The position numbers were made by a program, and so were the translations under genes. Below the pieces are notes generated by a model, which was given only the letters and a program-made list of their open reading frames with translations, was not told the DNA's origin and did not search any database. This document shows, one piece after another, positions 1-64,000 of a stretch of DNA of 64,000 bases (its first letter is position 1; each line of letters starts with the position of its first letter). The stretch lies in the NCBI GenBank assembly GCA_010909165.1, contig MU008163.1, positions 1,612,001-1,676,000 of the forward strand, written 5' to 3'. Source of the DNA: Anthoceros angustus. Its lineage: Eukaryota > Plantae > Anthocerotophyta.

Positions 1-2412
1 GGTGGCATCACTCCGAGCGTGCAGCCATGGGCAACTGAAACATGTGGGCACTGCGGTGGGATATGTAGGAATTGCATATCGCGCGCGAGGGACAATGTGT
101 ATGCAAGGGCTTGGAGGGCATGGACTTCCTTCTGGATATGTATCGCCTGCACATGGCACTAACTACACTCTACAGGGAGTGCATGAGTAGATGGGAGGCA
201 CTGCAAAACCTCCGAGTGGATGAGCCAGAGGCCACATCATGGGCGTGGACTGCGATCACCCTACTCCGAGCTGTGGTGCACCATGCGCAAGAAACTGTCC
301 ATGCTTTGGTGATGTTTGGGTGGGATGGCGTCTTATTGTATACTCTTTTTCTCCTCGGCTTAGGCCGCCTAAGGTTGCCCCCATGACATGACAATTTGGA
401 ATCATACATGGACATTTGTGTTTGTAGGCTTTTGCTAGGCAAGTGGTAAGTGGTAGGCAAACGGTGGTGGTGTAGCCCTGGTGGCACATTTGCATTGGGC
501 ATCCGCACTGGTGACCCTAATCCGCACGGCTAACTGCAGAATGAGTGGCGGTGAGATTGGAGAAAGGATCATGGTCCAGGACGGACTATGTGCAAGGGTC
601 TAACTCAAAAAAAAAAGTGAATTAAAGATGTTATGTATCACACCTAATGACATCGATACATGGGGCCCCATGTCCTTGTCGTCATATGTGTAAAAGAACA
701 AGTTTATAACGCAGTGTGAAAAGAACAAGTTTATAACAGGAAAACTTGTGATGACGCAAACCATAAAACCCACCCTAAAACACTAACAACAGCAGACCTG
801 AATTGGAAATATTCTAATTTATATGTAGTTCAATCCAATTTTCATAATTTTAATATCATTTGTTCCATCTCAATCAAGTCTTGAGCCTTTGTTCCAGTAT
901 CTAGCTATACCCTTCAAACCTTCAATCCTAGTTTTTCCAAGACTTTCATAGTTCGGAAGGTCCATACTAATAATTTACTTATACATGAAGTTTAAGCACC
1001 AAAACTTGCACGCATGTCGTGTATCTTACATACCCTCGCCTCCGACTGACTATCTGAGATTAGTTAACTTAAAGAATAAACATGCCTAACCTATAATGAT
1101 AGGAATAAATTTGACGAGCACTAGTGCAGCCCTCAGCGAATATTCGTTGAAAACTGCTTATAAGACTAATTTACGTTTAGGGTAAATGACTTAATTTATT
1201 ATTTCCTATAGGTTGCGACCTTGTTGATCGTGACCAGAGGTGGCATCACTCAGCGCAGCCATGGGCAATCAAACATGTGGGCACGTGGGATATGTAGGAA
1301 TTGCATATCGCGAGGGACAATGTATGCAAGGGCTTGGAGGGCATGGACTTCCTTGGATATGTATCGCGCACATGGCACTAACTACACTCTGGAGTGCATG
1401 AGTAGATGGGAGGCACTGCAAAACCTCCGAGTGGATGAGGCCGAGGCCACATCATGGGCGTGACGATCACCCTACTCCGAAGTGTGGTGCACCATGCGCA
1501 AGAAACCGCCCCATGCTTTGGTGATGTTTGGGTGGGATGGCGTGCATTTATTGTATACTCTTTTTCTCCTCGGCCGTTTAGGCCGCTTGTGTAAGGTTGC
1601 CCCCATGACATGACAATTTGGAATCATACATGGACATTTGTGTTTGTAGGCTTTTTGCTAGGCAAGTGGTAAGTGGTAGGCAAAACGGTAATTGGTGTAG
1701 CCTGGTGACGCCTGCATTGGGCACATCCCGCACCAAGGCTGACCCTAATCCGCACGAAGGCTAACCCTAACCTGCACCAGACCGTAACCGTGGCAGTGAG
1801 ATTGGAGAAAGGATCATGGTCCCGAGGACGGACGCTGCCGCTGCATGTGCAAGGGTCTAACTCAGAAAAAAAAAAAAAGTGAATTAAAGATGTTATGTAT
1901 CACACCTAATGACATCGATACATGGGGGCCCCATGTCCTTGTCGTCATATGTGTAAAAGAACAAGTTTATAACGCAGGTGTGAAAAAGAACAAGTTTATA
2001 ACACAGGAAAACTTGTGATGACGCAAACCATAAAAACCCACCCTAAAACACTAACAACAGCAGACCTGAATTGGAAATATTCTAATTTATATGTAGTTCA
2101 ATCCAATTTTCATAATTTTAATATCATTTGTTCCATCTCAATCAAGTCTTGAGCCTTTGTTCCAGTATCTAGCTATACCCTTCAAACCTTCAATCCTAGT
2201 TTTTCCAAGACTTTCATAGTTCGGAAGGTCCATACTAATAATTTACTTATACATGAAGTTTAAGCACCAAAACTTGCACGCATGTCGTGTATCTTACATA
2301 CCCTCGCCTCCGACTGACTATCTGAGATTAGTTAACTTAAAGAATAAACATGCCTAACCTATAATGATAGGAATAAATTTGACGAGCACTAGTGCAGCCC
2401 TCAGCGAATATT
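1..2412. repeat. Tandem duplication of about 1.27 kb (copy 1: 1-1146, truncated by the window edge; copy 2: 1147-2412) covering the NPF stop codon and downstream region
   Basis: ggtggcatcactc at 1 recurs at about 1240. The block ending ...ctagtgcagccctcagcgaatattc ends at both 1146 and 2412. The distal ~600 bp are near-identical; the proximal part differs by many small indels. Confidence 0.92.
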
Positions 2413-5011
2413 CTCTGGGAAATTGCTCAATCTCGCTTCCTCCAGCACTGTGTAGCGCTGGCTGGAAGAGATGGTTTCTACTCTGTCTACCTTCTTGTAC
2501 TCGTACCAGTAGGCGAAGAGGAGAAAGAAGGCGAAGTCGATGGCAACCACAACTGCCAGCAGCCAGTAGAACTTGGACAGACCACCGTGGTTGAAGCCTC
2601 CTCGAAGCCATTGGCTGAATGGGTTGGAGTCGTCATTGGTGTATCTATTCACGGCTGTCACCAGAGCTGTGGTGATGAGGGATCCGATTCCGACAGAACT
2701 GTAACGAGCAGAAAGGACATGTTAGGATCCAGCCTACAGGAGCCATCATGGCTAAAGGAGGAGAGTGAGAGCGGAATTCCGTACCTGAAGGTTAGGGTTG
2801 TGGAGAGGGACTTCATGGTGTTAGGCGCATCACCGTGGAAGATCTCCAACGCTGCCACTGATGTGAAGAACTCGATTCCAGCGATGAGGACCAACTGTGG
2901 GACTAGCCAGAACACTCGCATAGGCAGGACAAAAGCTCCGACTGGGAGGAAGCCGTAGTGGAGATCTCGGACCTCCCGCACTCTCCTGTTCTCCACCAGT
3001 GCTGCAGTGATGAGACCCAGCAAGGCCAGCACAAAACCTACGGCCATTCTTTGGAGAGGTGTGATCCCTCGCTCGTGTCCTGTAAACTTCCGGGCGAAGG
3101 GGACAAACAGGAAATCGTAGAGTGGAGTCACAATCACCACAGCAATAATGCTGAAAGTTCCCAAGGAGGCCGGAGGAATTTGGAAGTGCTTGCCCATGCT
3201 GCGATCCATGGTGGTTGCCTGAAGTTTACAAGCATGGAGTCAGATACAATGGGCAATCTGGAAGGTACTACCAGACACTGGACGAAGGCTTGCTGGACAA
3301 GTGTATACCTGGACCACGACGTATGTGCTCATCTGAGTGATCGCTGTGAAGAGCGGAAAGATGGTGACCCAGATGGGAAGCATGAGCAGGACGCGTTTCA
3401 GCTCTTCAATTTGGCTAACTGGGCTCAGTCTCCATGGGTCCACGCCTTGCATGATCTCTGCTCCTTTGACTATAGCAGCCTTGTCCAGAAACCTGCAGAA
3501 CACATGCTAGCAACCATGAAGCCTGTTGTACAGTCATGGTGAAAAGCTGTAGGTGGCAGTGCATTGTTGGGGACAGGGGAGTAGGTACCTGAACTTGTTG
3601 GTATGAGCAAGACGCTCGATAGGCACAGGAGAAGCGTCCACGTCCAGGAAAGAAAGCTCGTACAGATCCTGATCGTCTTCCGGAAGAGCTCGGTTCCAAT
3701 GGCGGCCTGCAGCAACTAGGACTTGAGCGATACGAGTGAGAGGGCTTCCAGTTGGTTTTTTGTGTCTGTAGAAGGGAGTGCCCAAGAGGAAGATGACGGT
3801 GGCAATGGTGAAGACTGCAGCTAGGATGCCATAGCCCCAGCCGCGCCCAGCCTGATCCTGCACGTATACCATGATAGAATATGCCAGCAGGTTGCCCATG
3901 CTCGAGCAAAAGAAGTACCTGGCCGGACATCACAGCTTTCATGAATTTCCAGGCAGGACTGGGACACAGGGAAGCAGCTGCTTAGCAGATGTGGCAAAGT
4001 GAAATACCAGTTGAAGTAATGTATCCCGGCCCGTTTCTCTTCAGGCACTGAGACGTCAAACTGCTCTTGTCCAAACGAGGGGACCATGGCCTTGATTCCA
4101 GCGCTCCCAATTGCCATGAGATAGAGGGCGGCCAGGAGGAAGTTAAGGTCGTTGTCAGTGGCTTCAGGGCAGACAGGAGTTGCTATCGACAGGGTGCAGG
4201 ATCGAGGTCGGAGAGAGCGCAGAGATGTGGATATGGTGAGGAGGACCATTCCCTACAGATCAATTCCGAGACATGGCAGTCAGAACCTCGAGTGAGACCT
4301 GCTGGACAGCCTGGCGCACGATCGGAAAGGAGGAAAGAACAAACTTACAAAGATTTGCAGGAACGCTGTGATGACCATAGTCCAGTAGCGACCCAAATAA
4401 GAATCAGCAAGAAAACCCCAGACGACGGTCACCACGTACAGCACTCCAAGCCAGGTGGTAACAATGTTGCTGGATCTGTCGACTTGCAAATGCATCACGA
4501 AAATCAAGTACGTCACCATGTTCGCTCCAGTGGCTATGGTGGCCATGTAATCCGCGAAGATCACAGCTGTAAACGCACAACCACGATCCACTGGTCATCA
4601 TCCAACAGGTCCGCAGCAGGCAGAGGTTGAAGGACTGAAGCGCAGGCTGAATTTTGTATAGACTGGGCGCTTGAACCAAAACTATGGCCATGGAATTGGG
4701 ATGCAAGCAGAGCCGCATTTACCGTAGATGAAGATAGCAGCCTTCCACGATCCAGTCTTGGACTTGTCCACGGGCACGCCCATGAGATCGAAGAACTGCT
4801 CCGGTGGGTCCTTGCGCCTGTGGGGATTGACTCGCAAATCAGGAGAGCCAATGGTGGTAGCTTTGTCTCTCAGGTCCGGCGATCCCATGACGGCAAATCG
4901 GGTGGTCTTGTCCCTGAGCCCAGCAAGCTCGATGTCGGCGTTCACGTTGTGCACCTTGCCTGTTGCCGACTTGGGGTTATCCTCATCGAAGGCCATCTCC
5001 TGCACCTGCAC
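2401..5011 (-). CDS. NPF: NPF (NRT1/PTR, POT family) transporter, 7 exons: 5011-4723, 4566-4349, 4252-4008, 3918-3589, 3492-3309, 3218-2785, 2698-2401
   Basis: Manual splicing at GT-AG sites gives a continuous frame with GSWKAAIFI, N(M)VTYL, GFLADSYLGRYWT, GSAGIKAMVPSFGQEQFD, YFNWYFF, GSPLTRIAQVLVAA, RFLDKAA, LPIW, MDRSMGKHFQIPPASL, LQRMAVG, FWLVPQ, MKSLST and FYWLL. Exon 2 is 218 nt, as is common in NPF genes. Stop TGA at 2403-2401. Confidence 0.95.
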
Positions 5012-5249
5012 CCACCATCACTGGCATCAGGAATTTGATGACGACAGCCCACCAGATTGCAGTGTCACTGCCCACCAAGTCTGCTGTCCGGAATCAAATT
5101 CAGTGGACAATGCAAGCGGCAGCAACATCCACAGCAATGCCAGGGGAAGCGAAGGCATCGCAGACGGAGGGCGGAGGCTCAAGCAGGAATTGGGGCGCAC
5201 CATTTTGGAATTCGGTCGCTGCTCCTGGTTCTGCTTCTGCTTCTGGGAG

Positions 5250-5790
5250 GGGAGGGCTGCTGCTGCTTCCAGGAGCAGCAGGCAGGGGCGGGATTCAGCA
5301 GCAGTGTTCTCTCCTCCTGCTGGCTGGGTCACGAGGCAAGACGACTTCAGATGACGCCGGGAGTGGACTCGTGGAGTGGGTCAGGTGACGTTGCAATGTG
5401 CGCTGCGCATTGGGTTGCTCCCAGCTTCCCCCTCGTGGCGCTCTCATCCCAAGCTCCCAGCAGCGCTGTCCAGCAGCAGCAGCAGCAGGAGCAGCGGGCA
5501 GGCGGCAAATGCACAAGGATGAAAGACAGGAGCACTGTAGAAACAATGTGTCTCTCGGGTCTACAGGATGGTGGTGAGCGTCAGAATGGTCTGACACGCA
5601 GCAACTGGAGCAACTGGAGCAACAGGAGCAGGAGAAGCAGCAGCAGGCGGAGGAGCAGCGGGCAGAGAGAGAGGCCAGACCAGGCCCAGGCCGCGCCGCA
5701 TTGATTGAAGAATGCAAGAATTGGGGTAGGAGGCAATTATAAGCAGCAGCGCAAGCCAGCAGCAGCAGCAGCAGCAGAGCGGGCGAGCCA
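5250..5790. repeat. CAG/CTG-rich microsatellite-like tract upstream of the NPF start
   Basis: Runs of (cag)n, gcaactggagcaactggagcaac and gcagcaggag; these generate low-complexity spurious ORFs. Confidence 0.7.
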
Positions 5791-7119
5791 AGCCAAGCCC
5801 AGCTCCGACTCGAGTCGCAGGCCGGAGCGCGGGAGCAAGTTGCAAAAGCCACAGGCGTGAGCCCTGCCCCGGAATCTGAGAGCTGGACCCATGAAACCGG
5901 AGGTGGCGGAAAACGTCCCGGCCAAGAAAGAGAGGACATTCTCGGACGCCTTCTCCTCACTCCACAGCTGAGCACATCACAGCGCGGCACGCCTGGGCTG
6001 TGATGTGCTGGGCCCTGGCTCTGCCCGACGAGAGAGCAGACGACGACAAGAGCAGAGAGGTGAGCAGCTGTGCTCGCTGCTGCACCCAGTACTGTCCGCT
6101 TCAGCACCTCCTGCTGCTCCAGCAAAAGAAAAGTTTCCTCACACGAAGGAGCTGACTTGCAGGACCAGGAGAGAGAAAGCATGCGCAGCCCACCACCGGC
6201 AGAGAGCCCCATGCACATGTATCTGCTGCTTCCTGTGGAGCTCTCTTCCCAGTCTTCTTTCTTCCTGCACGCTTGCTTGGTTGCAACTTTCCCGCCGGTG
6301 ATGAGCTGAGCTCCATCCTTCTCTCCTACAAGTGCCTTTGTTGTCCGGCTTGCGTACCCTAGTAAGCTTAGCTTGCAAGGTCTCCATCCTAGTCTCCAGG
6401 TTTGTGTGCGTTGTGTGTTGTTTGTCATGTGCCTGCGGAGTGCGATCCATGAAGTTGATGCAGCTTAGCTTCGTTTCCTTCTCCTACAAGCAAAGCTCAT
6501 TTGTCTTTCGTTTGTTATGTGCCCGTGTAGTTCGTGATAGATGGAGTTGACGGAGCTTACCTGCGTTTCCCTCTCCTCCAAGCTACACATGTGTGGGCGA
6601 TTGATGTAACTCGTAAGGCTGCCACTTTCCTTCCAAAGGTCGTCTGCTTTTTATGCAGGCATGGTCTGAGGGATAGATCCAGTCCTGCCTGCCTAATCCA
6701 TTGTATGCGTTGGAGTGGGAGTTGTTCGCGGGGGAGTGGATGCATGCATTGGATATGTCCAGGGCCAATGATCCATGCATCTGTCGAAGAGCCGCAGAGA
6801 AGGTAAGCATGGCATAGCTCGAAGGCGGGGCCAATGGGACAAGGACAGGCAGGCTGTGGGCTGTGGGTGCAGCTGGAGGAGCATGCGGCATGATCACAAG
6901 GGGACAAAGCGGCATTGAAAAACTTGGTGCAGCGATCGCCCCTCTGACACGCTTCTCTCCTCTCTCACGCTCCGCCTTGTCCCGCGCGCCTGACAGCCTT
7001 GCTGCCCAGGGAATGGCCCGCCCGTAGCAGCCAGCGCTGCGGCCTGCTGCGGGCTGCGAGCCTGCGAGCCTGCTGTGAGAGCCTGGGCTGGGCTTCGTTT
7101 GCAACTCCGGCCGTGTTGA

Positions 7120-7235
7120 CCCCCGGGGGGTGGGCTACCCGGGACGGATGACGGGTTCCGGGTCCCGGGTCCCGGGCCCCGGCCTAATCCCGGGTCCCCG
7201 GTCCCGGCTCCCAGCTCCCCGGGGCCCGAGAGATC
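7120..7235. repeat. GC-rich CCGGG/CCCGG short-repeat patch
   Basis: ccgggtcccgggtcccgggccccggcc...cgggtccccggtcccggctccc. Confidence 0.6.
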
Positions 7236-7804
7236 CTACTACATGGGCCCCGTAACGGTTTACCATCTTTTGTCGCACTGTGTCCGTGGTGCCCTTGTTT
7301 CACCTCCATCTCTCCACGAAAACACGCAGCTCACACAGCTTGTTGCACTTGGCGCAGAATGCAGATGGCAGATGCAGGCCAGCTAGCCAGGAAATCGGAA
7401 TTTCCTCTCCCTTTCTGGGCAGTAGAAAAATACCCACTTGTGGGTCTCCAGTCTCCTTGGTTTGTGCACCTCGCTTGCTCGCATTGTCTCATTCTGGAGG
7501 GGCAGCTGGAAATAGCCTTCCGCTGCACTCTTCGGTGAGAATGTCTTTCTTGTTACTGCCGCCATGACGTGAGAAGTTCTTGGGTGCGTGCCACCCGCTC
7601 GCGCATTGGCCTTCCAAGGATTTCGTAGGATAAATCGTGCCCACCTTTTGTGATATTTTACACTTTTTTATCATTTTTGTATGGTGGATGGGCGGGTGCA
7701 GGCCTTGGTGCGTGTTCTGGATTAGCCCACATTGTGGGCTAGTCTCGTGTGCCTTCCTACTCCCATGTTACACCGGCCTCTCTCCTTCCCTCAACGTGAA
7801 TAAG

Positions 7805-8128
7805 TGGTGGCCATGATCCTTGCAAGACAAAGATCTCGTATGCATATGCGTCCTACCTAGCGAACCAAAGCCTTCTTCTACAAGCTTTATCTTTCTCAAA
7901 CCACTTTATCTTTCTCAAACCACTTTATCTTACTCAAACCAGTGGTGGTAACCATGATCCTTGCAGGACAAAGATCTTACGTGTGTCCTACCAAGCCAAC
8001 CAAGCCGTGTTCTACAAGCATTATCCTACTCCAACAAGTGGTAACCATGATCCTTCCAAGACAAAGATCTTATGTGTGTCCTACCAAGCAAACCAAGCCT
8101 TGGTCTACAAGCATTATCCTACTAAGCT
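7805..8128. repeat. Three degenerate tandem units of about 93 bp; the first carries a nested 19-bp triplication
   Basis: gtggt(gg)taaccatgatccttgcaagacaaagatct starts at about 7805, 7942 and 8038; ctttatctttctcaaacca occurs three times at about 7885-7941. Confidence 0.85.
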
Positions 8129-8261
8129 CCACTACTATTCATTCAAAGCTGTCATCATGCAAGCTCTAGCTCCGGTGGTCTTGTTTTATTCACCACACCA
8201 CCTACCTTACATCATCCCACAATCCAACAAAATCCCAATCATTTGTAAACCCTATCACAAA

Positions 8262-8360
8262 ACCCAATACACACAATGTCACACTCCCCAATACACACAA
8301 TATCACACTCCCCAATATACACAATATCACACTCCCCAATACACACAATATCACACTCAC
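8262..8360. repeat. 24-bp minisatellite (ccaatacacacaatatcacactcc), about 4 copies
   Basis: Direct repeats are visible; the region translates as (YTQYHTPQ)n in the ORF track. Confidence 0.9.
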
Positions 8361-10046
8361 CAAATATGAACACCCCATTTGTGAAAAACTTTTCATCCTA
8401 CCTCATTGATGGAACATTCTCATCTCTGTCCACCATGTTTCTTAATCAAAGTTTTTATCTTATCTCATCCCCACTTCCCTAATCAGCTAAACTCATAGCT
8501 AGCATACTCCAAAATATTTTGTTGCTCATGCAGTTTGCAGAACATGTCCCTCACATCCCACCTTCTTCATGTGTTTGAATGTTTTTGGATCGAAGTCATC
8601 CTTTTCAACCCGGTAAGAAGCTTCACCTTTCACCTTTCCAGTAATAAATGTGCTGTCGTGATTCTCACGCCACAAGCTACAGGCACCAGAGACCAGGCCG
8701 CGGGCTTGGCGGTGTCTTATCAGGGCTGCGGATATGTCGAGGCCAGGCGCACATGAGGGGATTCGGGATGGGGCGATGGCGTGTTGGGCGGTAGGGTCAG
8801 GGAACGGCGGTCGCCGACCCGCCGGGGTGGTCCAACAGGCCAAGAACGGGATCATGTCCGAATGTTTGGGCCAAGGGGGACGTGGCGGAGGTGGGGCCCG
8901 CAGCACATGGCGCTGGCGGCATGGGAATGCCGCGGTCGGGGACAGGGCAGACCGGAGCCCGGAGACCGGAGACCGGAGACTGGAGACCGGGGGAGAGGCG
9001 GAGCTGGGCTGCCGACGGTGGGTGCAAGCCCTAAACCCTAAAAACTCAATGAATGCCGCCTTCCAAGTGTTCCGCTTCCGAAGCCGAACTTTCTTCCTTT
9101 TCGCATATATCCTGGACGCCGTATGGCGCGAGGGAGCAGAATAATAAATGGGCCCCGCTTTGGCCCCGTCCACACCGCCACCCTTTGCTCCAGGTCTTTT
9201 CTGCTGCCACGCGCGCCCGCCTGCTCCTGCCTTCCTTCTTTGGCCTTTTCTTTTTATCTTTCTTTTGTCATTCTTTTGCAGGCGCACTTCCAGCCCGTCC
9301 CGGCTTTCTCGGCCTGCCCCTTTGTTGACCGCCGGTACGCCGACCGGCCCAGTCGCCCAGTCGAGATTGACCACGTCCACGTCCACGTCGTCACGTTCCA
9401 CCAGTTGCCCGTACAGCCTCGGGTGCATGTTTCGCTCAGGCTATCATCAGCCAACGAAAATGAAAATGAAAATGAGAATGGGTAGCTTCCTATATCTATA
9501 TTCTATCACTGTTAGAAGTACCAGAGGCTTATCCCAGATTCACAAGTCAATGCAACCTGAATGGAATATGATAGTTTTAGTTTTTATTTCAGATAGAAAT
9601 ATTGATTTAATTTTGCTCTAAAATTTTGGGCTCCAGAATCGTGTCACATAAGGAAACTATATGTTTGTCCCAGCTTCCATACATGTGCAAGTATTTGGTC
9701 ATCAAATTAATTTACTTTAATATTTAAAAAATGTAAACTGTATTTTCAGTATGCCATATATCTAAGGTAGATTTGACTCGAAACATGTTGAGTAGACATG
9801 CATTCAAACTTTACTATATTAACCTCTCTATATTCTTGATGTTAACTTGGACTTTTTATCTTATCATGACCATTACCATTACTATTAAAGAGAATCAACT
9901 CTCTGGCTTTTGAACTCCCCTTGGCAATCTTGCACGCCCATATGTAGTGCGTCTTAGTTCTCCTTATTTTCTCGTTTCTCTATTTCATGAGTACATTGTA
10001 GAGCTTGCTTTGCCAGAAAAAGAACATCGTTATCGTTTATTTACTG

Positions 10047-10556
10047 GGACATATTGCTAGAACACCATCCACAAACATACATGGTAGAAGCCACCCACTC
10101 CCTTGGACTGCCAGAACACAATCCGCAAACGTACTGGCTACAACTACACCCACTCCCTTGGACTGCTAGAACACAATCCACGGAACGTACATGGTAGAAC
10201 CACACCCAATGCCTTGGACTGCTAGACCACAATCCACAAAACGTACATGGTAGAACCTACCCACTCCCTTGGACTGCCAGAACACAATCCACAAACGTAC
10301 ATGGTAGAACCCACCCACTCCCTTGGACTACTAGAACACAAATCCACAAACGTACATGCTAGAACCCACCCACTCTCTTGGACTGCCAGAACACAACCCA
10401 CAAACGTACATGCTAGAACCACACCCACTCCCTTGGACTGCCAAAACACAATCCACAAACGTACATGCTAGAACCCACTCTATCGACCACAACACACATT
10501 GTGAGAACGCAATCCAAGAACGTACATGCTAGAACTCACCCACTCCCTTGGACCAC
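10047..10556. repeat. Minisatellite of about 54 bp, about 9 copies
   Basis: The unit acatggtagaacccacccactcccttggactgccagaacacaatccacaaacgt repeats head-to-tail with point variants and no unique spacers. Confidence 0.93.
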
Positions 10557-12324
10557 AAATTGCCTGAATACTTACACAAAACCCATTCACGTCCTTTGAC
10601 ATGTATTGCCTTGCCTTGCCAGAAAGCATTCCACTAGCCTGGCCCAGCATTGTCAGAACCCACTATCCCACATTCCTCAGCATTGTCAGAACCCACTATC
10701 CCACATTCCTCTGCCGTGACGTCGTCAACTAGCCAGTATTGTCAGAACGCACTATCCCACCACGTTTATTATACTCTACTCCGAGTTTGTCAGACACAAA
10801 CGTGTCAAAGTGATCTTCTGTTACAAATCTTCGATGCCGATGGCGTAAATGCGGGCTTGTACGAGATGCAATAAGAGTGTCAAAGTGATCTTCTATTATC
10901 TCCGATGGCCTAAATGCAGGCTTGTACTAGATGCAATAAACTCTTATGTGTACGTGTCCTTGGTCCTACATTCATGTTCGTGTGGATGGTGGAGCTAAAC
11001 CTTACTTAGGGATGACGTGCTAAGAGTAAAAGTTTGGTACTCCATACCATGCCACAATGTATCCATGTTCCTCATTCCATAGACATTCTTGTCAATGATA
11101 TGGAAGATGGTGAACAAGGCTTTGCACATATAAAAAAGCCATATAAAAATGCCGCGTGAATCATGGACTCGTAGTCCAAGGCCAAGTCCAACATATGGAA
11201 GATTGAAAATTCATCATATGATTGTTTATGGTACCGATACATGTTTTGTTCTCTTCGATGATTAAAAGATTTGTTTCTCGGGCAGGAGAGACTGTGCCAA
11301 GTACATAAGCAAACAGTTGATGAGTTGGATGATTGATGAGCATAGTGTAAGATATGTTGAGATCTGGCGCTCCAAATTCACAGGGCATTCCTCATAACTA
11401 GCCTTTTCCGGGCTCGCGACTTTTGGTAAGCCGCGATTCAATGCCCCGAGAGTCATTTATGAAGGAAGATGATTGTGTATGGGCAAGCGGCAATCCCCGA
11501 CATGCTTACGGGCCGCCGTTGCGTGTGGACGGGTGGAAGTGTGGAGTGATGGAGATGAGAGCGGGCGCCTTGTGGACGGAACGGGGAAACGGGGCCCCAG
11601 GGGATCCAAGGGCGAGGACGCGACAGGCCGGGGCTCGGTCGTAATGGCGCGGCCTGCCAGCTCGGAGGCTCGCAGGCCCGGAGGGCGGGCCGTACCCTGG
11701 GCCAGCCGGGCTCCCGTAACGTCACATGCAGGAGGCGCAGGAGCAGGAGCAGGACAGGGCAGTGGGCAGCGGCCCAGGCGGCCCAGGCGGCCAGGAGGGG
11801 ACGAGGGGACAGCCTCCGAGCTTCGCGAATCGCGTCTCATCAAAGCCACTTGACGTCGGCCTGCCTGCCTGCCCTAACTCGCAACGGCGCCGTTTAGAGT
11901 TTTGACGGTCAAACGGAAGGGAAGGGAAGGGATGGCCCGCTGAAGTGGAAGCTGGACCTGGACTCGAGAGCGAATCTTTGTAAGGCCAGCCTTGTCCCGT
12001 TCTGCGTTCTGCTCACACTCTAGAGGTGAAGGGAAATGCGACCAAGTGGGTTGCAAACCTCGCTCTTCATCAGTGGTGTTGTTGCTGTACCCGTGGAGCA
12101 TGACCCAAAACCCGGCCATTTCTCGGGGAAGCTTGGATACAGTCCAGTGCGCTGTGGGTGATGAGACAGGTGCAGAAAACGGGAGGCAAATTTGGCAAAC
12201 TGGATTCAGGACCGAGATCTCAAAACTGATCATATTCTCCCTGCAAACACGCCTCCAAATCATGCCAACGCTGCTGCCGCTGCTGCTGCTGTTCTAACAA
12301 GCTCTGACACCTCCGAGCCAGGCC

Positions 12325-12612
12325 AGCCAAGCCCTAGGGCTGGGCTGGGCTGGGCTGTACATGTGGATGTAGGCTAGCGACATACTGTATGTGTCGCCGT
12401 GCCCCAGATGCAGCAGGCTGCGCGCAGTGTGGTACAGGAAACGGCCATCTCGTCGGATGACAGTAGAGCCAGCCAGGGCATGGCAGCATGGCGGGATTTG
12501 GCGTGCACCCGCAGGGCTAGCAGTGTTTTGTGTTCTGTGGGTTGTGGGCTGTGGTTGTGGGTGTTGTGGGTGCTGCTGGGTGGGTGTGAGGGAGAGAGAG
12601 AGAGAGAGAGGG
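12325..12612. repeat. SSR cluster: (gggct)n, GT-rich tract and (ga)n
   Basis: gggctgggctgggctgggct at about 12337-12357; gagagagagagagagaga at about 12592-12610. Confidence 0.75.
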
Positions 12613-14779
12613 AGGGACCTTCGGCTCGCTTCTCTCATCAATCACTTGAGGTATTATTTGTTTACTGTGGGCTGGAGCCTGGAGGAGGCCTTGGGTTTGT
12701 GTGCGAGCTTCTAATGACTGTCTGCTGCGGGCTGCAGCACATGCACGAGAACCGGGTTCAGTTCGATGGGGTGTTTTGGAAGCCTGGCCTGGCCTCCGGC
12801 CTGCCCGGTGCCCGCCCACGAGAAGCTTGGCATGGGGGTGGACGAGAAATCTGCAGCTTTTGGAGGAGAAGATTCCAGCTTCCATGACCAGCTCGTGACA
12901 CCTAGTGCGAAAGCCAAGTGTGTCAATTCCGGTATTCCAGAGCCATCTCAACGGATGTGCCACCATTACCAGAGCATAAAGATAGTGGCTAATGAGCCAA
13001 GTCCCCGGGATGGAAAGCCGGATGGAACCAGTACTGCTCCCATCATGCCGGGCCGGCGCTGTGCCGAGGGCACATATCACTCCCGCAACAATCATCACCT
13101 TTCCCGGAAATCGGACTTCGGAACTCGGACGCACACAAGAGTGCTGGCCTGTGCTGCACTCATCATCGTCATCGTGTGTGTGTGTGAAGGAACCGAGCGA
13201 GTTGCGGATCTCATTGTGCACAAATTTGAGTCTGCAATTGTACAAACGCAGTCTGCACACCCCCAGCCTGAAGACGGGGGATTTGTTTGAGCACTGTAGA
13301 AATACAACCATGGAACAACTTCAAGCTTGAGATACGGCCAGCAACTCGAGGCCGTTGCTGTTTTTGGGGAGGCTAAGAATAGATTCTGGCTGCCGTCTCA
13401 GACATGTATGACACTTATTTGTCTGACGTAAGTTGCAGCGAGAAACGTTACCCATGTTTGTTTAACAGGTCGGGGGTAGATCCCGTCGTATTGGGGTGTT
13501 GGGGCCGAGGTGGGCCGGAGCTTGCCCTGCCCACCTCCCATCCTATGTACACTTTCTTCACCTCACATGGTGCCAAATTCTGTTTCGGACAAGAGGCACC
13601 ACAATGTCAAGTCCAAACACTACCTTGTCGGCTACAACGTTAGAGGCGAGGCTGCTAATGATATGGCAACAGAACAGAACATGCTTGCTCCAGTCCACAG
13701 ACAGTTGGGTATGTGCTTACTTACTGTAGCCAGGAGGTTCATGATGACCATGTGAGCATGTTAGACCTAAGGGATTCCAAGCATCCTGAACAGGGCTTGA
13801 CTGGATTCTGGTCCAGGAACGGCCCTTCTAATCCCCATGTCAGCAGTGACCCTTTCGATGGGCCATGCTCATCTTTTCGGACCGACTCTGTTCACAGGTT
13901 TCATGCTGCGTCAATCCTCACAGCACATGTTACACAGCGGAGGATCTGCGCATGGTTTCTGGGGTGGAAAAGCCGGGGACACCTGTCTTAGCAGAATATC
14001 AGTCGGGGATACCAGATCTTAGCAGTATACCAGTACTGCTTTAACGGATAACAGTCAACGTTCCACAATCAGTCTTCCATCTTCACGAACAATCTGGCCT
14101 CTCCTCTGATTACTCTAGACCAGTTACCGTGTCAAGAAAGTAGACGACTTGTTTCATGTCTCCAACATTTGGGAACAGGATTATGAAGGATCATTTCTGG
14201 ACTGGGATAGATGCACCACAACAAGTTTCATATGGTTGGTCTCATTCTTCTTTCAACATCCAAAGATCTGGACGTCACTCCACTGACAACCAGCCTCTGA
14301 AAAAGAGAGATCCAGTTTGTTGTTTGTTGTTTACCGCCAACTTGTGAACTGATACATGATCCTATGAGAATGAGCTGCTTTGTGTAGGGACTCAAGTATG
14401 CCAGAAAATGGCTTTCCGGAACCTTAGCTGCTTCTCTACTGTTCCAATTTCTGGCTTCAGGGCAACCAGAGTATCACGCAGGCGGGCACCTCCTGTGGTG
14501 GTCGGCCTCACAATCTTCGTTTGTCTCAGCAGGCCTAGCTGCATCTCTTGGTCCACTTGTGCACAATCTGGCTCTGCAGGTCTCTTGGTATTCTGAGGAG
14601 AGCCGTTCGTTATGCTCCTCAGTGTTCTCCCGTGATGACGTACACACTCAGGTACTATGTTCTTGGCTTAGCCGCTCCATAGTCTTCCCTTCTGTACCTC
14701 CCTCCCATTCTTGGCTCCTCATCGATGCTGGACAACAGAAAGGCCTCCATGGACGCCAACAGGACAACGTTCAAGTGCT

Positions 14780-16921
14780 GAATCCCACTAGCACAGTCCC
14801 AGTGCATGCCTTGCTCTCAATCTCTGCATGGAGCTTGCTTCCCAGATGCAAAGCTGCCAAATTTGCACATGAGTGCAGGAGGAACACAAATGTCTCGGAA
14901 TTGGGTACAGCGGTGCCTTCTTATCACATGACACTGTCGAGCAAAAGGGCTTCCTGGTCCATGCCCTGCTCGGAATACCCTGCGATTAAGGCAGTCCACG
15001 TCGCAACAACATCGTTTTCACCCACTCCGTCAAATACTCCCGGCGCACCCTCCAGGCTGCCAACACTTTGCATACATATGACCGAACTGTTGGCTATAAA
15101 CCAATCAGCCTCATGTCCCCCATCTCTGTCTTGCACATGAAGCTGCTTCCCTCTTACCAAACCTTGGATGCCCACATTTGTACATTTCTGAATGAGGCAC
15201 ACAAATGTCACACACAGTTGGGTACAGAGATGCCTTGTTCTTGCATGACATGGTAAAGACGAAGGGCTTCCTTCCTTCTGCCCTGCTGCGAATGCCCTAC
15301 AATTAGGACAGGCAATGTCACCAAGACCGTCCAACACTCTCTGAGCATCTTCCAAGCTGCCACACTTTTGGCTATACGCACATCAGTGTGACGTCCCTGC
15401 TCTCTAACTTGTGCATGAAGCTGCTTCCCCGTCTCCAAAGCCGGGGGTGCCTACACCTGCACATGCCTGCAGGAGGCACGCAATTGTCGCTGGATAGGGT
15501 GTAGTAACGCCCTCTTCTTGCATAGCGCTGTAGAGGCCAAGGGCTTCCAGGCTCATGCCCTGCTGGGAATACCATGAAATCATGGCATTCCACGTGACCA
15601 CATTGTCTCTATCAAGTCCATCAAACAATCCCTGAGCATCCTCCAGACTGCCACACTATGCTTATCAAGCTGCTGGCTACAAATGCATCAGCTCGATGTC
15701 ATAGTACTCTGAGTTTCGCATGAATCTAGTTTCCTGTCTCCAAAACTGGGGTTCCCATGCCTGCAGGGGGCAGATGAAAGTCACAGAATTGGGTCCTGTG
15801 GTGCCTAATGCTTGCATACCACTATAGAGATGAAGGGCTTCCTGTCCCATACCCTGCTGGGCATACCTTGCAATTAGAGAGGTCAATATCCCCACATCTT
15901 TGTGACCAAGTCCTTCAATCAGTTGCTCAGTATCCTGAACCCATGCAGCCACACTTCGCGTACATGCTTACCAAAGTGTTGATCACAGCTACATCAGCCT
16001 GATCTCCTTTTTCTCTGATTTGTGGATGAAGCTGCTTCCCCACCTCCAAATCTGGGTTACCTACACTCGCACATGCCTGTAGAGGGCACACAAATGTCAC
16101 AGAGTCGGGTGCAACCATGCCTTCTTCTTACATAGCTCTGTAGAGATGAAGGGCTTTCTGGTCCATGCCCTGCTGGGAATACCCTCCAAAAAGAGCAGTC
16201 CAAGTCACCAAATCCTTTTTATCAAGTCCGTCAAACCCACTGTGAGCATCCTCTAGGCTGCCACACTTTGCACACATGTCAACCAAACTGTTGGCTACAA
16301 CCACATCAGCTTGATGCCCATGTTAGCTAAACCACATCAGCTTGATGCTCTTGTCCATGTTTAAGATGGACGAGAAATGATAGAAGACAACATGAAGCAT
16401 CAGGTACAGCAACCATTGCAAACACATCCATCGCATCTTGCAAGAGCCTTCCATGTGAAGCATACATTCGCAAAATTGCACAGAAACGTATCTGACTGCA
16501 CCCCATACTCACCATCAAAGCATGGACTCTGCGACCTACAACAATATCCCCCTTCATCACACATTTTCCGGACAGCATGAAAGAAGATCTCAAAACAAAA
16601 CTCCACTCTATGTGCACCAGAACCCCCAAAGCCTCACACGGCCCTGTTCACATAGCCTGCCCACGATTTCCGCAGTCACCCCAGTTTCAAATCCTGCAGG
16701 CCTATCACGACGAGGGTCAGGATCTTCCAGCTGCTGGCTACGGCCCTGAGCTGGTGGCTTCCTGCAAGGGTGCTGCAGCTCGCAGCTTCCGTGTTTGCCG
16801 CCGGCTGGTTCCTGGAAGTCACAGTTACGTGGGTGGCAGCTCTTGAACAATTGCTTGTCAACTCACCAGGTTCTTTGGTCCGCCCTTGGCGTGACTCAAT
16901 CGCCACGCTCCAGGCAGCCAT
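14780..16921 (-). pseudogene. PLS-class pentatricopeptide repeat (PPR) pseudogene, cassette A
   Basis: Fragments such as [70 protein letters not shown] and NVVTWNAMISWYSQQGMSLEALGLY are split by frameshifts and stops. ATG at 16921 precedes a Ser/Arg/Ala-rich transit-like leader. No DYW domain was found. Confidence 0.9.
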
Positions 16922-19096
16922 GGCTCAGTGAAGCGTATGGAGAGCGTTTGGCGAGTGAGCAGGAAGAGTAAATAGCGCTCATTATAAATTGGAGCATTTT
17001 GATTTAATTTACAAGAGGTAACAAATCGGGCACCCATGAGGGTGTGCGCCGTCTGGTATGTTCAAATCTCTGGAGCTCACAAACGTTCTCTCGCCTGAGA
17101 GGACTCTCCTTGGGAATCTGTTTTTCGCGTCACTGGAACCCTACTACCACTTCGCAGACGCTTTCTTCCTCGCGCATTCTTGATCATGGCACGTCGCCGT
17201 CTCGACTTGCTGCTTAGGTCCCCTAATGGTTATTCATGCATTGGCGGCATAGCGATCGGAGTCTCAATGGTCTCATTGGTCTCATGGTTTCTGTACGAAA
17301 GGTACTGCGCGCGCACTGGAAGGACCGGATTATTGAACTATGCTCGCCGACTGTCAAAGCGTGACGGCGCAAATAGCAGGGATGACGGTCCGAGATGCAG
17401 TACACATTTTAAAGAGTGACTTCCGGATGTGTTTACTCTATACACATTAGGACAGTGTAGCTGCATCAGCGATCAGGCGCTCGGGGAACAACCACGTGAA
17501 TGTACGTCAATCAGTTGCTCAGTATCCTGAACCCATGCAGCCACACGACATGCTTACCAAAGTGTTGATCACAGCTACATCAGCCTGATCTCCTTTTTCT
17601 CTGATTTGTGGATGAAGCTGCTTCCCCACCTCCAAATCTGGGTTACCTACACTCGCACATGCCTGTAGAGGGCACACAAATGTCACAGAGTCGGGTGCAA
17701 CCATGCCTTCTTCTTACATAGCTCTGTAGAGATGAAGGGCTTTCTGGTCCATGCCCTGCTGGGAATACCCTCCAAAAAGAGCAGTCCAAGTCACCAAATC
17801 CTTTTTATCAAGTCCGTCAAACCCACTGTGAGCATCCTCTAGGCTGCCACACTTTGCACACATGTCAACCAAACTGTTGGCTACAACCACATCAGCTTGA
17901 TGCCCATGTTAGCTAAACCACATCAGCTTGATGCTCTTGTCCATGTTTAAGATGGACGAGAAATGATAGAAGACAACATGAAGCATCAGGTACAGCAACC
18001 ATTGCAAACACATCCATCGCATCTTGCAAGAGCCTTCCATGTGAAGCATACATTCGCAAAATTGCACAGAAACGTATCTGACTCGCACCCCATACTCACC
18101 ATCAAAGCATGGACTCTGCGACCTACAACAATATCCCCCTTCATCACACATTTTCCGGACAGCATGAAAGAAGATCTCAAAACAAAACTCCACTCTATGT
18201 GCACCAGAACCCCCAAAGCCTCACACGGCCCTGTTCACATAGCCTGCCCACGATTTCCGCAGTCACCCCAGTTTCAAATCCTGCAGGCCTATCACGACGA
18301 GGGTCAGGATCTTCCAGCTGCTGGCTACGGCCCTGAGCTGGTGGCTTCCTGCAAGGGTGCTGCAGCTCGCAGCTTCCGTGTTTGCCGCCGGCTGGTTCCT
18401 GGAAGTCACAGTTACGTGGGTGGCAGCTCTTGAACAATTGCTTGTCAACTCACCAGGTTCTTTGGTCCGCCCTTGGCGTGACTCAATCGCCACGCTCCAG
18501 GCAGCCATGGCTCAGTGAAGCGTATGGAGAGCGTTTGGCGAGTGAGCAGGAAGAGTAAATAGCGCTCATTATAAATTGGAGCATTTTGATTTAATTTACA
18601 AGAGGTAACAAATCGGGCACCCATGAGGGTGTGCGCCGTCTGGTATGTTCAAATCTCTGGAGCTCACAAACGTTCTCTCGCCTGAGAGGACTCTCCTTGG
18701 GAATCTGTTTTTCGCGTCACTGGAACCCTACTACCACTTCGCAGACGCTTTCTTCCTCGCGCATTCTTGATCATGGCACGTCGCCGTCTCGACTTGCTGC
18801 TTAGGTCCCCTAATGGTTATTCATGCATTGGCGGCATAGCGATCGGAGTCTCAATGGTCTCATTGGTCTCATGGTTTCTGTACGAAAGGTACTGCGCGCG
18901 CACTGGAAGGACCGGATTATTGAACTATGCTCGCCGACTGTCAAAGCGTGACGGCGCAAATAGCAGGGATGACGGTCCGAGATGCAGTACACATTTTAAA
19001 GAGTGACTTCCGGATGTGTTTACTCTATACACATTAGGACAGTGTAGCTGCATCAGCGATCAGGCGCTCGGGGAACAACCACGTGAATGTACGTCA
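15915..19096. repeat. Near-perfect tandem duplication of about 1.59 kb (15915-17506 / 17507-19096) spanning the PPR 5' half, the shared promoter and the 5' part of the orphan gene
   Basis: ORF-track pairs are offset by 1586-1587 bp. The junction at 17501-17520 (tgtacg-tca-atcagttgctc) shows tca microhomology. Confidence 0.92.
16922..17185. promoter_or_regulatory. Divergent intergenic region of about 265 bp between PPR (-) and orphan X (+), with a conserved TATA-like core
   Basis: The motif cattataaattgg(a/g)g...tttaatt(t)aca is conserved at about 16980, 18567, 29360 (variant ttcataaattggggaa) and 33487, followed by a conserved aaatcgg..cccatgagg block. Confidence 0.6.
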
Positions 19097-19433
19097 CACC
19101 AGCTTGTGGCTCTCCGGCACGAACTCCTATGTAACAGCTGCGTTCCGGAGCAAGGAAGCGGATCTCGATAAGCACGTCTTCAGCTTTTCGTTTAGAGAGT
19201 GGGATTGCCGTCTTCGACTTTGTAAGCTGTCATCCATCCTCAGCTTCTCGACTTCAGTCCTCTTGTCGTCTGGCCGATTGATGCCTTGCTTCGAAGGGGA
19301 AAAGATAACCGCATTCTTTCATTGCAAGTGCGAGTCGATCCTATTCATAATTGACGTGTGTTTGGTGATTGGGATGAGATACCAGAGCTGTATAATGTGC
19401 GGATTCTTGTCAAGCAATGTGAGGGCGGGGTAA
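18773..19433 (+). pseudogene. Orphan gene X, copy A (frameshifted; a partial duplicate lies at 17186-17509)
   Basis: MARRRLDLLLR plus a hydrophobic stretch, then a premature stop at 19006. Downstream cagcttgtggctctccgg and tttcgtttagagag...cgactttgtaagc align with copies B and C. Confidence 0.75.
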
Positions 19434-19671
19434 CATTGTGCACTTATTCTTTGCCACATAATTGCAAGATTTGGATTCAAGATCGCATAATATTATCATC
19501 CTGAGCTGAGCGCCGTCCCACCTAGTCAGCCTGGCCCTTACAAGAGCTCTTGCTTACAGCGTCCTATTTCACACTGTATCCTCATCTAAAATGTTTTCGA
19601 AGTCGACAGGCCATGAGCCAAAGTGTGTCCCGTGGTTCTGTAAGCTTATATTGGTGATCACCTTTTGGTTA

Positions 19672-19882
19672 CACTGTTAAATATGAGTTGAATACACTGT
19701 TAAATATGAATTGAATATACTGTTAACTATTAAATGTGAGTTGAATACACTGTTAAATGTGAGTTGAATATACTGTTAAATGTGAGTTGAATACACTGTT
19801 AAATGTGAGTTGAATATACTCTTAAATGTGAGTTGAATACACTGTTAAATGTGAGTTGAATATACCGTTAAATGTGAGTTGA
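19672..19882. repeat. 23-bp minisatellite (actgttaaatgtgagttgaatac), about 9 copies
   Basis: Head-to-tail repeats with alternating ...aatac/...aatat variants. Confidence 0.92.
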
Positions 19883-20058
19883 ACAAGCTCAATGTACATG
19901 CAGGGTGATGCTTGCGAGAGGCACCAATTTTCTCGTAGTTCAACCACATAGGACTCTGCAACGTAGATCAAGAGGAGTTTCCGGACTTGGATGTGAGGAC
20001 TTTCTGGCGTGTTAGGGCTTTTGGACTTGTTTCTAGTTCTATATCAGAACCTCGTTAT

Positions 20059-20395
20059 AATTCTTCAAACCAATATATATAACTTTTATTAGTTTTTTTA
20101 CTTTCTTCCTATCCGAGATATACATACTATGTCGTCAATCATTAATCATTAATTCTTCAAACCTATATATATAACAGTCATAATCTTTCTCACTTTTCTA
20201 TCTAGGATATACATACTATATAGTCTTAACTAGGAATAACTTTCATTATCTTTTTTACTTGCTTCCTATTCGAGATATACATACTATGTCGTTAATCATT
20301 AATCATTAATTCTTCAAACCTACATATATAACGGTCATAATCTTTCTCACTTTCTTACTATCTGGGATATACATACTATATAGTCTTAACTAGGA
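20059..20395. repeat. Two copies of an AT-rich unit of about 175 bp
   Basis: cgagatatacatactatgtcgt(c/t)aatcattaatcattaattcttcaaacct...tagtcttaactagga occurs twice. Confidence 0.85.
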
Positions 20396-20594
20396 AGAGG
20401 CTAACCTGGTATATTGTCTAAATATTTCGATGCGGTAGCGACCAAATTCCAAGATTGATAGTTTCCTCGGACTGCCGGTGCCCAATGTGAAAACTCCTAT
20501 GTTGCTTAAGCCGAGAGCAAATGTTTGTAAACTCAAAGTAAACTCAAAGACAAACAACGATGTTATGGGGTGCTATGTTTGAAGTCTGCGTCAC

Positions 20595-20800
20595 CCTGCA
20601 AACTTGCAAACTCTTGACGTTTAGTACATTGCAAACTTGCAAACTCTGGACGTTGGTGTTTAGTACATTGCAAACTTGCAAACTCTGGACGTTGGTATAC
20701 TGTAAACTTGCAAATTCTTGACGGTAGTATACAGTTGCAGCTAGACTTCTTGTAAACTTCAAAAGCAACTTTGAGTTGTAGAGAAATTGCAGCAAACAAT
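20595..20800. repeat. Short repeats tgcaaacttgcaaactc
   Basis: The motif recurs at about 20597, 20629, 20669 and (variant) 20701. Confidence 0.75.
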
Positions 20801-21059
20801 CACCTGGCAAAAATCGATCATATCAGCACTCACAGCCTTGCTGATTGTCTCAACTCGTGATAATGTAGCTTTGACTTCAATGATCAGCATATAAAATTTC
20901 GAACATAGACTAAAAATATTAGATTATTATATCAAAATATAAAATATTAAAAACAAAACTTGTTAGAGGTCATAATATTTTCAGGATGGATAATAAGTTT
21001 TAAATAACATGGAATATAGATCTTTAATATTAGATGATAATAATGATAATAAATGATTA

Positions 21060-22305
21060 GATGATAATACCCCGCATCATTGCGGTCTACGTTACCTCGT
21101 TTTTTGACAAGACCATCAAACAAACTGACACACTTGGCATACATGTTCACCAAACTGCTGGCTACAAACACTTCGACTTGAAATTTTCGCTGTTTAATCT
21201 GTGGATGGACCTGCTTCCCCTGCTCTAAAGCTGAGGTGCTCACTCTTGCACATGGCTGCAAGGCACACAAATGTCACGGAATGGGGTTCACCAACAACCT
21301 CCTTGCATAGCACTGTAGAGATGAGAGGCTTCCTGCCCCATGCCCTGCTTGGATATCCGGCATCATGGCAGCCCGCGTCACCTCATTCTTTTCACCAAGT
21401 CCATCAAATGCTCTCCGGGCATCTTCAAAGCTTCCACACTTCGTATACATGTTCTCAAAACTGCTCCATAGAAAAGCATCAGCTTGACAGTCTCGTATTT
21501 AAGCCTGCGTATGAAGGTGCTTCCCCTTCTCCAGTGCCACCCAGCCCAATGATTGCAGGAGGCACACAAATGTCACATAATCAGGTACAGCAATGCCTTC
21601 TCCTTGCATGGCACAGTAAAGACAAAAAGTTTCCTTCCCCATACCCTGCTCAGAAAATCCTGGTATCATAGCATTCCATGGTCACCACATCTTTGTTCCC
21701 AAGTCCATCAAACACTCTTTACGCATTTCCAAGCTGCCACGCTTTCCATAAATGTTGACCAAGCTGTTGGTACAAACAAATCAGGTCTCTATTTCCCGCA
21801 TGCCGATCCTTCCCCCCTCTTCAATGCCGGAGTGCCCACACCTGCACATTCACTGTAGAGCGGGAGGGTTTCGTGCCCCATGCCCTGATGGGAATATCCT
21901 GCTATCATCGCATTCCACGTCACCACGTCCTTAGGATCAAGTCCGTTCATGGGTCACTCTAGGGGTTACCACTCAAACACGTTCCTCGGGGATGCCTGTG
22001 CAGCAGAACAGGATGCTCTTCTCACTTTACATTGTTTCCCGCCCAAGTGCCGGCTCCAGAAATATTTCTTCACTGCAACTTCTCCAAGCCAGAAGATCCG
22101 CATCTAGCCAGACATCCTCTTCCTCGTGGACGGGCTGGCTTCTACCAAAGTGCTCTCTCCCGACTTGGCTGTACGTCAGAAGGCGCTTCGTTGAATTCAG
22201 GCCAGCGGAAGCTCTTCCCAGCATACCCGTCAGCCCTCCAGCCATGGTTCCCGGACCCATCCGTTCAGCAGTCCCCAACAGATGGTAAGACAGCCTGCAG
22301 GTCAC
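21060..22305 (-). pseudogene. Second PLS-PPR pseudogene (downstream PPR module of cassette A)
   Basis: LEQGKQVHPQIK...EVFVASSLVNMYAKC, WNAMIPGFSEQGMGKE and PDYVTFVCLLQ fragments with many disruptions. Its 5' portion is homologous to 30850-31350. Confidence 0.85.
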
Positions 22306-22364
22306 TAAAAAATGTTAAGATTGGGAATTGTAGCACGCTTTCACAATTGAGCTGTCTAGCTTCC

Positions 22365-22490
22365 AAACGGACATTGACCCCAAAGCTCTCAAGCTTCTCA
22401 AACAGACATCGTTCCCCAAGCTCTCAAGCTTCTCAAACAGACATTATTGTGCCCCAAACTCTCTACCATCTGAAACAGACATTATGCCGC
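22365..22490. repeat. Repeats of about 37 bp (ccccaagctctcaagcttctcaaacagacat...), with a homologous array at about 31327-31450
   Basis: 3-4 degenerate copies at both loci. The flanks 22330-23350 and 31330-32140 are homologous. Confidence 0.8.
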
Positions 22491-24245
22491 AGGTTCTCTC
22501 CTTTTTTCGACATTGTGTGGAGGAAAAACACATGGTTTCTTAATGAGTTTCTTGTTGGCTTAAGTCGGGCAAACTCAGCTAGTTGCCATGTTAGAGATAA
22601 GGTGAAGGTCTGTTTCATAACGAGATTGAGGAGGGAAGTGGTTCTGAACTTCAGAGCCCCTTCCCCCTTCCTTCAGCGTCTCAAGGAGAGTCGAGTGAAG
22701 TGAGCTGTTTGCTGGAGACGGCAACTTTGACACTCTGAAAAGGCCCTCTGCCTTTCGTGTAAGTGATTAGGTACTCGGGTGGATGGGCACAAGCATAGGA
22801 AGTGTCCAGGAAGGCACGGCGGAATGAGACCCCTTCCAGATGGTCCTGGTCTTCCAGATGTTTGGAGACTTGGGCTGCATTGCAGAAAGAAAGGGTGGAA
22901 AGACTGCAGTTCTACAAGAAAAGCTGTCCTTTGCGTGTGGTAGTCCTCACAGCAACCATGAAAGACACAGTATCATCAGCTTTAGTTCCCAAGAGAAGGA
23001 AGGGGTAGCGGCTGATGGTGGAGATAAGTGAAAGCAGCTGGTAAGAACTGATGATTGGTTCGTTTCGGTGCACCTAATCGATCTTCCTGCCTTTTATGGA
23101 CATCATAAGTAAGCTGCCTGGCACATGGAGACTCTATCTTGCCCAGCACTCTGGCACGCACCGACCAAAAAGTCAAACCACTTTCCGCCCAGCTGCTAGT
23201 GCGTACCTTCTGAACTACTGTCATGCTCAAAACTCCATCCAGGCCACAAGACCAGCCTTGTTCAGCCAGGCTTGACAGTGTGGTTGGTGGCAGGTGCAAG
23301 CCTTTCCCTAGCTGCCCAGGCCCAGCTGGGCTCATTCGTGTGCTACATAACTTACAAGGATAGTTTGCTTCCATGAGAAGCCAGATGCTACCTGAAACGA
23401 GTGCCCCTGGTAAAGGTATAGTCACCTACAGTCATGAAGAATCGATCTATATGTAAGTGCCCAGGGGACTGCCCAGGGGCCAGCATCAGAGATTCACACT
23501 CTCATAAAGTGAGGTATACGACAGGACCACGCAACTCATGCAGGTAGCAGTACATCATACAGGATCCACAGGCGATCCCATGCTTCATGGTGCCCCCGAA
23601 ACACGTGCAAACAAGACCTGCCCTAGAAGAAGGTTCGGCAACTTTCTCTGCCCACTTCCAGTAAACCCATCAGGCTCGAAAGCCCAGAGCCATCTTTAGA
23701 CTACCAACAGTTGAGTCGTTTAGTCCCTCTCTGACCTCCGAGTGCGCAGCCCGCAGTTCAAGAAGTTGGCGTCCACTTCATGAAAATCAGCACAAGCTGT
23801 GGTCCACGACTCCACACCCCACAGTCCTGGGCTGCTCTTGTCATACGCTGACTCCAAAATATCGACAGTGTACAGCGGCTCCGTCGCCCACGCCGACTCT
23901 GGCAGCTTCCCCAGCTGCAATCCCTGTTAGGTTTTTAAGCTCAGGTAGACGATGTCAACCCAGGTACAGTAACGGCCCCATCAATCCCCAAGACTTCAGA
24001 AGCTCTCAACAGTCATCACAGCCTGGCTATCTCACGAGTCATGTGACTCATATCAACGCAAGGGTGTCCGCCTCATGCAATGCCATCCAGTCTGGATACA
24101 TCCCATTCTATCCCATCCCATCCCAACCAGCATGCATGAATGCAGTCACGTCCCAGCCTCGATTAAACCACATACCCTAAGTTTGGTATGATGTCCTGTG
24201 CCCCAACCCCACAGGACTCCAGGAGCACGTGATGGACAGTAAGTA

Positions 24246-24775
24246 CAGTCCACCCCCCCTAATTGGGACTGGTTCGGAGTGCCTTTAGAGGTCCCATTAA
24301 GGGAGGTGTCCCGATTATATTTTCCCTATTTAAAAATAATAAAATATTTTAAATTATAAAAAATCAAAAAATACCCAAAAAATTAAAATTAAAATTTTGA
24401 TTGATAGGTTTCACTAAAAATAACTTTTACCACTTCTCTATATAGTTGTTTGACAGCTAGCGCTCTCTCTAAGCAACATCAAAAACCTCTACCTATCATA
24501 AAGGAAAAAGCTTAGCTTAAGAGTCTTCAATCACACCTAAAAGTCTATTGTGCTTTGAAATAATCGATTCTTTTTCTTTCTTTTTATTTTTTAGTAAAAA
24601 TTAGAAATCCCATTTAGGGAGGTGAAACTAACATGAATGTACGTTTCAAAATGTCCCAATTATCATTTAGGGAAAAGTCCCATTTATTACATTGTAAACT
24701 AAAGGGAGTAGGATGGGTGGTCCCATTTAGAGAGGAATCCCATTTATAGAGTTCCCAATTAGGGGGGGCCGACTG
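24246..24775. mobile_element. Tc1/mariner (pogo-like) MITE of about 530 bp
   Basis: TIRs CAGTCCACCCCCCCTAATTGGGA (24246) and reverse complement CAGTCGGCCCCCCCTAATTGGGA (ending 24775); TA on both sides; AT-rich non-coding interior. Confidence 0.88.
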
Positions 24776-25269
24776 TACACTGCAGCATGTAGCGCTGCAG
24801 ATGTACTGTACATATATCTTGGAGGCAGCATCTGGGGAAGGCGCTGCCACTCTTTTAGGCTTGCACCGAGAGAGTCTTCCTCCCCAAATTGCAATCGTGC
24901 TCTGCATTCTGCAACTTGCGGGAAAATAAGCAGGCAGGAGGCAGGAGTCACAAAACCAATCATCCCGGCCCGCCTCATTCCGGGCCTCCGGAACAGTCCA
25001 GTCCTGACCCACACTGCGCCCATCATGTGTCATCAGTGCGGAAGCACAGGCTTACTTACAGAGGCCTCGGCCTTGTAACTCCTCGCTGCCTTGGACAGAC
25101 ATGTCTCTACATATGTGTCTGCACAGCATTCCCTCTCAATCTTCGCAGTCCTAAAGTTCTCAATCTTTGCAGCCTTTGGATTTGTCATCTCCTTCCTTCC
25201 CTCTTGCGCTCACCGGCAGTCGGTCTTCCCACCGACATTTTGGCACTCCTCCGTCAGTCGGAGCCGCGA

Positions 25270-27696
25270 TGGCGGCGGTGTCGATCCGGACAGTGGGCCT
25301 GGCGTTGCTGCTGCTGCTGCTGATGAATTCGGCGGCGGACGGCGGCCTAATTCCAGCAGGCCTCCGCCCGCAGTACTACAGGAAAACGTGCCCGCAGTTC
25401 CCCAACATCGTGCTGTCCACCATCCACACAAATCTGAGGAAGGATGTGCAGATCGCCGCGCACCTGCTCCGCCTTCTCTTCCACGACGCTGTCGTCAACG
25501 TAGTCCTCAGTCCCTCACCCGCGATTCAATTCTTGCTTCAATTCCGCCATCTCCAAGGTTCCACTGGGATTGAATCAGTTGTTCTGAAGAGACGTCGCAA
25601 TCCAATTTTCTTTGCACAGGGCATCGACGCCTCGGTCATGATCGACAGCACCCCCACCAACAGCGGCGAAAAGGACGCACTTCCTAACAGGTGAGAGTCG
25701 CCCGAACGCGACATCTACATCACATGAATTTCCCAGAATTGCCAGCGATGACCATCCACACGGGCCAGACGGCTGGAGAAGGAGAGCATCGACCCCGTTA
25801 CCTCCCGTATGCGAAATGGGCGCTCTACCATGAAAGCTACTTCCTTATGCTGAGAGCTTAGGTAGCTAACGTTGTACCGTACCAAATCAGATCTCTGGAC
25901 GGATTCACAATCATCGACGACATCAAAGCACAATTGGAGGCAGTGTGTCCGGGCACGGTCTCGTGCGCAGACATTCTCGTCATGAGCGTCCGAGACGCGG
26001 TGTTTCTGGTGCGTCGAGCTTTGTGATTGCAATGCATGTCGTCATACCTTGCAATTAGAGAGGTCAATATCCCCACATCTTTGTGACCAAGTCCTTCAAT
26101 CAGTTGCTCAGTATCCTGAACCCATGCAGCCACACTTGGCGTACATGCTTACCAAAGTGTTGATCACAGCTACATCAGCCTGATCTCCTTTTTCTGATTT
26201 GTGGATGAAGCTGCTTCCCACCTCCAAATCTGGGGTTACCTACACTCGCACATGCCTGTAGAGGGCACACAAATGTCACAGAGTCGGGTGCAACCATGCC
26301 TTCTTCTTACATAGCTCTGTAGAGATGAAGGGCTTTCTGGTCCATGCCCTGCTGGGAATACCCTCCAAAAGAGCAGTCCAAGTCACCAAATCCTTTTTAT
26401 CAAGTCCGTCAAACCCACTGTGAGCATCCTCTAGGCTGCCACACTTTGCACACATGTCAACCAAACTGTTGGCTACAACCACATCAGCTTGATGCCCATG
26501 TTAGCTAAACCACATCAGCTTGATGCTCTTGTCCATGTTTAAGATGGACGAGAAATGATAGAAGACAACATGAAGCATCAGGTACAGCAACCATTGCAAA
26601 CACATCCATCGCATCTTGCAAGAAGTCTGTCCCCCGCCATTCTGGGGTTCGCCGTTTAACAGGAGTGGGACGTTGTGAGACGTTGAGACGTTGAGCTTCG
26701 AGCCCCTCCTTCCCTCCTTCCTTCCTTCCTTGAGGATTGTACAATGTGGTGGTGATGGGATGTGCGCAGAGGGAAGGCCCGTTCTTCCCGGTGTACCTGG
26801 GCAGGAAAGACGGGCGGGCGAGCAGCGTGAGCGCAGCGATCGCCAACAACCCATCGTCCAACATCTTCGTGGACCAGGTGCTGGCGGCCTTCTCCGCGCT
26901 GGGGCTCGGGGTGGCGGACGCGGTTGCGCTCTCAGGCGCGCACACCATCGGGAAGGCCGGCTGCCGCGCCTTCGGCAGGAGGCTCACCAACTTCAACGGA
27001 ACCGGCCTCCCCGACCCCACGATTCCTCCCTCCTACCTTGCGCAGATCCTGGCCAACTGCAGCGTGAGCTCGTTCCGGGTGGACAACGATCCGCTCACCC
27101 CGACCGTGTTCGACAACCAGTACTACGTCGACCTGCTCGCCAGCCGCGGCCTCTTCCAGTCCGACCAGTACCTGCTCTTCGATCCCCGCACCAAGCCCTA
27201 CGTGCTCAAGTTCGCCGCCAACCAGCGCGCCTTCTTCTCGCAATTCAGCTCCTCCATCTTCGCCCTCAGCAATGTGGGAGTCCTCACAGGCCACGACGGC
27301 GAGGTCAGGACCAATTGCCGGGTCGTGAACCCGCTTCCTTCCCCTCCTCCCCCTCCTGCTCCTCCTGCTTCTCCTCCTCCTCCTCCCCCTGCTTCTCCTC
27401 CTCCTCCTCCCCTGCTTCTCCTCCTCCCCCTGCTTCTCCTCCTCCCCCTGCTTCTCCTCCTCCTGCTTCTCCTCCCCTGCTTCTCCTCCTCCTCCTCCCC
27501 TTGCTTCTTCTCCTCCTCCTCCCCCTGCTGCTGCTTCTCCGCCTGCAACTTCCCTGTTGATGGGACGCCAACGGCGGCACTGCCTCCTGCTGGTGCTACA
27601 CCACCGGCGGCTGAAGCTTCACCACCGGCGGCTGATGCTTCACCACCGGCGGCTGCTGCTTCACCACCGGCGTCCGATGCTTCACCCTGGTCATAG
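25270..27696 (+). CDS. Class III secretory peroxidase with a Pro-rich C-terminal extension (Prx-1); exons 25270-25499, 25620-25690, 25891-26008, 26770-27696
   Basis: Signal peptide followed by [77 protein letters not shown] and [11 protein letters not shown]. The tail contains SPPPP/ASPP repeats; a frame drift inside the C/T homopolymers is likely a sequencing error. Confidence 0.93.
25774..25846 (-). pseudogene. Degenerate tRNA-Ala(CGC) copy inside intron 2 of Prx-1
   Basis: The reverse complement aaggaagtagctttcatggtagagcgcccatttcgcatacgggaggtaacggggtcgatgctctccttctcca aligns end to end with the tRNA at 32232-32304, with mismatches in the acceptor, D and T stems. Confidence 0.85.
26045..26623 (-). 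other. PPR-pseudogene fragment of about 580 bp inside intron 3 of Prx-1; near-identical to 15863-16444
   Basis: catacc ttgcaattagagaggtc ... catccatcgcatcttgcaag matches cassette A apart from homopolymer-length differences and one or two substitutions. Confidence 0.9.
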
Positions 27697-28049
27697 TTGG
27701 GGGCTGATCGGAAAGCTGGAGAATCACCGAAAACGTTAGCACCACCCGAACGGCAGCGTTGGTGAGTCTCGAATAGTATGACCCTCTCGAAATTTTGGTC
27801 TGTTCCTGGCAATTTGCAGTTACAGGCACTATGACATAGATCTGGGCTGGAGATGTGAAGAAGTGCCGTCTTACTGAGTGAGGTGCTATGGCATGATCCA
27901 GGATGGCCATGGTCGGGGAATGGTAATGTAAACCGGCACCATTTGCTGGTAACAGCCTTCCCAGGCCTCTGTCGGCCATGATCTGCCCTTGTGCACGGTC
28001 ATGTTTGAAGAAACCGAGCCAGTACAAGGCCATTATGTATTTTATGCAT

Positions 28050-29291
28050 TTTAGAGCACGCCGTGTTACGATTTGTCTTCCAACCAGTCCCTCATATGGC
28101 TGCCACACTTCGATATATGTTGCCCAAACTGTTGGCTGCAAACAGATATGGCCTGATGGCCTCCCATCTATGGAGTTGCTCCTCTGTTTCTAAAGCTTGG
28201 GTGCCCACATTTACACATGCCTGTAGAAGGCACGCTTGCACATGCCTGCAGGAGGCACACGAAAGTCACAGAAAGAGTCGGGTACCGTGATGCCTACTGC
28301 TTGCATACCACAGGAACCCCTTGCACATACCTGCACGAGGGAGACGAAAGTCACAGAATTGGTTACCGTGATGCCTGCTGCTTGTCGAGATGGAGGGCTT
28401 CCTGCCCCATCCCCTACTGGGCATACCCTGAAATTAGAGAGGTCCATGTCACCACAGTCTTTGTGACCAAGTCCGCCATGACAACAGTTACTGAGCATCC
28501 TCCATATGCATGCTGCCACACTTCGCATACCTGTTTACCAAACTGTTGACCGCAACCGCATCAGATCGATCATCTCCCCTTCCTCTGCTTTGTGCATGAA
28601 GCTGCTTCCCCACCTCCAACGCTGGGTTGCCTACACTTACACATGCATGTAGAAGGCACACAAATGTCACCGAGTCGCGTATACGCAACTATCCCTTCTT
28701 TGTGCATATTAGCTATGTAGAGATAAAGGGGTTTCTGGCCCATTCCCTGCTGGGATACCCTCAATAACAGCAGTTCAAATCACCACAGTCCCCTTTTCGT
28801 CAAGTCCGTCAAACACAGCATCCTCTAGGTTGCCACACTTTGCGACATATCGACCAAACTGTTGGCTACAACCACATCAGCTTGATGCTCTTGTCCATGC
28901 TTAACAGGAGCAGAAATGATACCATTGCAAGCATATCCATGGCACCTCGGAACCTTCTATGTGAAGCATACATTGGCAGGATATGATAGCACTGGAACGT
29001 ATCCGACTCGCACCCCATATTTCGAAAGACAACTCCTCTAAATCTCTATCTGTGCCAGAACACCCAATGCCCCAACAGCCTCTATCAAACGGCTCTGCTC
29101 AAATAGCCTGCTCACGATCTCAGCAGTCACGCCAATTTCATATCTTGCAGGCCTGATCCTACGAGGGTCAGCATCCTCCAGCTCCTGGCCAACGCCCCCG
29201 AACTGGCTTTCCTGCAACGGTGCTGCAGTCCGCAGCTTCCGTGTTTGCCACTGGCTTCCGTGTTCGCCATTCCCACGCTCCGGACAGCCAT
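28050..29291 (-). pseudogene. PLS-PPR pseudogene, cassette B
   Basis: DSVTFVCLLHACVSVGNPALEVGKQLHAQ..RG..DAVAVNSLVNRYAKCGS and similar fragments. ATG at 29291 and its leader are homologous to those at 16921. Confidence 0.88.
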
Positions 29292-29556
29292 GGCTCGCTC
29301 TTGAAAGCCCCTTTGGAGCGGGTTTCGATGGCGAGAAAGACGATAAATAAAGTCCATATTCATAAATTGGGGAATTTCAATTTAATTCACAAAAGCACAC
29401 AAATCGGAACCCATGAGGCTCGGCGCCATATCTGCAGCTCACATTTAAGCAGACAATTTTCGGTATAAGAGTTTTTCTCTCTGGTAAACTGTTGTTTTGC
29501 GTCCCTGGAAAGCCCTACGACTTCCCTGGTGCATTCGTCCTCACGCGTTCTTGATC

Positions 29557-30177
29557 ATGACACGTCCCCGTCTCTACTACGTGCGGCGTAGGCCTCGAAC
29601 TGTTTATGCACTCCTTGGCGGCGTAGTGAGCGCACTGGTCTTACTGATTGTTTCGAAAGGTATGATGCGCGCACTGCAAGGATTGGATCAGAGGAACACG
29701 AAGAACCGGACTATGTCCGTGGAGTATCAAGGCCCGCTTTCGCCGGACTATCTACGCCTGTTTTCGCCGGACTATCAACGCCTGATTTTGGAGAAAGATC
29801 CAACTCTCGATCAGTTCAAGCTTTGTACGCTCTTGAAGTTTGTGGAATTGTATCTGAAAGAGGGGATCAGGCAAACGGGGCTCAACGAAATCGAGAACTG
29901 GCAGGGATATCTGGATGTTCATAACAGGCTTGTTGCTCTCCGCTCCGAAATTCCATTTATCGACTGCCTTCCGGAGGATGCTGACCCGAGTGAGATCGGT
30001 AAGAACGCCTTTCACGTTTCGTTTAGAGAGTCGGCTTCCTGTCGACTTTGTAAGATTTCGTCCATCCTCAACTTCTCGACTTCAGTCCTTTGTCGTCCGG
30101 CTGATTGCTGCCTTGCTTCCAATTGGAAAAGACAACCGCGTTTTTTCATTACAAGTGCGAGTCGGTCTTATCCATGA
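29557..30177 (+). CDS. Orphan gene X, copy B: open reading frame of a small type-II membrane protein (basic N-terminus, one TM segment, helical domain); the 3' end may be spliced at ATC G|gtaag (about 29999)
   Basis: MTRPRLYYVRRRPR-TVYALLGGVVSALVLLIVS-...LLKFVELYLKEGIRQ...WQGYLDVHNRLVALRSEIPF. It lies downstream of the conserved TATA-like block and has homologues at 18773 and 33692. The family is not recognised. Confidence 0.7.
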   Translation: MTRPRLYYVRRRPRTVYALLGGVVSALVLLIVSKGMMRALQGLDQRNTKNRTMSVEYQGPLSPDYLRLFSPDYQRLILEKDPTLDQFKLCTLLKFVELYLKEGIRQTGLNEIENWQGYLDVHNRLVALRSEIPFIDCLPEDADPSEIGKNAFHVSFRESASCRLCKISSILNFSTSVLCRPADCCLASNWKRQPRFFITSASRSYP

Positions 30178-30849
30178 TGATTGATGTGCAGGCCTAGGGT
30201 ACCGTATATGATTGAGTAACATGCCAGAGCTGCAAAGAGTAACATGCCAGAGCTGCAAAATGTGCGGATTCTTGTCAAGCTTGTACAGGGCAGCAATGTG
30301 AAGGAGGGGTAACACTCTGCACTTATTCTTTGCCACAAAAGTTCAAGATTCCATAATATTATCATCCTGAGCTGAGCAATTGTGAAGAACTCTTCGTTAG
30401 CATCCTATTTCACAATGTCTTGATTCATCTAAAACGAGTTTGCGAATTGTGACGTGTTATAACCCTCTATTGCTGAGGATCCTTTCAAGATTACGAGTGA
30501 GAACAGTCTAACTTGAACTGAACATTCTCATTGTACACGCAGGGTGACGCTTGCAAGAGGCACAAATGGCCGCGTCTTCCACCTGTGAAAGCTTAAACAC
30601 ACAGACGACTCTACATCGTCGATCCTGAGGAGTTTGCAATTGGTTTTAGGTGTAACCGATCGAGGACCTTGATGTGTTTCGATGCTGACGAGACTAAACC
30701 ACAAATCTATCCCGAGTGTTTTGATTCTCCACCGACATATGTAACGTTCACGATCTCTCTGGTGGCTAGTGTTCACCAGGAAGAGGCTGCCCTGGTACTT
30801 CGCGATACGGCCCCTGTCAGGGTTTTCCTGCAGCTCACACGGAGGCAAA

Positions 30850-31354
30850 CATTTGCCGTGTCGATTGTCGCATCTTCCAAGCTGCCACACGTTTGCAAGC
30901 TCCTGGTTACAAACACATCAGGTCTCTAGTTTCCGCATGCAGGTGCTCCCTCCCTCCCCGCCCCCCGTTCAATGCCGGAGTGCCCACACCTGCGCATTCA
31001 CTGTAAAGCGGGAGGGCTTCCTGCCCCATGCCCTGCTGGGAATATCCTGCTATCATCGCATTCCACGTCACCACTTCCTTAAGATCAAGTCCATTCACGG
31101 GTCACTCTCACGTTCCTCGGGGATGCCTGTGCAGCAGAACAGGATGCTCTTCTCACTTTACCTCTTGTCCCACCCACGTGCAGCCTCCAGATATATTTCT
31201 TCTCCACAACTTCTCCTTGCAGAAGATCCGCATTCAGCCAGACATCCTCTTCCTCTTGGACGGGCTGGCTTCTGCCAAAGTGCTCCCTCCCGACTTGGCT
31301 GTGCGCCAGCAGGCACTTCCTTGATGAAACAGACATTGTGCCCCAAGCTCTCAA
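30850..31354 (-). pseudogene. Truncated PLS-PPR remnant (downstream module of cassette B)
   Basis: LDLKEVVTWNAMIAGYSQQGMGQEALPLYSECAGVG; homologous to about 21780-22230. Confidence 0.85.
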
Positions 31355-32231
31355 ACTTCTGAAACAGACATTGTGCCGCAGGCTCTCAAGCTTCTCAAAC
31401 AGACATTATTGTGCCCTAAGCTCTCTAGCTTCTGAAAGAGACCGTGTGCCCCAGGATCTCTGACCTTTTTCAGACATTGTCTCGAAGAAAAGCACATTGT
31501 TAAAATCAAGTTAATAAGTTTCTTGTTGGCTTAAGTTGAACAGCCAATCTCAGCCACTCAGCTGGTTGTCATGTTAAAGATAAGGTGAAGGTTTGTTTCA
31601 CAAAGAGACTGAGGTGGAAGGGGCTCTGAACTTCAGACCCCCTTCCCCCTTTCCTTTTCCTTCAGAGTCTGAAGGAGAGTCGAGTGAAGCCAGCAGTTTG
31701 CTGGAGAAGGCAACTTTCGCACTCTGATAAAGCCCTGTGCATTTCGTGTAAGTGATTAGGTACTCGAGTGGATGGCACAAGCATAATTGAAGTCAGGTAC
31801 TGTATCAGCTTTAGGTCCCAAGGGTAGTTAGAGGTACTGGAGATAAAGTGAAAGCAGCTTGTAAGAACTGATGGGTTCGTTTAGGTGCACGCATTCGATC
31901 TTCCTGCCTTTTACGGATATCATAAGCTGCCTGGCACATGGAAGCTCTATCTTGGCCAGCACTCTGGCACGCACCGACCAAAACCAAACCACTTTCCACT
32001 CCGCTTTTGTGCGTACCTTCTGAACAACTAGTTGTTCATGCTTAAAACTCAATCCAAGCCTTGTTCAGCCAAGCTTGACAGCGTGGTTGGGGCAGGTGCA
32101 ACCCTTTCCCTACAAGCTCAGACCCCGCTGGGCTCATTCATGTGCTAGCTAGACTAATTTACAAGGATTGTTTGATAGTACAGCATTGGAGTAAGTCCGC
32201 AAGCGAATATAAAAGGCCTAATAGAAAGAAC

Positions 32232-32304
32232 TGGAGAAGACGGGCATCGATCCCGTTACCTCCCGTATGCGAAACGGGCGCTCTACCATTTGAGCTACTC
32301 CCCC
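32232..32304 (-). tRNA. tRNA-Ala(CGC)
   Basis: GGGGGAG TA GCTC AAATGGTA GAGC G CCCGT TTCGCAT ACGGG AGGTA ACGGG ATCGATG CCCGT CTTCTCC A folds into a full cloverleaf. The ATCGATG T-loop is typical of eukaryotic tRNA-Ala. Confidence 0.95.
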
Positions 32305-32628
32305 ATGTTGACCTGCAGGTGTGCGTTATCAATATTTTACCTGTATACTGTACAAATATTTTTTGGTCTCCACAGTGGGAAAAACGTATTGACTCGACTA
32401 TGTTCTCTGAAATTGTCTTGCACTTATCAGATTTGTGCATTGCACGCAAGGAATTTAGGGGCATGATTGCTTCATTGTTACTGCATTATTAGATCCGAAG
32501 CGTAGGAAGTTATCCAGCTGATAGGTTGAAAGGTGAAGGGGTTGTAAAGGGTTGACACCTATAGGGAAGCTCATTGTGTTGTAATATACAGCAATCACTC
32601 TCGGCTTAGACTTGGTAAGTTATGCATT

Positions 32629-32775
32629 GATGAGGAGATGCATTTCGAAGAAGGGTTGATGTATAACAATGTGGAATGGTAGGAAGCAGTTGGAAAGGAA
32701 TGTCCACAACTTGTAGATGAAGCAAAGAACTTGTTGAACATTCCTCCAATTTCAATAAAGTGAAAAGAAACTAGA
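32629..32775 (+). mobile_element. Degenerate hAT transposase C-terminal (dimerisation-like) fragment
   Basis: Translates as VEW*EAVGKECPQLVDEAKNLLNIPPIS, resembling the WW..G...P.L...A..IL....S pattern of the hAT dimerisation domain, with TGG>TAG and a further stop. Confidence 0.4.
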
Positions 32776-33691
32776 GCGCATGGAAACATGTCTGACGCGA
32801 TAATGTAGCAAGAACTATGGTGGACAGGGTTGGTATGCTTGTTTATGTTTACTATAATAGTAGAGTATTAAATGGCACAATCCTACTATTGAAGCATCAT
32901 ATTGGGAGGATTGGATAGCATACTTAGAAAATCTTGAACCTAGACAAGTGATTGCAAAAAGTAGCATGAAAGATATGGCCGTAGTGAAATGGAGGACAAC
33001 GAAAGGGGAATCTGCATTTCGGGAGGAGAGTGAAAAAAATGAAGAAGTAGAAGCTACCTCCATTTTGACCTTACAACTTCATTTTTATGCATGCTTGAAA
33101 TTACAATACCCTTACACATAGCTTACATTGCTAACTGTTAGGGATTTCGCACTTGGTTTCAGGTATATTTGATATTGGACTTTCGATGCCGATGAGAATA
33201 AACTTTCTCACTTTCTTATACCAGCTGGCTAGTGTTTACCAGGAAGAGGCTGCGGGTACTCCGCGGTACGTCCCTTGCGAGGAGTTAGGTTTTCCTGCAG
33301 CTGACAAGGAGGTGAAAATTTGCCGTGACGATTGTCTCGGCTCCTTACAGACAGCTCTGGCTTCAATATGGCTTCAAAATTTTGCGTGTTGATCAAAAGA
33401 CCAAAAGCCTTAAAACGCTCCCGTGGCTCGCTCTTGAAAGCCCTTAGGAGCGGAAGGGCGAGGGGACGCTTACCCAAATAGAGTCCATTATAAATTGGGG
33501 AGTTTGAATTTAATTCACAAATGCACACAAATCGGAACCCATGAGGCTCGGCGCCACATCTGCAGAGCTCTGGAGCTCACATTTAAGCAGACAATTTCCA
33601 GTATCAGAGATTTCTCTCTGGTAGACCGTTGTTTTGCGTCCCTGGAACACTACGACTTCCCTGGCGCATTCGTCCTCGCCCGTTCTTGATC

Positions 33692-34256
33692 ATGGCACGT
33701 CCTCGTCTCTACTACTTGCTGCGTAGGCCTTGAACTGTGTATGCATTTCTTGGTAGCGTAGTGATCGCACTGGTTTTAGTGATTATTTCGAAAGCTATGA
33801 CGCGCACACTGCAAGGATCGGATCAGAGGATCATGAGGGTCCGGACAAAGCCCGCGGACTATCAATGCCTGCTTTCGCCGGACTATCAACGCCTGATTTC
33901 GCTCCAAGATCCAAGTCCCAGTCGGTTCAGGCTTTTTATGCTCTTGGGATTTGTGGAATCGTATCTGAAAGAGGCGATCAGGGAAAGGAGGTTCAACGAA
34001 ACCGAGCAGTGGCAGGCATATGTGGATGTTTTCGACAGGCTTGTTGCTCTCCGCTCCGAAATTCCATTTATCGGCTGCGTTCTGGAGGAAGCTGACCCGA
34101 GTGAGATCGGTAAGAACGCCTTTCACGTTTCGTTTAGATCGTCGGCTTGCTGTCGACTTTGTAAGCTTTCATCCATCCTCAACCTCTCGACTTCAGTCTT
34201 TTTGTCGTCCGGCTAATTGATGGCTTGCTTCCTATTGGAAAAGACAACCGCATTCT
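33692..34256 (+). pseudogene. Orphan gene X, copy C (premature TGA at codon 14; 3' part resumes at about 40725 after the Copia insertion)
   Basis: Codon-for-codon homologous to copy B; CGA>TGA at 33731-33733; accgc-attct|LTR...LTR|attct-ttcattgcaag. Confidence 0.85.
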
Positions 34257-34521
34257 TGTTAGAGATTCAATCCTCTGCTACTTACTCTAGTATATTAGGA
34301 TATATTAGGATATTGCACTATCGAGTCTAGGGCTTACCTCCTCGATAGTTGCCTAGCCTAAGGGCTATATATATATGTAGCACCCTGTGCACCATATTGA
34401 CGTGTACTGTGGAGCCTATCTAAGCTAGTGGTGCTATTGCGTGCCATCCATTGCCTCCTTGTGTCCGCTAACCGTGTTGATCCGCGGCGCTGCCCTGGTT
34501 GTGTCTGAGCTAGTTCTTTCA
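34257..34521 (+). repeat. Copia LTR 1 (265 bp)
   Basis: tgttagagattcaatcc ... gagctagttctttca, followed by the PBS. Confidence 0.92.
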
Positions 34522-37433
34522 TGGTATCAGAGCGGGAACACTAATCGCGAGACTTGATAAGAGAGGACGGAGTTGTGATGGCGATGGGCTCAGTAACCAC
34601 CGCGGCCTTGAGGACGCGGGTGTTTGATGGAACGGAGTTCCATGTATGGAAAAGGTCCATGAAGGTTCTGCTGATGGCAGAGGACGCGTATGGCATTGCC
34701 GAGGGCAAAGAGCCGAAACCCGAAGATGAGGGAAGAGAGCAGAAAGAATGGATGCAGAGAGACCACAAGGGTACAGCTCTCCTATATATGAATCTCTACG
34801 GCAAATCAAGGTTGAGAACCGCATAAGGGCACGGAGTACATTTGGAATCTTCTCAATGAGAAATATGGCCAGAAGGGAGCAGGTGAAGTATTTCACTCGT
34901 TTTGTCGTGTGACGACATTGAAGTATTCAGACGAAGACGATTTGCGAAAGCACATCGACACCTTTCACGAACTGTTTACAGCGCTAGCATTAGCTAACGA
35001 GCGCTTTGCTATCCAGGAGGACATACAAAAGATGTTTCTATATCGTCTATGCCCAAGCTTGGTCGTGGTTCATAGATTTCCTAATAGCCCAAGACACTCT
35101 CACATGGGAGGAGGTCACCTCTAAGATGTTGGCGAAGGAGACTCGCCATTGGACGCAATGGCGGATCTTCAACAGTCCGAGCATGCGATGTTCATCAAGG
35201 GGAAGGGACGGAACAACCGGAACAAGGACAAGCAGGGGGAGTCCTCGCAGGGACAGAAGGACAAGAGAATAGTGAAGAGGGGACAGTGCCGGAAATGCTT
35301 CAAGTATGGTCATTATGAGAAGGATTGCAAGGATCGGAAGACCGCACATCTCACGGAGGGTGAGAGTGAAGGTGAGGTTGCGGAGGCAACGCTCACAGAA
35401 GAAGTATCGCACGCGTGCTACAGTACACAAGCGAAACGATACCTGACGATAGATTCTGCATGTACATCCTTTATGGTGAAGGATAAGGAGCCCTTCAAGA
35501 CTACGGGAGGGAGAAGATGCGCCTCTAGGGAACGATAGCGAGATAGGCGCCGAGGGTGTGGGGAGTACAGCTCGATTGCTCGACGAGGTCAAGGCAATGG
35601 AAGGAGCGCGCTTTTGTACCGACCTACGAAATCTCATGTCGTGGCACCATTGACCGATGCAGGTCTGCAGGTCCTTTTTACGAAGAAGGAAGTTTTGTTT
35701 CTGAAGAATGGTCAGATGCACGGCGATGTGGTGGCAAAAGGCCACCGTACAGGGAACTTGTACCAGATGGAGGTTCCTGACGACCAAGAGGTTCTGACAG
35801 TGTCGGAGAAAGGTGGAAATGCCTTACTGTGGCATAGACGGTTTGGGCATACCAACTTGAAGTTTCTCCTGGAGATGGAGCGGAAGAAGCTCGTGACAGG
35901 CATGGAGCTCCAGAAGGCAGAACTTGGTCTGTGTGACGCTTGTATGAAAGGCAAGCATCCCCGAAGGTCTTATGTTTCACCACAAGAGAGCAAAGAAGTC
36001 TTGGAACTTGTCCACTCGATCTTTGGACCAATGCAAGTGGAAGCAAGGATGATACAAAGTAGATACTATATTTCGCTTATCGACGACTACATAGGAGAAT
36101 ACGTGTACTTCTGGAAGAAGAGTGACGCCTCAAGCATTTCGGATGTTCGTAATCATGGAGAAACAAACAGGAAAGAAGTTGAAGAAACTTCGAACTGATG
36201 GGGAGGAGAGTATTTGAGTAAACTCTTCAAGGATGAATGCACAGCGGCCGGAATTGAGAGGCAGTTGATGACAAGGTACACGCCGCAACAGGCAGGGATC
36301 GCCGAGCGGAAGAATCGTACCATCTGCAATGGCGCTAGGAGTATGCTAGCGGAAAGTAGGATGCCAAAATATTTTGGGCGTATGCAGGGCAGCATACACG
36401 ATGTAATATGTCAATTACCATGGCGCTAGGTGGCTCTATGACACCCCATGAAGCTTGGTTTGGTGAGAAACCAAATGTCTCACACTTGAGAGTGTTTGGT
36501 CACAGAGCATATGCGCATGTTCCTAAGCAACCGCGAAGAAGTTGGACGATGTAAGCATGTGCGCTTCATTGGTTATGCGAATGAGCGAAAGGCTTACATT
36601 GTGGGATCCCGCCAGCGTATGCATGAAAGTTCGATGTCGTGTTCGATGAGAACAATATTGAAGTCATGCGAGAGCACTCGCTACGGCATCAACTCGAGTT
36701 TATCCAGACACCTTCCTTGTCCCAAATCCACCAATGACAGCAGAAGAGGATCACCACACACCGGAGGGTGATGGTGAGGACATCCCAGCAGGTGAGGTCA
36801 TACCACCTATTGTTCCCGCAGGAATTCTCGGAGGAGGAAATTCAAAAGGAGCACAACAGCAGCAGCATGTTGAGGAGTTAGTTCCAGCATTGGAGGATGC
36901 AGAGGACGAACCAACAGCAGCTATTCCGAGACGGTCGACAAGGGTTCGACAGCCTTCGCGGAAGGTCCTCGAGAATGCCCAGCTCAACATGGTGAGCGGA
37001 CCAGAATGGTGTTTTCTTCTCGAAGATGATATCCCGCTCACAATTGAGGAAGCACGAAACGGACCTGAAGGTGAGTTCTGGAATGAAGCTATTCGTACTG
37101 AGTATAATTCGATGCTCGAAAACAACGCTTGACGTTGGTTGATTTGCCACCCGGAGAAAAGTCCGACGCAAGTGGACTTTCAAGAAGAAGTACAATGCCG
37201 ACGGATCTGAAAGGCATAAAGGCGAGACTAGTGGCTCGGTTTCACTCAAGTGAAAGGGCTGGACTACGAGGAGACCTTCTCCCGTAGTTCGCATGAATAG
37301 ATCTCAAAGGCGTGATTCGGATCTCATACCTCCGCACCGAGGAGATGGTGGCGGATATCTTCACCAAGGCGCCGGCGCAAAGTTTACATTTTCGTTCGGA
37401 TCTTGGCGTAAGTAGCTTTAGCTTGAAGGGGAG

Positions 37434-37706
37434 TGTTAGAGATTCAATCCTCGCTACTTACTCTAGTATATTAGGATATATTAGGATATTGCACTATCGA
37501 GTCTAGGGCTTACCTCCTCGATAGTTGCCTAGCCTAAGGGCTATATATATATGTAGCACCCTGTGCACCATATTGACGTGTACTGTGGAGCCTATCTAAG
37601 CTAGTGGTGCTATTGCGTGTGCTATCCATTGCCTCTCCTTGTGTCTGCTAACTGTGTTGATCCTGTGCGTTGCCCAGACTGTGTTGTGTCTGAGCTAGTT
37701 CTTTCA
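37434..37706 (+). repeat. Copia LTR 2 (shared middle LTR, 273 bp)
   Basis: Preceded by the PPT and followed by a PBS. Confidence 0.92.
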
Positions 37707-40463
37707 TGGTATAAGAGCGGGAACACTAATCGCGAGACTTGATAAGAGAGGACGGAGTTGTGATGGCGATGGGCTCAGTAACCACCGCGGCCTTGAGGAG
37801 GCGGGTGTTTGATGGAGCGGAGTTCCATGTATGGAAAAGGTCCATGAAGGTTCGATGGCGGAGGGGAGCGTATGGCATTGCAGGGCAAAGAGCCGAAACT
37901 CAAGATGAGGGAGAGAGCAGAGAGAATGGATGCGGAGAGACCACAAGTCTGACTCTCCTATATATGAATCTCTCGGTCCAGTGAAGGTCGGAGAACCGCA
38001 TAAGGGCACGAGTACATTTTGGAATCTTCTCAATGAGAAATATGGCGAAGGGGCGGTGAAGTATTTCACTTGTTTTGTCGTGTGACATTGAAGTATTCGA
38101 CGAGACGATTTGCGAAAGCACATCGACACCTTTCACGAACTGTTTACAGCGCTAGCATTAGCTAACGAGCGCTTTGCTATCCAGGAGGACATACAAAAGA
38201 TGTTTCTATATGAATCTATGCCCGAAGCTTGGTCAGGGTTCATAGATTTCCTAATAGCCCAAGACACTCTCACATGGGAGGAGGTCACCTCTAAGATGTT
38301 GGCGAAGGAGACTTGATTGGGCAATGGCGGGATCTTCAACAGTCCGGAGCATGCGATGTTCATTAAGGGAAGGGACGGAACAACCGGAACAAGGACAAGC
38401 GGGGGAGTCCTCGAGGAAGGACAAGAGAATAGTGAAGAGGGGCGGTCGGGAAATGCTTCAAGTATGGTCATTATGAAGGATTGCAAGGATCGGAAGACCG
38501 CATCTCACGGAGGGTGAGTGAAGGTGAGGTTGCGGAGGCAGCCTCGCGAAGAAGTACCAGCGTGCTATAGTACCTGAGCGATAGATTACGCATGTACATC
38601 CTTTATGGTGAAGGATAAGGAGCTCCTTCAAGACTACGGAGGGAAGGCAGTGCGCCTAGGGAAGCGATAGCGAGATAGGCGTCGAGGGTGTGGGGGAGTC
38701 TGCTCAGTTGCTCGGCGGCGAGGTCAAGGCAATGGAAGGCATGTACGCACCTCATTAGAAATCTCATGTCGTGGCACCATTGACCGTCTGGTCTGCGGGT
38801 CCTCTTACGAAGAAGGAAGTTTTGTTTCAAGAATGGTCGGATGCGCGATGTGGTGGCGAAGGCCACCGTCTGGAACTTGTACCGGATGGAGGTTCCTAAC
38901 AAGAGGTTACGGCGTCGGAGAAAGGTGGAAATGCCTTCTGTGGCATGACGGTTTGGGCATACCAACTTGAAGTTTCTCCACGGAGATGGAGAAGCTCGTG
39001 GCAGCATGGAGCTCAGGCGAGCTTGTTGCATGTGGCTTGTATGAAAGGCAAGCATCCCGAAGGTCTTATGTTTCATCACGAGAGAGCAAAGAAGTCTTGG
39101 AACTTGTCCACTCGATCTTTGCGGACCAATGCAAGTGGAAGCAAGGATGATACAAAGTAGATACTATATTTCGTTTATCGGACTATGGGAGAAACGGTGT
39201 ACTTCTGCGGAAGAAGAGGCTCTCAAGCATTTCGGATGTTCGAGCGTGCGGAGAAACAAACAGAAAGAAGTTGAAGAAACTTGATGGGGGAGAGTATTTG
39301 AGTAAACTCTTCAAGGATGAATGCACGCCGGAATTGAGAGGCGATTGACGACAAGGTACACGCCCATAGCAGGAGGATCGTGCGGAAGAATCGTACCATC
39401 TGCAATGGCGCTAGGAGTATGCTAGCGGAAGTAGGATGCCAAAATAGGGGCGTGGCGGTACGTCTGAGAATATGTCAATTACCATAGGTGGCTCTATGAC
39501 ACCCCATGAAGCTTGGTTTGGTGAGAAACCAAATGTCTCACACTTGAGAGTGTTTGGTGCGTAGCATATGCATGTTCCTAAGCAACCGCGGAAGAAGTTG
39601 GACGACGAAGCATCAAGTGCGGCTTCATTGGTTATGCGAATGAGCGAAAAGGCTTCTGATTGTGGGATCCGTCGCAGCGGATGCATGAAAGTTACGATGT
39701 CGTGTTCGATGAGAACAATATTGGAAGTCATCACGGAAACACGGTATTTACGGACCTCAACTGAGTTTATCCAGACACCTTGTCCCGGATCCACCAATGA
39801 CAAGAGGATCACCACAGGAGGGTGATGGTGAGGACATCAGCGGTGAGGTCATACCACCTATTGTTCCCAGGAATTCTCGGAGGAAATTCGGAAGAACTGA
39901 AGACATGTTGAGGAGTTAGTTCCGGCATTGGAGGATGCGGAGGGCGAACCAAGCAGCTATTCCGAGACGGTCGACAAGGGTTCGACCTTCGGAAGGTCCT
40001 CGAGAATGCCGACTCAACATGGTGGCGGACGAATGGTGTTTTCTTCTCGAAGATGATATCCGCTCACAATTGAGGAAGCACGAAAGCGGACACGAAGGTG
40101 AGTTACGGAATGAAGCTATTCGTCGAGTATAATTCGATGCTCGAAAACAACGTTTGGGCGTTGGTTGATTTGCCACCGGAGAAAAGCCGTCATTGCAAGT
40201 GGACTTTCAAGAAGAAGTACAATCTTGACGGATCTGGAAAGGCATAAGGCGAGACTAGTGGCTCGGTTTCACTCAAGTGAAAGGGCTGGACTACGAGGAG
40301 ACCTTCTCCCCGGTAGTTCGCATGAATAAATCTCAAAGGCGTGATTCAGATCTCATACCTCCGCACCGAGGAGATGGTGGCGGATATCTTCACCAAGGCG
40401 CTCGGCGCAAAGTTTACATTTTCGTTCGGATCTTGGCGTAAGTAGCTTTAGCTTGAAGGGGAG

Positions 40464-40724
40464 TGTTAGAGATTCAATCCTCGCTACTTACTCTAGTATA
40501 TTAGGATATATTAGGATATTGCACTATCGAGTCTAGGGCTTACCTCCTCGATAGTTGCCTAGCCTAAGGAGCTATATATGTAGCACCATGTGCACCATAT
40601 TGACGTGTCTTGTGGAGCCTATCTAAGCCGGTGGTGCTATTGCGTGTGCCATCCATTGCCTCGCGTATCTCTAGCGTGTTGATCCTGCACGTTGCCACGT
40701 GTTGTGTCTGAGCTAGTTCTTACA
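40464..40724 (+). repeat. Copia LTR 3 (261 bp)
   Basis: Preceded by the PPT, ends ...ttcttaca, then the TSD attct. Confidence 0.92.
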
Positions 40725-43700
40725 ATTCTTTCATTGCAAGTGCGAGTCGATCATATCCATGTTGATTGATGTGCAAGCCTAGGGTACCGTGCTGCATGAT
40801 GTTCGGATTCTTGTCAAGCATATACAGGGCAGCAATGTGAAGTAGGGGTAACATTCTGCACTTATTCTTTGCCACAAAAGTTCAAGATTCAATAATATTA
40901 TCATCCTGAGCTAAGCGATTTCGAAGAACTCTGCCTTGCAGCATCCTATTTCACATGTCTGGACTCATCTGGAACGTTTATGAATTTTGTGGACTAGCTG
41001 CAGTGAGCCAAACTCTGACGTGTGTCACGGTTTCGTCCTGTAACCCTATCTTGCTGAGGATCCTTTCAAGATTACAAGCGAGAACTGTCTAACTTGAACT
41101 GAACATTCTCATTGTACACGCCGGGTGACGCAATTGCAAGAGGCACAAATGGCCGTGTCTTCAAACCTGTGAAAGCTTAACTACACAGACGACTCTACAT
41201 CGTCGATCCTGAGGAGTTTGAACGTATGAGGTTTTCTAACGTGTTAGGGATTTCGCACTTGGTTTTAGGTGTACCCGATAGAGGACTTTGACGTGTTTCG
41301 ATGCTGACGAGAGTAAACCACAAATCTGTCCCGAGTGTTTTAATTGTCCACCGACATATGTAACATTGACGATCTTTCTCACTTTCTTACACTAGCGGGA
41401 TGTACATGGCTAGTGTTCACCAGGAAGCGGCTGTTCCCTTGCGTGTTGGCCGGGTTTTCTGGCAGCTGTCACGGAGGCAAAAATTTGCCGTGTCGATTGT
41501 CTCGGCTCCTGACAGACAGCCCAGGCTTCAAATGATCAGCATGCAAGAAATCGTTATCTGAAAAACAAAACCAAAATCGTATCTGTTAATGAGTAGTTAC
41601 TTCACATTGGGCGCGGAAGGCCCCTCGGTTGCTTCATTTGTTTTGGACTCAGGCCTTCGGACTAGCTCACCTCTTGAGGCGTACATCTATGATTTAAGGC
41701 TTCTTTGATGCACTTGCTGGCGAAGAGACTGGACATGGATGGTGTTGAAGAGTAGATGTCCGCGTTGAAAGTAATTTGACCTGGGGTCCTGAACTTTGCA
41801 AATTGCGGATGCGCTGTGAGATGGCTTCATGATCGCTGTAGGTTTTACGTACGAGTTCAATCGAGGTTAATGATCTTGCAATGCAGAATATCATCAGATG
41901 TTAGCCTTCAAGAGATTTTCGTCTATGGGGAAACCGTTTGATGCCTTTTGCATTTTAGGTCAATTGATCGTACAGATCAAAACTATTCGGATTTAGCCCG
42001 AAGGGTCTCGACGACTGCTACTAGTAATAGGAGGACGGGAACTCGGAGATGATAGTGATCAATCAACATTTCTTCATATTTTGAAATACATCTCACAGCC
42101 AATTACCGTTAGCTTGAATATGAACGTTAGACTTTGCAATCTTACCAGGAGTTCACATCTATATCTATAGGCGTTTGCACTTGGCAAGTTGGGCCTGCTA
42201 AATTCTTCGAGGTGGAGACTAGGATCCTGTTATATTTATTCGAGGCTCACTAATCACTCATGAGCCATGGAATCGCCTAACCGATCATGCGGGTGCACAA
42301 ATCTATGTGACGGCTACTTGGAGGATGCCAGATTCCTGCACTAGTAGTACTGTGGAAGCTTGGAAGCAGGCTGTGACCGGCCAGCAACCTGTTTCCAGAC
42401 ATGGAGGCAATATTTATGTCAGTTGCTTGCTATTAACCTTGCAACCGCATGTTGCAACATAATATTCCCTTTTCAAATTGCAGTGTCATATATCGATCCA
42501 GGCTAGGGCAGAGTTCTGCGTGGCCGAAGTACACAGTGGATGTGCAATTAGTGTGGACTTGCAGATATTGAGGGGAACAATTCAGAAGGAGCCGACAACG
42601 ACCGACGGCTCAGCTATTGAAGGAAACAGTGGTAGTGATACCAGCACGGACCCAGGGTACCTTGGATCACCGCTTTACATAGCTACACCTGTACATGTAC
42701 AGTCACAAGCAGCCTAACCAGAAGTGTGCCTATTCCACTGAGTCCCAGCTTTGGGTCCGCTGCAGGATCCGGAGTGGGCCTGTCACAGGGAGGCAAACCA
42801 TGAGAGCGCCTATAAGACGGAGCGAAACCCTTTGCTGGGGTGCCAAGAAACCCAGGAGTGGGCCTGTCCCACGGATGCCGACTGTCATACGGAGCGCAAT
42901 CCATAGCCCTGTCACACGGAGCCATACTAGAAGATGCAGGGAGCAAGCATGGATCGATTCTCCTTCAAGCAGCAAGCCTAAGAGAACCCAGCCTAGTCAT
43001 ATCACGGGTGATCGGCCGCAGTCTCCCTTACGAGGAACCGCCATCATCGTTCCCGATAATAGAGGATTGGATGCATTTCTTCCTCCTGGGGCAGTGGGGA
43101 CGCACACTGTCGTTTCCCACAACCAAGAGCCCTCGGCATCTCGCCCTGCTGAGACCCATAGGCAGAACACTGTCATTCCCGAGCCCCAGAATGCGGAGCG
43201 AGGGGCAATGCCAATCATGACAGTTTCTCTGGAACACCTGCTGACATTACCTCCCAAGAATGTTTGGGTACTCAGTCACGGTGCGAAAGAAAACAAATCA
43301 TGCTTATTCGACATCTATATTCGAGAGCATAAAAACAAATTGTACTAAAACTGTAGAAACTTTTAGGCCGACTCACGGGATATGGTATTCGACATATCCT
43401 CACTAGTCTAGATACTTGACATAGCTATTCGACATATCACTTTTGTCGGAATTGAGCGTGCCAGCCGGAACGTTTGGAATGTTTCTATGTCGGTATTTTC
43501 TGGTTCTGTCTGGTAGCGCTGTAGATGCAAACACTGTCTTGGGATGTCAACCTCGATTCAAGTGTTAACTTGTAAGGAGGAATGGCTGCATCGCATGCTT
43601 CTCTTGGTGCTCCAAAAATTGGAGTGGTCTGTCCCCTGATTTTGTGAAGTGACAAAATGAAGTGAAATCCAAAACCTTGGTCAGTGCATTAGTTCAGATC

Positions 43701-44388
43701 TCCTGTTTCCTTCCCAAGTTCTCCTCCATTTCTTGCTCTCCGTGAGAGCGTTAGAGTTCTACAAGTTTTCCTTAAACACAGACCATTGTGTATCCATTCC
43801 TCTTAGAGCTCCCTCCCTCTAGCCGATCATGTCAGAGACATCAAAGTACCATTTGAAGTGAATGGCGTGCCTGCTCCTGCTGCCTTGAAGGAACAGTACT
43901 TGGATATGCGGGAATGTCTCAAAGTCTGCTAACATTGAATTTTCTCATGTTCCGAGCACAAAGGAAACCCTGCCTCAGACTTGAAGAATACATTTAAGCA
44001 TTCAGGAAAGATAGACAAGGTAAACTTTTGTGTACAGATGTCTGTTTCAACACCCACAACTGTGACATAGGGGTTGCAGTTGTGAGGAAGAACGGACTCG
44101 TCGCGCTTGCTGAACAGACGTATGATAGGCATAACATAAAGAACCTTACTGTTCTCACATGTTCAACTCCCAAGCACACTCCCCTTCCTCCCTGACTCTA
44201 CACGAATCACACGATCGACAATCAAATCACAAGGAAACAGCTGACAAGATGGAAACGCTTTGAAGATGAGTATTTGCAAGTTGAAGAACATCGGAGCAAC
44301 CTCACAGCCGCTCCTCTCAAAGCGATTCTAGCATACGTTTATGTATTTCAGCATTGATGGCAAATGCATGCGCCTGAGTGGCAGATGA

Positions 44389-45670
44389 TCAGCGAGCGGG
44401 AGCTGGAGCAGCGGAAGCAGCAGCGGAGTTGACAACGTGGCAGTTGGTCCTGATTTCACCCTGTGAGCCGGTGAGAACTCCCACGTTGCTGAGCTTGAAG
44501 ATGGAGGACTTGAACTGGGCGAAGAAGGCACGCTGGCTGAAGGCGAACTTGGTGACGAGGGGCTTGGTGCGGGGGTCGAAGAGGAGGTACTGGTCGGAGA
44601 CGAAGAAGCCCTTGCTGTTGAGCAGGTTGACGTAGTACTTGTTGTCGAACACGGTGGGCGACAGGGGGTCCATGTCCACTCGGAATGCGAGGTCGGCGCA
44701 CTCGGTCAGGAGCTCCTGCAGGTAGGCCGCGGGGATTGCTGGGTCCGCCTGGCCGGTCCCGTTGAAGTTGGTGAGCCTCCTCCTGACTGCGCCGCAAACG
44801 CCCTTCCCGATGGTGTGGGCGCCAGAGAGAGCCACAGCGTCCGGCGTCCCGAGCCCGATTCCGGCGAAGGAGGCCAGCACTCCGTCAACGAACAGGTTGG
44901 GGGAGGGGTTGTTGGTGATGGCCGGGCCCACGGCGCTGATCAAGCCATCCTTCCGGCCCAGGTACGTGGGGTAGAAGGGTGCGCCCCTCTGGATCCCAAT
45001 ACAGGAAGCATCAATCAGAAAAGATCCACGACAGAAGACAGGCAGCCCCGAAGGGTGTGAGAAAGGGTGGCCTGTTTTGGTTACCTTGACAATGGCGTCT
45101 CGGACACTGGTGACCAGGATGTCGGAACAGGAGACGGTTTCGGGGCAAACTGCCTCTAGTTGCTGCTTGATGTCGTCGATGATGTTGAATCCAAGTAGAG
45201 ACCTGTTGGGGAGCGCATCCCTTTCACCGCTGTTGGTGGGAGTGCTATCGATCATGATGGAGGAGTCGACCCCCTGTGATTTCCAGACACAGGCACCACA
45301 CATGGTGAGCAATGCCGAATCCGAAGAGCAGGCCGCCCTGGGCCTGCAGATGCCTTCAAGCCCGGGCCCACACAAGTGCTGGTCATGGCGACAGGATACA
45401 TACATTCACCACGGCATCGTGGAAGAGGAGACGGAGCAGGTGGGCAGCATTCTGGACATCCTGAGCCAGCCACTTGTCGATGTTCGTGCTCACGATCGAG
45501 TAGAACTGAGGGCACGACCGCTTGTAGAAGAGCGGGTTCAGGCCACGGGGAATGGATCCGGATCCGGGTGTTTTGCCACGCCCCTCTGCTACCGGAGCCA
45601 GCGCCGCACTCATCACCAGAAGCAGCAGGAACGAGAGGCCCACAGCTGCACGGTCCCGCACGCCCGCCAT
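44389..45670 (-). CDS. Class III secretory peroxidase (Prx-2); exons 45670-45404, 45273-45085, 44988-44389
   Basis: Signal peptide followed by [19 protein letters not shown]|[54 protein letters not shown] and GEIRTNCHVVN. A clear paralogue of Prx-1. Confidence 0.95.
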
Positions 45671-46255
45671 GACCCACAACCACCTTCTTCGATCTTGAGA
45701 TGAGCTGCTCAAACACCAACGCAAGGAGGCCGCAGCCAGGAAGCGGCAGTGGGAAGAAGCGTGAGGAATCGGAGGGTGGCGATGGAGAAGGCGGGAGACT
45801 GGAAGGCGGAGGGAGACGAACTCAGGGCTGGGGGAAGCAGGTGGATAACAGGCTTTTATGGGTCCGGAGGTCAGCGCGAGTCCGGGGGCGACCCAGTCCT
45901 CCCGGCGGCGTGACAAGGAGGAGAAGTTGCTGGCTTGGCCCAGGCGCCCGGATGAAAATAGCCTGCGCACTGTCGCATTTTGGCCTGCCTTCTCTGCTAC
46001 AGCAAATGGCCTCTTCAGGACACCTGTCTTTCGGGACTCGGGTTGACGCCTCCTCTTGTGCTCAACCGTCAAACGCGTCTGCTTCGGAACGACCCTTTAC
46101 TGTTGCTTTCGTCAAATGCTGTACGCAGGAATCCAACCGTGCAGCCGTGGCCAAGGCTTTTACTGTTGCCAACCGGTCACAAACTCACGCACATGGGGTT
46201 ATGACGGGGTCGGGACGGTTATGACGCAATCGGAATCCGTTTTGATTTTGTTTTG

Positions 46256-46416
46256 GGTGGGGGCCGCGCGGACGCGAGCCCCCGCGGTCACAAATTATGA
46301 CGTCTATTCTACCCGCAGGTAGATAGTGGAGCCGCACCGGCCGAAGTGCAATGGCGAATAGCGACCCCAGGTCATCGGCCTTCGTGATCACCGATAGGCC
46401 CCGCCCAGGTAAGTAT
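46256..46416 (-). ncRNA. U1: U1 spliceosomal snRNA
   Basis: The reverse complement starts ATACTTACCTGG and contains the GATCACGAAG loop (U1-70K site), the ATTGCACT loop (U1A site), the Sm site AATTTGTG and a terminal GGGGG..CGCG..CGCGCGGCCCC stem-loop. Confidence 0.95.
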
Positions 46417-46829
46417 GGATATCGGCCTGTGCCCCTGAGTTTAGTAGAGCTCTCTGGGGCTGGTAGATTTCACAGATAGTATGGGTTATTGTTTTCTGTA
46501 CGGCCGCCAGAGGTTATTCTTATTTAAAAGTACGGATTGATGTGAGGATCTGTTGTGCAACTTGCAGCGTGCAACTTGTGGATAAGCCAGTCGATCGAGC
46601 AGACTGACATTACCAGACAGCATGTGATATGATGATGCTCCGAGATATGAAGCATGTGATGATAAAGATGGCAGCAGTTGAGGAGGCGGGGGATACGGTT
46701 TTTCTTCACAGTGCACGGGACAGAGGTGGAGGAAAAGGCTCGTTGTTAAATATTAAACTCCAGGGCCTCTGAGCTTGCTGCTTACGTGAGGATTGGAGAA
46801 ACAATAAAATATGGTGGTGCCAGCTTCAG

Positions 46830-49334
46830 TCAGGGGACCCTGCGGACCTGGATTGACTGCAGCATCTCTGCTTGACAGGGCGGGGAGATGTCTGACACAG
46901 CAATGACCAGGTCTCCGGATTTTATCATCCCTCGGGCGATGAGCAAGGCAAAGGTTCGCTGAAGGCTGTCCTCCATGTCCTCTGAGAAATCCAGGCGGAA
47001 GGGGATGAGGCCCCATTGAATGTTGAGTCGGTGCCGGACACTCTTGGATTCGGTGAAGGCAAAAATGGGGCAGTCGGGACGACATCTGGAAAGGAGGGAG
47101 GCCATGTAGCCTCTCCTCGTGTACACGAAGATGGCGTCTACATCCAGCGTGTTGGCTGTGAAAGCCGGGCACAACTCGTCATCATCTGAAAGTAAACAGG
47201 ACAACGCATGGACAAACACTTTTGCTTGCGACTTTGGACTCACCCATTACGGCAGCTGAGGTGCATATTTGCTCCGAGACGCGTTCGGTCCATGTAGTCG
47301 ACAGTTCGGGAAGGTGGAGGGACTCGAAGTGCTTCTGTTCACGGCAGCTCTGCTCGATTCGGAGGCTTACTGTTCGGAGAACACTTAGTGCCTTCTCTGG
47401 GAAAAGACCCATTGCCGATTCTCCTGAGAGCATCAATGCGTCTGCACGCTGTCGAACCGCATCCGAGACATCGGCAACCTGACGCAAGTAGGACAACAGA
47501 AAATTACGAGTTACCACACCACTCGGCCAAGGGTCACCTTTGGCAAGTACCTTTGGAGCAGATGATGTTATGTAAGATACCTCAGCCCTAGTAGGTGTTG
47601 GGTATTCAATCATCGAGTCCAGAAGCTGTGAAGCCACAATCACAGGTTTGTTCAGCTCCCGGCATATCTGCACGATCTCTTGCTGTACGGAAGGAACCAG
47701 TTCCAGCGGAATCTGAGCTCCTAAATCTCCTCTTGCCACCATGGCTCCATCAGAAAATTGGATAATTTCTTCCAAGTTCCTTAGTGATTCGCCGCTTTCC
47801 AGTTTTGCAAAAACTCCGATGGACCTGCAGGTGAATGCTTGCAAGTTTGAGTGTCAGTCGTGTTGCTACAAGGAACCTACCAAGCACACAGCCACGACAA
47901 CTTTTACCCTTCTGCGGAGCGAGCAGCAATATAGCTTTTAAGATGCTTCACAACATCAGCTGACTTAACAAAAGAGATGGCAATGAAGTCGACTTTTTCA
48001 GCGATAGCGAAATCGATGTCCAGCCAGTCCTGGACAGACAAAAGCAACTTGAAAAGTCAAGCTCAAACGGGTCTCAAATCTCTCGGCAGCAGAATATCCC
48101 AGTGGCTTCGCAAGGGAGTTCCTGATAACCGTGACTAGACGGCACTTGAAGCCAAGCATGTCAAGTATGACGGCAACAGAAGGTCCAATCGGCAGACAAG
48201 GTAACCGGCAAGAAAAATGACCAGCAGAGATGTGTCACCGGATGCACGAGACCATACCTTGGATGACAATGTCGGAAGCATGTCATTTCGATCATGAACT
48301 AGATGGCCATTTCTCCAAAACGTCAGATTTGCTCTAGGTAAGAGCAAACCATGATCACTAACTCGGCACTTCACATCTGGTCCAATCTTATCAACCACTT
48401 CAAACCTCGCCATGCCGCCATCCACGACGACCTCGTCTCCAATAAGAACAGCTATCCATCACAGTACCATGCAGTTGTCACAACGACACCCCGCTCAGCT
48501 TTAACGGTGGATAACTGCACAACCAGAAAAGAAGTCCCATCTTTGACTGACGACTGTAGTGACGACAGCTTCTCACCTTCTGCAAATGCTTCATAATTTA
48601 CATAAATAGTTCGAGGAGAGGCTGTTTCCTGGCCACGGACTGTGAACGTCCACTCCTCCCCCTCCTGCAAGAAGGCACACCCACAATTCAATACTCACAA
48701 CCAGATGAGAAACAGCAAGGACAAGCAATAATGCAGTGGGCTGGGCAGCGGTGACCTCAGCTTTCGCAGATGACGCACCCCCCAAGTCTCCCATGTGAAT
48801 TTCGGTTCCTTCCGTGTCTACCATCACGGCAACCGAGTACCCCTTTTCGTCATTCAGCCTTCGAATTTTCTTGATTACCTCCCGATGCCACTCTCGAGTA
48901 CCATGGCACATATTCAGCCTAGCAACGTTCATGCCTCCTATAGCCAAAGCCTTCAGCTGCTCGAAACTACATGACGCAGGCCCAATTGTGCACACAAGCT
49001 TGGTCCTCCTGGTACTCCGGTAACCGTTCTCCCTCATCACCGCTTCCGCAACTGTGTCCACCTCAAGAGCTTCCAGAGTTGCAGCCTTAACAGGCCAGTG
49101 AGGCTCCTCCACCACGCCCGCCTTTTCAGGCTTCCCAAATCCCGCATCAGTGCCACCGACCCCGTCTTTGCGAGCCACTGCCGCAGGCTGCACAACGCGG
49201 CAGTTCGAGAAGCAGCCCCCTCGAGCTTTCTTCAAGGGAAACGAGCACAGGCTACTTCCAACTCCCTGGCCCGCCAATTCCCCGTGCAAGGAGGAGGCCG
49301 GAGGCACCAGTATGCTCATTCGTAGACACTCCAT
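46830..49334 (-). CDS. PKP1: Plastidial pyruvate kinase alpha subunit (multi-exon)
   Basis: Transit peptide followed by [101 protein letters not shown] and QSIQVRRVP*. Confidence 0.95.
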
Positions 49335-50663
49335 CGCTCTCTCCGCCAACAACCCCGATGTTCCACCCGATCTGCTCTTCCTAACCGCACTCTAACATGC
49401 ACCGCTACTCCCCTCCCCTCACCTCACCTCACCTCACTGCTCAACCCTCAGCTTGAGCAGCTACAAACCAAACGAAGAAGCAGCAAGGCTTCACAACTGC
49501 AATCACATTTCACCACAAAATTGAAGCTACAATGCGGTGAGAACTAGGTCGGAAGCAGCCAATTGCCGAACAGACATCCAATGCACGAACCTTAGACTAC
49601 CGCTCAAAAGGGAACCAACAGTACTGTCAGAAGCCAGTCCATTCATCGCTCTTCATACCACACAAGACGCCAATCTGAGAAAGGAAACAACAAACCGCAA
49701 TCTTCCTCCTACATACATACCATTTCAGGCCCAAATTGCACATTGCACAGGTCACAGCTCCAGGCAATTTCATCCACAAGCGGTTACAACCCTACCTTTC
49801 TGGCGGTATCAAATCTGCTGAGCGGGAGACAGATCCATTTTCCAGGGTTCCATTGTCCAAGCACATTCTTGGCTTCCGCAATGTCCGATCCCGGAGAGCA
49901 GATCCTGAAGAGGAGCTGCCGGCCTCCAACATTTTGGCCAGAGACGGGAAATGGATCTTGCGTGACAGGGCGCTGCCACGTGGGATTGCGGCTGGCGCCA
50001 AGGCCACGTCGTCTGGTCCGCCCGTTGCCCTCTTGCCCTCTTGGACCTGGACGGGCGGATCGGCCACACGATGGCGGCGAAACCGTGGCGGCGAAACCGT
50101 GGCGGCGGAACTTCCTGTCTTCGCGGGCGGTTCTTCCCGCAATCGTGTCATCGGTTTCGCAAATTAGCCTCGGCTGATCTTTCGAGGTACGGAACCGCGG
50201 CATATATGTTTGCATGTTCCCCTCTAGTACGGTCGAAGAGATCGACGGAGGACCCGAGAAGCCGATGCTACCTAACTAGAAAAGGAGCTGAAACAAAAAA
50301 CGCTGATACCGAAAAGAATATTTATATTACGAACATAGATAGTTTTGTAAAATTTTCATGTCGATGCTCTCACATTGGAACCAGCATGCCCTCCAGGATT
50401 TGCGTGAACAAATTATATACTACTTGTATATATTATTATTTTATGTATTTGATATAAATTAATTATGATGAATATTTTTTACCTATATAATGTCTTGGTG
50501 TTCAAACATGTTGGTTGATTGATTCTTACGTGTTCTAAAGTTGTTTGATTCTTACGTCTTGGGTGGACATTGGGATGTGCTTTGTACAATGAAATATAAT
50601 TAATTCAAAAATAAATGTGTGCAATTCTTTACAGAATAACCTGCAATTCTAGTGTGTAGGGCA

Positions 50664-51921
50664 ATGTTGAGTGATGGTAATCTTCTTCATAGATTATCTA
50701 TGAAGCTTTGGAAAAAATGGGTTCGATCTTACAGTCATGGAAGAGTGTTTTTGCTAACGATTGTAATTTCGATTCTTGCTATCCCTTTCATGCTGCATAA
50801 TTGTAGTAATGAGTTCCGTGCCAACTACAAAGCTTCTCCAATCTATCTCCGATATGTAGGTTTTTTTAGACCATTGTGGGGAACCCCTCCTAAACCTTTT
50901 GAGTATGTTGTTCATTTCTATGGAGAAGATTTGAGTCACGAGAAATTATGTCACTTGCATGGGTGGGCACCTCGTAGCAAACCAAGAAGGGTCTTTGATG
51001 CAATTTTGTTCGGCAATGAAGTGGATATTCTCGAGATAAGATTAAGAGAACTTCAAAATGAAGTAGACAGGTATTTTACATTCAATGTTTATCACTGTGG
51101 CTATTGTATACATGTTTCTAGTTTGACACTATGTTCTCACCAAATATTAATGCCTTATGTCATTTAGGTTTATAATAATGGAATCTCACACAACTTTCAC
51201 GGGTTTGCCCAAAAAGTTATATTTCGTGGACAATGAGGAGAGATATTCATTTGCAAAAAACCTTATTGCACACAATTCAACTTTGGGACACAAACTAGGA
51301 AAACATGAACATGCTTTTCACCAGGAGGATGAGCAAAGGGATGCAATAAATAGCTTATTGAAAGCAAATGGGATTGCAGATGGGGATCTATTGATCATGT
51401 CAGATGTGGATGAAATTCCTAGCAAACATACAATTAATTTGCTAAAATGGTGTGACGGAATTCCATCTGTACTGCATCTACAATTGAAAAATTATTTATA
51501 TTCATTTGAATTTCCACTTGATTATGGTTCTTGGAAGTCCTCTGCACATGTTTTTCAGTCTGGTAAGACATCGTATGGCTTACGTGAGAGACAGACTGAT
51601 GTAATATTAGCTGATGCTGGTTGGCATTGCAGTTTTTGTTTCAGACATATAGAGGACCTTCAATTTAAAATTAAAGCGTACAGTCATGCAGATAGACTAA
51701 AATATCATCCCCAGGTGCTTGATTCAACTCGCATACAAGAACATGTTTGCAATGGAGTTAACTTATTTGATAGCTTTCCTCAAGAGTATACCTATAGAGA
51801 TTTAATAGGTAAAATGGGTCCTCCCAATCCATCATATTCTGCGGTGAATTTACCTTCTTGGGTGTTGAAGAATGTAGATAAATTTAGTTTTCTTCTACCA
51901 AGGAATTGCATTCGACACTAG
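50664..51921 (+). CDS. Glycosyltransferase family 17 (beta-1,4-GlcNAc transferase III / MGAT3-like); exons 50664-51070 and 51168-51921; the exact start is uncertain
   Basis: N-terminal TM segment, PLWGTPPKPF, HGWAPRSKPRRVFDAILFGNEVDILEIR..EL, ES..TFTG..K.LYF, LLIMSDVDEIPS, SFEFP.D..SW, DAGWHCSFCFR, K.KAYSHADR and FLLP.NC; 97-bp GT-AG intron. Confidence 0.93.
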
Positions 51922-52269
51922 ATGCCAGTTTTGCAGTAAATGGTTTTCATTGTCTTTTCAATTTGATGAATTATTATCATAAAATTTATTTATGAAAGAG
52001 AAATGAGTGATATTATATGGTGAAACAACATAGAAGATGTTGTATTTTCAAAGTCGTGGATTACAAAGAATAACAGGAAGAAGTCATTTGAAACAAAGAA
52101 CAACAGAACTCTAGCTCGCACGTTAACGCACATAACTTTTAAATGCCTTATTAATACAGGAGAACTTCAAATTGAATTAGGTCAAAAGAAAAGTATAACT
52201 TTCTTTATGTAATTTGTAATCTTGAATTTATACCATGTTATACATATTGTGATTTGTCTTTCCAAAAAT

Positions 52270-53981
52270 TTAATCAACCTCTTCGATCACATACTCAGGT
52301 TTTTTATTGACTCTGTCTCTAAGCTTTTGGTCATCTTCCAAATTGGATCTTGAAGGACCTATATGAAGAGTTTCTTGAAGATCACTAATTGACCAAGGAT
52401 GCATTGCACTACAACGACTGTATGTCTTTACTTCTACAATCATCCAAGCCTTCGGATGTGGTTTATCAAAGCAAAATACATATCTCCCTGTATGCAATTG
52501 CATACGAAATGTTTGTGATCCCACATTATGAACCCATATGGATATAATAAGACTAACCATCTGTGGTAAAATTTTAGCTAATCCAGCCCTAGGATATTTG
52601 GGATACGCTATAAGAAAAGGACCTCCTTCACCAAGAATTCTTTGTATAATAACTGCTATTGTTTGATCATTGTACAACATTTCAAGAAATGGACCCCTTT
52701 CTCCTTCTACAACTCTATATGAAGTAGGTTGTTCATTAGCTCGGGTACAAGGAGGATCCAAAAACCCTTCTCTTGGATCTATAGCAAACATCCATGTCCA
52801 AACCACTTGTCTTCTTTCATTGATTCTTTCCATTGCCGCTCGTTCACCATAATATAAGGTGATTACAGATCGCTTATTTGTAAATCCAATATCCACTCCA
52901 TCTTCTAAAAGCTCTCTTACAATAAATGCACCTGTGAGGTAGAAAATCGACCTTGTGAGAATATTTTTAAATAAATCTCAGATATATTCTTAATGTGCTA
53001 TAAAATAATATTGAATATTATTAGCAGTTTTTCAAGATTATGATCAAAAAAGAATATGCTTAAAGAACCATTTTCATGTTTGTATGTCCAAATGTATTCG
53101 TTGTTTTCAAGTGGAGGATATATGCGATCATCTCCAGTAGCTTATATGCTTAAAAAACATCCACTTAACCACCTTCATGATCTTTTTCTCGGAACGGATA
53201 ATCATCATATGCACCCAACGCTTCAAAGAAAAAGTAAATATACAAAGATTCGGGTTTCGCTTGACAACTTATGTATATATCTTTTTCTCCATAGTTTAAA
53301 ATATGGTCTTCCTCAAGTGCATTACCGTATCCATATGTATAACCTCTTAGTATGTAATCCTCCAGATAAAATTTTATCAATTGTGATAAAATATTTTCTA
53401 CCGCATCTTTTAAATTTATATTATTTTTGAAATTAAAAGGATGTACAAGAGACCACCTCTTACCTGCAAACACATAGTACTTAACCTGCAACACAATTAT
53501 TTTTTTGTAAGTTTATATGTAAGTCACATAATAGTCTGGTTATTTTACTATTTGTTTTAAGTAAATACCTCTCTTGTATCCGGACGCAATTCACGCCATA
53601 TAGTACTAGGATCTACGGACCATTTAGTATCAAGAATCAATCGAGGATCGCTCCGTGTGGTGCTTTGATGTTTTTTTAAGACCATAGCCCCTATGGAATA
53701 CCAATGAAGATTAGTATTTTAATCTTTACCAAAATAAGTTCATATGTAGATTATAAAATTATAACCTCGCATTAGTCGACAATACACTTAATTTATATAT
53801 CTATGTATTGTATTAAGATTATGGTCATAGAATCAGTTAGAATACCTCGAGGCCAAGGTCGTAAAATAGGATAACTTGGTTGTTCGCCTGTCACATGATG
53901 AGTTAATCTCTTCAAAACATACTCCTTTAAGAACGGGACTTGTGCTGTATTCTGTAGCATATTTTCCCCATACTCTGACAT
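52270..53981 (-). CDS. Unrecognised 4-exon protein-coding gene of about 410 aa: exons 53981-53846, 53690-53569, 53485-53173 (or -53170), 52931-52270
   Basis: All three introns are GT-AG and their phases match (1, 0, 1). The joined frame of 1233 nt is open in very AT-rich DNA and ends TAA at 52272-52270. Confidence 0.75.
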
Positions 53982-54351
53982 TATATATGTCCTTATGAGT
54001 TCTTGAATTTGTTATTCTAAACTCCAAGTGAATATATAATATGTTTTAGAAAATTGTTAGAATATGTGTTTTATAAACTATTAGCTTGAGAAAGGTGGTG
54101 CAATTCTAAAAGTATATCCTTTTAGTTTTTTAAAATACACATAAACTCAATAATTTAGTCTTGAATCACAAGCCTAGATGGTGATTTATGGAATCTATAT
54201 TTCTATTATAGAACATAAAATTTCAATTATCATGTTAAATATGCCTAGTTCATATGTTGAGAGTCTTGCTGAAATCTATAAGTCAATCTACTAGCCAATC
54301 TATGTCCAAGTACTATATCAAAATTTCATTGAGAGGTATGCGTTGGTTTGA

Positions 54352-54747
54352 ATGATGATGAATATGTCAAATAAACATCCATCTACAATAATTCAAATTG
54401 ATGAACCTTTTGCTCTCAATCTTAATCCAAGTACCGAACAAGTTCCACCCCCTGATAGAATAATCACACATAGAACAAAATCACTGAGTAAGTACCTTTT
54501 CACAGATTTTTTAGTAAGATGGGATGCCATACCAGGAGAGACCCTAGAACGAGAAGACTGGATTTCATACTGGGATCTTATCATCAAATTTCCCAAAAGC
54601 CTGCTGGAAATATACACCAAAGAATTTGGTCAAGAAAACGTAAAAATAATGCCCCAATTTTACATGGGAAGAAAAATAGCACAAACTTGTTTGAATAATA
54701 CCACAACACCACCTAAGAAGAAAAATAAAGGAAGATTTCATAGATAG
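54352..54747 (+). CDS. Stand-alone chromodomain-like ORF (131 aa) with a basic C-terminal tail
   Basis: PDRIITHRTK...TDFLVRWDAIPGETLEREDWISYWDLIIKFPKSLLEIY matches the chromodomain pattern (I..HR...YLVKW....E.TWE...L...P..L..F); tail PPKKKNKGRFHR. Confidence 0.65.
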   Translation: MMMNMSNKHPSTIIQIDEPFALNLNPSTEQVPPPDRIITHRTKSLSKYLFTDFLVRWDAIPGETLEREDWISYWDLIIKFPKSLLEIYTKEFGQENVKIMPQFYMGRKIAQTCLNNTTTPPKKKNKGRFHR

Positions 54748-55329
54748 GAAAAATTTATCGTTTGAGAACTTCTTTTAAAAAAAAATGAACTTCTTTACAA
54801 AATATTACTTGTAAAGTACCCAGTGTCAATGTAACTTACTACAAGTTCAACTTACTATGGGTTCTTTAAGCTCATTTAGAACCTCCATCGGTGGGGTGGA
54901 GGGTGGAATGATCACCTACTTTGTTTCCTAAAATTGTTATAATATAATGATTAAAATAATGAAATAATTATTTATTATGACTACTATAGTTGATAATAAT
55001 AATAATAATAATAATTTATCAGAAATATGATAGTTAAAATAAAATAATTATTTTAATTTTATCTAAGAATATTTAAAATAATTATTTGGCCCCTTTGCCT
55101 TCTTTAACATTCCATGTGTGTAGAGGCTAGCTTCTCCGGGCTATTCTGACCGTGATTAAGCATCCTGAGCTTAGATCGGTACTTAGATGGGGTGCTTAAA
55201 GGGAATGGATGCCCTTGGTGCAAGTAGCTTAGGCACACCATGGTACAAGTTGTCAAGTACCAAGTCCCATGACGGAAATCCGTCCTTAGTGGACTCAAAT
55301 AAAATTCTTCTTCTTCTTCTATTCCCTCA

Positions 55330-55560
55330 GCTCACTGTTTAGAGTCGTGTGAAACTTTGCATCAATGTGAAAAGTCCTATTTTCTAATTTTCTCGTGTAG
55401 TTTCAAAGTCGTGTGAAACTTTGCATCAAATATGGGAAGTTTTATTTTCTAACTTGCTCGTGCAGCTGTTGGGCACATCAAGATGTTCTCGTCTTTGCAT
55501 CAAACATGGGAAATCCTATTTTCTAACTTGCTCGTGCAGCTGTTGGGCACATCAAGTTGT
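55330..55560. repeat. Degenerate tandem repeats of about 70-90 bp at the right edge of the AT-rich island
   Basis: gtcgtgtgaaactttgcatcaa occurs twice; tttgcatcaaa(c/t)atggga...ttttctaacttgctcgtgcagctgttgggcacatcaag occurs twice. Confidence 0.8.
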
Positions 55561-56264
55561 TCGCGTGCCCAAGTTGTTCGCAGGCTTGATTGCTAGAGGC
55601 CAAGCAACCGGGCATCAGCCCATTTTCCTCGACCTGCATAACGGCACCATAGCCAGCATCAACAATATCTTGTGGTATCTAAACTATGAGGAATGGAAAA
55701 TATAATATCTCATCAATTTCGTATAAGGACCCGAGGCCTAACCCTTAAGCTGCATTGCGGTATAGGTCTGTACTCATCTGGTTAGGAGCACGCTGGCCCC
55801 ATAAGCTAACCCAATATCCAAACAGAGCTAATAGCTATATCAAATACGGTGCGTTCTAATAGAGCAAGGTTTGTCCGAGGAACTTGAGGTAACGCCATTT
55901 CGCCGGGAGAGAGAAAGTATCGCAACCGCGACGTGCGGATCCCGTGCCCAGAGTTGGATATGCACAGTCAGCAAATGTTTGAAACACGTTGGCAGATTTA
56001 TCTTATCCGCAATGCAAAGGAAAAGCTACTACATAGTACACAGACACATATTTGGTTTTCAGCCAGTTATGTACGAGATCCCCTTGGACAGCCGCTTGCA
56101 AGAAGTCTGGCGACGACATGAACCTCCCAACGACTACTTCCACACTGCATGTTCCGTACATGTGACTTGTCTGTTGAGATGCACGCTGGAAGACCCGATT
56201 AGATAGAAAGCCAAGTAAAAAATGCAGGAAAATTACCGAGGAGCTGATGGTGAGGCGAGGCGAG

Positions 56265-57009
56265 TCAAGAATGGAAGGCTGACGCCAAAATCTACGACAA
56301 CCCAGAAAACAGGAGAAGGAAGAGAGGAAAGAAAAGAAAGAAACGAGCAACAGAAGATGCCAGCTGCCATGTAGCAGAGGGGAATCTCACAAAGCATTTG
56401 CAGGTCGCTCGTGGATGCCCGTGCTTCTAGTTGGCACAGCAGACTAACCTACTAACCTGGGAGGGCTTGGAGGAAGTGGGCCAGTCAGGGAGCTCCAAGT
56501 GATCACGTGGTACACATCTACACCCTCCCTGATGGCAACAGAACAGCAAATGCCCTAGTCTAGTGTTGTGTTGCAACTTAGCAGTACGAAATGGCGGGGT
56601 GATGAAGCGCATGGATGTAGGTCACGTACCAGATCCAGATGCACACAAAGTAGTTCAAACGCAGGCAGGCAGGGCAGGGCTGCTGGGCACCTGGACATCT
56701 TGGGGTTGTTCCAAGATCAAGAAGCAAGCGGCAAGGACGGAAGTCGATAAGACGAGCACCACCCGGATGACACCCGTAGTAGCTGCTCATCATGAGACTG
56801 CCACACAAGTTACATGCTGTATAACCAAAGACCTCTTTTGCCGGGGAAAGAGAAGGAAGCCATCAAACATCCAGCACTGCCACTTTTTTCTAACCACACA
56901 GAAAGGAAAGGCTTAAGAAGCAACCACCACTTCAGTTCAGTTCAGTCCAGGACGACGCACACGGGAAACAGGGCCATGCAAAGTTCAGACACAGAAGCAC
57001 ACCACCCAT
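56265..57009 (-). CDS. Candidate small secreted peptide of about 64 aa; exons 57009-57006, 56782-56691, 56528-56457, 56291-56265
   Basis: GT-AG joins give MATTGVIRVVLVLSTSVLAACFLILEQPQDVQG-GCRCVPRDHLELPDWPTSSKPSQ-ILASAFHS*. The N-terminus is signal-peptide-like. The first donor is weak and no family is recognised. Confidence 0.3.
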
Positions 57010-57463
57010 GACCGCCCAACTGCGGTATGTAGGCGAGATGGGTACCCACCACAGAGATGTACACGTGGGAGAAGACACTTCGACCGAGACTGAAATCAGA
57101 AGAGATTCTTCGTACCCCTGTGCTGCAGTGAAGCAGTTGCATCGCAGCCTAGCCTTTCCGTGGTCCATCATCTCTTTCGCAGACAGCTGACAGTAAACCA
57201 TATCACCTCCTGCTCCCATGCGCAGCTCAAGTGAGAAACAGATTCGCAATACATTACATTACATATGTAAAAGAATGGGCCACCAACCATCCATGTACAT
57301 AATGGGTGGCGACCAAGAATCGAAGTTTTACAATTTCGTGTCCACCGAGAGGCTCCACTTGCGAGGCTCAAAATTGTAGTGGACATGGAAGAATCAACAC
57401 GTTCTCCTACAAACCTCTTCCCGAATACGCCCTCCAGCAGTGCCAAGCTTCAAATACAAAACT

Positions 57464-60400
57464 TTATGGTACACTGTCTGGAATCCACTTTACAAGTTTA
57501 GACCTTGGAACGACAATAGTACACTCGTCGTCCGAATTCTCGATATTCACGGAGCCCCGACAACCGGCTTTTCCGCAGTAGCAGGGCAATGACTCGTCCT
57601 TTGAGTTGAATCTGCCAAGGGACAGGCTTGGCTGTTACACGGCTTTGCACTAACAACGGCCAGCTATGCAGATAGGTGTCGCAAATTCAAATCATGCAGA
57701 TCAATACCTGTAGTCATACGTGAGCTCCACTCCTGCAGGTAACTCTTCCTTCGACAGGATCACTATGTGCTCGTCCCCACTGGCAAAGATGACTCTTGAA
57801 TAACAGTTTGGCTGCGGGGACAATTCAACGACCAAACTGAGTCAGCAACTTTGGTGAACTTATCGCAGCGCACAGAGATGGTACAATCAATTTAGGAGCC
57901 ACCGAATGTTGCATACCTCACAAGAATGATTTATCAGATGGGCTATGCTTCCAGCACGAGTTGCATCAACATGACGCTCGCTATCAATGCCAAACATATA
58001 GGTGCCCGCACCCTGCACATCAAACGCACATATTTTTCACCTCGCACGTAGTTCTCAACGCTTCGCAGAAAAACTCTCGTATAAAAACGAAGGAACTCAC
58101 CACAAGAGAGTCATAACACCGGCGTTCCCTGATATCAGCAATGATTTGTCTCACTACCTCCCCGGCATACTCAACGACCTGCCAATCCCACAAGTTAGCG
58201 TTGCAGCTAACAGCGTTGGTTGCGTTCAATTGACACCACCAGATGAACCCTCTGGAAAGAAGTACCCACCATTTCGTTAGCACCGTGTGCTTTCTTCGTG
58301 AACACGCCCATGCCATGAATCGCTGACTTGCCTGCACAGATAATACAAATCAATAAGAAAATCTGCACGCAAAATAGAACCACATTACAAACAGCAATTC
58401 AGCAATAGGAATACAGCCATACCAAAAGTAAGCCTTTCTCCCACGGTGGAACGCATCCTCCTATATCTTTCTGACATTGAGAGGACTGCGTCACCGTCAC
58501 ATGAAGGTCCAAGTATGACAACCTCTTGTCCACCCACTTGCTTGGCAGTCTTCTGGCGCTTCCAATTCCAAGACCATAAGCTTGTCCTCTGTCTTCCTTG
58601 CTCCGCACTTGGAGGGTTTTGTCGACAGCCGGAGATAAGATAAGGAAGATTCTCTACAAACTTTCGCTTTGCAAGAGCAGCTGCAAGGGCCTCTGGCTCT
58701 CTTCTGCCTCGCCTCGCTGCATGATTGTATGGCTCTGGAGAACAAAGAACGCCAATGTTAGCTGTCCTAAATTCCCCAGTCTCGCTGTGCAGACAACATT
58801 CCATAAATACCTGTCCGTGCACACCCCGACTGATTCTGAGGCAACTGCTGTTCACATAGGGTGTGATGCTTCAGTTGCTGTGATTTGACTTGCTCAGCTG
58901 ACCGCTCAGTTCCTGGCAGCCTATGCTTCTTGCAGAATGCTTTCAACGACCAAGGGTCTCCAGGGCACAGACCCTGATAAGCTGGGAGTCAGCTAGGAGA
59001 AAAGACGGGATCGGAAATACATAAAGTCAAGCAATGTCACAGGCTTACCTCCATGCGGAACCCAGCAGCTCGTGCACACAAAGGATGAAAAGGAGTTCGA
59101 CAGTGTGAATGTGAGCACTGAGAAAGAGACATAAAATCGATATCAGATCCTAGTATTGCAGCTGACAATTAACTACTTGAAACCTAGGCAGCATCGCTGA
59201 GAAAGGCAGTGGCGATGTGCACCTGAATGCAGGCCCCATAGGGAACTCTACAAAGGCCGCAGCTGAGCTTCCAACGCTCCTGATACCAATACCAGACAAG
59301 GTCATTTCACTTGGCATAGCACTAAACAATCATGAAGCTCAGCACTAGGGACAGCATAGATGCTAACCTTGTCAACTTTGCTGAATCCATCGATTTCTTC
59401 CATTTTACAGACATCCTTAAAGGATGTTTCTATGCAAAACATGTCAGGGGACTCAAGGTCAGCTGGACAGGATTACAGCACCCGAAAGCTAAAGAAATAC
59501 AGGATACTTCACTCCAAACACTCACCAGGTACCCACAGTACACACATGATATGTGCCCATCGGCCATCACCTGTTTTCTTCATGGCCCCACCTGGAAAAC
59601 AAAGGATCTTCAGTCTTCAGAGCTCCTCACAGGCAAAGGAAGCCAGGCTCCATAAAATTTTCTGATTGTAACCAATTTGAGCAATGTAGGGTTACCTCTG
59701 ACTGGACAAATGCAGCAGGGAGGCATCTTCTTAGGCGCATCCACTCCACAGAGATTGCAAAGCCACAAATCACCATCTGGCACATGTATTTCTCCATAGC
59801 ATCTCATATGCACCTGAGAGATGAGACAAATCGCTAATTAAAAAAAAAGAAGGAAAAACAGGAAGAGCTAGAACACATCAGAAGCCCTTGCAGTCAGAAA
59901 CGAAAGCAACACTACTCGATAACTTACGAGCATCCTGCATCTGTCACATTGAAGAAGAAGATTACCATCGTACTCCTGTGGAAAAGAGCCAACAGAAAAG
60001 CAGTCAGAAATGAGGGTTACCTCTGGTCAGTGGCTACCAATCCTACTACAGATCCGATCTGTACCTCATCCAAGTAACACACACTACATCTGTCACGATG
60101 CTTCCATTCTACTTCCACAGGCTTATACCCTGCTGGCAGAAGTTCCTCTGCATCCTCAGTGGATTTTTCAATCCACCCGGTGAACTTGTTGCAAACCCGT
60201 GCAAATGGCAAGGCCTACAATGCACAAACCAGTTGGTCAGACAAGACAGAGAAAAGCATATGCTAGAAAGCCCATATCCTTCCTTTCATGCACCTGAATA
60301 ATCTTTGAGATCCGAGGGTTTGAGAATCCAAATAAAGCTGGTCCCTTTCGACGTTTTTCTTCAACCGGGCTTCCAGTGCAACCATTTTTACCCCTTGCTT

Positions 60401-62716
60401 TCCTGATCTTCTTGAATACGACATCCCAGCATTTAGAAGCAGTAGCTTCTTCAACCTGCAAATATATGCTTAGTTACGGAAGATAGAACACCAACTGTGA
60501 CTGCTACAGAAACCTGGCTCTACAGCATAGACCCAACGAATAGCTCTCAGAATGAAAGCCACCATGGTGAACATAGCAACTGGAATACTCACCCAGCTTC
60601 CATCATCTGTGGCGAGCTTGAAAAGTGGTGTCAATGGTGAAACTGGATTTCTTTGCACTTCCATCGTGTAACTGACAGTCGTTTGTGGATCTGCAAGGCA
60701 ATAGGTAGTCAGAAACCTGGAGGCAGAGGAACAAGCCTCACCTACAACCAGGGAAAGCGGATTGCACACCTTTCATTGAAACAAAGTTTCGAACAGCCTT
60801 ATATCCTTCAGGCCAAATGTACTGCTCATTGTGGAAGTGCTCAGAGTCTCTGACAATTTCGCCTGCAACAAAACCCTCCCAATTTCAGACCGGCAAGCTT
60901 TCAAACGAGAACAAGAAAGCGGAAAACGTGATTTGCATAAATCAGAACACTGCCACTACTAAAGCTCACTGCATGAGAAGCATACCAAAATTCAGGACTG
61001 TGAAGTCATTAAACTGGCAAGGACATTCTACAAGGCTGCCCACTGCTTTCTTTGCTGTCTGCTTCCTGTCTTCTGTTATGAAGATTTCAGCTCCTTCAAC
61101 CTCCTCCGGAGCAGGAACCCTAAGCACTTCAATCTGCAACTGTGCCATCTTGTCAGGAAGCAGACTTCCTCCAGACTTCAGGTACCTAAACATCACACAA
61201 GGCCAAGTAATGAAAACAACCAAGTCAGCACATGATAAAAATAGCCCTACCAGGAACTCTAGAATCCTTGTTGCTGTCACTGGAAGCTTGAATTCGGGGT
61301 TGTACCTGAATACATCAACTAGGCCAAGCTGAAAGGCATGTCTCAGGCACTTGGAATGGTGACGGGCCAGCAGTCCTCTCAGAAACGGTTGGACCTTACT
61401 AACATGCACCCTGCAGGTGAATCCGAAATCCCAGTGTTACTAAACACGTATCATGTGAACATATTCTGACCGCTGTACATGATCACAGTCCTTCACACAC
61501 CTTGCATAGTCATAGCTTCCAAAGAACTGGAGGGGAAGCATCCCGTCCTTGGCAGCTGGTTCCAGCCCACACTGGGCAGCGTTCTCCTCATCCATAAGAT
61601 ATGCCGGCCAATAAGGATACCCCTTGACTTTAGCCCACAGAACATCGCCAGGCTGGTACTCCCTCTGCTGGAAATCATCCAGCTCCGTGGCCAAGGCTGT
61701 CAACGGTTCGTAGTTTCCGGGAGTCAGGCTAGCAAGCTCAGCATCAGTATTGACATAGTGGTCCGGGCCCAGCATCTCCTTGAGCGGGCATCCCATCAGA
61801 TTCCCCTCATGAGGTGACAGGCGTAGCTTGATACGCTCCTTTCCGAGAGCAAGCCACTCCTTCTCCTCATCCTCATAGTCAATCTGACAACACTCCACGA
61901 ACCACAACCATCAACGACGGGAAGCCCAGAATCAGCACCACCTACTGACACCCAAATGGAAGCACAAAAATGCATACCCTGTACTTCTTTGTCGCCGCCT
62001 GGTACTCATGAATCACACCCGGATACCACACTTTATCCATGGGCCAAAAAACCTGCGAACCAGCAACAGCTAGGTCAAGGAAAGGAGCGCAGGACCAAAA
62101 AACCAGGCAGCGAGCAACGAAACCACACCTTACAACTCCTCCCGATACAATCCTTGGGCCGGGCAGCCCCCAAATCAACCCTACAGAAGCACCACGGCGA
62201 GGGTTAGACAGCTGCGCGGCATGCAGCAGGGCCGGCAAGCATCCCAAGTAACTGCTCCAGCACTCACTCTGTCCAGGGAGGTCGATGCGCAATCTGCGAG
62301 CGGTACTCCACCATGGCATCCGTGAGCTTCCTGCTGCGCGGGGACAGCCTGAGCTCCTTGGCGGGCTCAATTCTGTCGCCTTTCTTTCCCCGGCGCCGCA
62401 CGGGGGCAGGCGACTGGCCCAGCAGCACATCCCCATTCCGCTTGGGAATTGTCTTCTTGGGAGTGCGCACCTCGGCGGCGCTGCCGTCTTGGCTCTTGAG
62501 CCCGAACACCCGCCTGCTCTTCTTGCAGGATACCCTGGCGGGATCCGGGGACGATATGCTGGGCTCATTGTGGTCCGTGGAGGACACCAGGCCGTCCGAG
62601 ACGTCGCAGATTGGCACCCCAGAGCTTGCAGGCAACTCCACGCTCATCCTGGGCCGCTTCCGGCTGTACACCACTACTGCAGGAGCTCCGAGCTCCATCT
62701 TGCGCTTGGCGACCAT
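57464..62716 (-). CDS. ATX1/ATX2: Trithorax-group H3K4 methyltransferase of ATX1/ATX2 type (Tudor-PWWP-FYRN/FYRC-PHD-ePHD-SET-postSET), many exons
   Basis: [12 protein letters not shown] (Tudor), [15 protein letters not shown] (PWWP), [26 protein letters not shown]...WLCNLC, and post-[17 protein letters not shown]; stop TAA at 57466-57464; likely ATG at 62716. Confidence 0.93.
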
Positions 62717-62779
62717 CGCAGCAAGGCCCACTCCGACTGGCCCCGTCCCGGCCCCGGCCTCGCCCTCCGCTCGATCCAC

Positions 62780-62845
62780 CTCCTGCTTCCTGCCAATGCC
62801 CCTGCCGATGCCCCTGCCGATGCCCCTGCCGATGCCCCTGCTGCA
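62780..62845. repeat. 12-bp repeat (gcccctgccgat), about 4 copies, upstream of the ATX start
   Basis: gcccctgccgatgcccctgccgatgcccctgccgatgcccctg. Confidence 0.8.
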
Positions 62846-63614
62846 GCAGGAGTGAATGCCGCCTGCGTACTGTAGAGCGTGCACCAGACGCACTCGCGCT
62901 TCATCTGTCGCACACGTTTGGAGCCCAAGGCTCCAGCCCCACGCTGCTCGTAAAACACATGGCTCGCTTCAAAAAAAAACTTTCCTCCCTGTCCTAACAC
63001 ACCTGCTTCCCTTTCCTTCCTTGTCTTAACCCAAACCCGACGACTCTCTCAATCAAAATCTCTCGTCTTTGTTACTCCCACTGCCGCCTTCTCTTTGCCA
63101 TCCTTTAGCTTTCCATACCTATTCAAAATAAATACTGGTACCTGCACACAAAACATGGGTCTCCGACAAGAAGAGTGAACTCGGATGGAATTTTCCGATC
63201 GTGGACTCTACTTAATAACTTATCTTCTCACTCTTTATCTTGTGCATATCCATGGACCTTGAGGTAAGCATATATAGGCATCTACAGGTTTTTTCGAAAC
63301 GGAGATCTCATACGAAGTTTGGTTTGAGCTCGAGGAGAGTAGGTATGTAGTGGAAATATATATATGAATAAAATATCTTAATTATAGTTTAAGTTCAAAT
63401 CCTCATGGACTTGCACAATATAACAGTAAAATATCAGATTTGTCCATGACATTGCATAGTTTGCATAACGCGTCACTTATACTTATGAGATCTATGTTCG
63501 GAATGACTACACCCTACCTCCATATCGTCATAATTAGGGAATGTGGAGACTTAATATAAAAAAAGAGATGGGAAATTTCATCTACCCGGAGAAAGAAAAG
63601 GGAACAATAAAATT

Positions 63615-63795
63615 AACCTATTTATAGACTTATAGGTGTAAATAGGCCTAACTTCTATAGGTCTAAATAGGCCTAAATTTTCCTCATAGGTCTAACCCTT
63701 ATTTCTATTAATAGGACTGGCCTAATATAGACTTATGGGTCTAAATAGGTTAATTTCATAGGTGTAATAGGTCAAAATAGGTTAATTTTCTTAAA
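63615..63795. repeat. Cluster of short (a)ataggc/tctaa motifs, possibly subterminal repeats of a TE that extends beyond the window
   Basis: taggtgtaaataggcctaa, taggtctaaataggcctaa, ctaaataggttaattt, aaaataggttaattt. Confidence 0.5.
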
Positions 63796-64000
63796 GCATT
63801 TGCTTATCCATTAGAATTCATAAAGTCCCATCCAGGTCTTACGTTGAGGGCTACCTACTCCCAAAACATACCTAGTTAAACACGTAAACTCAACGCTGGC
63901 CCGAATCACACTTCTCTTCACAATTCTCTTCCTCTCCGAAGATACTCCTCCAAGGGGATGGTGCTTCTGTGTGCTTGGCTGGCTAGGCAGGAAGGGTCCC

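What the first reader, a model, noticed from the sequence alone, without database searches (positions are those of the whole stretch)
14400..41530. Amplified PPR / orphan-membrane-protein cassette undergoing birth and death
A multi-kb module recurs three times: [PLS-PPR (-)] <- ~265-bp divergent promoter with conserved TATA -> [orphan X (+)] + conserved downstream block + [second PPR (-)] + shared repeat block. Copy A spans about 14.4-23.4 kb, copy B 28.0-32.1 kb, and copy C 33.1-41.5 kb; C keeps the promoter and X but has lost the PPR body and its ATG. ATG-to-ATG spacing is conserved (16921/17186 and 29291/29557). Every PPR is disrupted and only X copy B has an open frame. Established: clustered, rapidly turning-over PPR genes are typical of cytonuclear-conflict loci (restorer-of-fertility-like) and of RNA-editing factor expansions. 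Inference: X and the PPR may be a co-regulated two-gene unit, or X may be the selected passenger that drove amplification.
Basis: partly seen in the sequence, partly recalled or inferred. Interest (0 to 1): 0.78.

Follow-up and report, generated by a model that had tools for sequence, protein, structure and literature searches.

The report
Decaying PPR gene array, unproven ORF
This stretch of a seedless-plant genome is a repeatedly duplicated and now completely dead cluster of organelle RNA-editing-type (PPR) genes, and the small "orphan gene X" beside them is an unproven reading frame in the spacer between two PPR genes; this is ordinary for such a genome.

Summary
The repeat structure is real, but it is not a clean threefold cassette. 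The full module (PPR1, spacer with X, PPR2, upstream block) occurs twice, in A and B. Only the 1.6-kb spacer unit carrying the TATA-like core and ORF X recurs, and it does so four times. Copy C spans 8 kb only because a three-LTR copia retrotransposon (34257-40724, target-site duplication ATTCT) sits in its X unit.

All PPR stretches are multiply frameshifted pseudogenes. A 581-bp piece of A1 also lies in an intron of the neighbouring peroxidase gene.

X has no Pfam family and no relative among 1.84 billion representative proteins or in metagenomes. Every copy is damaged differently, and the "intact" B copy has a frameshifted tail. B and C show no purifying selection (dN/dS about 2).

There are hints that X once coded. 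Its ORF is longer than chance (P=0.002), and its start and membrane helix are conserved. Synonymous changes are also fewer than expected (P=0.002). These hints do not show a working gene, a two-gene unit or a driver of amplification.

The restorer-of-fertility analogy fails, because these are PLS-class PPRs, not P-class. Earlier notes of this scan report similar dead PPR arrays elsewhere in this genome. Interest is low.

The parts
14400..16921 (-). PPR1 pseudogene, copy A1. PLS-type repeats at 14774-16322, N-terminal region up to ATG 16921, and a decayed tail that may be DYW.
   Evidence: Twelve PPR-like ORF pieces lie in three frames. Pfam PPR hits. Relative to B it has an 80-nt insertion after the ATG, a 13-nt deletion and an in-frame TAA. 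The tail was read by eye only and has no Pfam DYW hit.
15915..19096 (.). Very recent tandem duplication: 15915-17509 and 17507-19096. It doubles the PPR1 5' half, the promoter and the X 5' part.
   Evidence: 1589 aligned nt, 99.9% identical. Both copies share the same lesions.
17186..17419 (+). X copy A1: 77 codons followed by a stop, then cut at 17509 by the duplication boundary.
18773..19433 (+). X copy A2: 77 codons then a stop. The X-homologous DNA continues in another frame (ORF 19083-19433).
   Evidence: Indels relative to B/C are not multiples of three (+10, -15, +2, -5).
19434..20470 (.). Remainder of the A spacer unit, including a ~158-bp tandem repeat at 20079-20396.
20950..21953 (-). 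PPR2 pseudogene, copy A.
   Evidence: Pfam PPR hit on 21792-21953.
21722..23367 (.). Upstream block of PPR2 in copy A, shared with B.
   Evidence: 86-88% identical to 30869-32174. ORFs in it have no Pfam hit.
26043..26623 (-). Stray PPR1 fragment inside an intron of peroxidase gene 1.
   Evidence: 98.3% identical to A1 15862-16445. Peroxidase exons mapped at 25889-26017 and 26767-27330.
28095..29291 (-). PPR1 pseudogene, copy B, truncated at its 3' end.
   Evidence: several deletions and frameshifts. Weak Pfam PPR hit.
29292..29556 (.). 265-bp region between the PPR1 start and the X start in copy B. Its conserved TATA-like core lies at 29362-29407.
29557..30177 (+). X copy B: 206-codon open frame with a predicted N-terminal membrane helix (residues about 14-41). 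A 1-nt deletion near codon 178 shifts its tail out of the ancestral frame.
   Evidence: No family or relative found.
30178..30869 (.). Remainder of the B spacer unit.
   Evidence: 88.7% identical to C 40730-41501.
30910..31101 (-). PPR2 stub in copy B (about one PPR motif).
   Evidence: Pfam PPR hit.
30869..32174 (.). Upstream block of PPR2 in copy B.
33128..33366 (.). Tail of a further, mostly lost spacer unit just before C.
   Evidence: Matches 41233-41531 and B 30763-30869.
33421..34256 (+). Copy C, left part: promoter plus X (ATG at 33692). It has TGA stops at codon 14 and near codon 172.
34257..40724 (+). Ty1/copia-type LTR retrotransposon with three LTRs (34257-34521, 37434-37706, 40464-40724) and two truncated internal regions. 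It is inserted in the 3' end of X copy C.
   Evidence: TG..CA termini, 5-bp duplication ATTCT (34252-34256 and 40725-40729), and TGGTATCAGAGC directly after LTR1 (TGGTATAAGAGC after LTR2). Gag-pre-integrase domain at E=1.5e-11 and weak copia gag. LTR1-LTR3 K=0.10.
40730..41531 (.). Copy C, right part: remainder of the spacer unit.

Best explanation
This is a local array of same-strand (minus) PLS-class PPR genes that has decayed. The ancestral unit was PPR2, then a 1.6-kb spacer, then PPR1.

The unit was copied repeatedly by non-allelic or unequal recombination and by small segmental duplications, as follows:
- The whole unit was duplicated, giving A and B.
- The spacer alone was duplicated in tandem, giving C and the tail in front of it.
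- A 1.59-kb piece inside A was duplicated very recently.
- A 581-bp piece was copied into a neighbouring intron.
- A copia retrotransposon then inserted into C.

All PPR copies are pseudogenes. The conserved 265-bp region is most simply the PPR1 promoter and 5' leader: the TATA-like core lies about 70-115 bp upstream of the PPR1 ATG. 'X' is an open frame on the opposite strand of that spacer. It is not shown to be a gene, is broken differently in every copy, and was carried along passively.

Shown here: the repeat anatomy, the lesions, the retrotransposon, and the lack of relatives and of constraint for X. Inferred: the recombination mechanism, the promoter assignment, and the passive status of X.
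For: Repeat map.

PPR identity and breakage.

Assembly quality: neighbouring genes keep long clean exons. The GT17 exon aligns over 98% of its length to homologues and the peroxidase 2 ORF is 338 aa. The PPR lesions are therefore not assembly noise.

Graded ages of the duplications:
- spacer A vs B/C: 69% identical
- PPR and block, A vs B: 84-88%
- spacer B vs C: 85-89%
- LTRs: K=0.03-0.10
- intron fragment: 98.3%
- A1/A2: 99.9%

A1-B PPR substitutions are flat over codon positions, 14/23/18. This indicates neutral decay since that split.

X:
- no Pfam family
- 0 hits by word search
- 0 hits by HMMER against 1.84 billion representatives
- none in metagenome contigs
- Atlas recognition 1717, below the 2300 that 91 in 100 proteins of known families reach
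- dN/dS 2.07 between B and C
- non-triplet indels between A and B/C, and a 1-nt shift in B's tail
- two stops plus the retrotransposon in C
- mean pLDDT 46

No terminal inverted repeats occur at the unit ends.
Against: The X frame carries signals not expected of random spacer DNA:
- The 206-codon ORF is longer than in 99.8% of dinucleotide shuffles of the unit.
- The ATG, its context and a hydrophobic helix are kept in all four copies. The first two A-versus-B/C indels are in frame, 3 and 6 nt.
- GC by codon position is 0.53/0.42/0.54.
- B-C substitutions avoid third positions (27/31/12). Only 9 synonymous changes are seen where 19 are expected (base-matched permutation, P=0.002).

The lack of relatives is a weak argument. 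A conserved gene of this window finds nothing above 59% identity, so this lineage is absent from the protein libraries.
Confidence: 0.74

Rival explanations
1. X is, or recently was, a real lineage-specific gene for a small single-pass membrane protein. It would be transcribed divergently from the PPR1 promoter region and evolve fast under diversifying selection. B would be the last usable copy.
For: ORF length P=0.002. Start codon, 5' region and hydrophobic helix are conserved in all copies. Early indels are in frame. GC phase pattern fits coding. Synonymous changes are fewer than expected (P=0.002) and dN/dS is 2.07.
Against: Three of four copies are broken, and B's tail is frameshifted relative to A and C. 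dN about equals the divergence of the flanking non-coding DNA, so the ratio is high mainly because dS is low. Only one pair could be compared, and the ORF was picked for this very oddity. No relatives were found. Fold confidence is low outside the helix. Conservation in the 3' island continues past B's stop codon and ignores the frame.
Confidence: 0.17
2. X, as a selected passenger, or the X-PPR pair, as a co-regulated unit, drove the amplification.
For: X and PPR1 stay head-to-head at 265-266 bp in A1, A2 and B. The X unit alone was duplicated in C.
Against: The recent duplications (A1/A2 and the intron fragment) copy DNA that was already broken, and their breakpoints cut through X and PPR1. 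No PPR copy is intact. A-B identity is lowest in X.
Confidence: 0.04
3. Part of the structure is an assembly artefact: a falsely expanded repeat or a collapsed haplotig.
For: The A1/A2 copies are 99.9% identical over 1.59 kb. Such a repeat could be mis-expanded.
Against: The other copies differ by 2-31% and carry different indels, a retrotransposon with a target-site duplication, and different flanks. These cannot be allelic or artefactual.
Confidence: 0.05
4. The 1.6-kb X unit is a mobile element that inserts next to PPR genes.
For: The unit recurs with similar ends (B 29288 and 30869) in B, C and the tail before C.
Against: There are no terminal inverted repeats, no target-site duplications and no transposase-like ORF. 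The ends are not sharp in the alignment. All copies lie within 25 kb and are collinear with the PPR array.
Confidence: 0.04

Closest known systems
Lineage-specific expansions of PLS-class (E/DYW) PPR RNA-editing-factor genes in hornworts, lycophytes and ferns (PMC7027989; PMC13386178)
   Same: PLS-type repeats, local duplication, a very PPR-rich genome with about 50% GC, and copies flanked by LTR elements.
   Different: No copy here is intact. The published counts concern annotated genes, and dispersed duplication is reported as the main mode. This locus is a tandem or proximal array of pseudogenes.
Restorer-of-fertility-like (RFL) PPR clusters of angiosperms
   Same: Clustered PPR genes with rapid turnover and pseudogenes.
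   Different: RFL genes are P-class, mitochondrial, found in angiosperms, and show diversifying selection at RNA-contact residues. Here the repeats are PLS-type, substitutions look neutral, and the best match of a conserved neighbouring gene is only 59% to any vascular plant.
Head-to-head (bidirectional-promoter) gene pairs
   Same: Two start codons 265-266 bp apart on opposite strands, with a conserved TATA-like core between them.
   Different: One partner is a pseudogene in every copy and the other is an unsupported ORF. No transcription data are available.
Ty1/copia LTR retrotransposons with three LTRs (tandem or recombinant elements)
   Same: TG..CA LTRs, a 5-bp target duplication, a primer-binding site next to the LTR, a polypurine tract, and gag and gag-pre-integrase domains.
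   Different: The internal regions are only about 2.8-2.9 kb, and no reverse transcriptase was found among the ORFs tested. The element is old (K about 0.1).

Membership tests
PLS-class PPR gene | PPR motifs recognisable by profile (PF01535/PF13041) | tested here: met
   (best E=6e-10). Self-profile search maps 42 pieces, all on the minus strand.
PLS-class PPR gene | P-L-S triplet organisation (about 103 aa, or about 309 bp, period) | tested here: met
   Internal DNA repeats are spaced 294-316 bp (family D2). The motif wording in the ORFs fits. The motif definitions come from my own knowledge.
PLS-class PPR gene | C-terminal E/DYW deaminase-like domain | tested here: inconclusive
   The tail at 14400-14770 shows faint DYW-like wording by eye. 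The two ORF pieces tested gave no Pfam hit.
PLS-class PPR gene | Uninterrupted reading frame (working gene) | tested here: not met
   There are multiple frameshifts, stops and deletions in every copy.
Restorer-of-fertility-like PPR cluster | P-class arrays (35-aa motifs only) | tested here: not met
   Triplet period and L/S-type motifs are present.
Restorer-of-fertility-like PPR cluster | Diversifying selection between paralogues | tested here: not met
   A1 vs B differences by codon position are 14/23/18, i.e. flat.
Bidirectional two-gene unit | Two functional genes head-to-head within 1 kb | tested here: not met
   The spacing of 265-266 bp is met, but the PPR is dead in all copies and X is unsupported.
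Bidirectional two-gene unit | Transcription in both directions from the shared region | not testable with these tools
Orphan / de novo protein-coding gene (X) | ORF longer than chance | tested here: met
   206 codons; P=0.002 in 3000 dinucleotide shuffles of the unit.
Orphan / de novo protein-coding gene (X) | No relatives outside the lineage | tested here: met
   Caveat: the lineage itself is not in the libraries.
Orphan / de novo protein-coding gene (X) | Selection on the encoded protein, with the frame kept between copies | tested here: not met
   dN/dS is 2.07. Indels are not multiples of three, and stops differ between copies. The shortage of synonymous changes is unexplained.
Ty1/copia LTR retrotransposon | LTRs with TG..CA ends, a 5-bp target duplication, and PBS and PPT next to the LTRs | tested here: met
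Ty1/copia LTR retrotransposon | Copia-type gag and gag-pre-integrase domains | tested here: met
   PF13976 at E=1.5e-11. PF14223 is weak, E=1.3e-4.
Ty1/copia LTR retrotransposon | Reverse transcriptase / RNase H (autonomous element) | tested here: inconclusive
   None was found among the ORFs of 90 aa or more that were tested. The internal regions are too short for a full pol.

The most novel reading that the evidence does not exclude
X is a young, lineage-specific gene for a single-pass membrane protein, born in the spacer of a PPR array. It would share PPR1's promoter region divergently and evolve under diversifying selection (dN/dS about 2, third codon positions spared). Copy B would still be functional.
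Probability: 0.07. Interest if true: 0.55.

Novelty: new member of a known kind. Interest (0 to 1): 0.2.

Why it matters
Mostly this is a clean-up. The locus should be annotated as PPR pseudogenes plus a copia element, not as a novel two-gene cassette.

It gives a well-resolved local example of how PPR arrays turn over in a PPR-rich seedless plant: whole-unit duplication, spacer-only duplication, duplication of dead fragments into a neighbour's intron, and retrotransposon invasion.

The one open thread is the X frame, whose substitution pattern is odd. If expression data showed it to be translated, it would be a candidate young gene arising from the spacer of a gene array.

Tried and rejected
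- Antisense or shifted coding frames as an explanation of X's substitution pattern. The antisense frame whose positions would give a normal purifying pattern has about nine stops, several shared by B and C. The other sense frames give dN/dS of 0.67-0.8 and have many stops.
- A CpG-decay explanation. The third-position deficit persists at non-CpG sites, 20/19/9.
- A non-coding RNA in the conserved core. Rfam at gathering score finds only a tRNA and U1 in the window.
- A transposon reading of the X unit. No inverted repeats were found.
- More copies elsewhere. Scan notes by sequence returned nothing. The protein scan and the core-motif scan of metagenome contigs found nothing.
- The structure prediction of X was uninformative, so no fold search was run.
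- The third big protein search was not spent on the PPR pieces. Their family is not in doubt, and the length window would exclude full-length PPRs.
- Broken PPRs were searched as separate stop-free pieces only.
Full report
**Setting.** The window is gene-dense land-plant nuclear DNA with about 50% GC. It holds:
- an NRT1/PTR-like gene
- two inverted class III peroxidase paralogues (exons at about 25.3-27.7 kb on the plus strand and 44.4-46.1 kb on the minus strand)
- a U1 snRNA
- pyruvate kinase
- a GT17 glycosyltransferase
- a PWWP-domain gene

The GT17 exon finds nothing better than 59% identity; its best matches are a lycophyte and then many angiosperms. The species and its close kin are therefore absent from the protein libraries. 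Earlier notes of this scan call the genome hornwort-like. I did not test that.

**Repeat anatomy.** Self-comparison and a self-trained PPR profile give the following map. All PPR remnants lie on the minus strand, so the array reads PPR2, then spacer, then PPR1.

| Copy | Elements, in plus-strand order |
|---|---|
| A | PPR1 14400-16921; 265-bp gap; X from 17186; tandem duplication 15915-17509 = 17507-19096; spacer to about 20470; PPR2 20950-21953; block 21722-23367 |
| B | PPR1 28095-29291 (3' truncated); gap; X 29557-30177; spacer to 30869; PPR2 stub 30910-31101; block to 32174; then tRNA-Ala(CGC) 32231-32305 |
| C | tail of a lost unit 33128-33366; spacer unit 33421-34256 and 40730-41531, split by a retroelement |

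The whole module therefore exists twice. The 1.6-kb spacer unit that carries the conserved core and X exists four times, plus one tail.

**The retroelement in C.** It has three 261-273-bp LTRs with TG..CA ends, each internal region preceded by a primer-binding site (TGGTATCAGAGC, then TGGTATAAGAGC) and followed by a purine tract. The 5-bp duplication ATTCT flanks it, and the site is empty in B and A. It carries a gag-pre-integrase domain (E=1.5e-11) and weak copia gag signals. No reverse transcriptase was found among the ORFs tested. LTR1-LTR3 and the two internal regions differ by K of about 0.10.

**The PPR copies.** Pfam recognises PPR motifs in the pieces. The internal repeat period of 294-316 bp fits P-L-S triplets. 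Every copy is split over three frames by stops, frameshifts and deletions.

In the A1-B alignment the lesions are mostly private. A1 has an 80-nt insertion just after the ATG, a 13-nt deletion and an in-frame TAA. B has several deletions and 1-nt shifts.

Over 360 aligned coding positions, A1-B differences are flat across codon positions at 14/23/18. There is thus no trace of purifying or diversifying selection since that split.

A1 and A2 share their lesions and are 99.9% identical. A 581-bp piece that is 98.3% identical to A1 lies in intron 3 of peroxidase 1. The recent events therefore copied dead DNA. Neighbouring genes have long clean exons, so the lesions are not assembly noise.

**Mosaic ages.** A and B are 84% identical in PPR1 and 86-88% in the block, but only 69% in the gap, X and spacer. 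B and C are 85-89% identical throughout. Since the PPR stretch looks neutral too, the difference is one of history, not of constraint. It points to gene conversion or unequal crossing-over among array members, which joined PPR and spacer segments of different ages.

**The 265-bp region.** The TATAAAT-containing core and the stretch around the X start are the best-conserved parts across A, B and C. The core occurs only at the four units. It lies about 70-115 bp upstream of the PPR1 ATG and about 150-195 bp upstream of the X ATG. Its simplest role is as the PPR1 promoter. Direction of transcription cannot be read from sequence.

**Evidence against X as a working gene:**
- It has no Pfam family.
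- It has no hit in the word-indexed search.
- It has no hit at E<=0.001 among 1.84 billion representatives, and none in metagenome contigs.
- Its Atlas recognition score is low.
- AlphaFold gives mean pLDDT 46, with only the N-terminal helix confident.
- A1 and A2 stop at codon 78 and differ from B/C by indels that are not multiples of three.
- C has two CGA-to-TGA stops and the retroelement.
- B has a 1-nt deletion relative to both A and C, so its last 30 or so codons are out of the ancestral frame.
- The conserved 3' island ignores the frame and runs past B's stop.
- dN/dS between B and C is 2.07 (9.5 synonymous and 59.5 non-synonymous changes).
- dN (0.18) is about the divergence of the flanks, and dS (0.085) is below it.

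**Evidence that the frame means, or once meant, something:**
- The ORF length has P=0.002 against shuffles.
- The ATG is conserved, and a hydrophobic helix is present in all copies.
- The early indels are in frame.
- GC by codon position is 0.53/0.42/0.54.
- Substitutions avoid third positions (27/31/12), and this also holds at non-CpG sites.
- A base-matched permutation gives P=0.002 for so few synonymous changes, while stops appear at the neutral rate.

Other frames and the antisense strand do not explain this pattern.

This rests on one pair of sequences, with clustered changes, and on an ORF that was singled out for this very feature. I treat it as unexplained, not as proof of selection.

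**Verdict.** This is a dead, repeatedly rearranged PLS-PPR array with a nested copia element. It is ordinary for a genome with thousands of PPR genes (PMC7027989; PMC13386178), and earlier notes of this scan describe similar arrays elsewhere in the same genome. The restorer-of-fertility analogy fails on motif class. The two-gene-unit and passenger-driver ideas are unsupported. X remains an unproven ORF, with a small chance of being a young gene.

**Limits.** No expression data and no access to the rest of the genome were available.

Noticed in passing
window 32231-32305 (-) and 25773-25853 (-): An intact tRNA-Ala(CGC) gene sits just beyond the B block. An 85%-identical, degenerate tRNA-Ala-like copy, not called by ARAGORN or Rfam, lies in intron 2 of peroxidase gene 1. 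An earlier scan note reports a tRNA gene travelling with another PPR array in this genome.
   Followed up: partly
window 25344-27696 (+) and 44389-46072 (-): Two class III peroxidase paralogues lie in inverted orientation (about 70% protein identity, 75% DNA) and bracket the B and C copies. Copy 1 has introns holding the tRNA-like and PPR fragments. It ends in a proline- and leucine-rich low-complexity tail that copy 2 lacks.
   Followed up: partly
window 29557-30090: B-C substitutions in the X frame spare third codon positions (27/31/12). In the middle part the counts are 15/24/4. The deficit is also seen at non-CpG sites and is not explained by any other frame.
   Followed up: yes
window 46257-46416 (-): A full-length U1 snRNA gene (122 bits) lies next to the 5' end of peroxidase 2.
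   Followed up: no
window 1-2413: A tandem duplication of about 1.2 kb at 90.6% identity (1-1145 and 1239-2413) lies beside an NRT1/PTR-like gene.
   Followed up: no
window 10055-10556 and 20079-20396: Short tandem arrays: units of about 110 bp at 10.0-10.6 kb, and a 158-bp unit repeated twice (92% identical) inside the A spacer.
   Followed up: no
window 50000-56000: An AT-rich island (33-38% GC) holds the GT17 gene, whose third-position GC is 0.29, against 0.85-0.91 in the peroxidases 5-25 kb away. This is a strong local contrast in codon composition.
   Followed up: no

Follow-up and report, generated by a model that had tools for sequence, protein, structure and literature searches.

Orphan plant genes of the kind that diverge rapidly after local duplication lack detectable relatives, are short, consist of one or two exons, occur in tandem or segmental copies with rapid turnover and show a high ratio of replacement to silent changes. 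The defensin-like, SCR/SP11 and LURE-type peptides of plants are small recognition proteins, secreted or membrane-bound, whose families diversify by birth and death. A third system for comparison is the unprocessed pseudogene pair left by segmental duplication, for which neutral decay predicts about a quarter of the changes to be silent, frameshifts and no periodicity.

The locus described here, gene X, lies in a window of 64,000 nucleotides (64 kb; the whole stretch of Anthoceros angustus DNA that was analysed). X is like orphan plant genes in having no detectable relatives, a short protein, local copies and an excess of replacement changes, and unlike them in having a single intact copy; it is known here from sequence alone. 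With the defensin-like, SCR/SP11 and LURE-type families X shares a local cluster, pseudogenised members and changes concentrated in one domain, but it is not cysteine-rich, lacks the pattern of a cleavable signal peptide, starts with a basic N-terminus and a putative membrane helix, and has no Pfam match; by analogy, X appears to resemble these families in evolutionary mode only, with no membership in them. Three of the four copies of X (A1, A2 and C) fit unprocessed pseudogenes, the unit having been copied along with its non-coding flanks, but the comparison of copy B with copy C shows none of the features predicted by neutral decay. X is presented as a candidate member of a familiar class, the fast-evolving orphan genes. 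The reading that we favour, and to which we give an even chance of being right, takes X for a young coding exon, restricted to its lineage, of a small single-pass membrane protein with a C-terminal domain that evolves at about twice the rate of neutral DNA.

Results

A locally duplicated unit with one intact copy of gene X

The window is nuclear land-plant DNA that contains two class III peroxidase genes (PF00141; one at about 26.7-27.7 kb, plus strand, the other at about 44.4-45.4 kb, minus strand), a pyruvate kinase gene, a GT17 glycosyltransferase gene, LTR retroelements and many scraps of PPR genes. Self-comparison of the window showed that gene X is a portion of a locally duplicated unit present in four copies, A1, A2, B and C. 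The copies and the features around them are as follows.

17186-17509, plus strand: X copy A1, the same sequence as the start of A2, truncated by a 1.59-kb tandem duplication
18773-19165, plus strand: X copy A2, an old frameshifted relic with X-like pieces split over two frames and with stops
28211-28900 and 30907-31098, minus strand: PPR scraps on either side of copy B (PF13041 and PF01535, with scores not above threshold)
29380-29556, plus strand: conserved stretch directly 5' of the ATG of copy B (B-C identity 93%, versus 85% inside the frame)
29557-29998, plus strand: X copy B, the only intact copy, with an ATG start and a frame that reaches a candidate GT donor at 29999
32232-32304, minus strand: tRNA gene between X copies B and C (Rfam RF00005, 57.7 bits)
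33692-34111, plus strand: X copy C, in an approximately 1.6-kb duplicate of B 29288-30870 (85-91% identity)
34257-40724, plus strand: tandem LTR retroelement of 6,468 nt that splits unit C, with three LTRs of about 265 nt and two bodies of about 3.2 kb
40725-41501, plus strand: remainder of unit C 3' of the retroelement, with about 89% identity to its homologue, B 30146-30870
51157-51921, plus strand: GT17 glycosyltransferase ORF (Pfam E=3e-109) in an AT-rich island (GC 33-38%)

Read without splicing, the frame of copy B is open as far as a stop at 30175-30177 (206 codons). Copy C carries the same frame with 61% protein identity to B; its codon 14 is an in-frame TGA (33731-33733) where B has CGA, a stop missing from the preliminary description, and copy C is probably a pseudogene. 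Copy A2 retains the ATG and a start that is basic and then hydrophobic. The tandem duplication that truncates A1 is head-to-tail (15915-17509 / 17507-19096, 99.5% identity). Copies A1 and A2 are dead, and B is the sole intact member of the four local copies. The A copies and B are 67-76% identical across the flanks and the first 44 codons, and the 30 nt surrounding the ATG are common to A, B and C. BLAST returned no significant A-B match over B 29689-29927, where a forced alignment with A2 gave 54% identity. The conserved stretch at 29380-29556 is a putative promoter or 5' leader of copy B. In the remainder of unit C, many indels relative to B are not multiples of three.

The retroelement inside unit C has TG..CA ends, and the 5-bp target-site duplications on its two sides (ATTCT, 34252-34256 and 40725-40729) match perfectly. 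Its primer-binding site is presumably of the tRNA-iMet type, and the element is small and looks non-autonomous. It lies 257 nt 3' of the shared B/C frame, 5-10 nt ahead of the candidate acceptor position. LTR1 and LTR3 are 88.8% identical, which is close to the divergence of the B-C flanks, so that copy C was probably interrupted for most of its history. LTR1 and LTR2 share stretches of 100% identity and LTR3 is more diverged, suggesting exchange among the LTRs, and dating based on them is only rough because of these signs of exchange. Within the window, nothing points to a derivation of X itself from a transposable element: Pfam gave no transposable-element domain, and the LTRs and target-site duplication mark only the insertion inside unit C.

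Several other observations concern the surroundings. PPR repeats comparable to the scraps flanking copy B occupy 14.8-16.3 kb, 21.1-21.8 kb and 26.0-26.5 kb. A segment of about 580 nt with PPR-like repeats occurs at 15862-16445, 17507-18031 and 26043-26623 with 98-99% identity, and one of its copies sits between two groups of peroxidase ORFs (about 25.1-25.7 and 26.7-27.7 kb), which suggests that the segment was copied very recently or is mobile, and it may lie in a peroxidase intron. At third codon positions the GT17 gene has a GC content of 0.28, where the remaining genes of the window have 0.45-0.92; the closest database match to GT17 is 59% identical.

Predicted protein and gene model

Four further features of copy B bear on the product that it would encode.

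29602-29655, plus strand: candidate signal-anchor or transmembrane helix (residues 16-33), hydrophobic, after an Arg-rich N-terminus
29738-29789, plus strand: in-frame 24-nt tandem repeat of SPDYxRLx units (Tandem Repeats Finder)
29999-30155, plus strand: putative intron of 157 nt, with GT at 29999 and AG at 30154-30155
30156-30184, plus strand: putative second exon, read by eye, of nine codons (VRVGLIHDD) and a stop

The putative gene model thus comprises exon 1 at 29557-29998, a GT..AG intron and a short exon 2 that extends to 30184. By eye, a comparable tail is legible in C (VRVDHIHVD) and in A2 (VRVDPIHN), and the donor site of A2 is altered to AT. The candidate intron is more conserved than the frame, with 91% B-C identity and 83% A2-B identity at 30001-30145. 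Just 3' of the candidate second exon, copy B has a perfect 23-nt tandem duplication of its own (30214-30259). The SPDYxRLx units, counted by eye, number three in B and two in C. AlphaFold2, run on the single sequence of copy B, returned a helical model with a helix at residues 14-46; its overall pLDDT of 57 is poor, and confidence was best in the hydrophobic region (mean pLDDT 76 at residues 21-30). The codon-usage score of X is negative, on a scale that was trained on 569 codons of the known genes of the window and is non-discriminating. Translation of the frame, the splice model, the membrane topology and a role in recognition or conflict are predictions read from the DNA.

Searches for relatives of X returned none in Pfam at E<=1, in a word search of 5.8 billion proteins, in an exhaustive HMMER search of 1.84 billion representatives or in the PDB (best E=0.25). 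The ESM Atlas likewise gave no relative, and its "recognition" of X fell below the level reached by most real families. The exact ORF product is absent from public assembly records, and the eight metagenome loci that matched the conserved start motif are all chance 19-23-mers. A Pfam match of copy C to a bacterial solute-binding family scored 21 bits, which is under the cut-off, and was put down to chance. The public protein databases contain no close relative of the host, the best matches of a peroxidase and of GT17 being 42% and 59% identical, respectively. The absence of relatives of X is weak evidence, because the nearest match of even a conserved enzyme of the window is only 59% identical. 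The searches therefore weakly suggest that X is an orphan, with no homologue in databases that lack close relatives of the host.

Excess of replacement changes between copies B and C

The preliminary description had reported that 28 of 80 codons differ between B 29761-30000 and C 33872-34111, all of them replacements and not one silent, and that the changes are divided 13/18/5 over codon positions 1/2/3. Both counts were reproduced exactly. The alignment of the two intervals is gap-free at an offset of 4111, and misalignment was rejected as the cause of the pattern since the C-terminal block aligns without gaps. For the N-terminal part, the earlier counts of about 5 silent and about 22 replacement codons were corrected to 4 and 17 in 51 codons. 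Over the whole alignable frame (about 135-136 codons), 47 replacement codons compare with 4 silent codons, and the changes by position are 23/28/10.

The Nei-Gojobori estimates for the whole frame are dN 0.195 and dS 0.082. A pairwise dN/dS above 1 was obtained by GY94 maximum likelihood over all codons (omega 3.3, LRT 10.2-10.8, p=0.001). Omega rose to 7.7-8.3 when the model was fitted to the 85 C-terminal codons (p=0.0003-0.0004) and was 1.6-1.7, not significant, in the N-terminal approximately 50 codons. In a permutation that kept the type of every substitution and moved it at random among sites of matching base and CpG status, 12.1 silent codons were expected in the whole frame and 4 observed (P=0.003), and 6.8 were expected in the C-terminal half and none observed (P=0.00025). 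The changes peak in one patch.

29788-29923, plus strand: hypervariable patch (codons 78-122), where B and C differ at 30 of 136 nt (22%)

Given the flank rate of 10.2%, the probability of at least 30 differences in this patch, which lies inside 29689-29927, is 4e-5.

The excess of replacement changes between B and C is real and beyond chance for a single planned test. The p values are nominal and come from one paralogue pair. At least 35 selection-type observations were made on this genome, with the attendant look-elsewhere effect, and values of 0.001-0.003 are less impressive because of that number of observations. Only B and C align across the C-terminal domain; A2 needs two frameshifts, and its domain is unalignable.

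Local controls, indels and divergence profile

Among 37 non-coding duplicate windows from the same 64 kb, drawn from the LTR element pair, the A-B tail, the PPR repeats and the B-C flanks, none showed three-base periodicity at p<0.08. The three-phase count is 15/23/5 for X (p=0.003) and 21/13/31, the normal coding pattern, for the peroxidase gene pair (p=0.02). The periodicity of X equals that of a genuine gene in strength and is opposite in sense. As to indels, the 1047 nt of B-C flank contain 14 events, 12 of them not multiples of three, and the 444-nt frame contains one, an in-frame tandem-repeat unit of 24 nt (P(<=1)=0.018).

No part of the duplicated unit has diverged more than the frame (15.2% between B and C, versus about 7-12% in the flanks, with about 7% in the DNA 5' of the frame at 29380-29556 and 9-12% in the 3' DNA). 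Positions 1 and 2 differ at 18.8% of sites versus 10.2% in the flanks (Fisher p=0.0003), and position 3 differs at 7.4%, on a par with the flanks at 10.2% (p=0.36). Between A2 and B, the older pair, identity is 54% in the middle of the frame, no better than noise, and 74-89% in the flanks. The first 29 codons of A2 and B differ by 9/10/2 at the three codon positions, and third positions are changed at 7% of sites versus 26% in the non-coding flank; that third positions are more conserved than the flank is unpredicted by plain positive selection. When changes were polarised with A2, B had 3/5/1 (8 of 9 at positions 1-2) and C had 3/2/5, both being small numbers.

The best-conserved section of the duplicated unit is non-coding, namely 30001-30400 just 3' of the X frame. 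Compared with 19166-19511 and with 34112-34257 plus 40725-40960, it shows 83-89% A2-B identity versus 54-74% in the frame, has no Rfam match and includes indels whose lengths are not divisible by three. This section may be a regulatory or RNA element.

These controls bear on the rival explanation that survives best, namely that X is no gene but a chance ORF in duplicated, repeat-rich intergenic DNA and that the three-base pattern is a fluke from scanning many frames. We consider this explanation unlikely, but of some weight. The setting of X agrees with it: three of the four copies are broken, the unit is surrounded by PPR fragments on the other strand, an LTR element and tandem duplications, X has no relatives and no family, its fold is poor, its codon-usage score is negative, many comparisons were made on this genome and the most conserved parts of the unit are non-coding. 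The poor fold prediction, the lack of relatives, a codon-usage score that lends no support and the dead copies A1 and A2 also stand against a reading by selection. However, a non-gene needs several roughly independent coincidences, namely an in-phase periodicity (P=0.003), at most one indel in the frame (P=0.018) and a peak at positions 1-2 (p=0.0003); moreover, the same phase recurs in A2-B, and 0 of the 37 local non-coding controls are periodic.

Clustered changes and mutation bias

Multi-nucleotide adjacent changes can yield false signals of positive selection (bioRxiv 10.1101/165969). X is like such cases in that three B-C clusters of two to four adjacent changes each (29791-94, 29836-38 and 29920-23) add replacement changes, and it is unlike them in that the signal stays in single-hit codons alone. 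Of the 44 single-hit codons, 6 are changed at position 3 (P=0.003); 25 of the 44 lie in the C-terminal half, none of them silent, and one of these 25 is changed at position 3 (P=0.0005).

Decay of CpG dinucleotides, by its nature, is expected to strike both strands equally. Sites involved in CpG number 24/24/26 over the codon positions, and 8/11/2 of them are changed; in NCG codons, a tally by eye gave seven transitions at position 2 and none at position 3. A bias of CpG or base composition was rejected as the cause, since CpG sites are spread evenly over the codon positions and the permutation preserved base and CpG context.

The second rival explanation accepts X as a real gene that is decaying or weakly constrained, with omega about 1, and attributes the excess to multi-nucleotide events, a raised local mutation rate and noise in about 60 substitutions. 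It is consistent with the non-significant omega of 1.6-1.7 in the N-terminal half, the several clusters of adjacent changes, a family that is visibly dying (the stop in C, the frameshifts in A2) and a C lineage that looks neutral at the polarised sites. The stop and the retroelement in C, moreover, argue against the selection reading, since silent changes would be expected from C if it decayed neutrally. On the other side, the excess stays after all multi-hit codons are dropped, the position test on the 25 single-hit C-terminal codons still giving P=0.0005, and position 3 keeps to the flank rate with positions 1-2 doubled, which is not expected of a mutation hotspot. We regard this second explanation as decidedly unlikely, more so than the absence of a gene.

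Other reading frames, strands and RNA

The observation that the frames whose wobble falls on position 2 of X contain stops was confirmed, each having 3-6, most of them at identical positions in B and C. Both frames have omega of about 0.5 (p=0.05-0.07), and the stops common to B and C exclude selection on either of them after the copies arose. When the likelihood analysis was repeated in all six frames, omega was far above 1 in the ORF frame only. An antisense frame at 29752-30015, open in both B and C, gave omega 1.2, and plus-frame 2, which is without a start codon, terminates differently in B and C. No alternative frame had a Pfam match, and no Rfam family was found at the X locus. A structured RNA family was rejected because Rfam gave no match at the locus, and an antisense of a recognisable PPR gene was rejected because PPR motifs are confined to the flanks.

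The weakest rival, in which the periodicity reflects constraint in an overlapping frame, on the other strand or in an RNA and the plus-strand frame is a by-product, is very improbable: a minus-strand frame whose second position is the third of X counts 23/10/28, resembling the peroxidase pair (21/13/31), it and plus-frame 2 have omega about 0.5 and the antisense at 29752-30015 is open in both copies, but that ordinary-looking minus-strand frame is interrupted by 4-5 stops within 85 codons, of which four occupy identical positions in B and C, plus-frame 2 lacks a start codon and ends differently in the two copies, the open antisense frame has omega 1.2 and neither Pfam matches nor an Rfam family were found.

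Discussion

In the reading that we favour, X would belong to a small local birth-and-death family in a land plant. Copy B would encode about 150 residues, comprising an arginine-rich N-terminus, one membrane helix and a helical C-terminal domain. Since the duplication of B and C, and on the older branch to A, the C-terminal domain would have taken up replacement changes at about twice the rate of neighbouring non-coding DNA, with silent sites holding the rate of the neighbourhood and frameshifts being excluded. Such a pattern would be the expectation under diversifying or directional selection on the protein.

The preliminary description had gone further and taken the substitutions to suggest a molecular arms race. 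The statistical excess behind that interpretation withstood the analysis of omega, the permutation, the indels and the divergence peak; the arms race itself would be a further step, drawn from one paralogue pair in a family in which C, A1 and A2 are broken. In its fullest form, copy B would be an expressed, hornwort-lineage-specific type II membrane protein, with a recurrently diversifying extracellular or lumenal helical domain engaged in recognition conflict. Its partners could be, for example, microbes or symbionts, or the conflict could be between gametes, with the dead A copies and C as losers of the birth-and-death process. We give this fullest version little credence.

If X is not a gene, the locus is a warning that an excess of replacement changes between two sequences can look convincing in a dying duplicate. 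Should X prove to be a functional gene, it would offer a clean case of adaptive evolution in a recently born membrane protein, from an early-diverging lineage of land plants in which, to our knowledge, very few fast-evolving recognition genes have been described.
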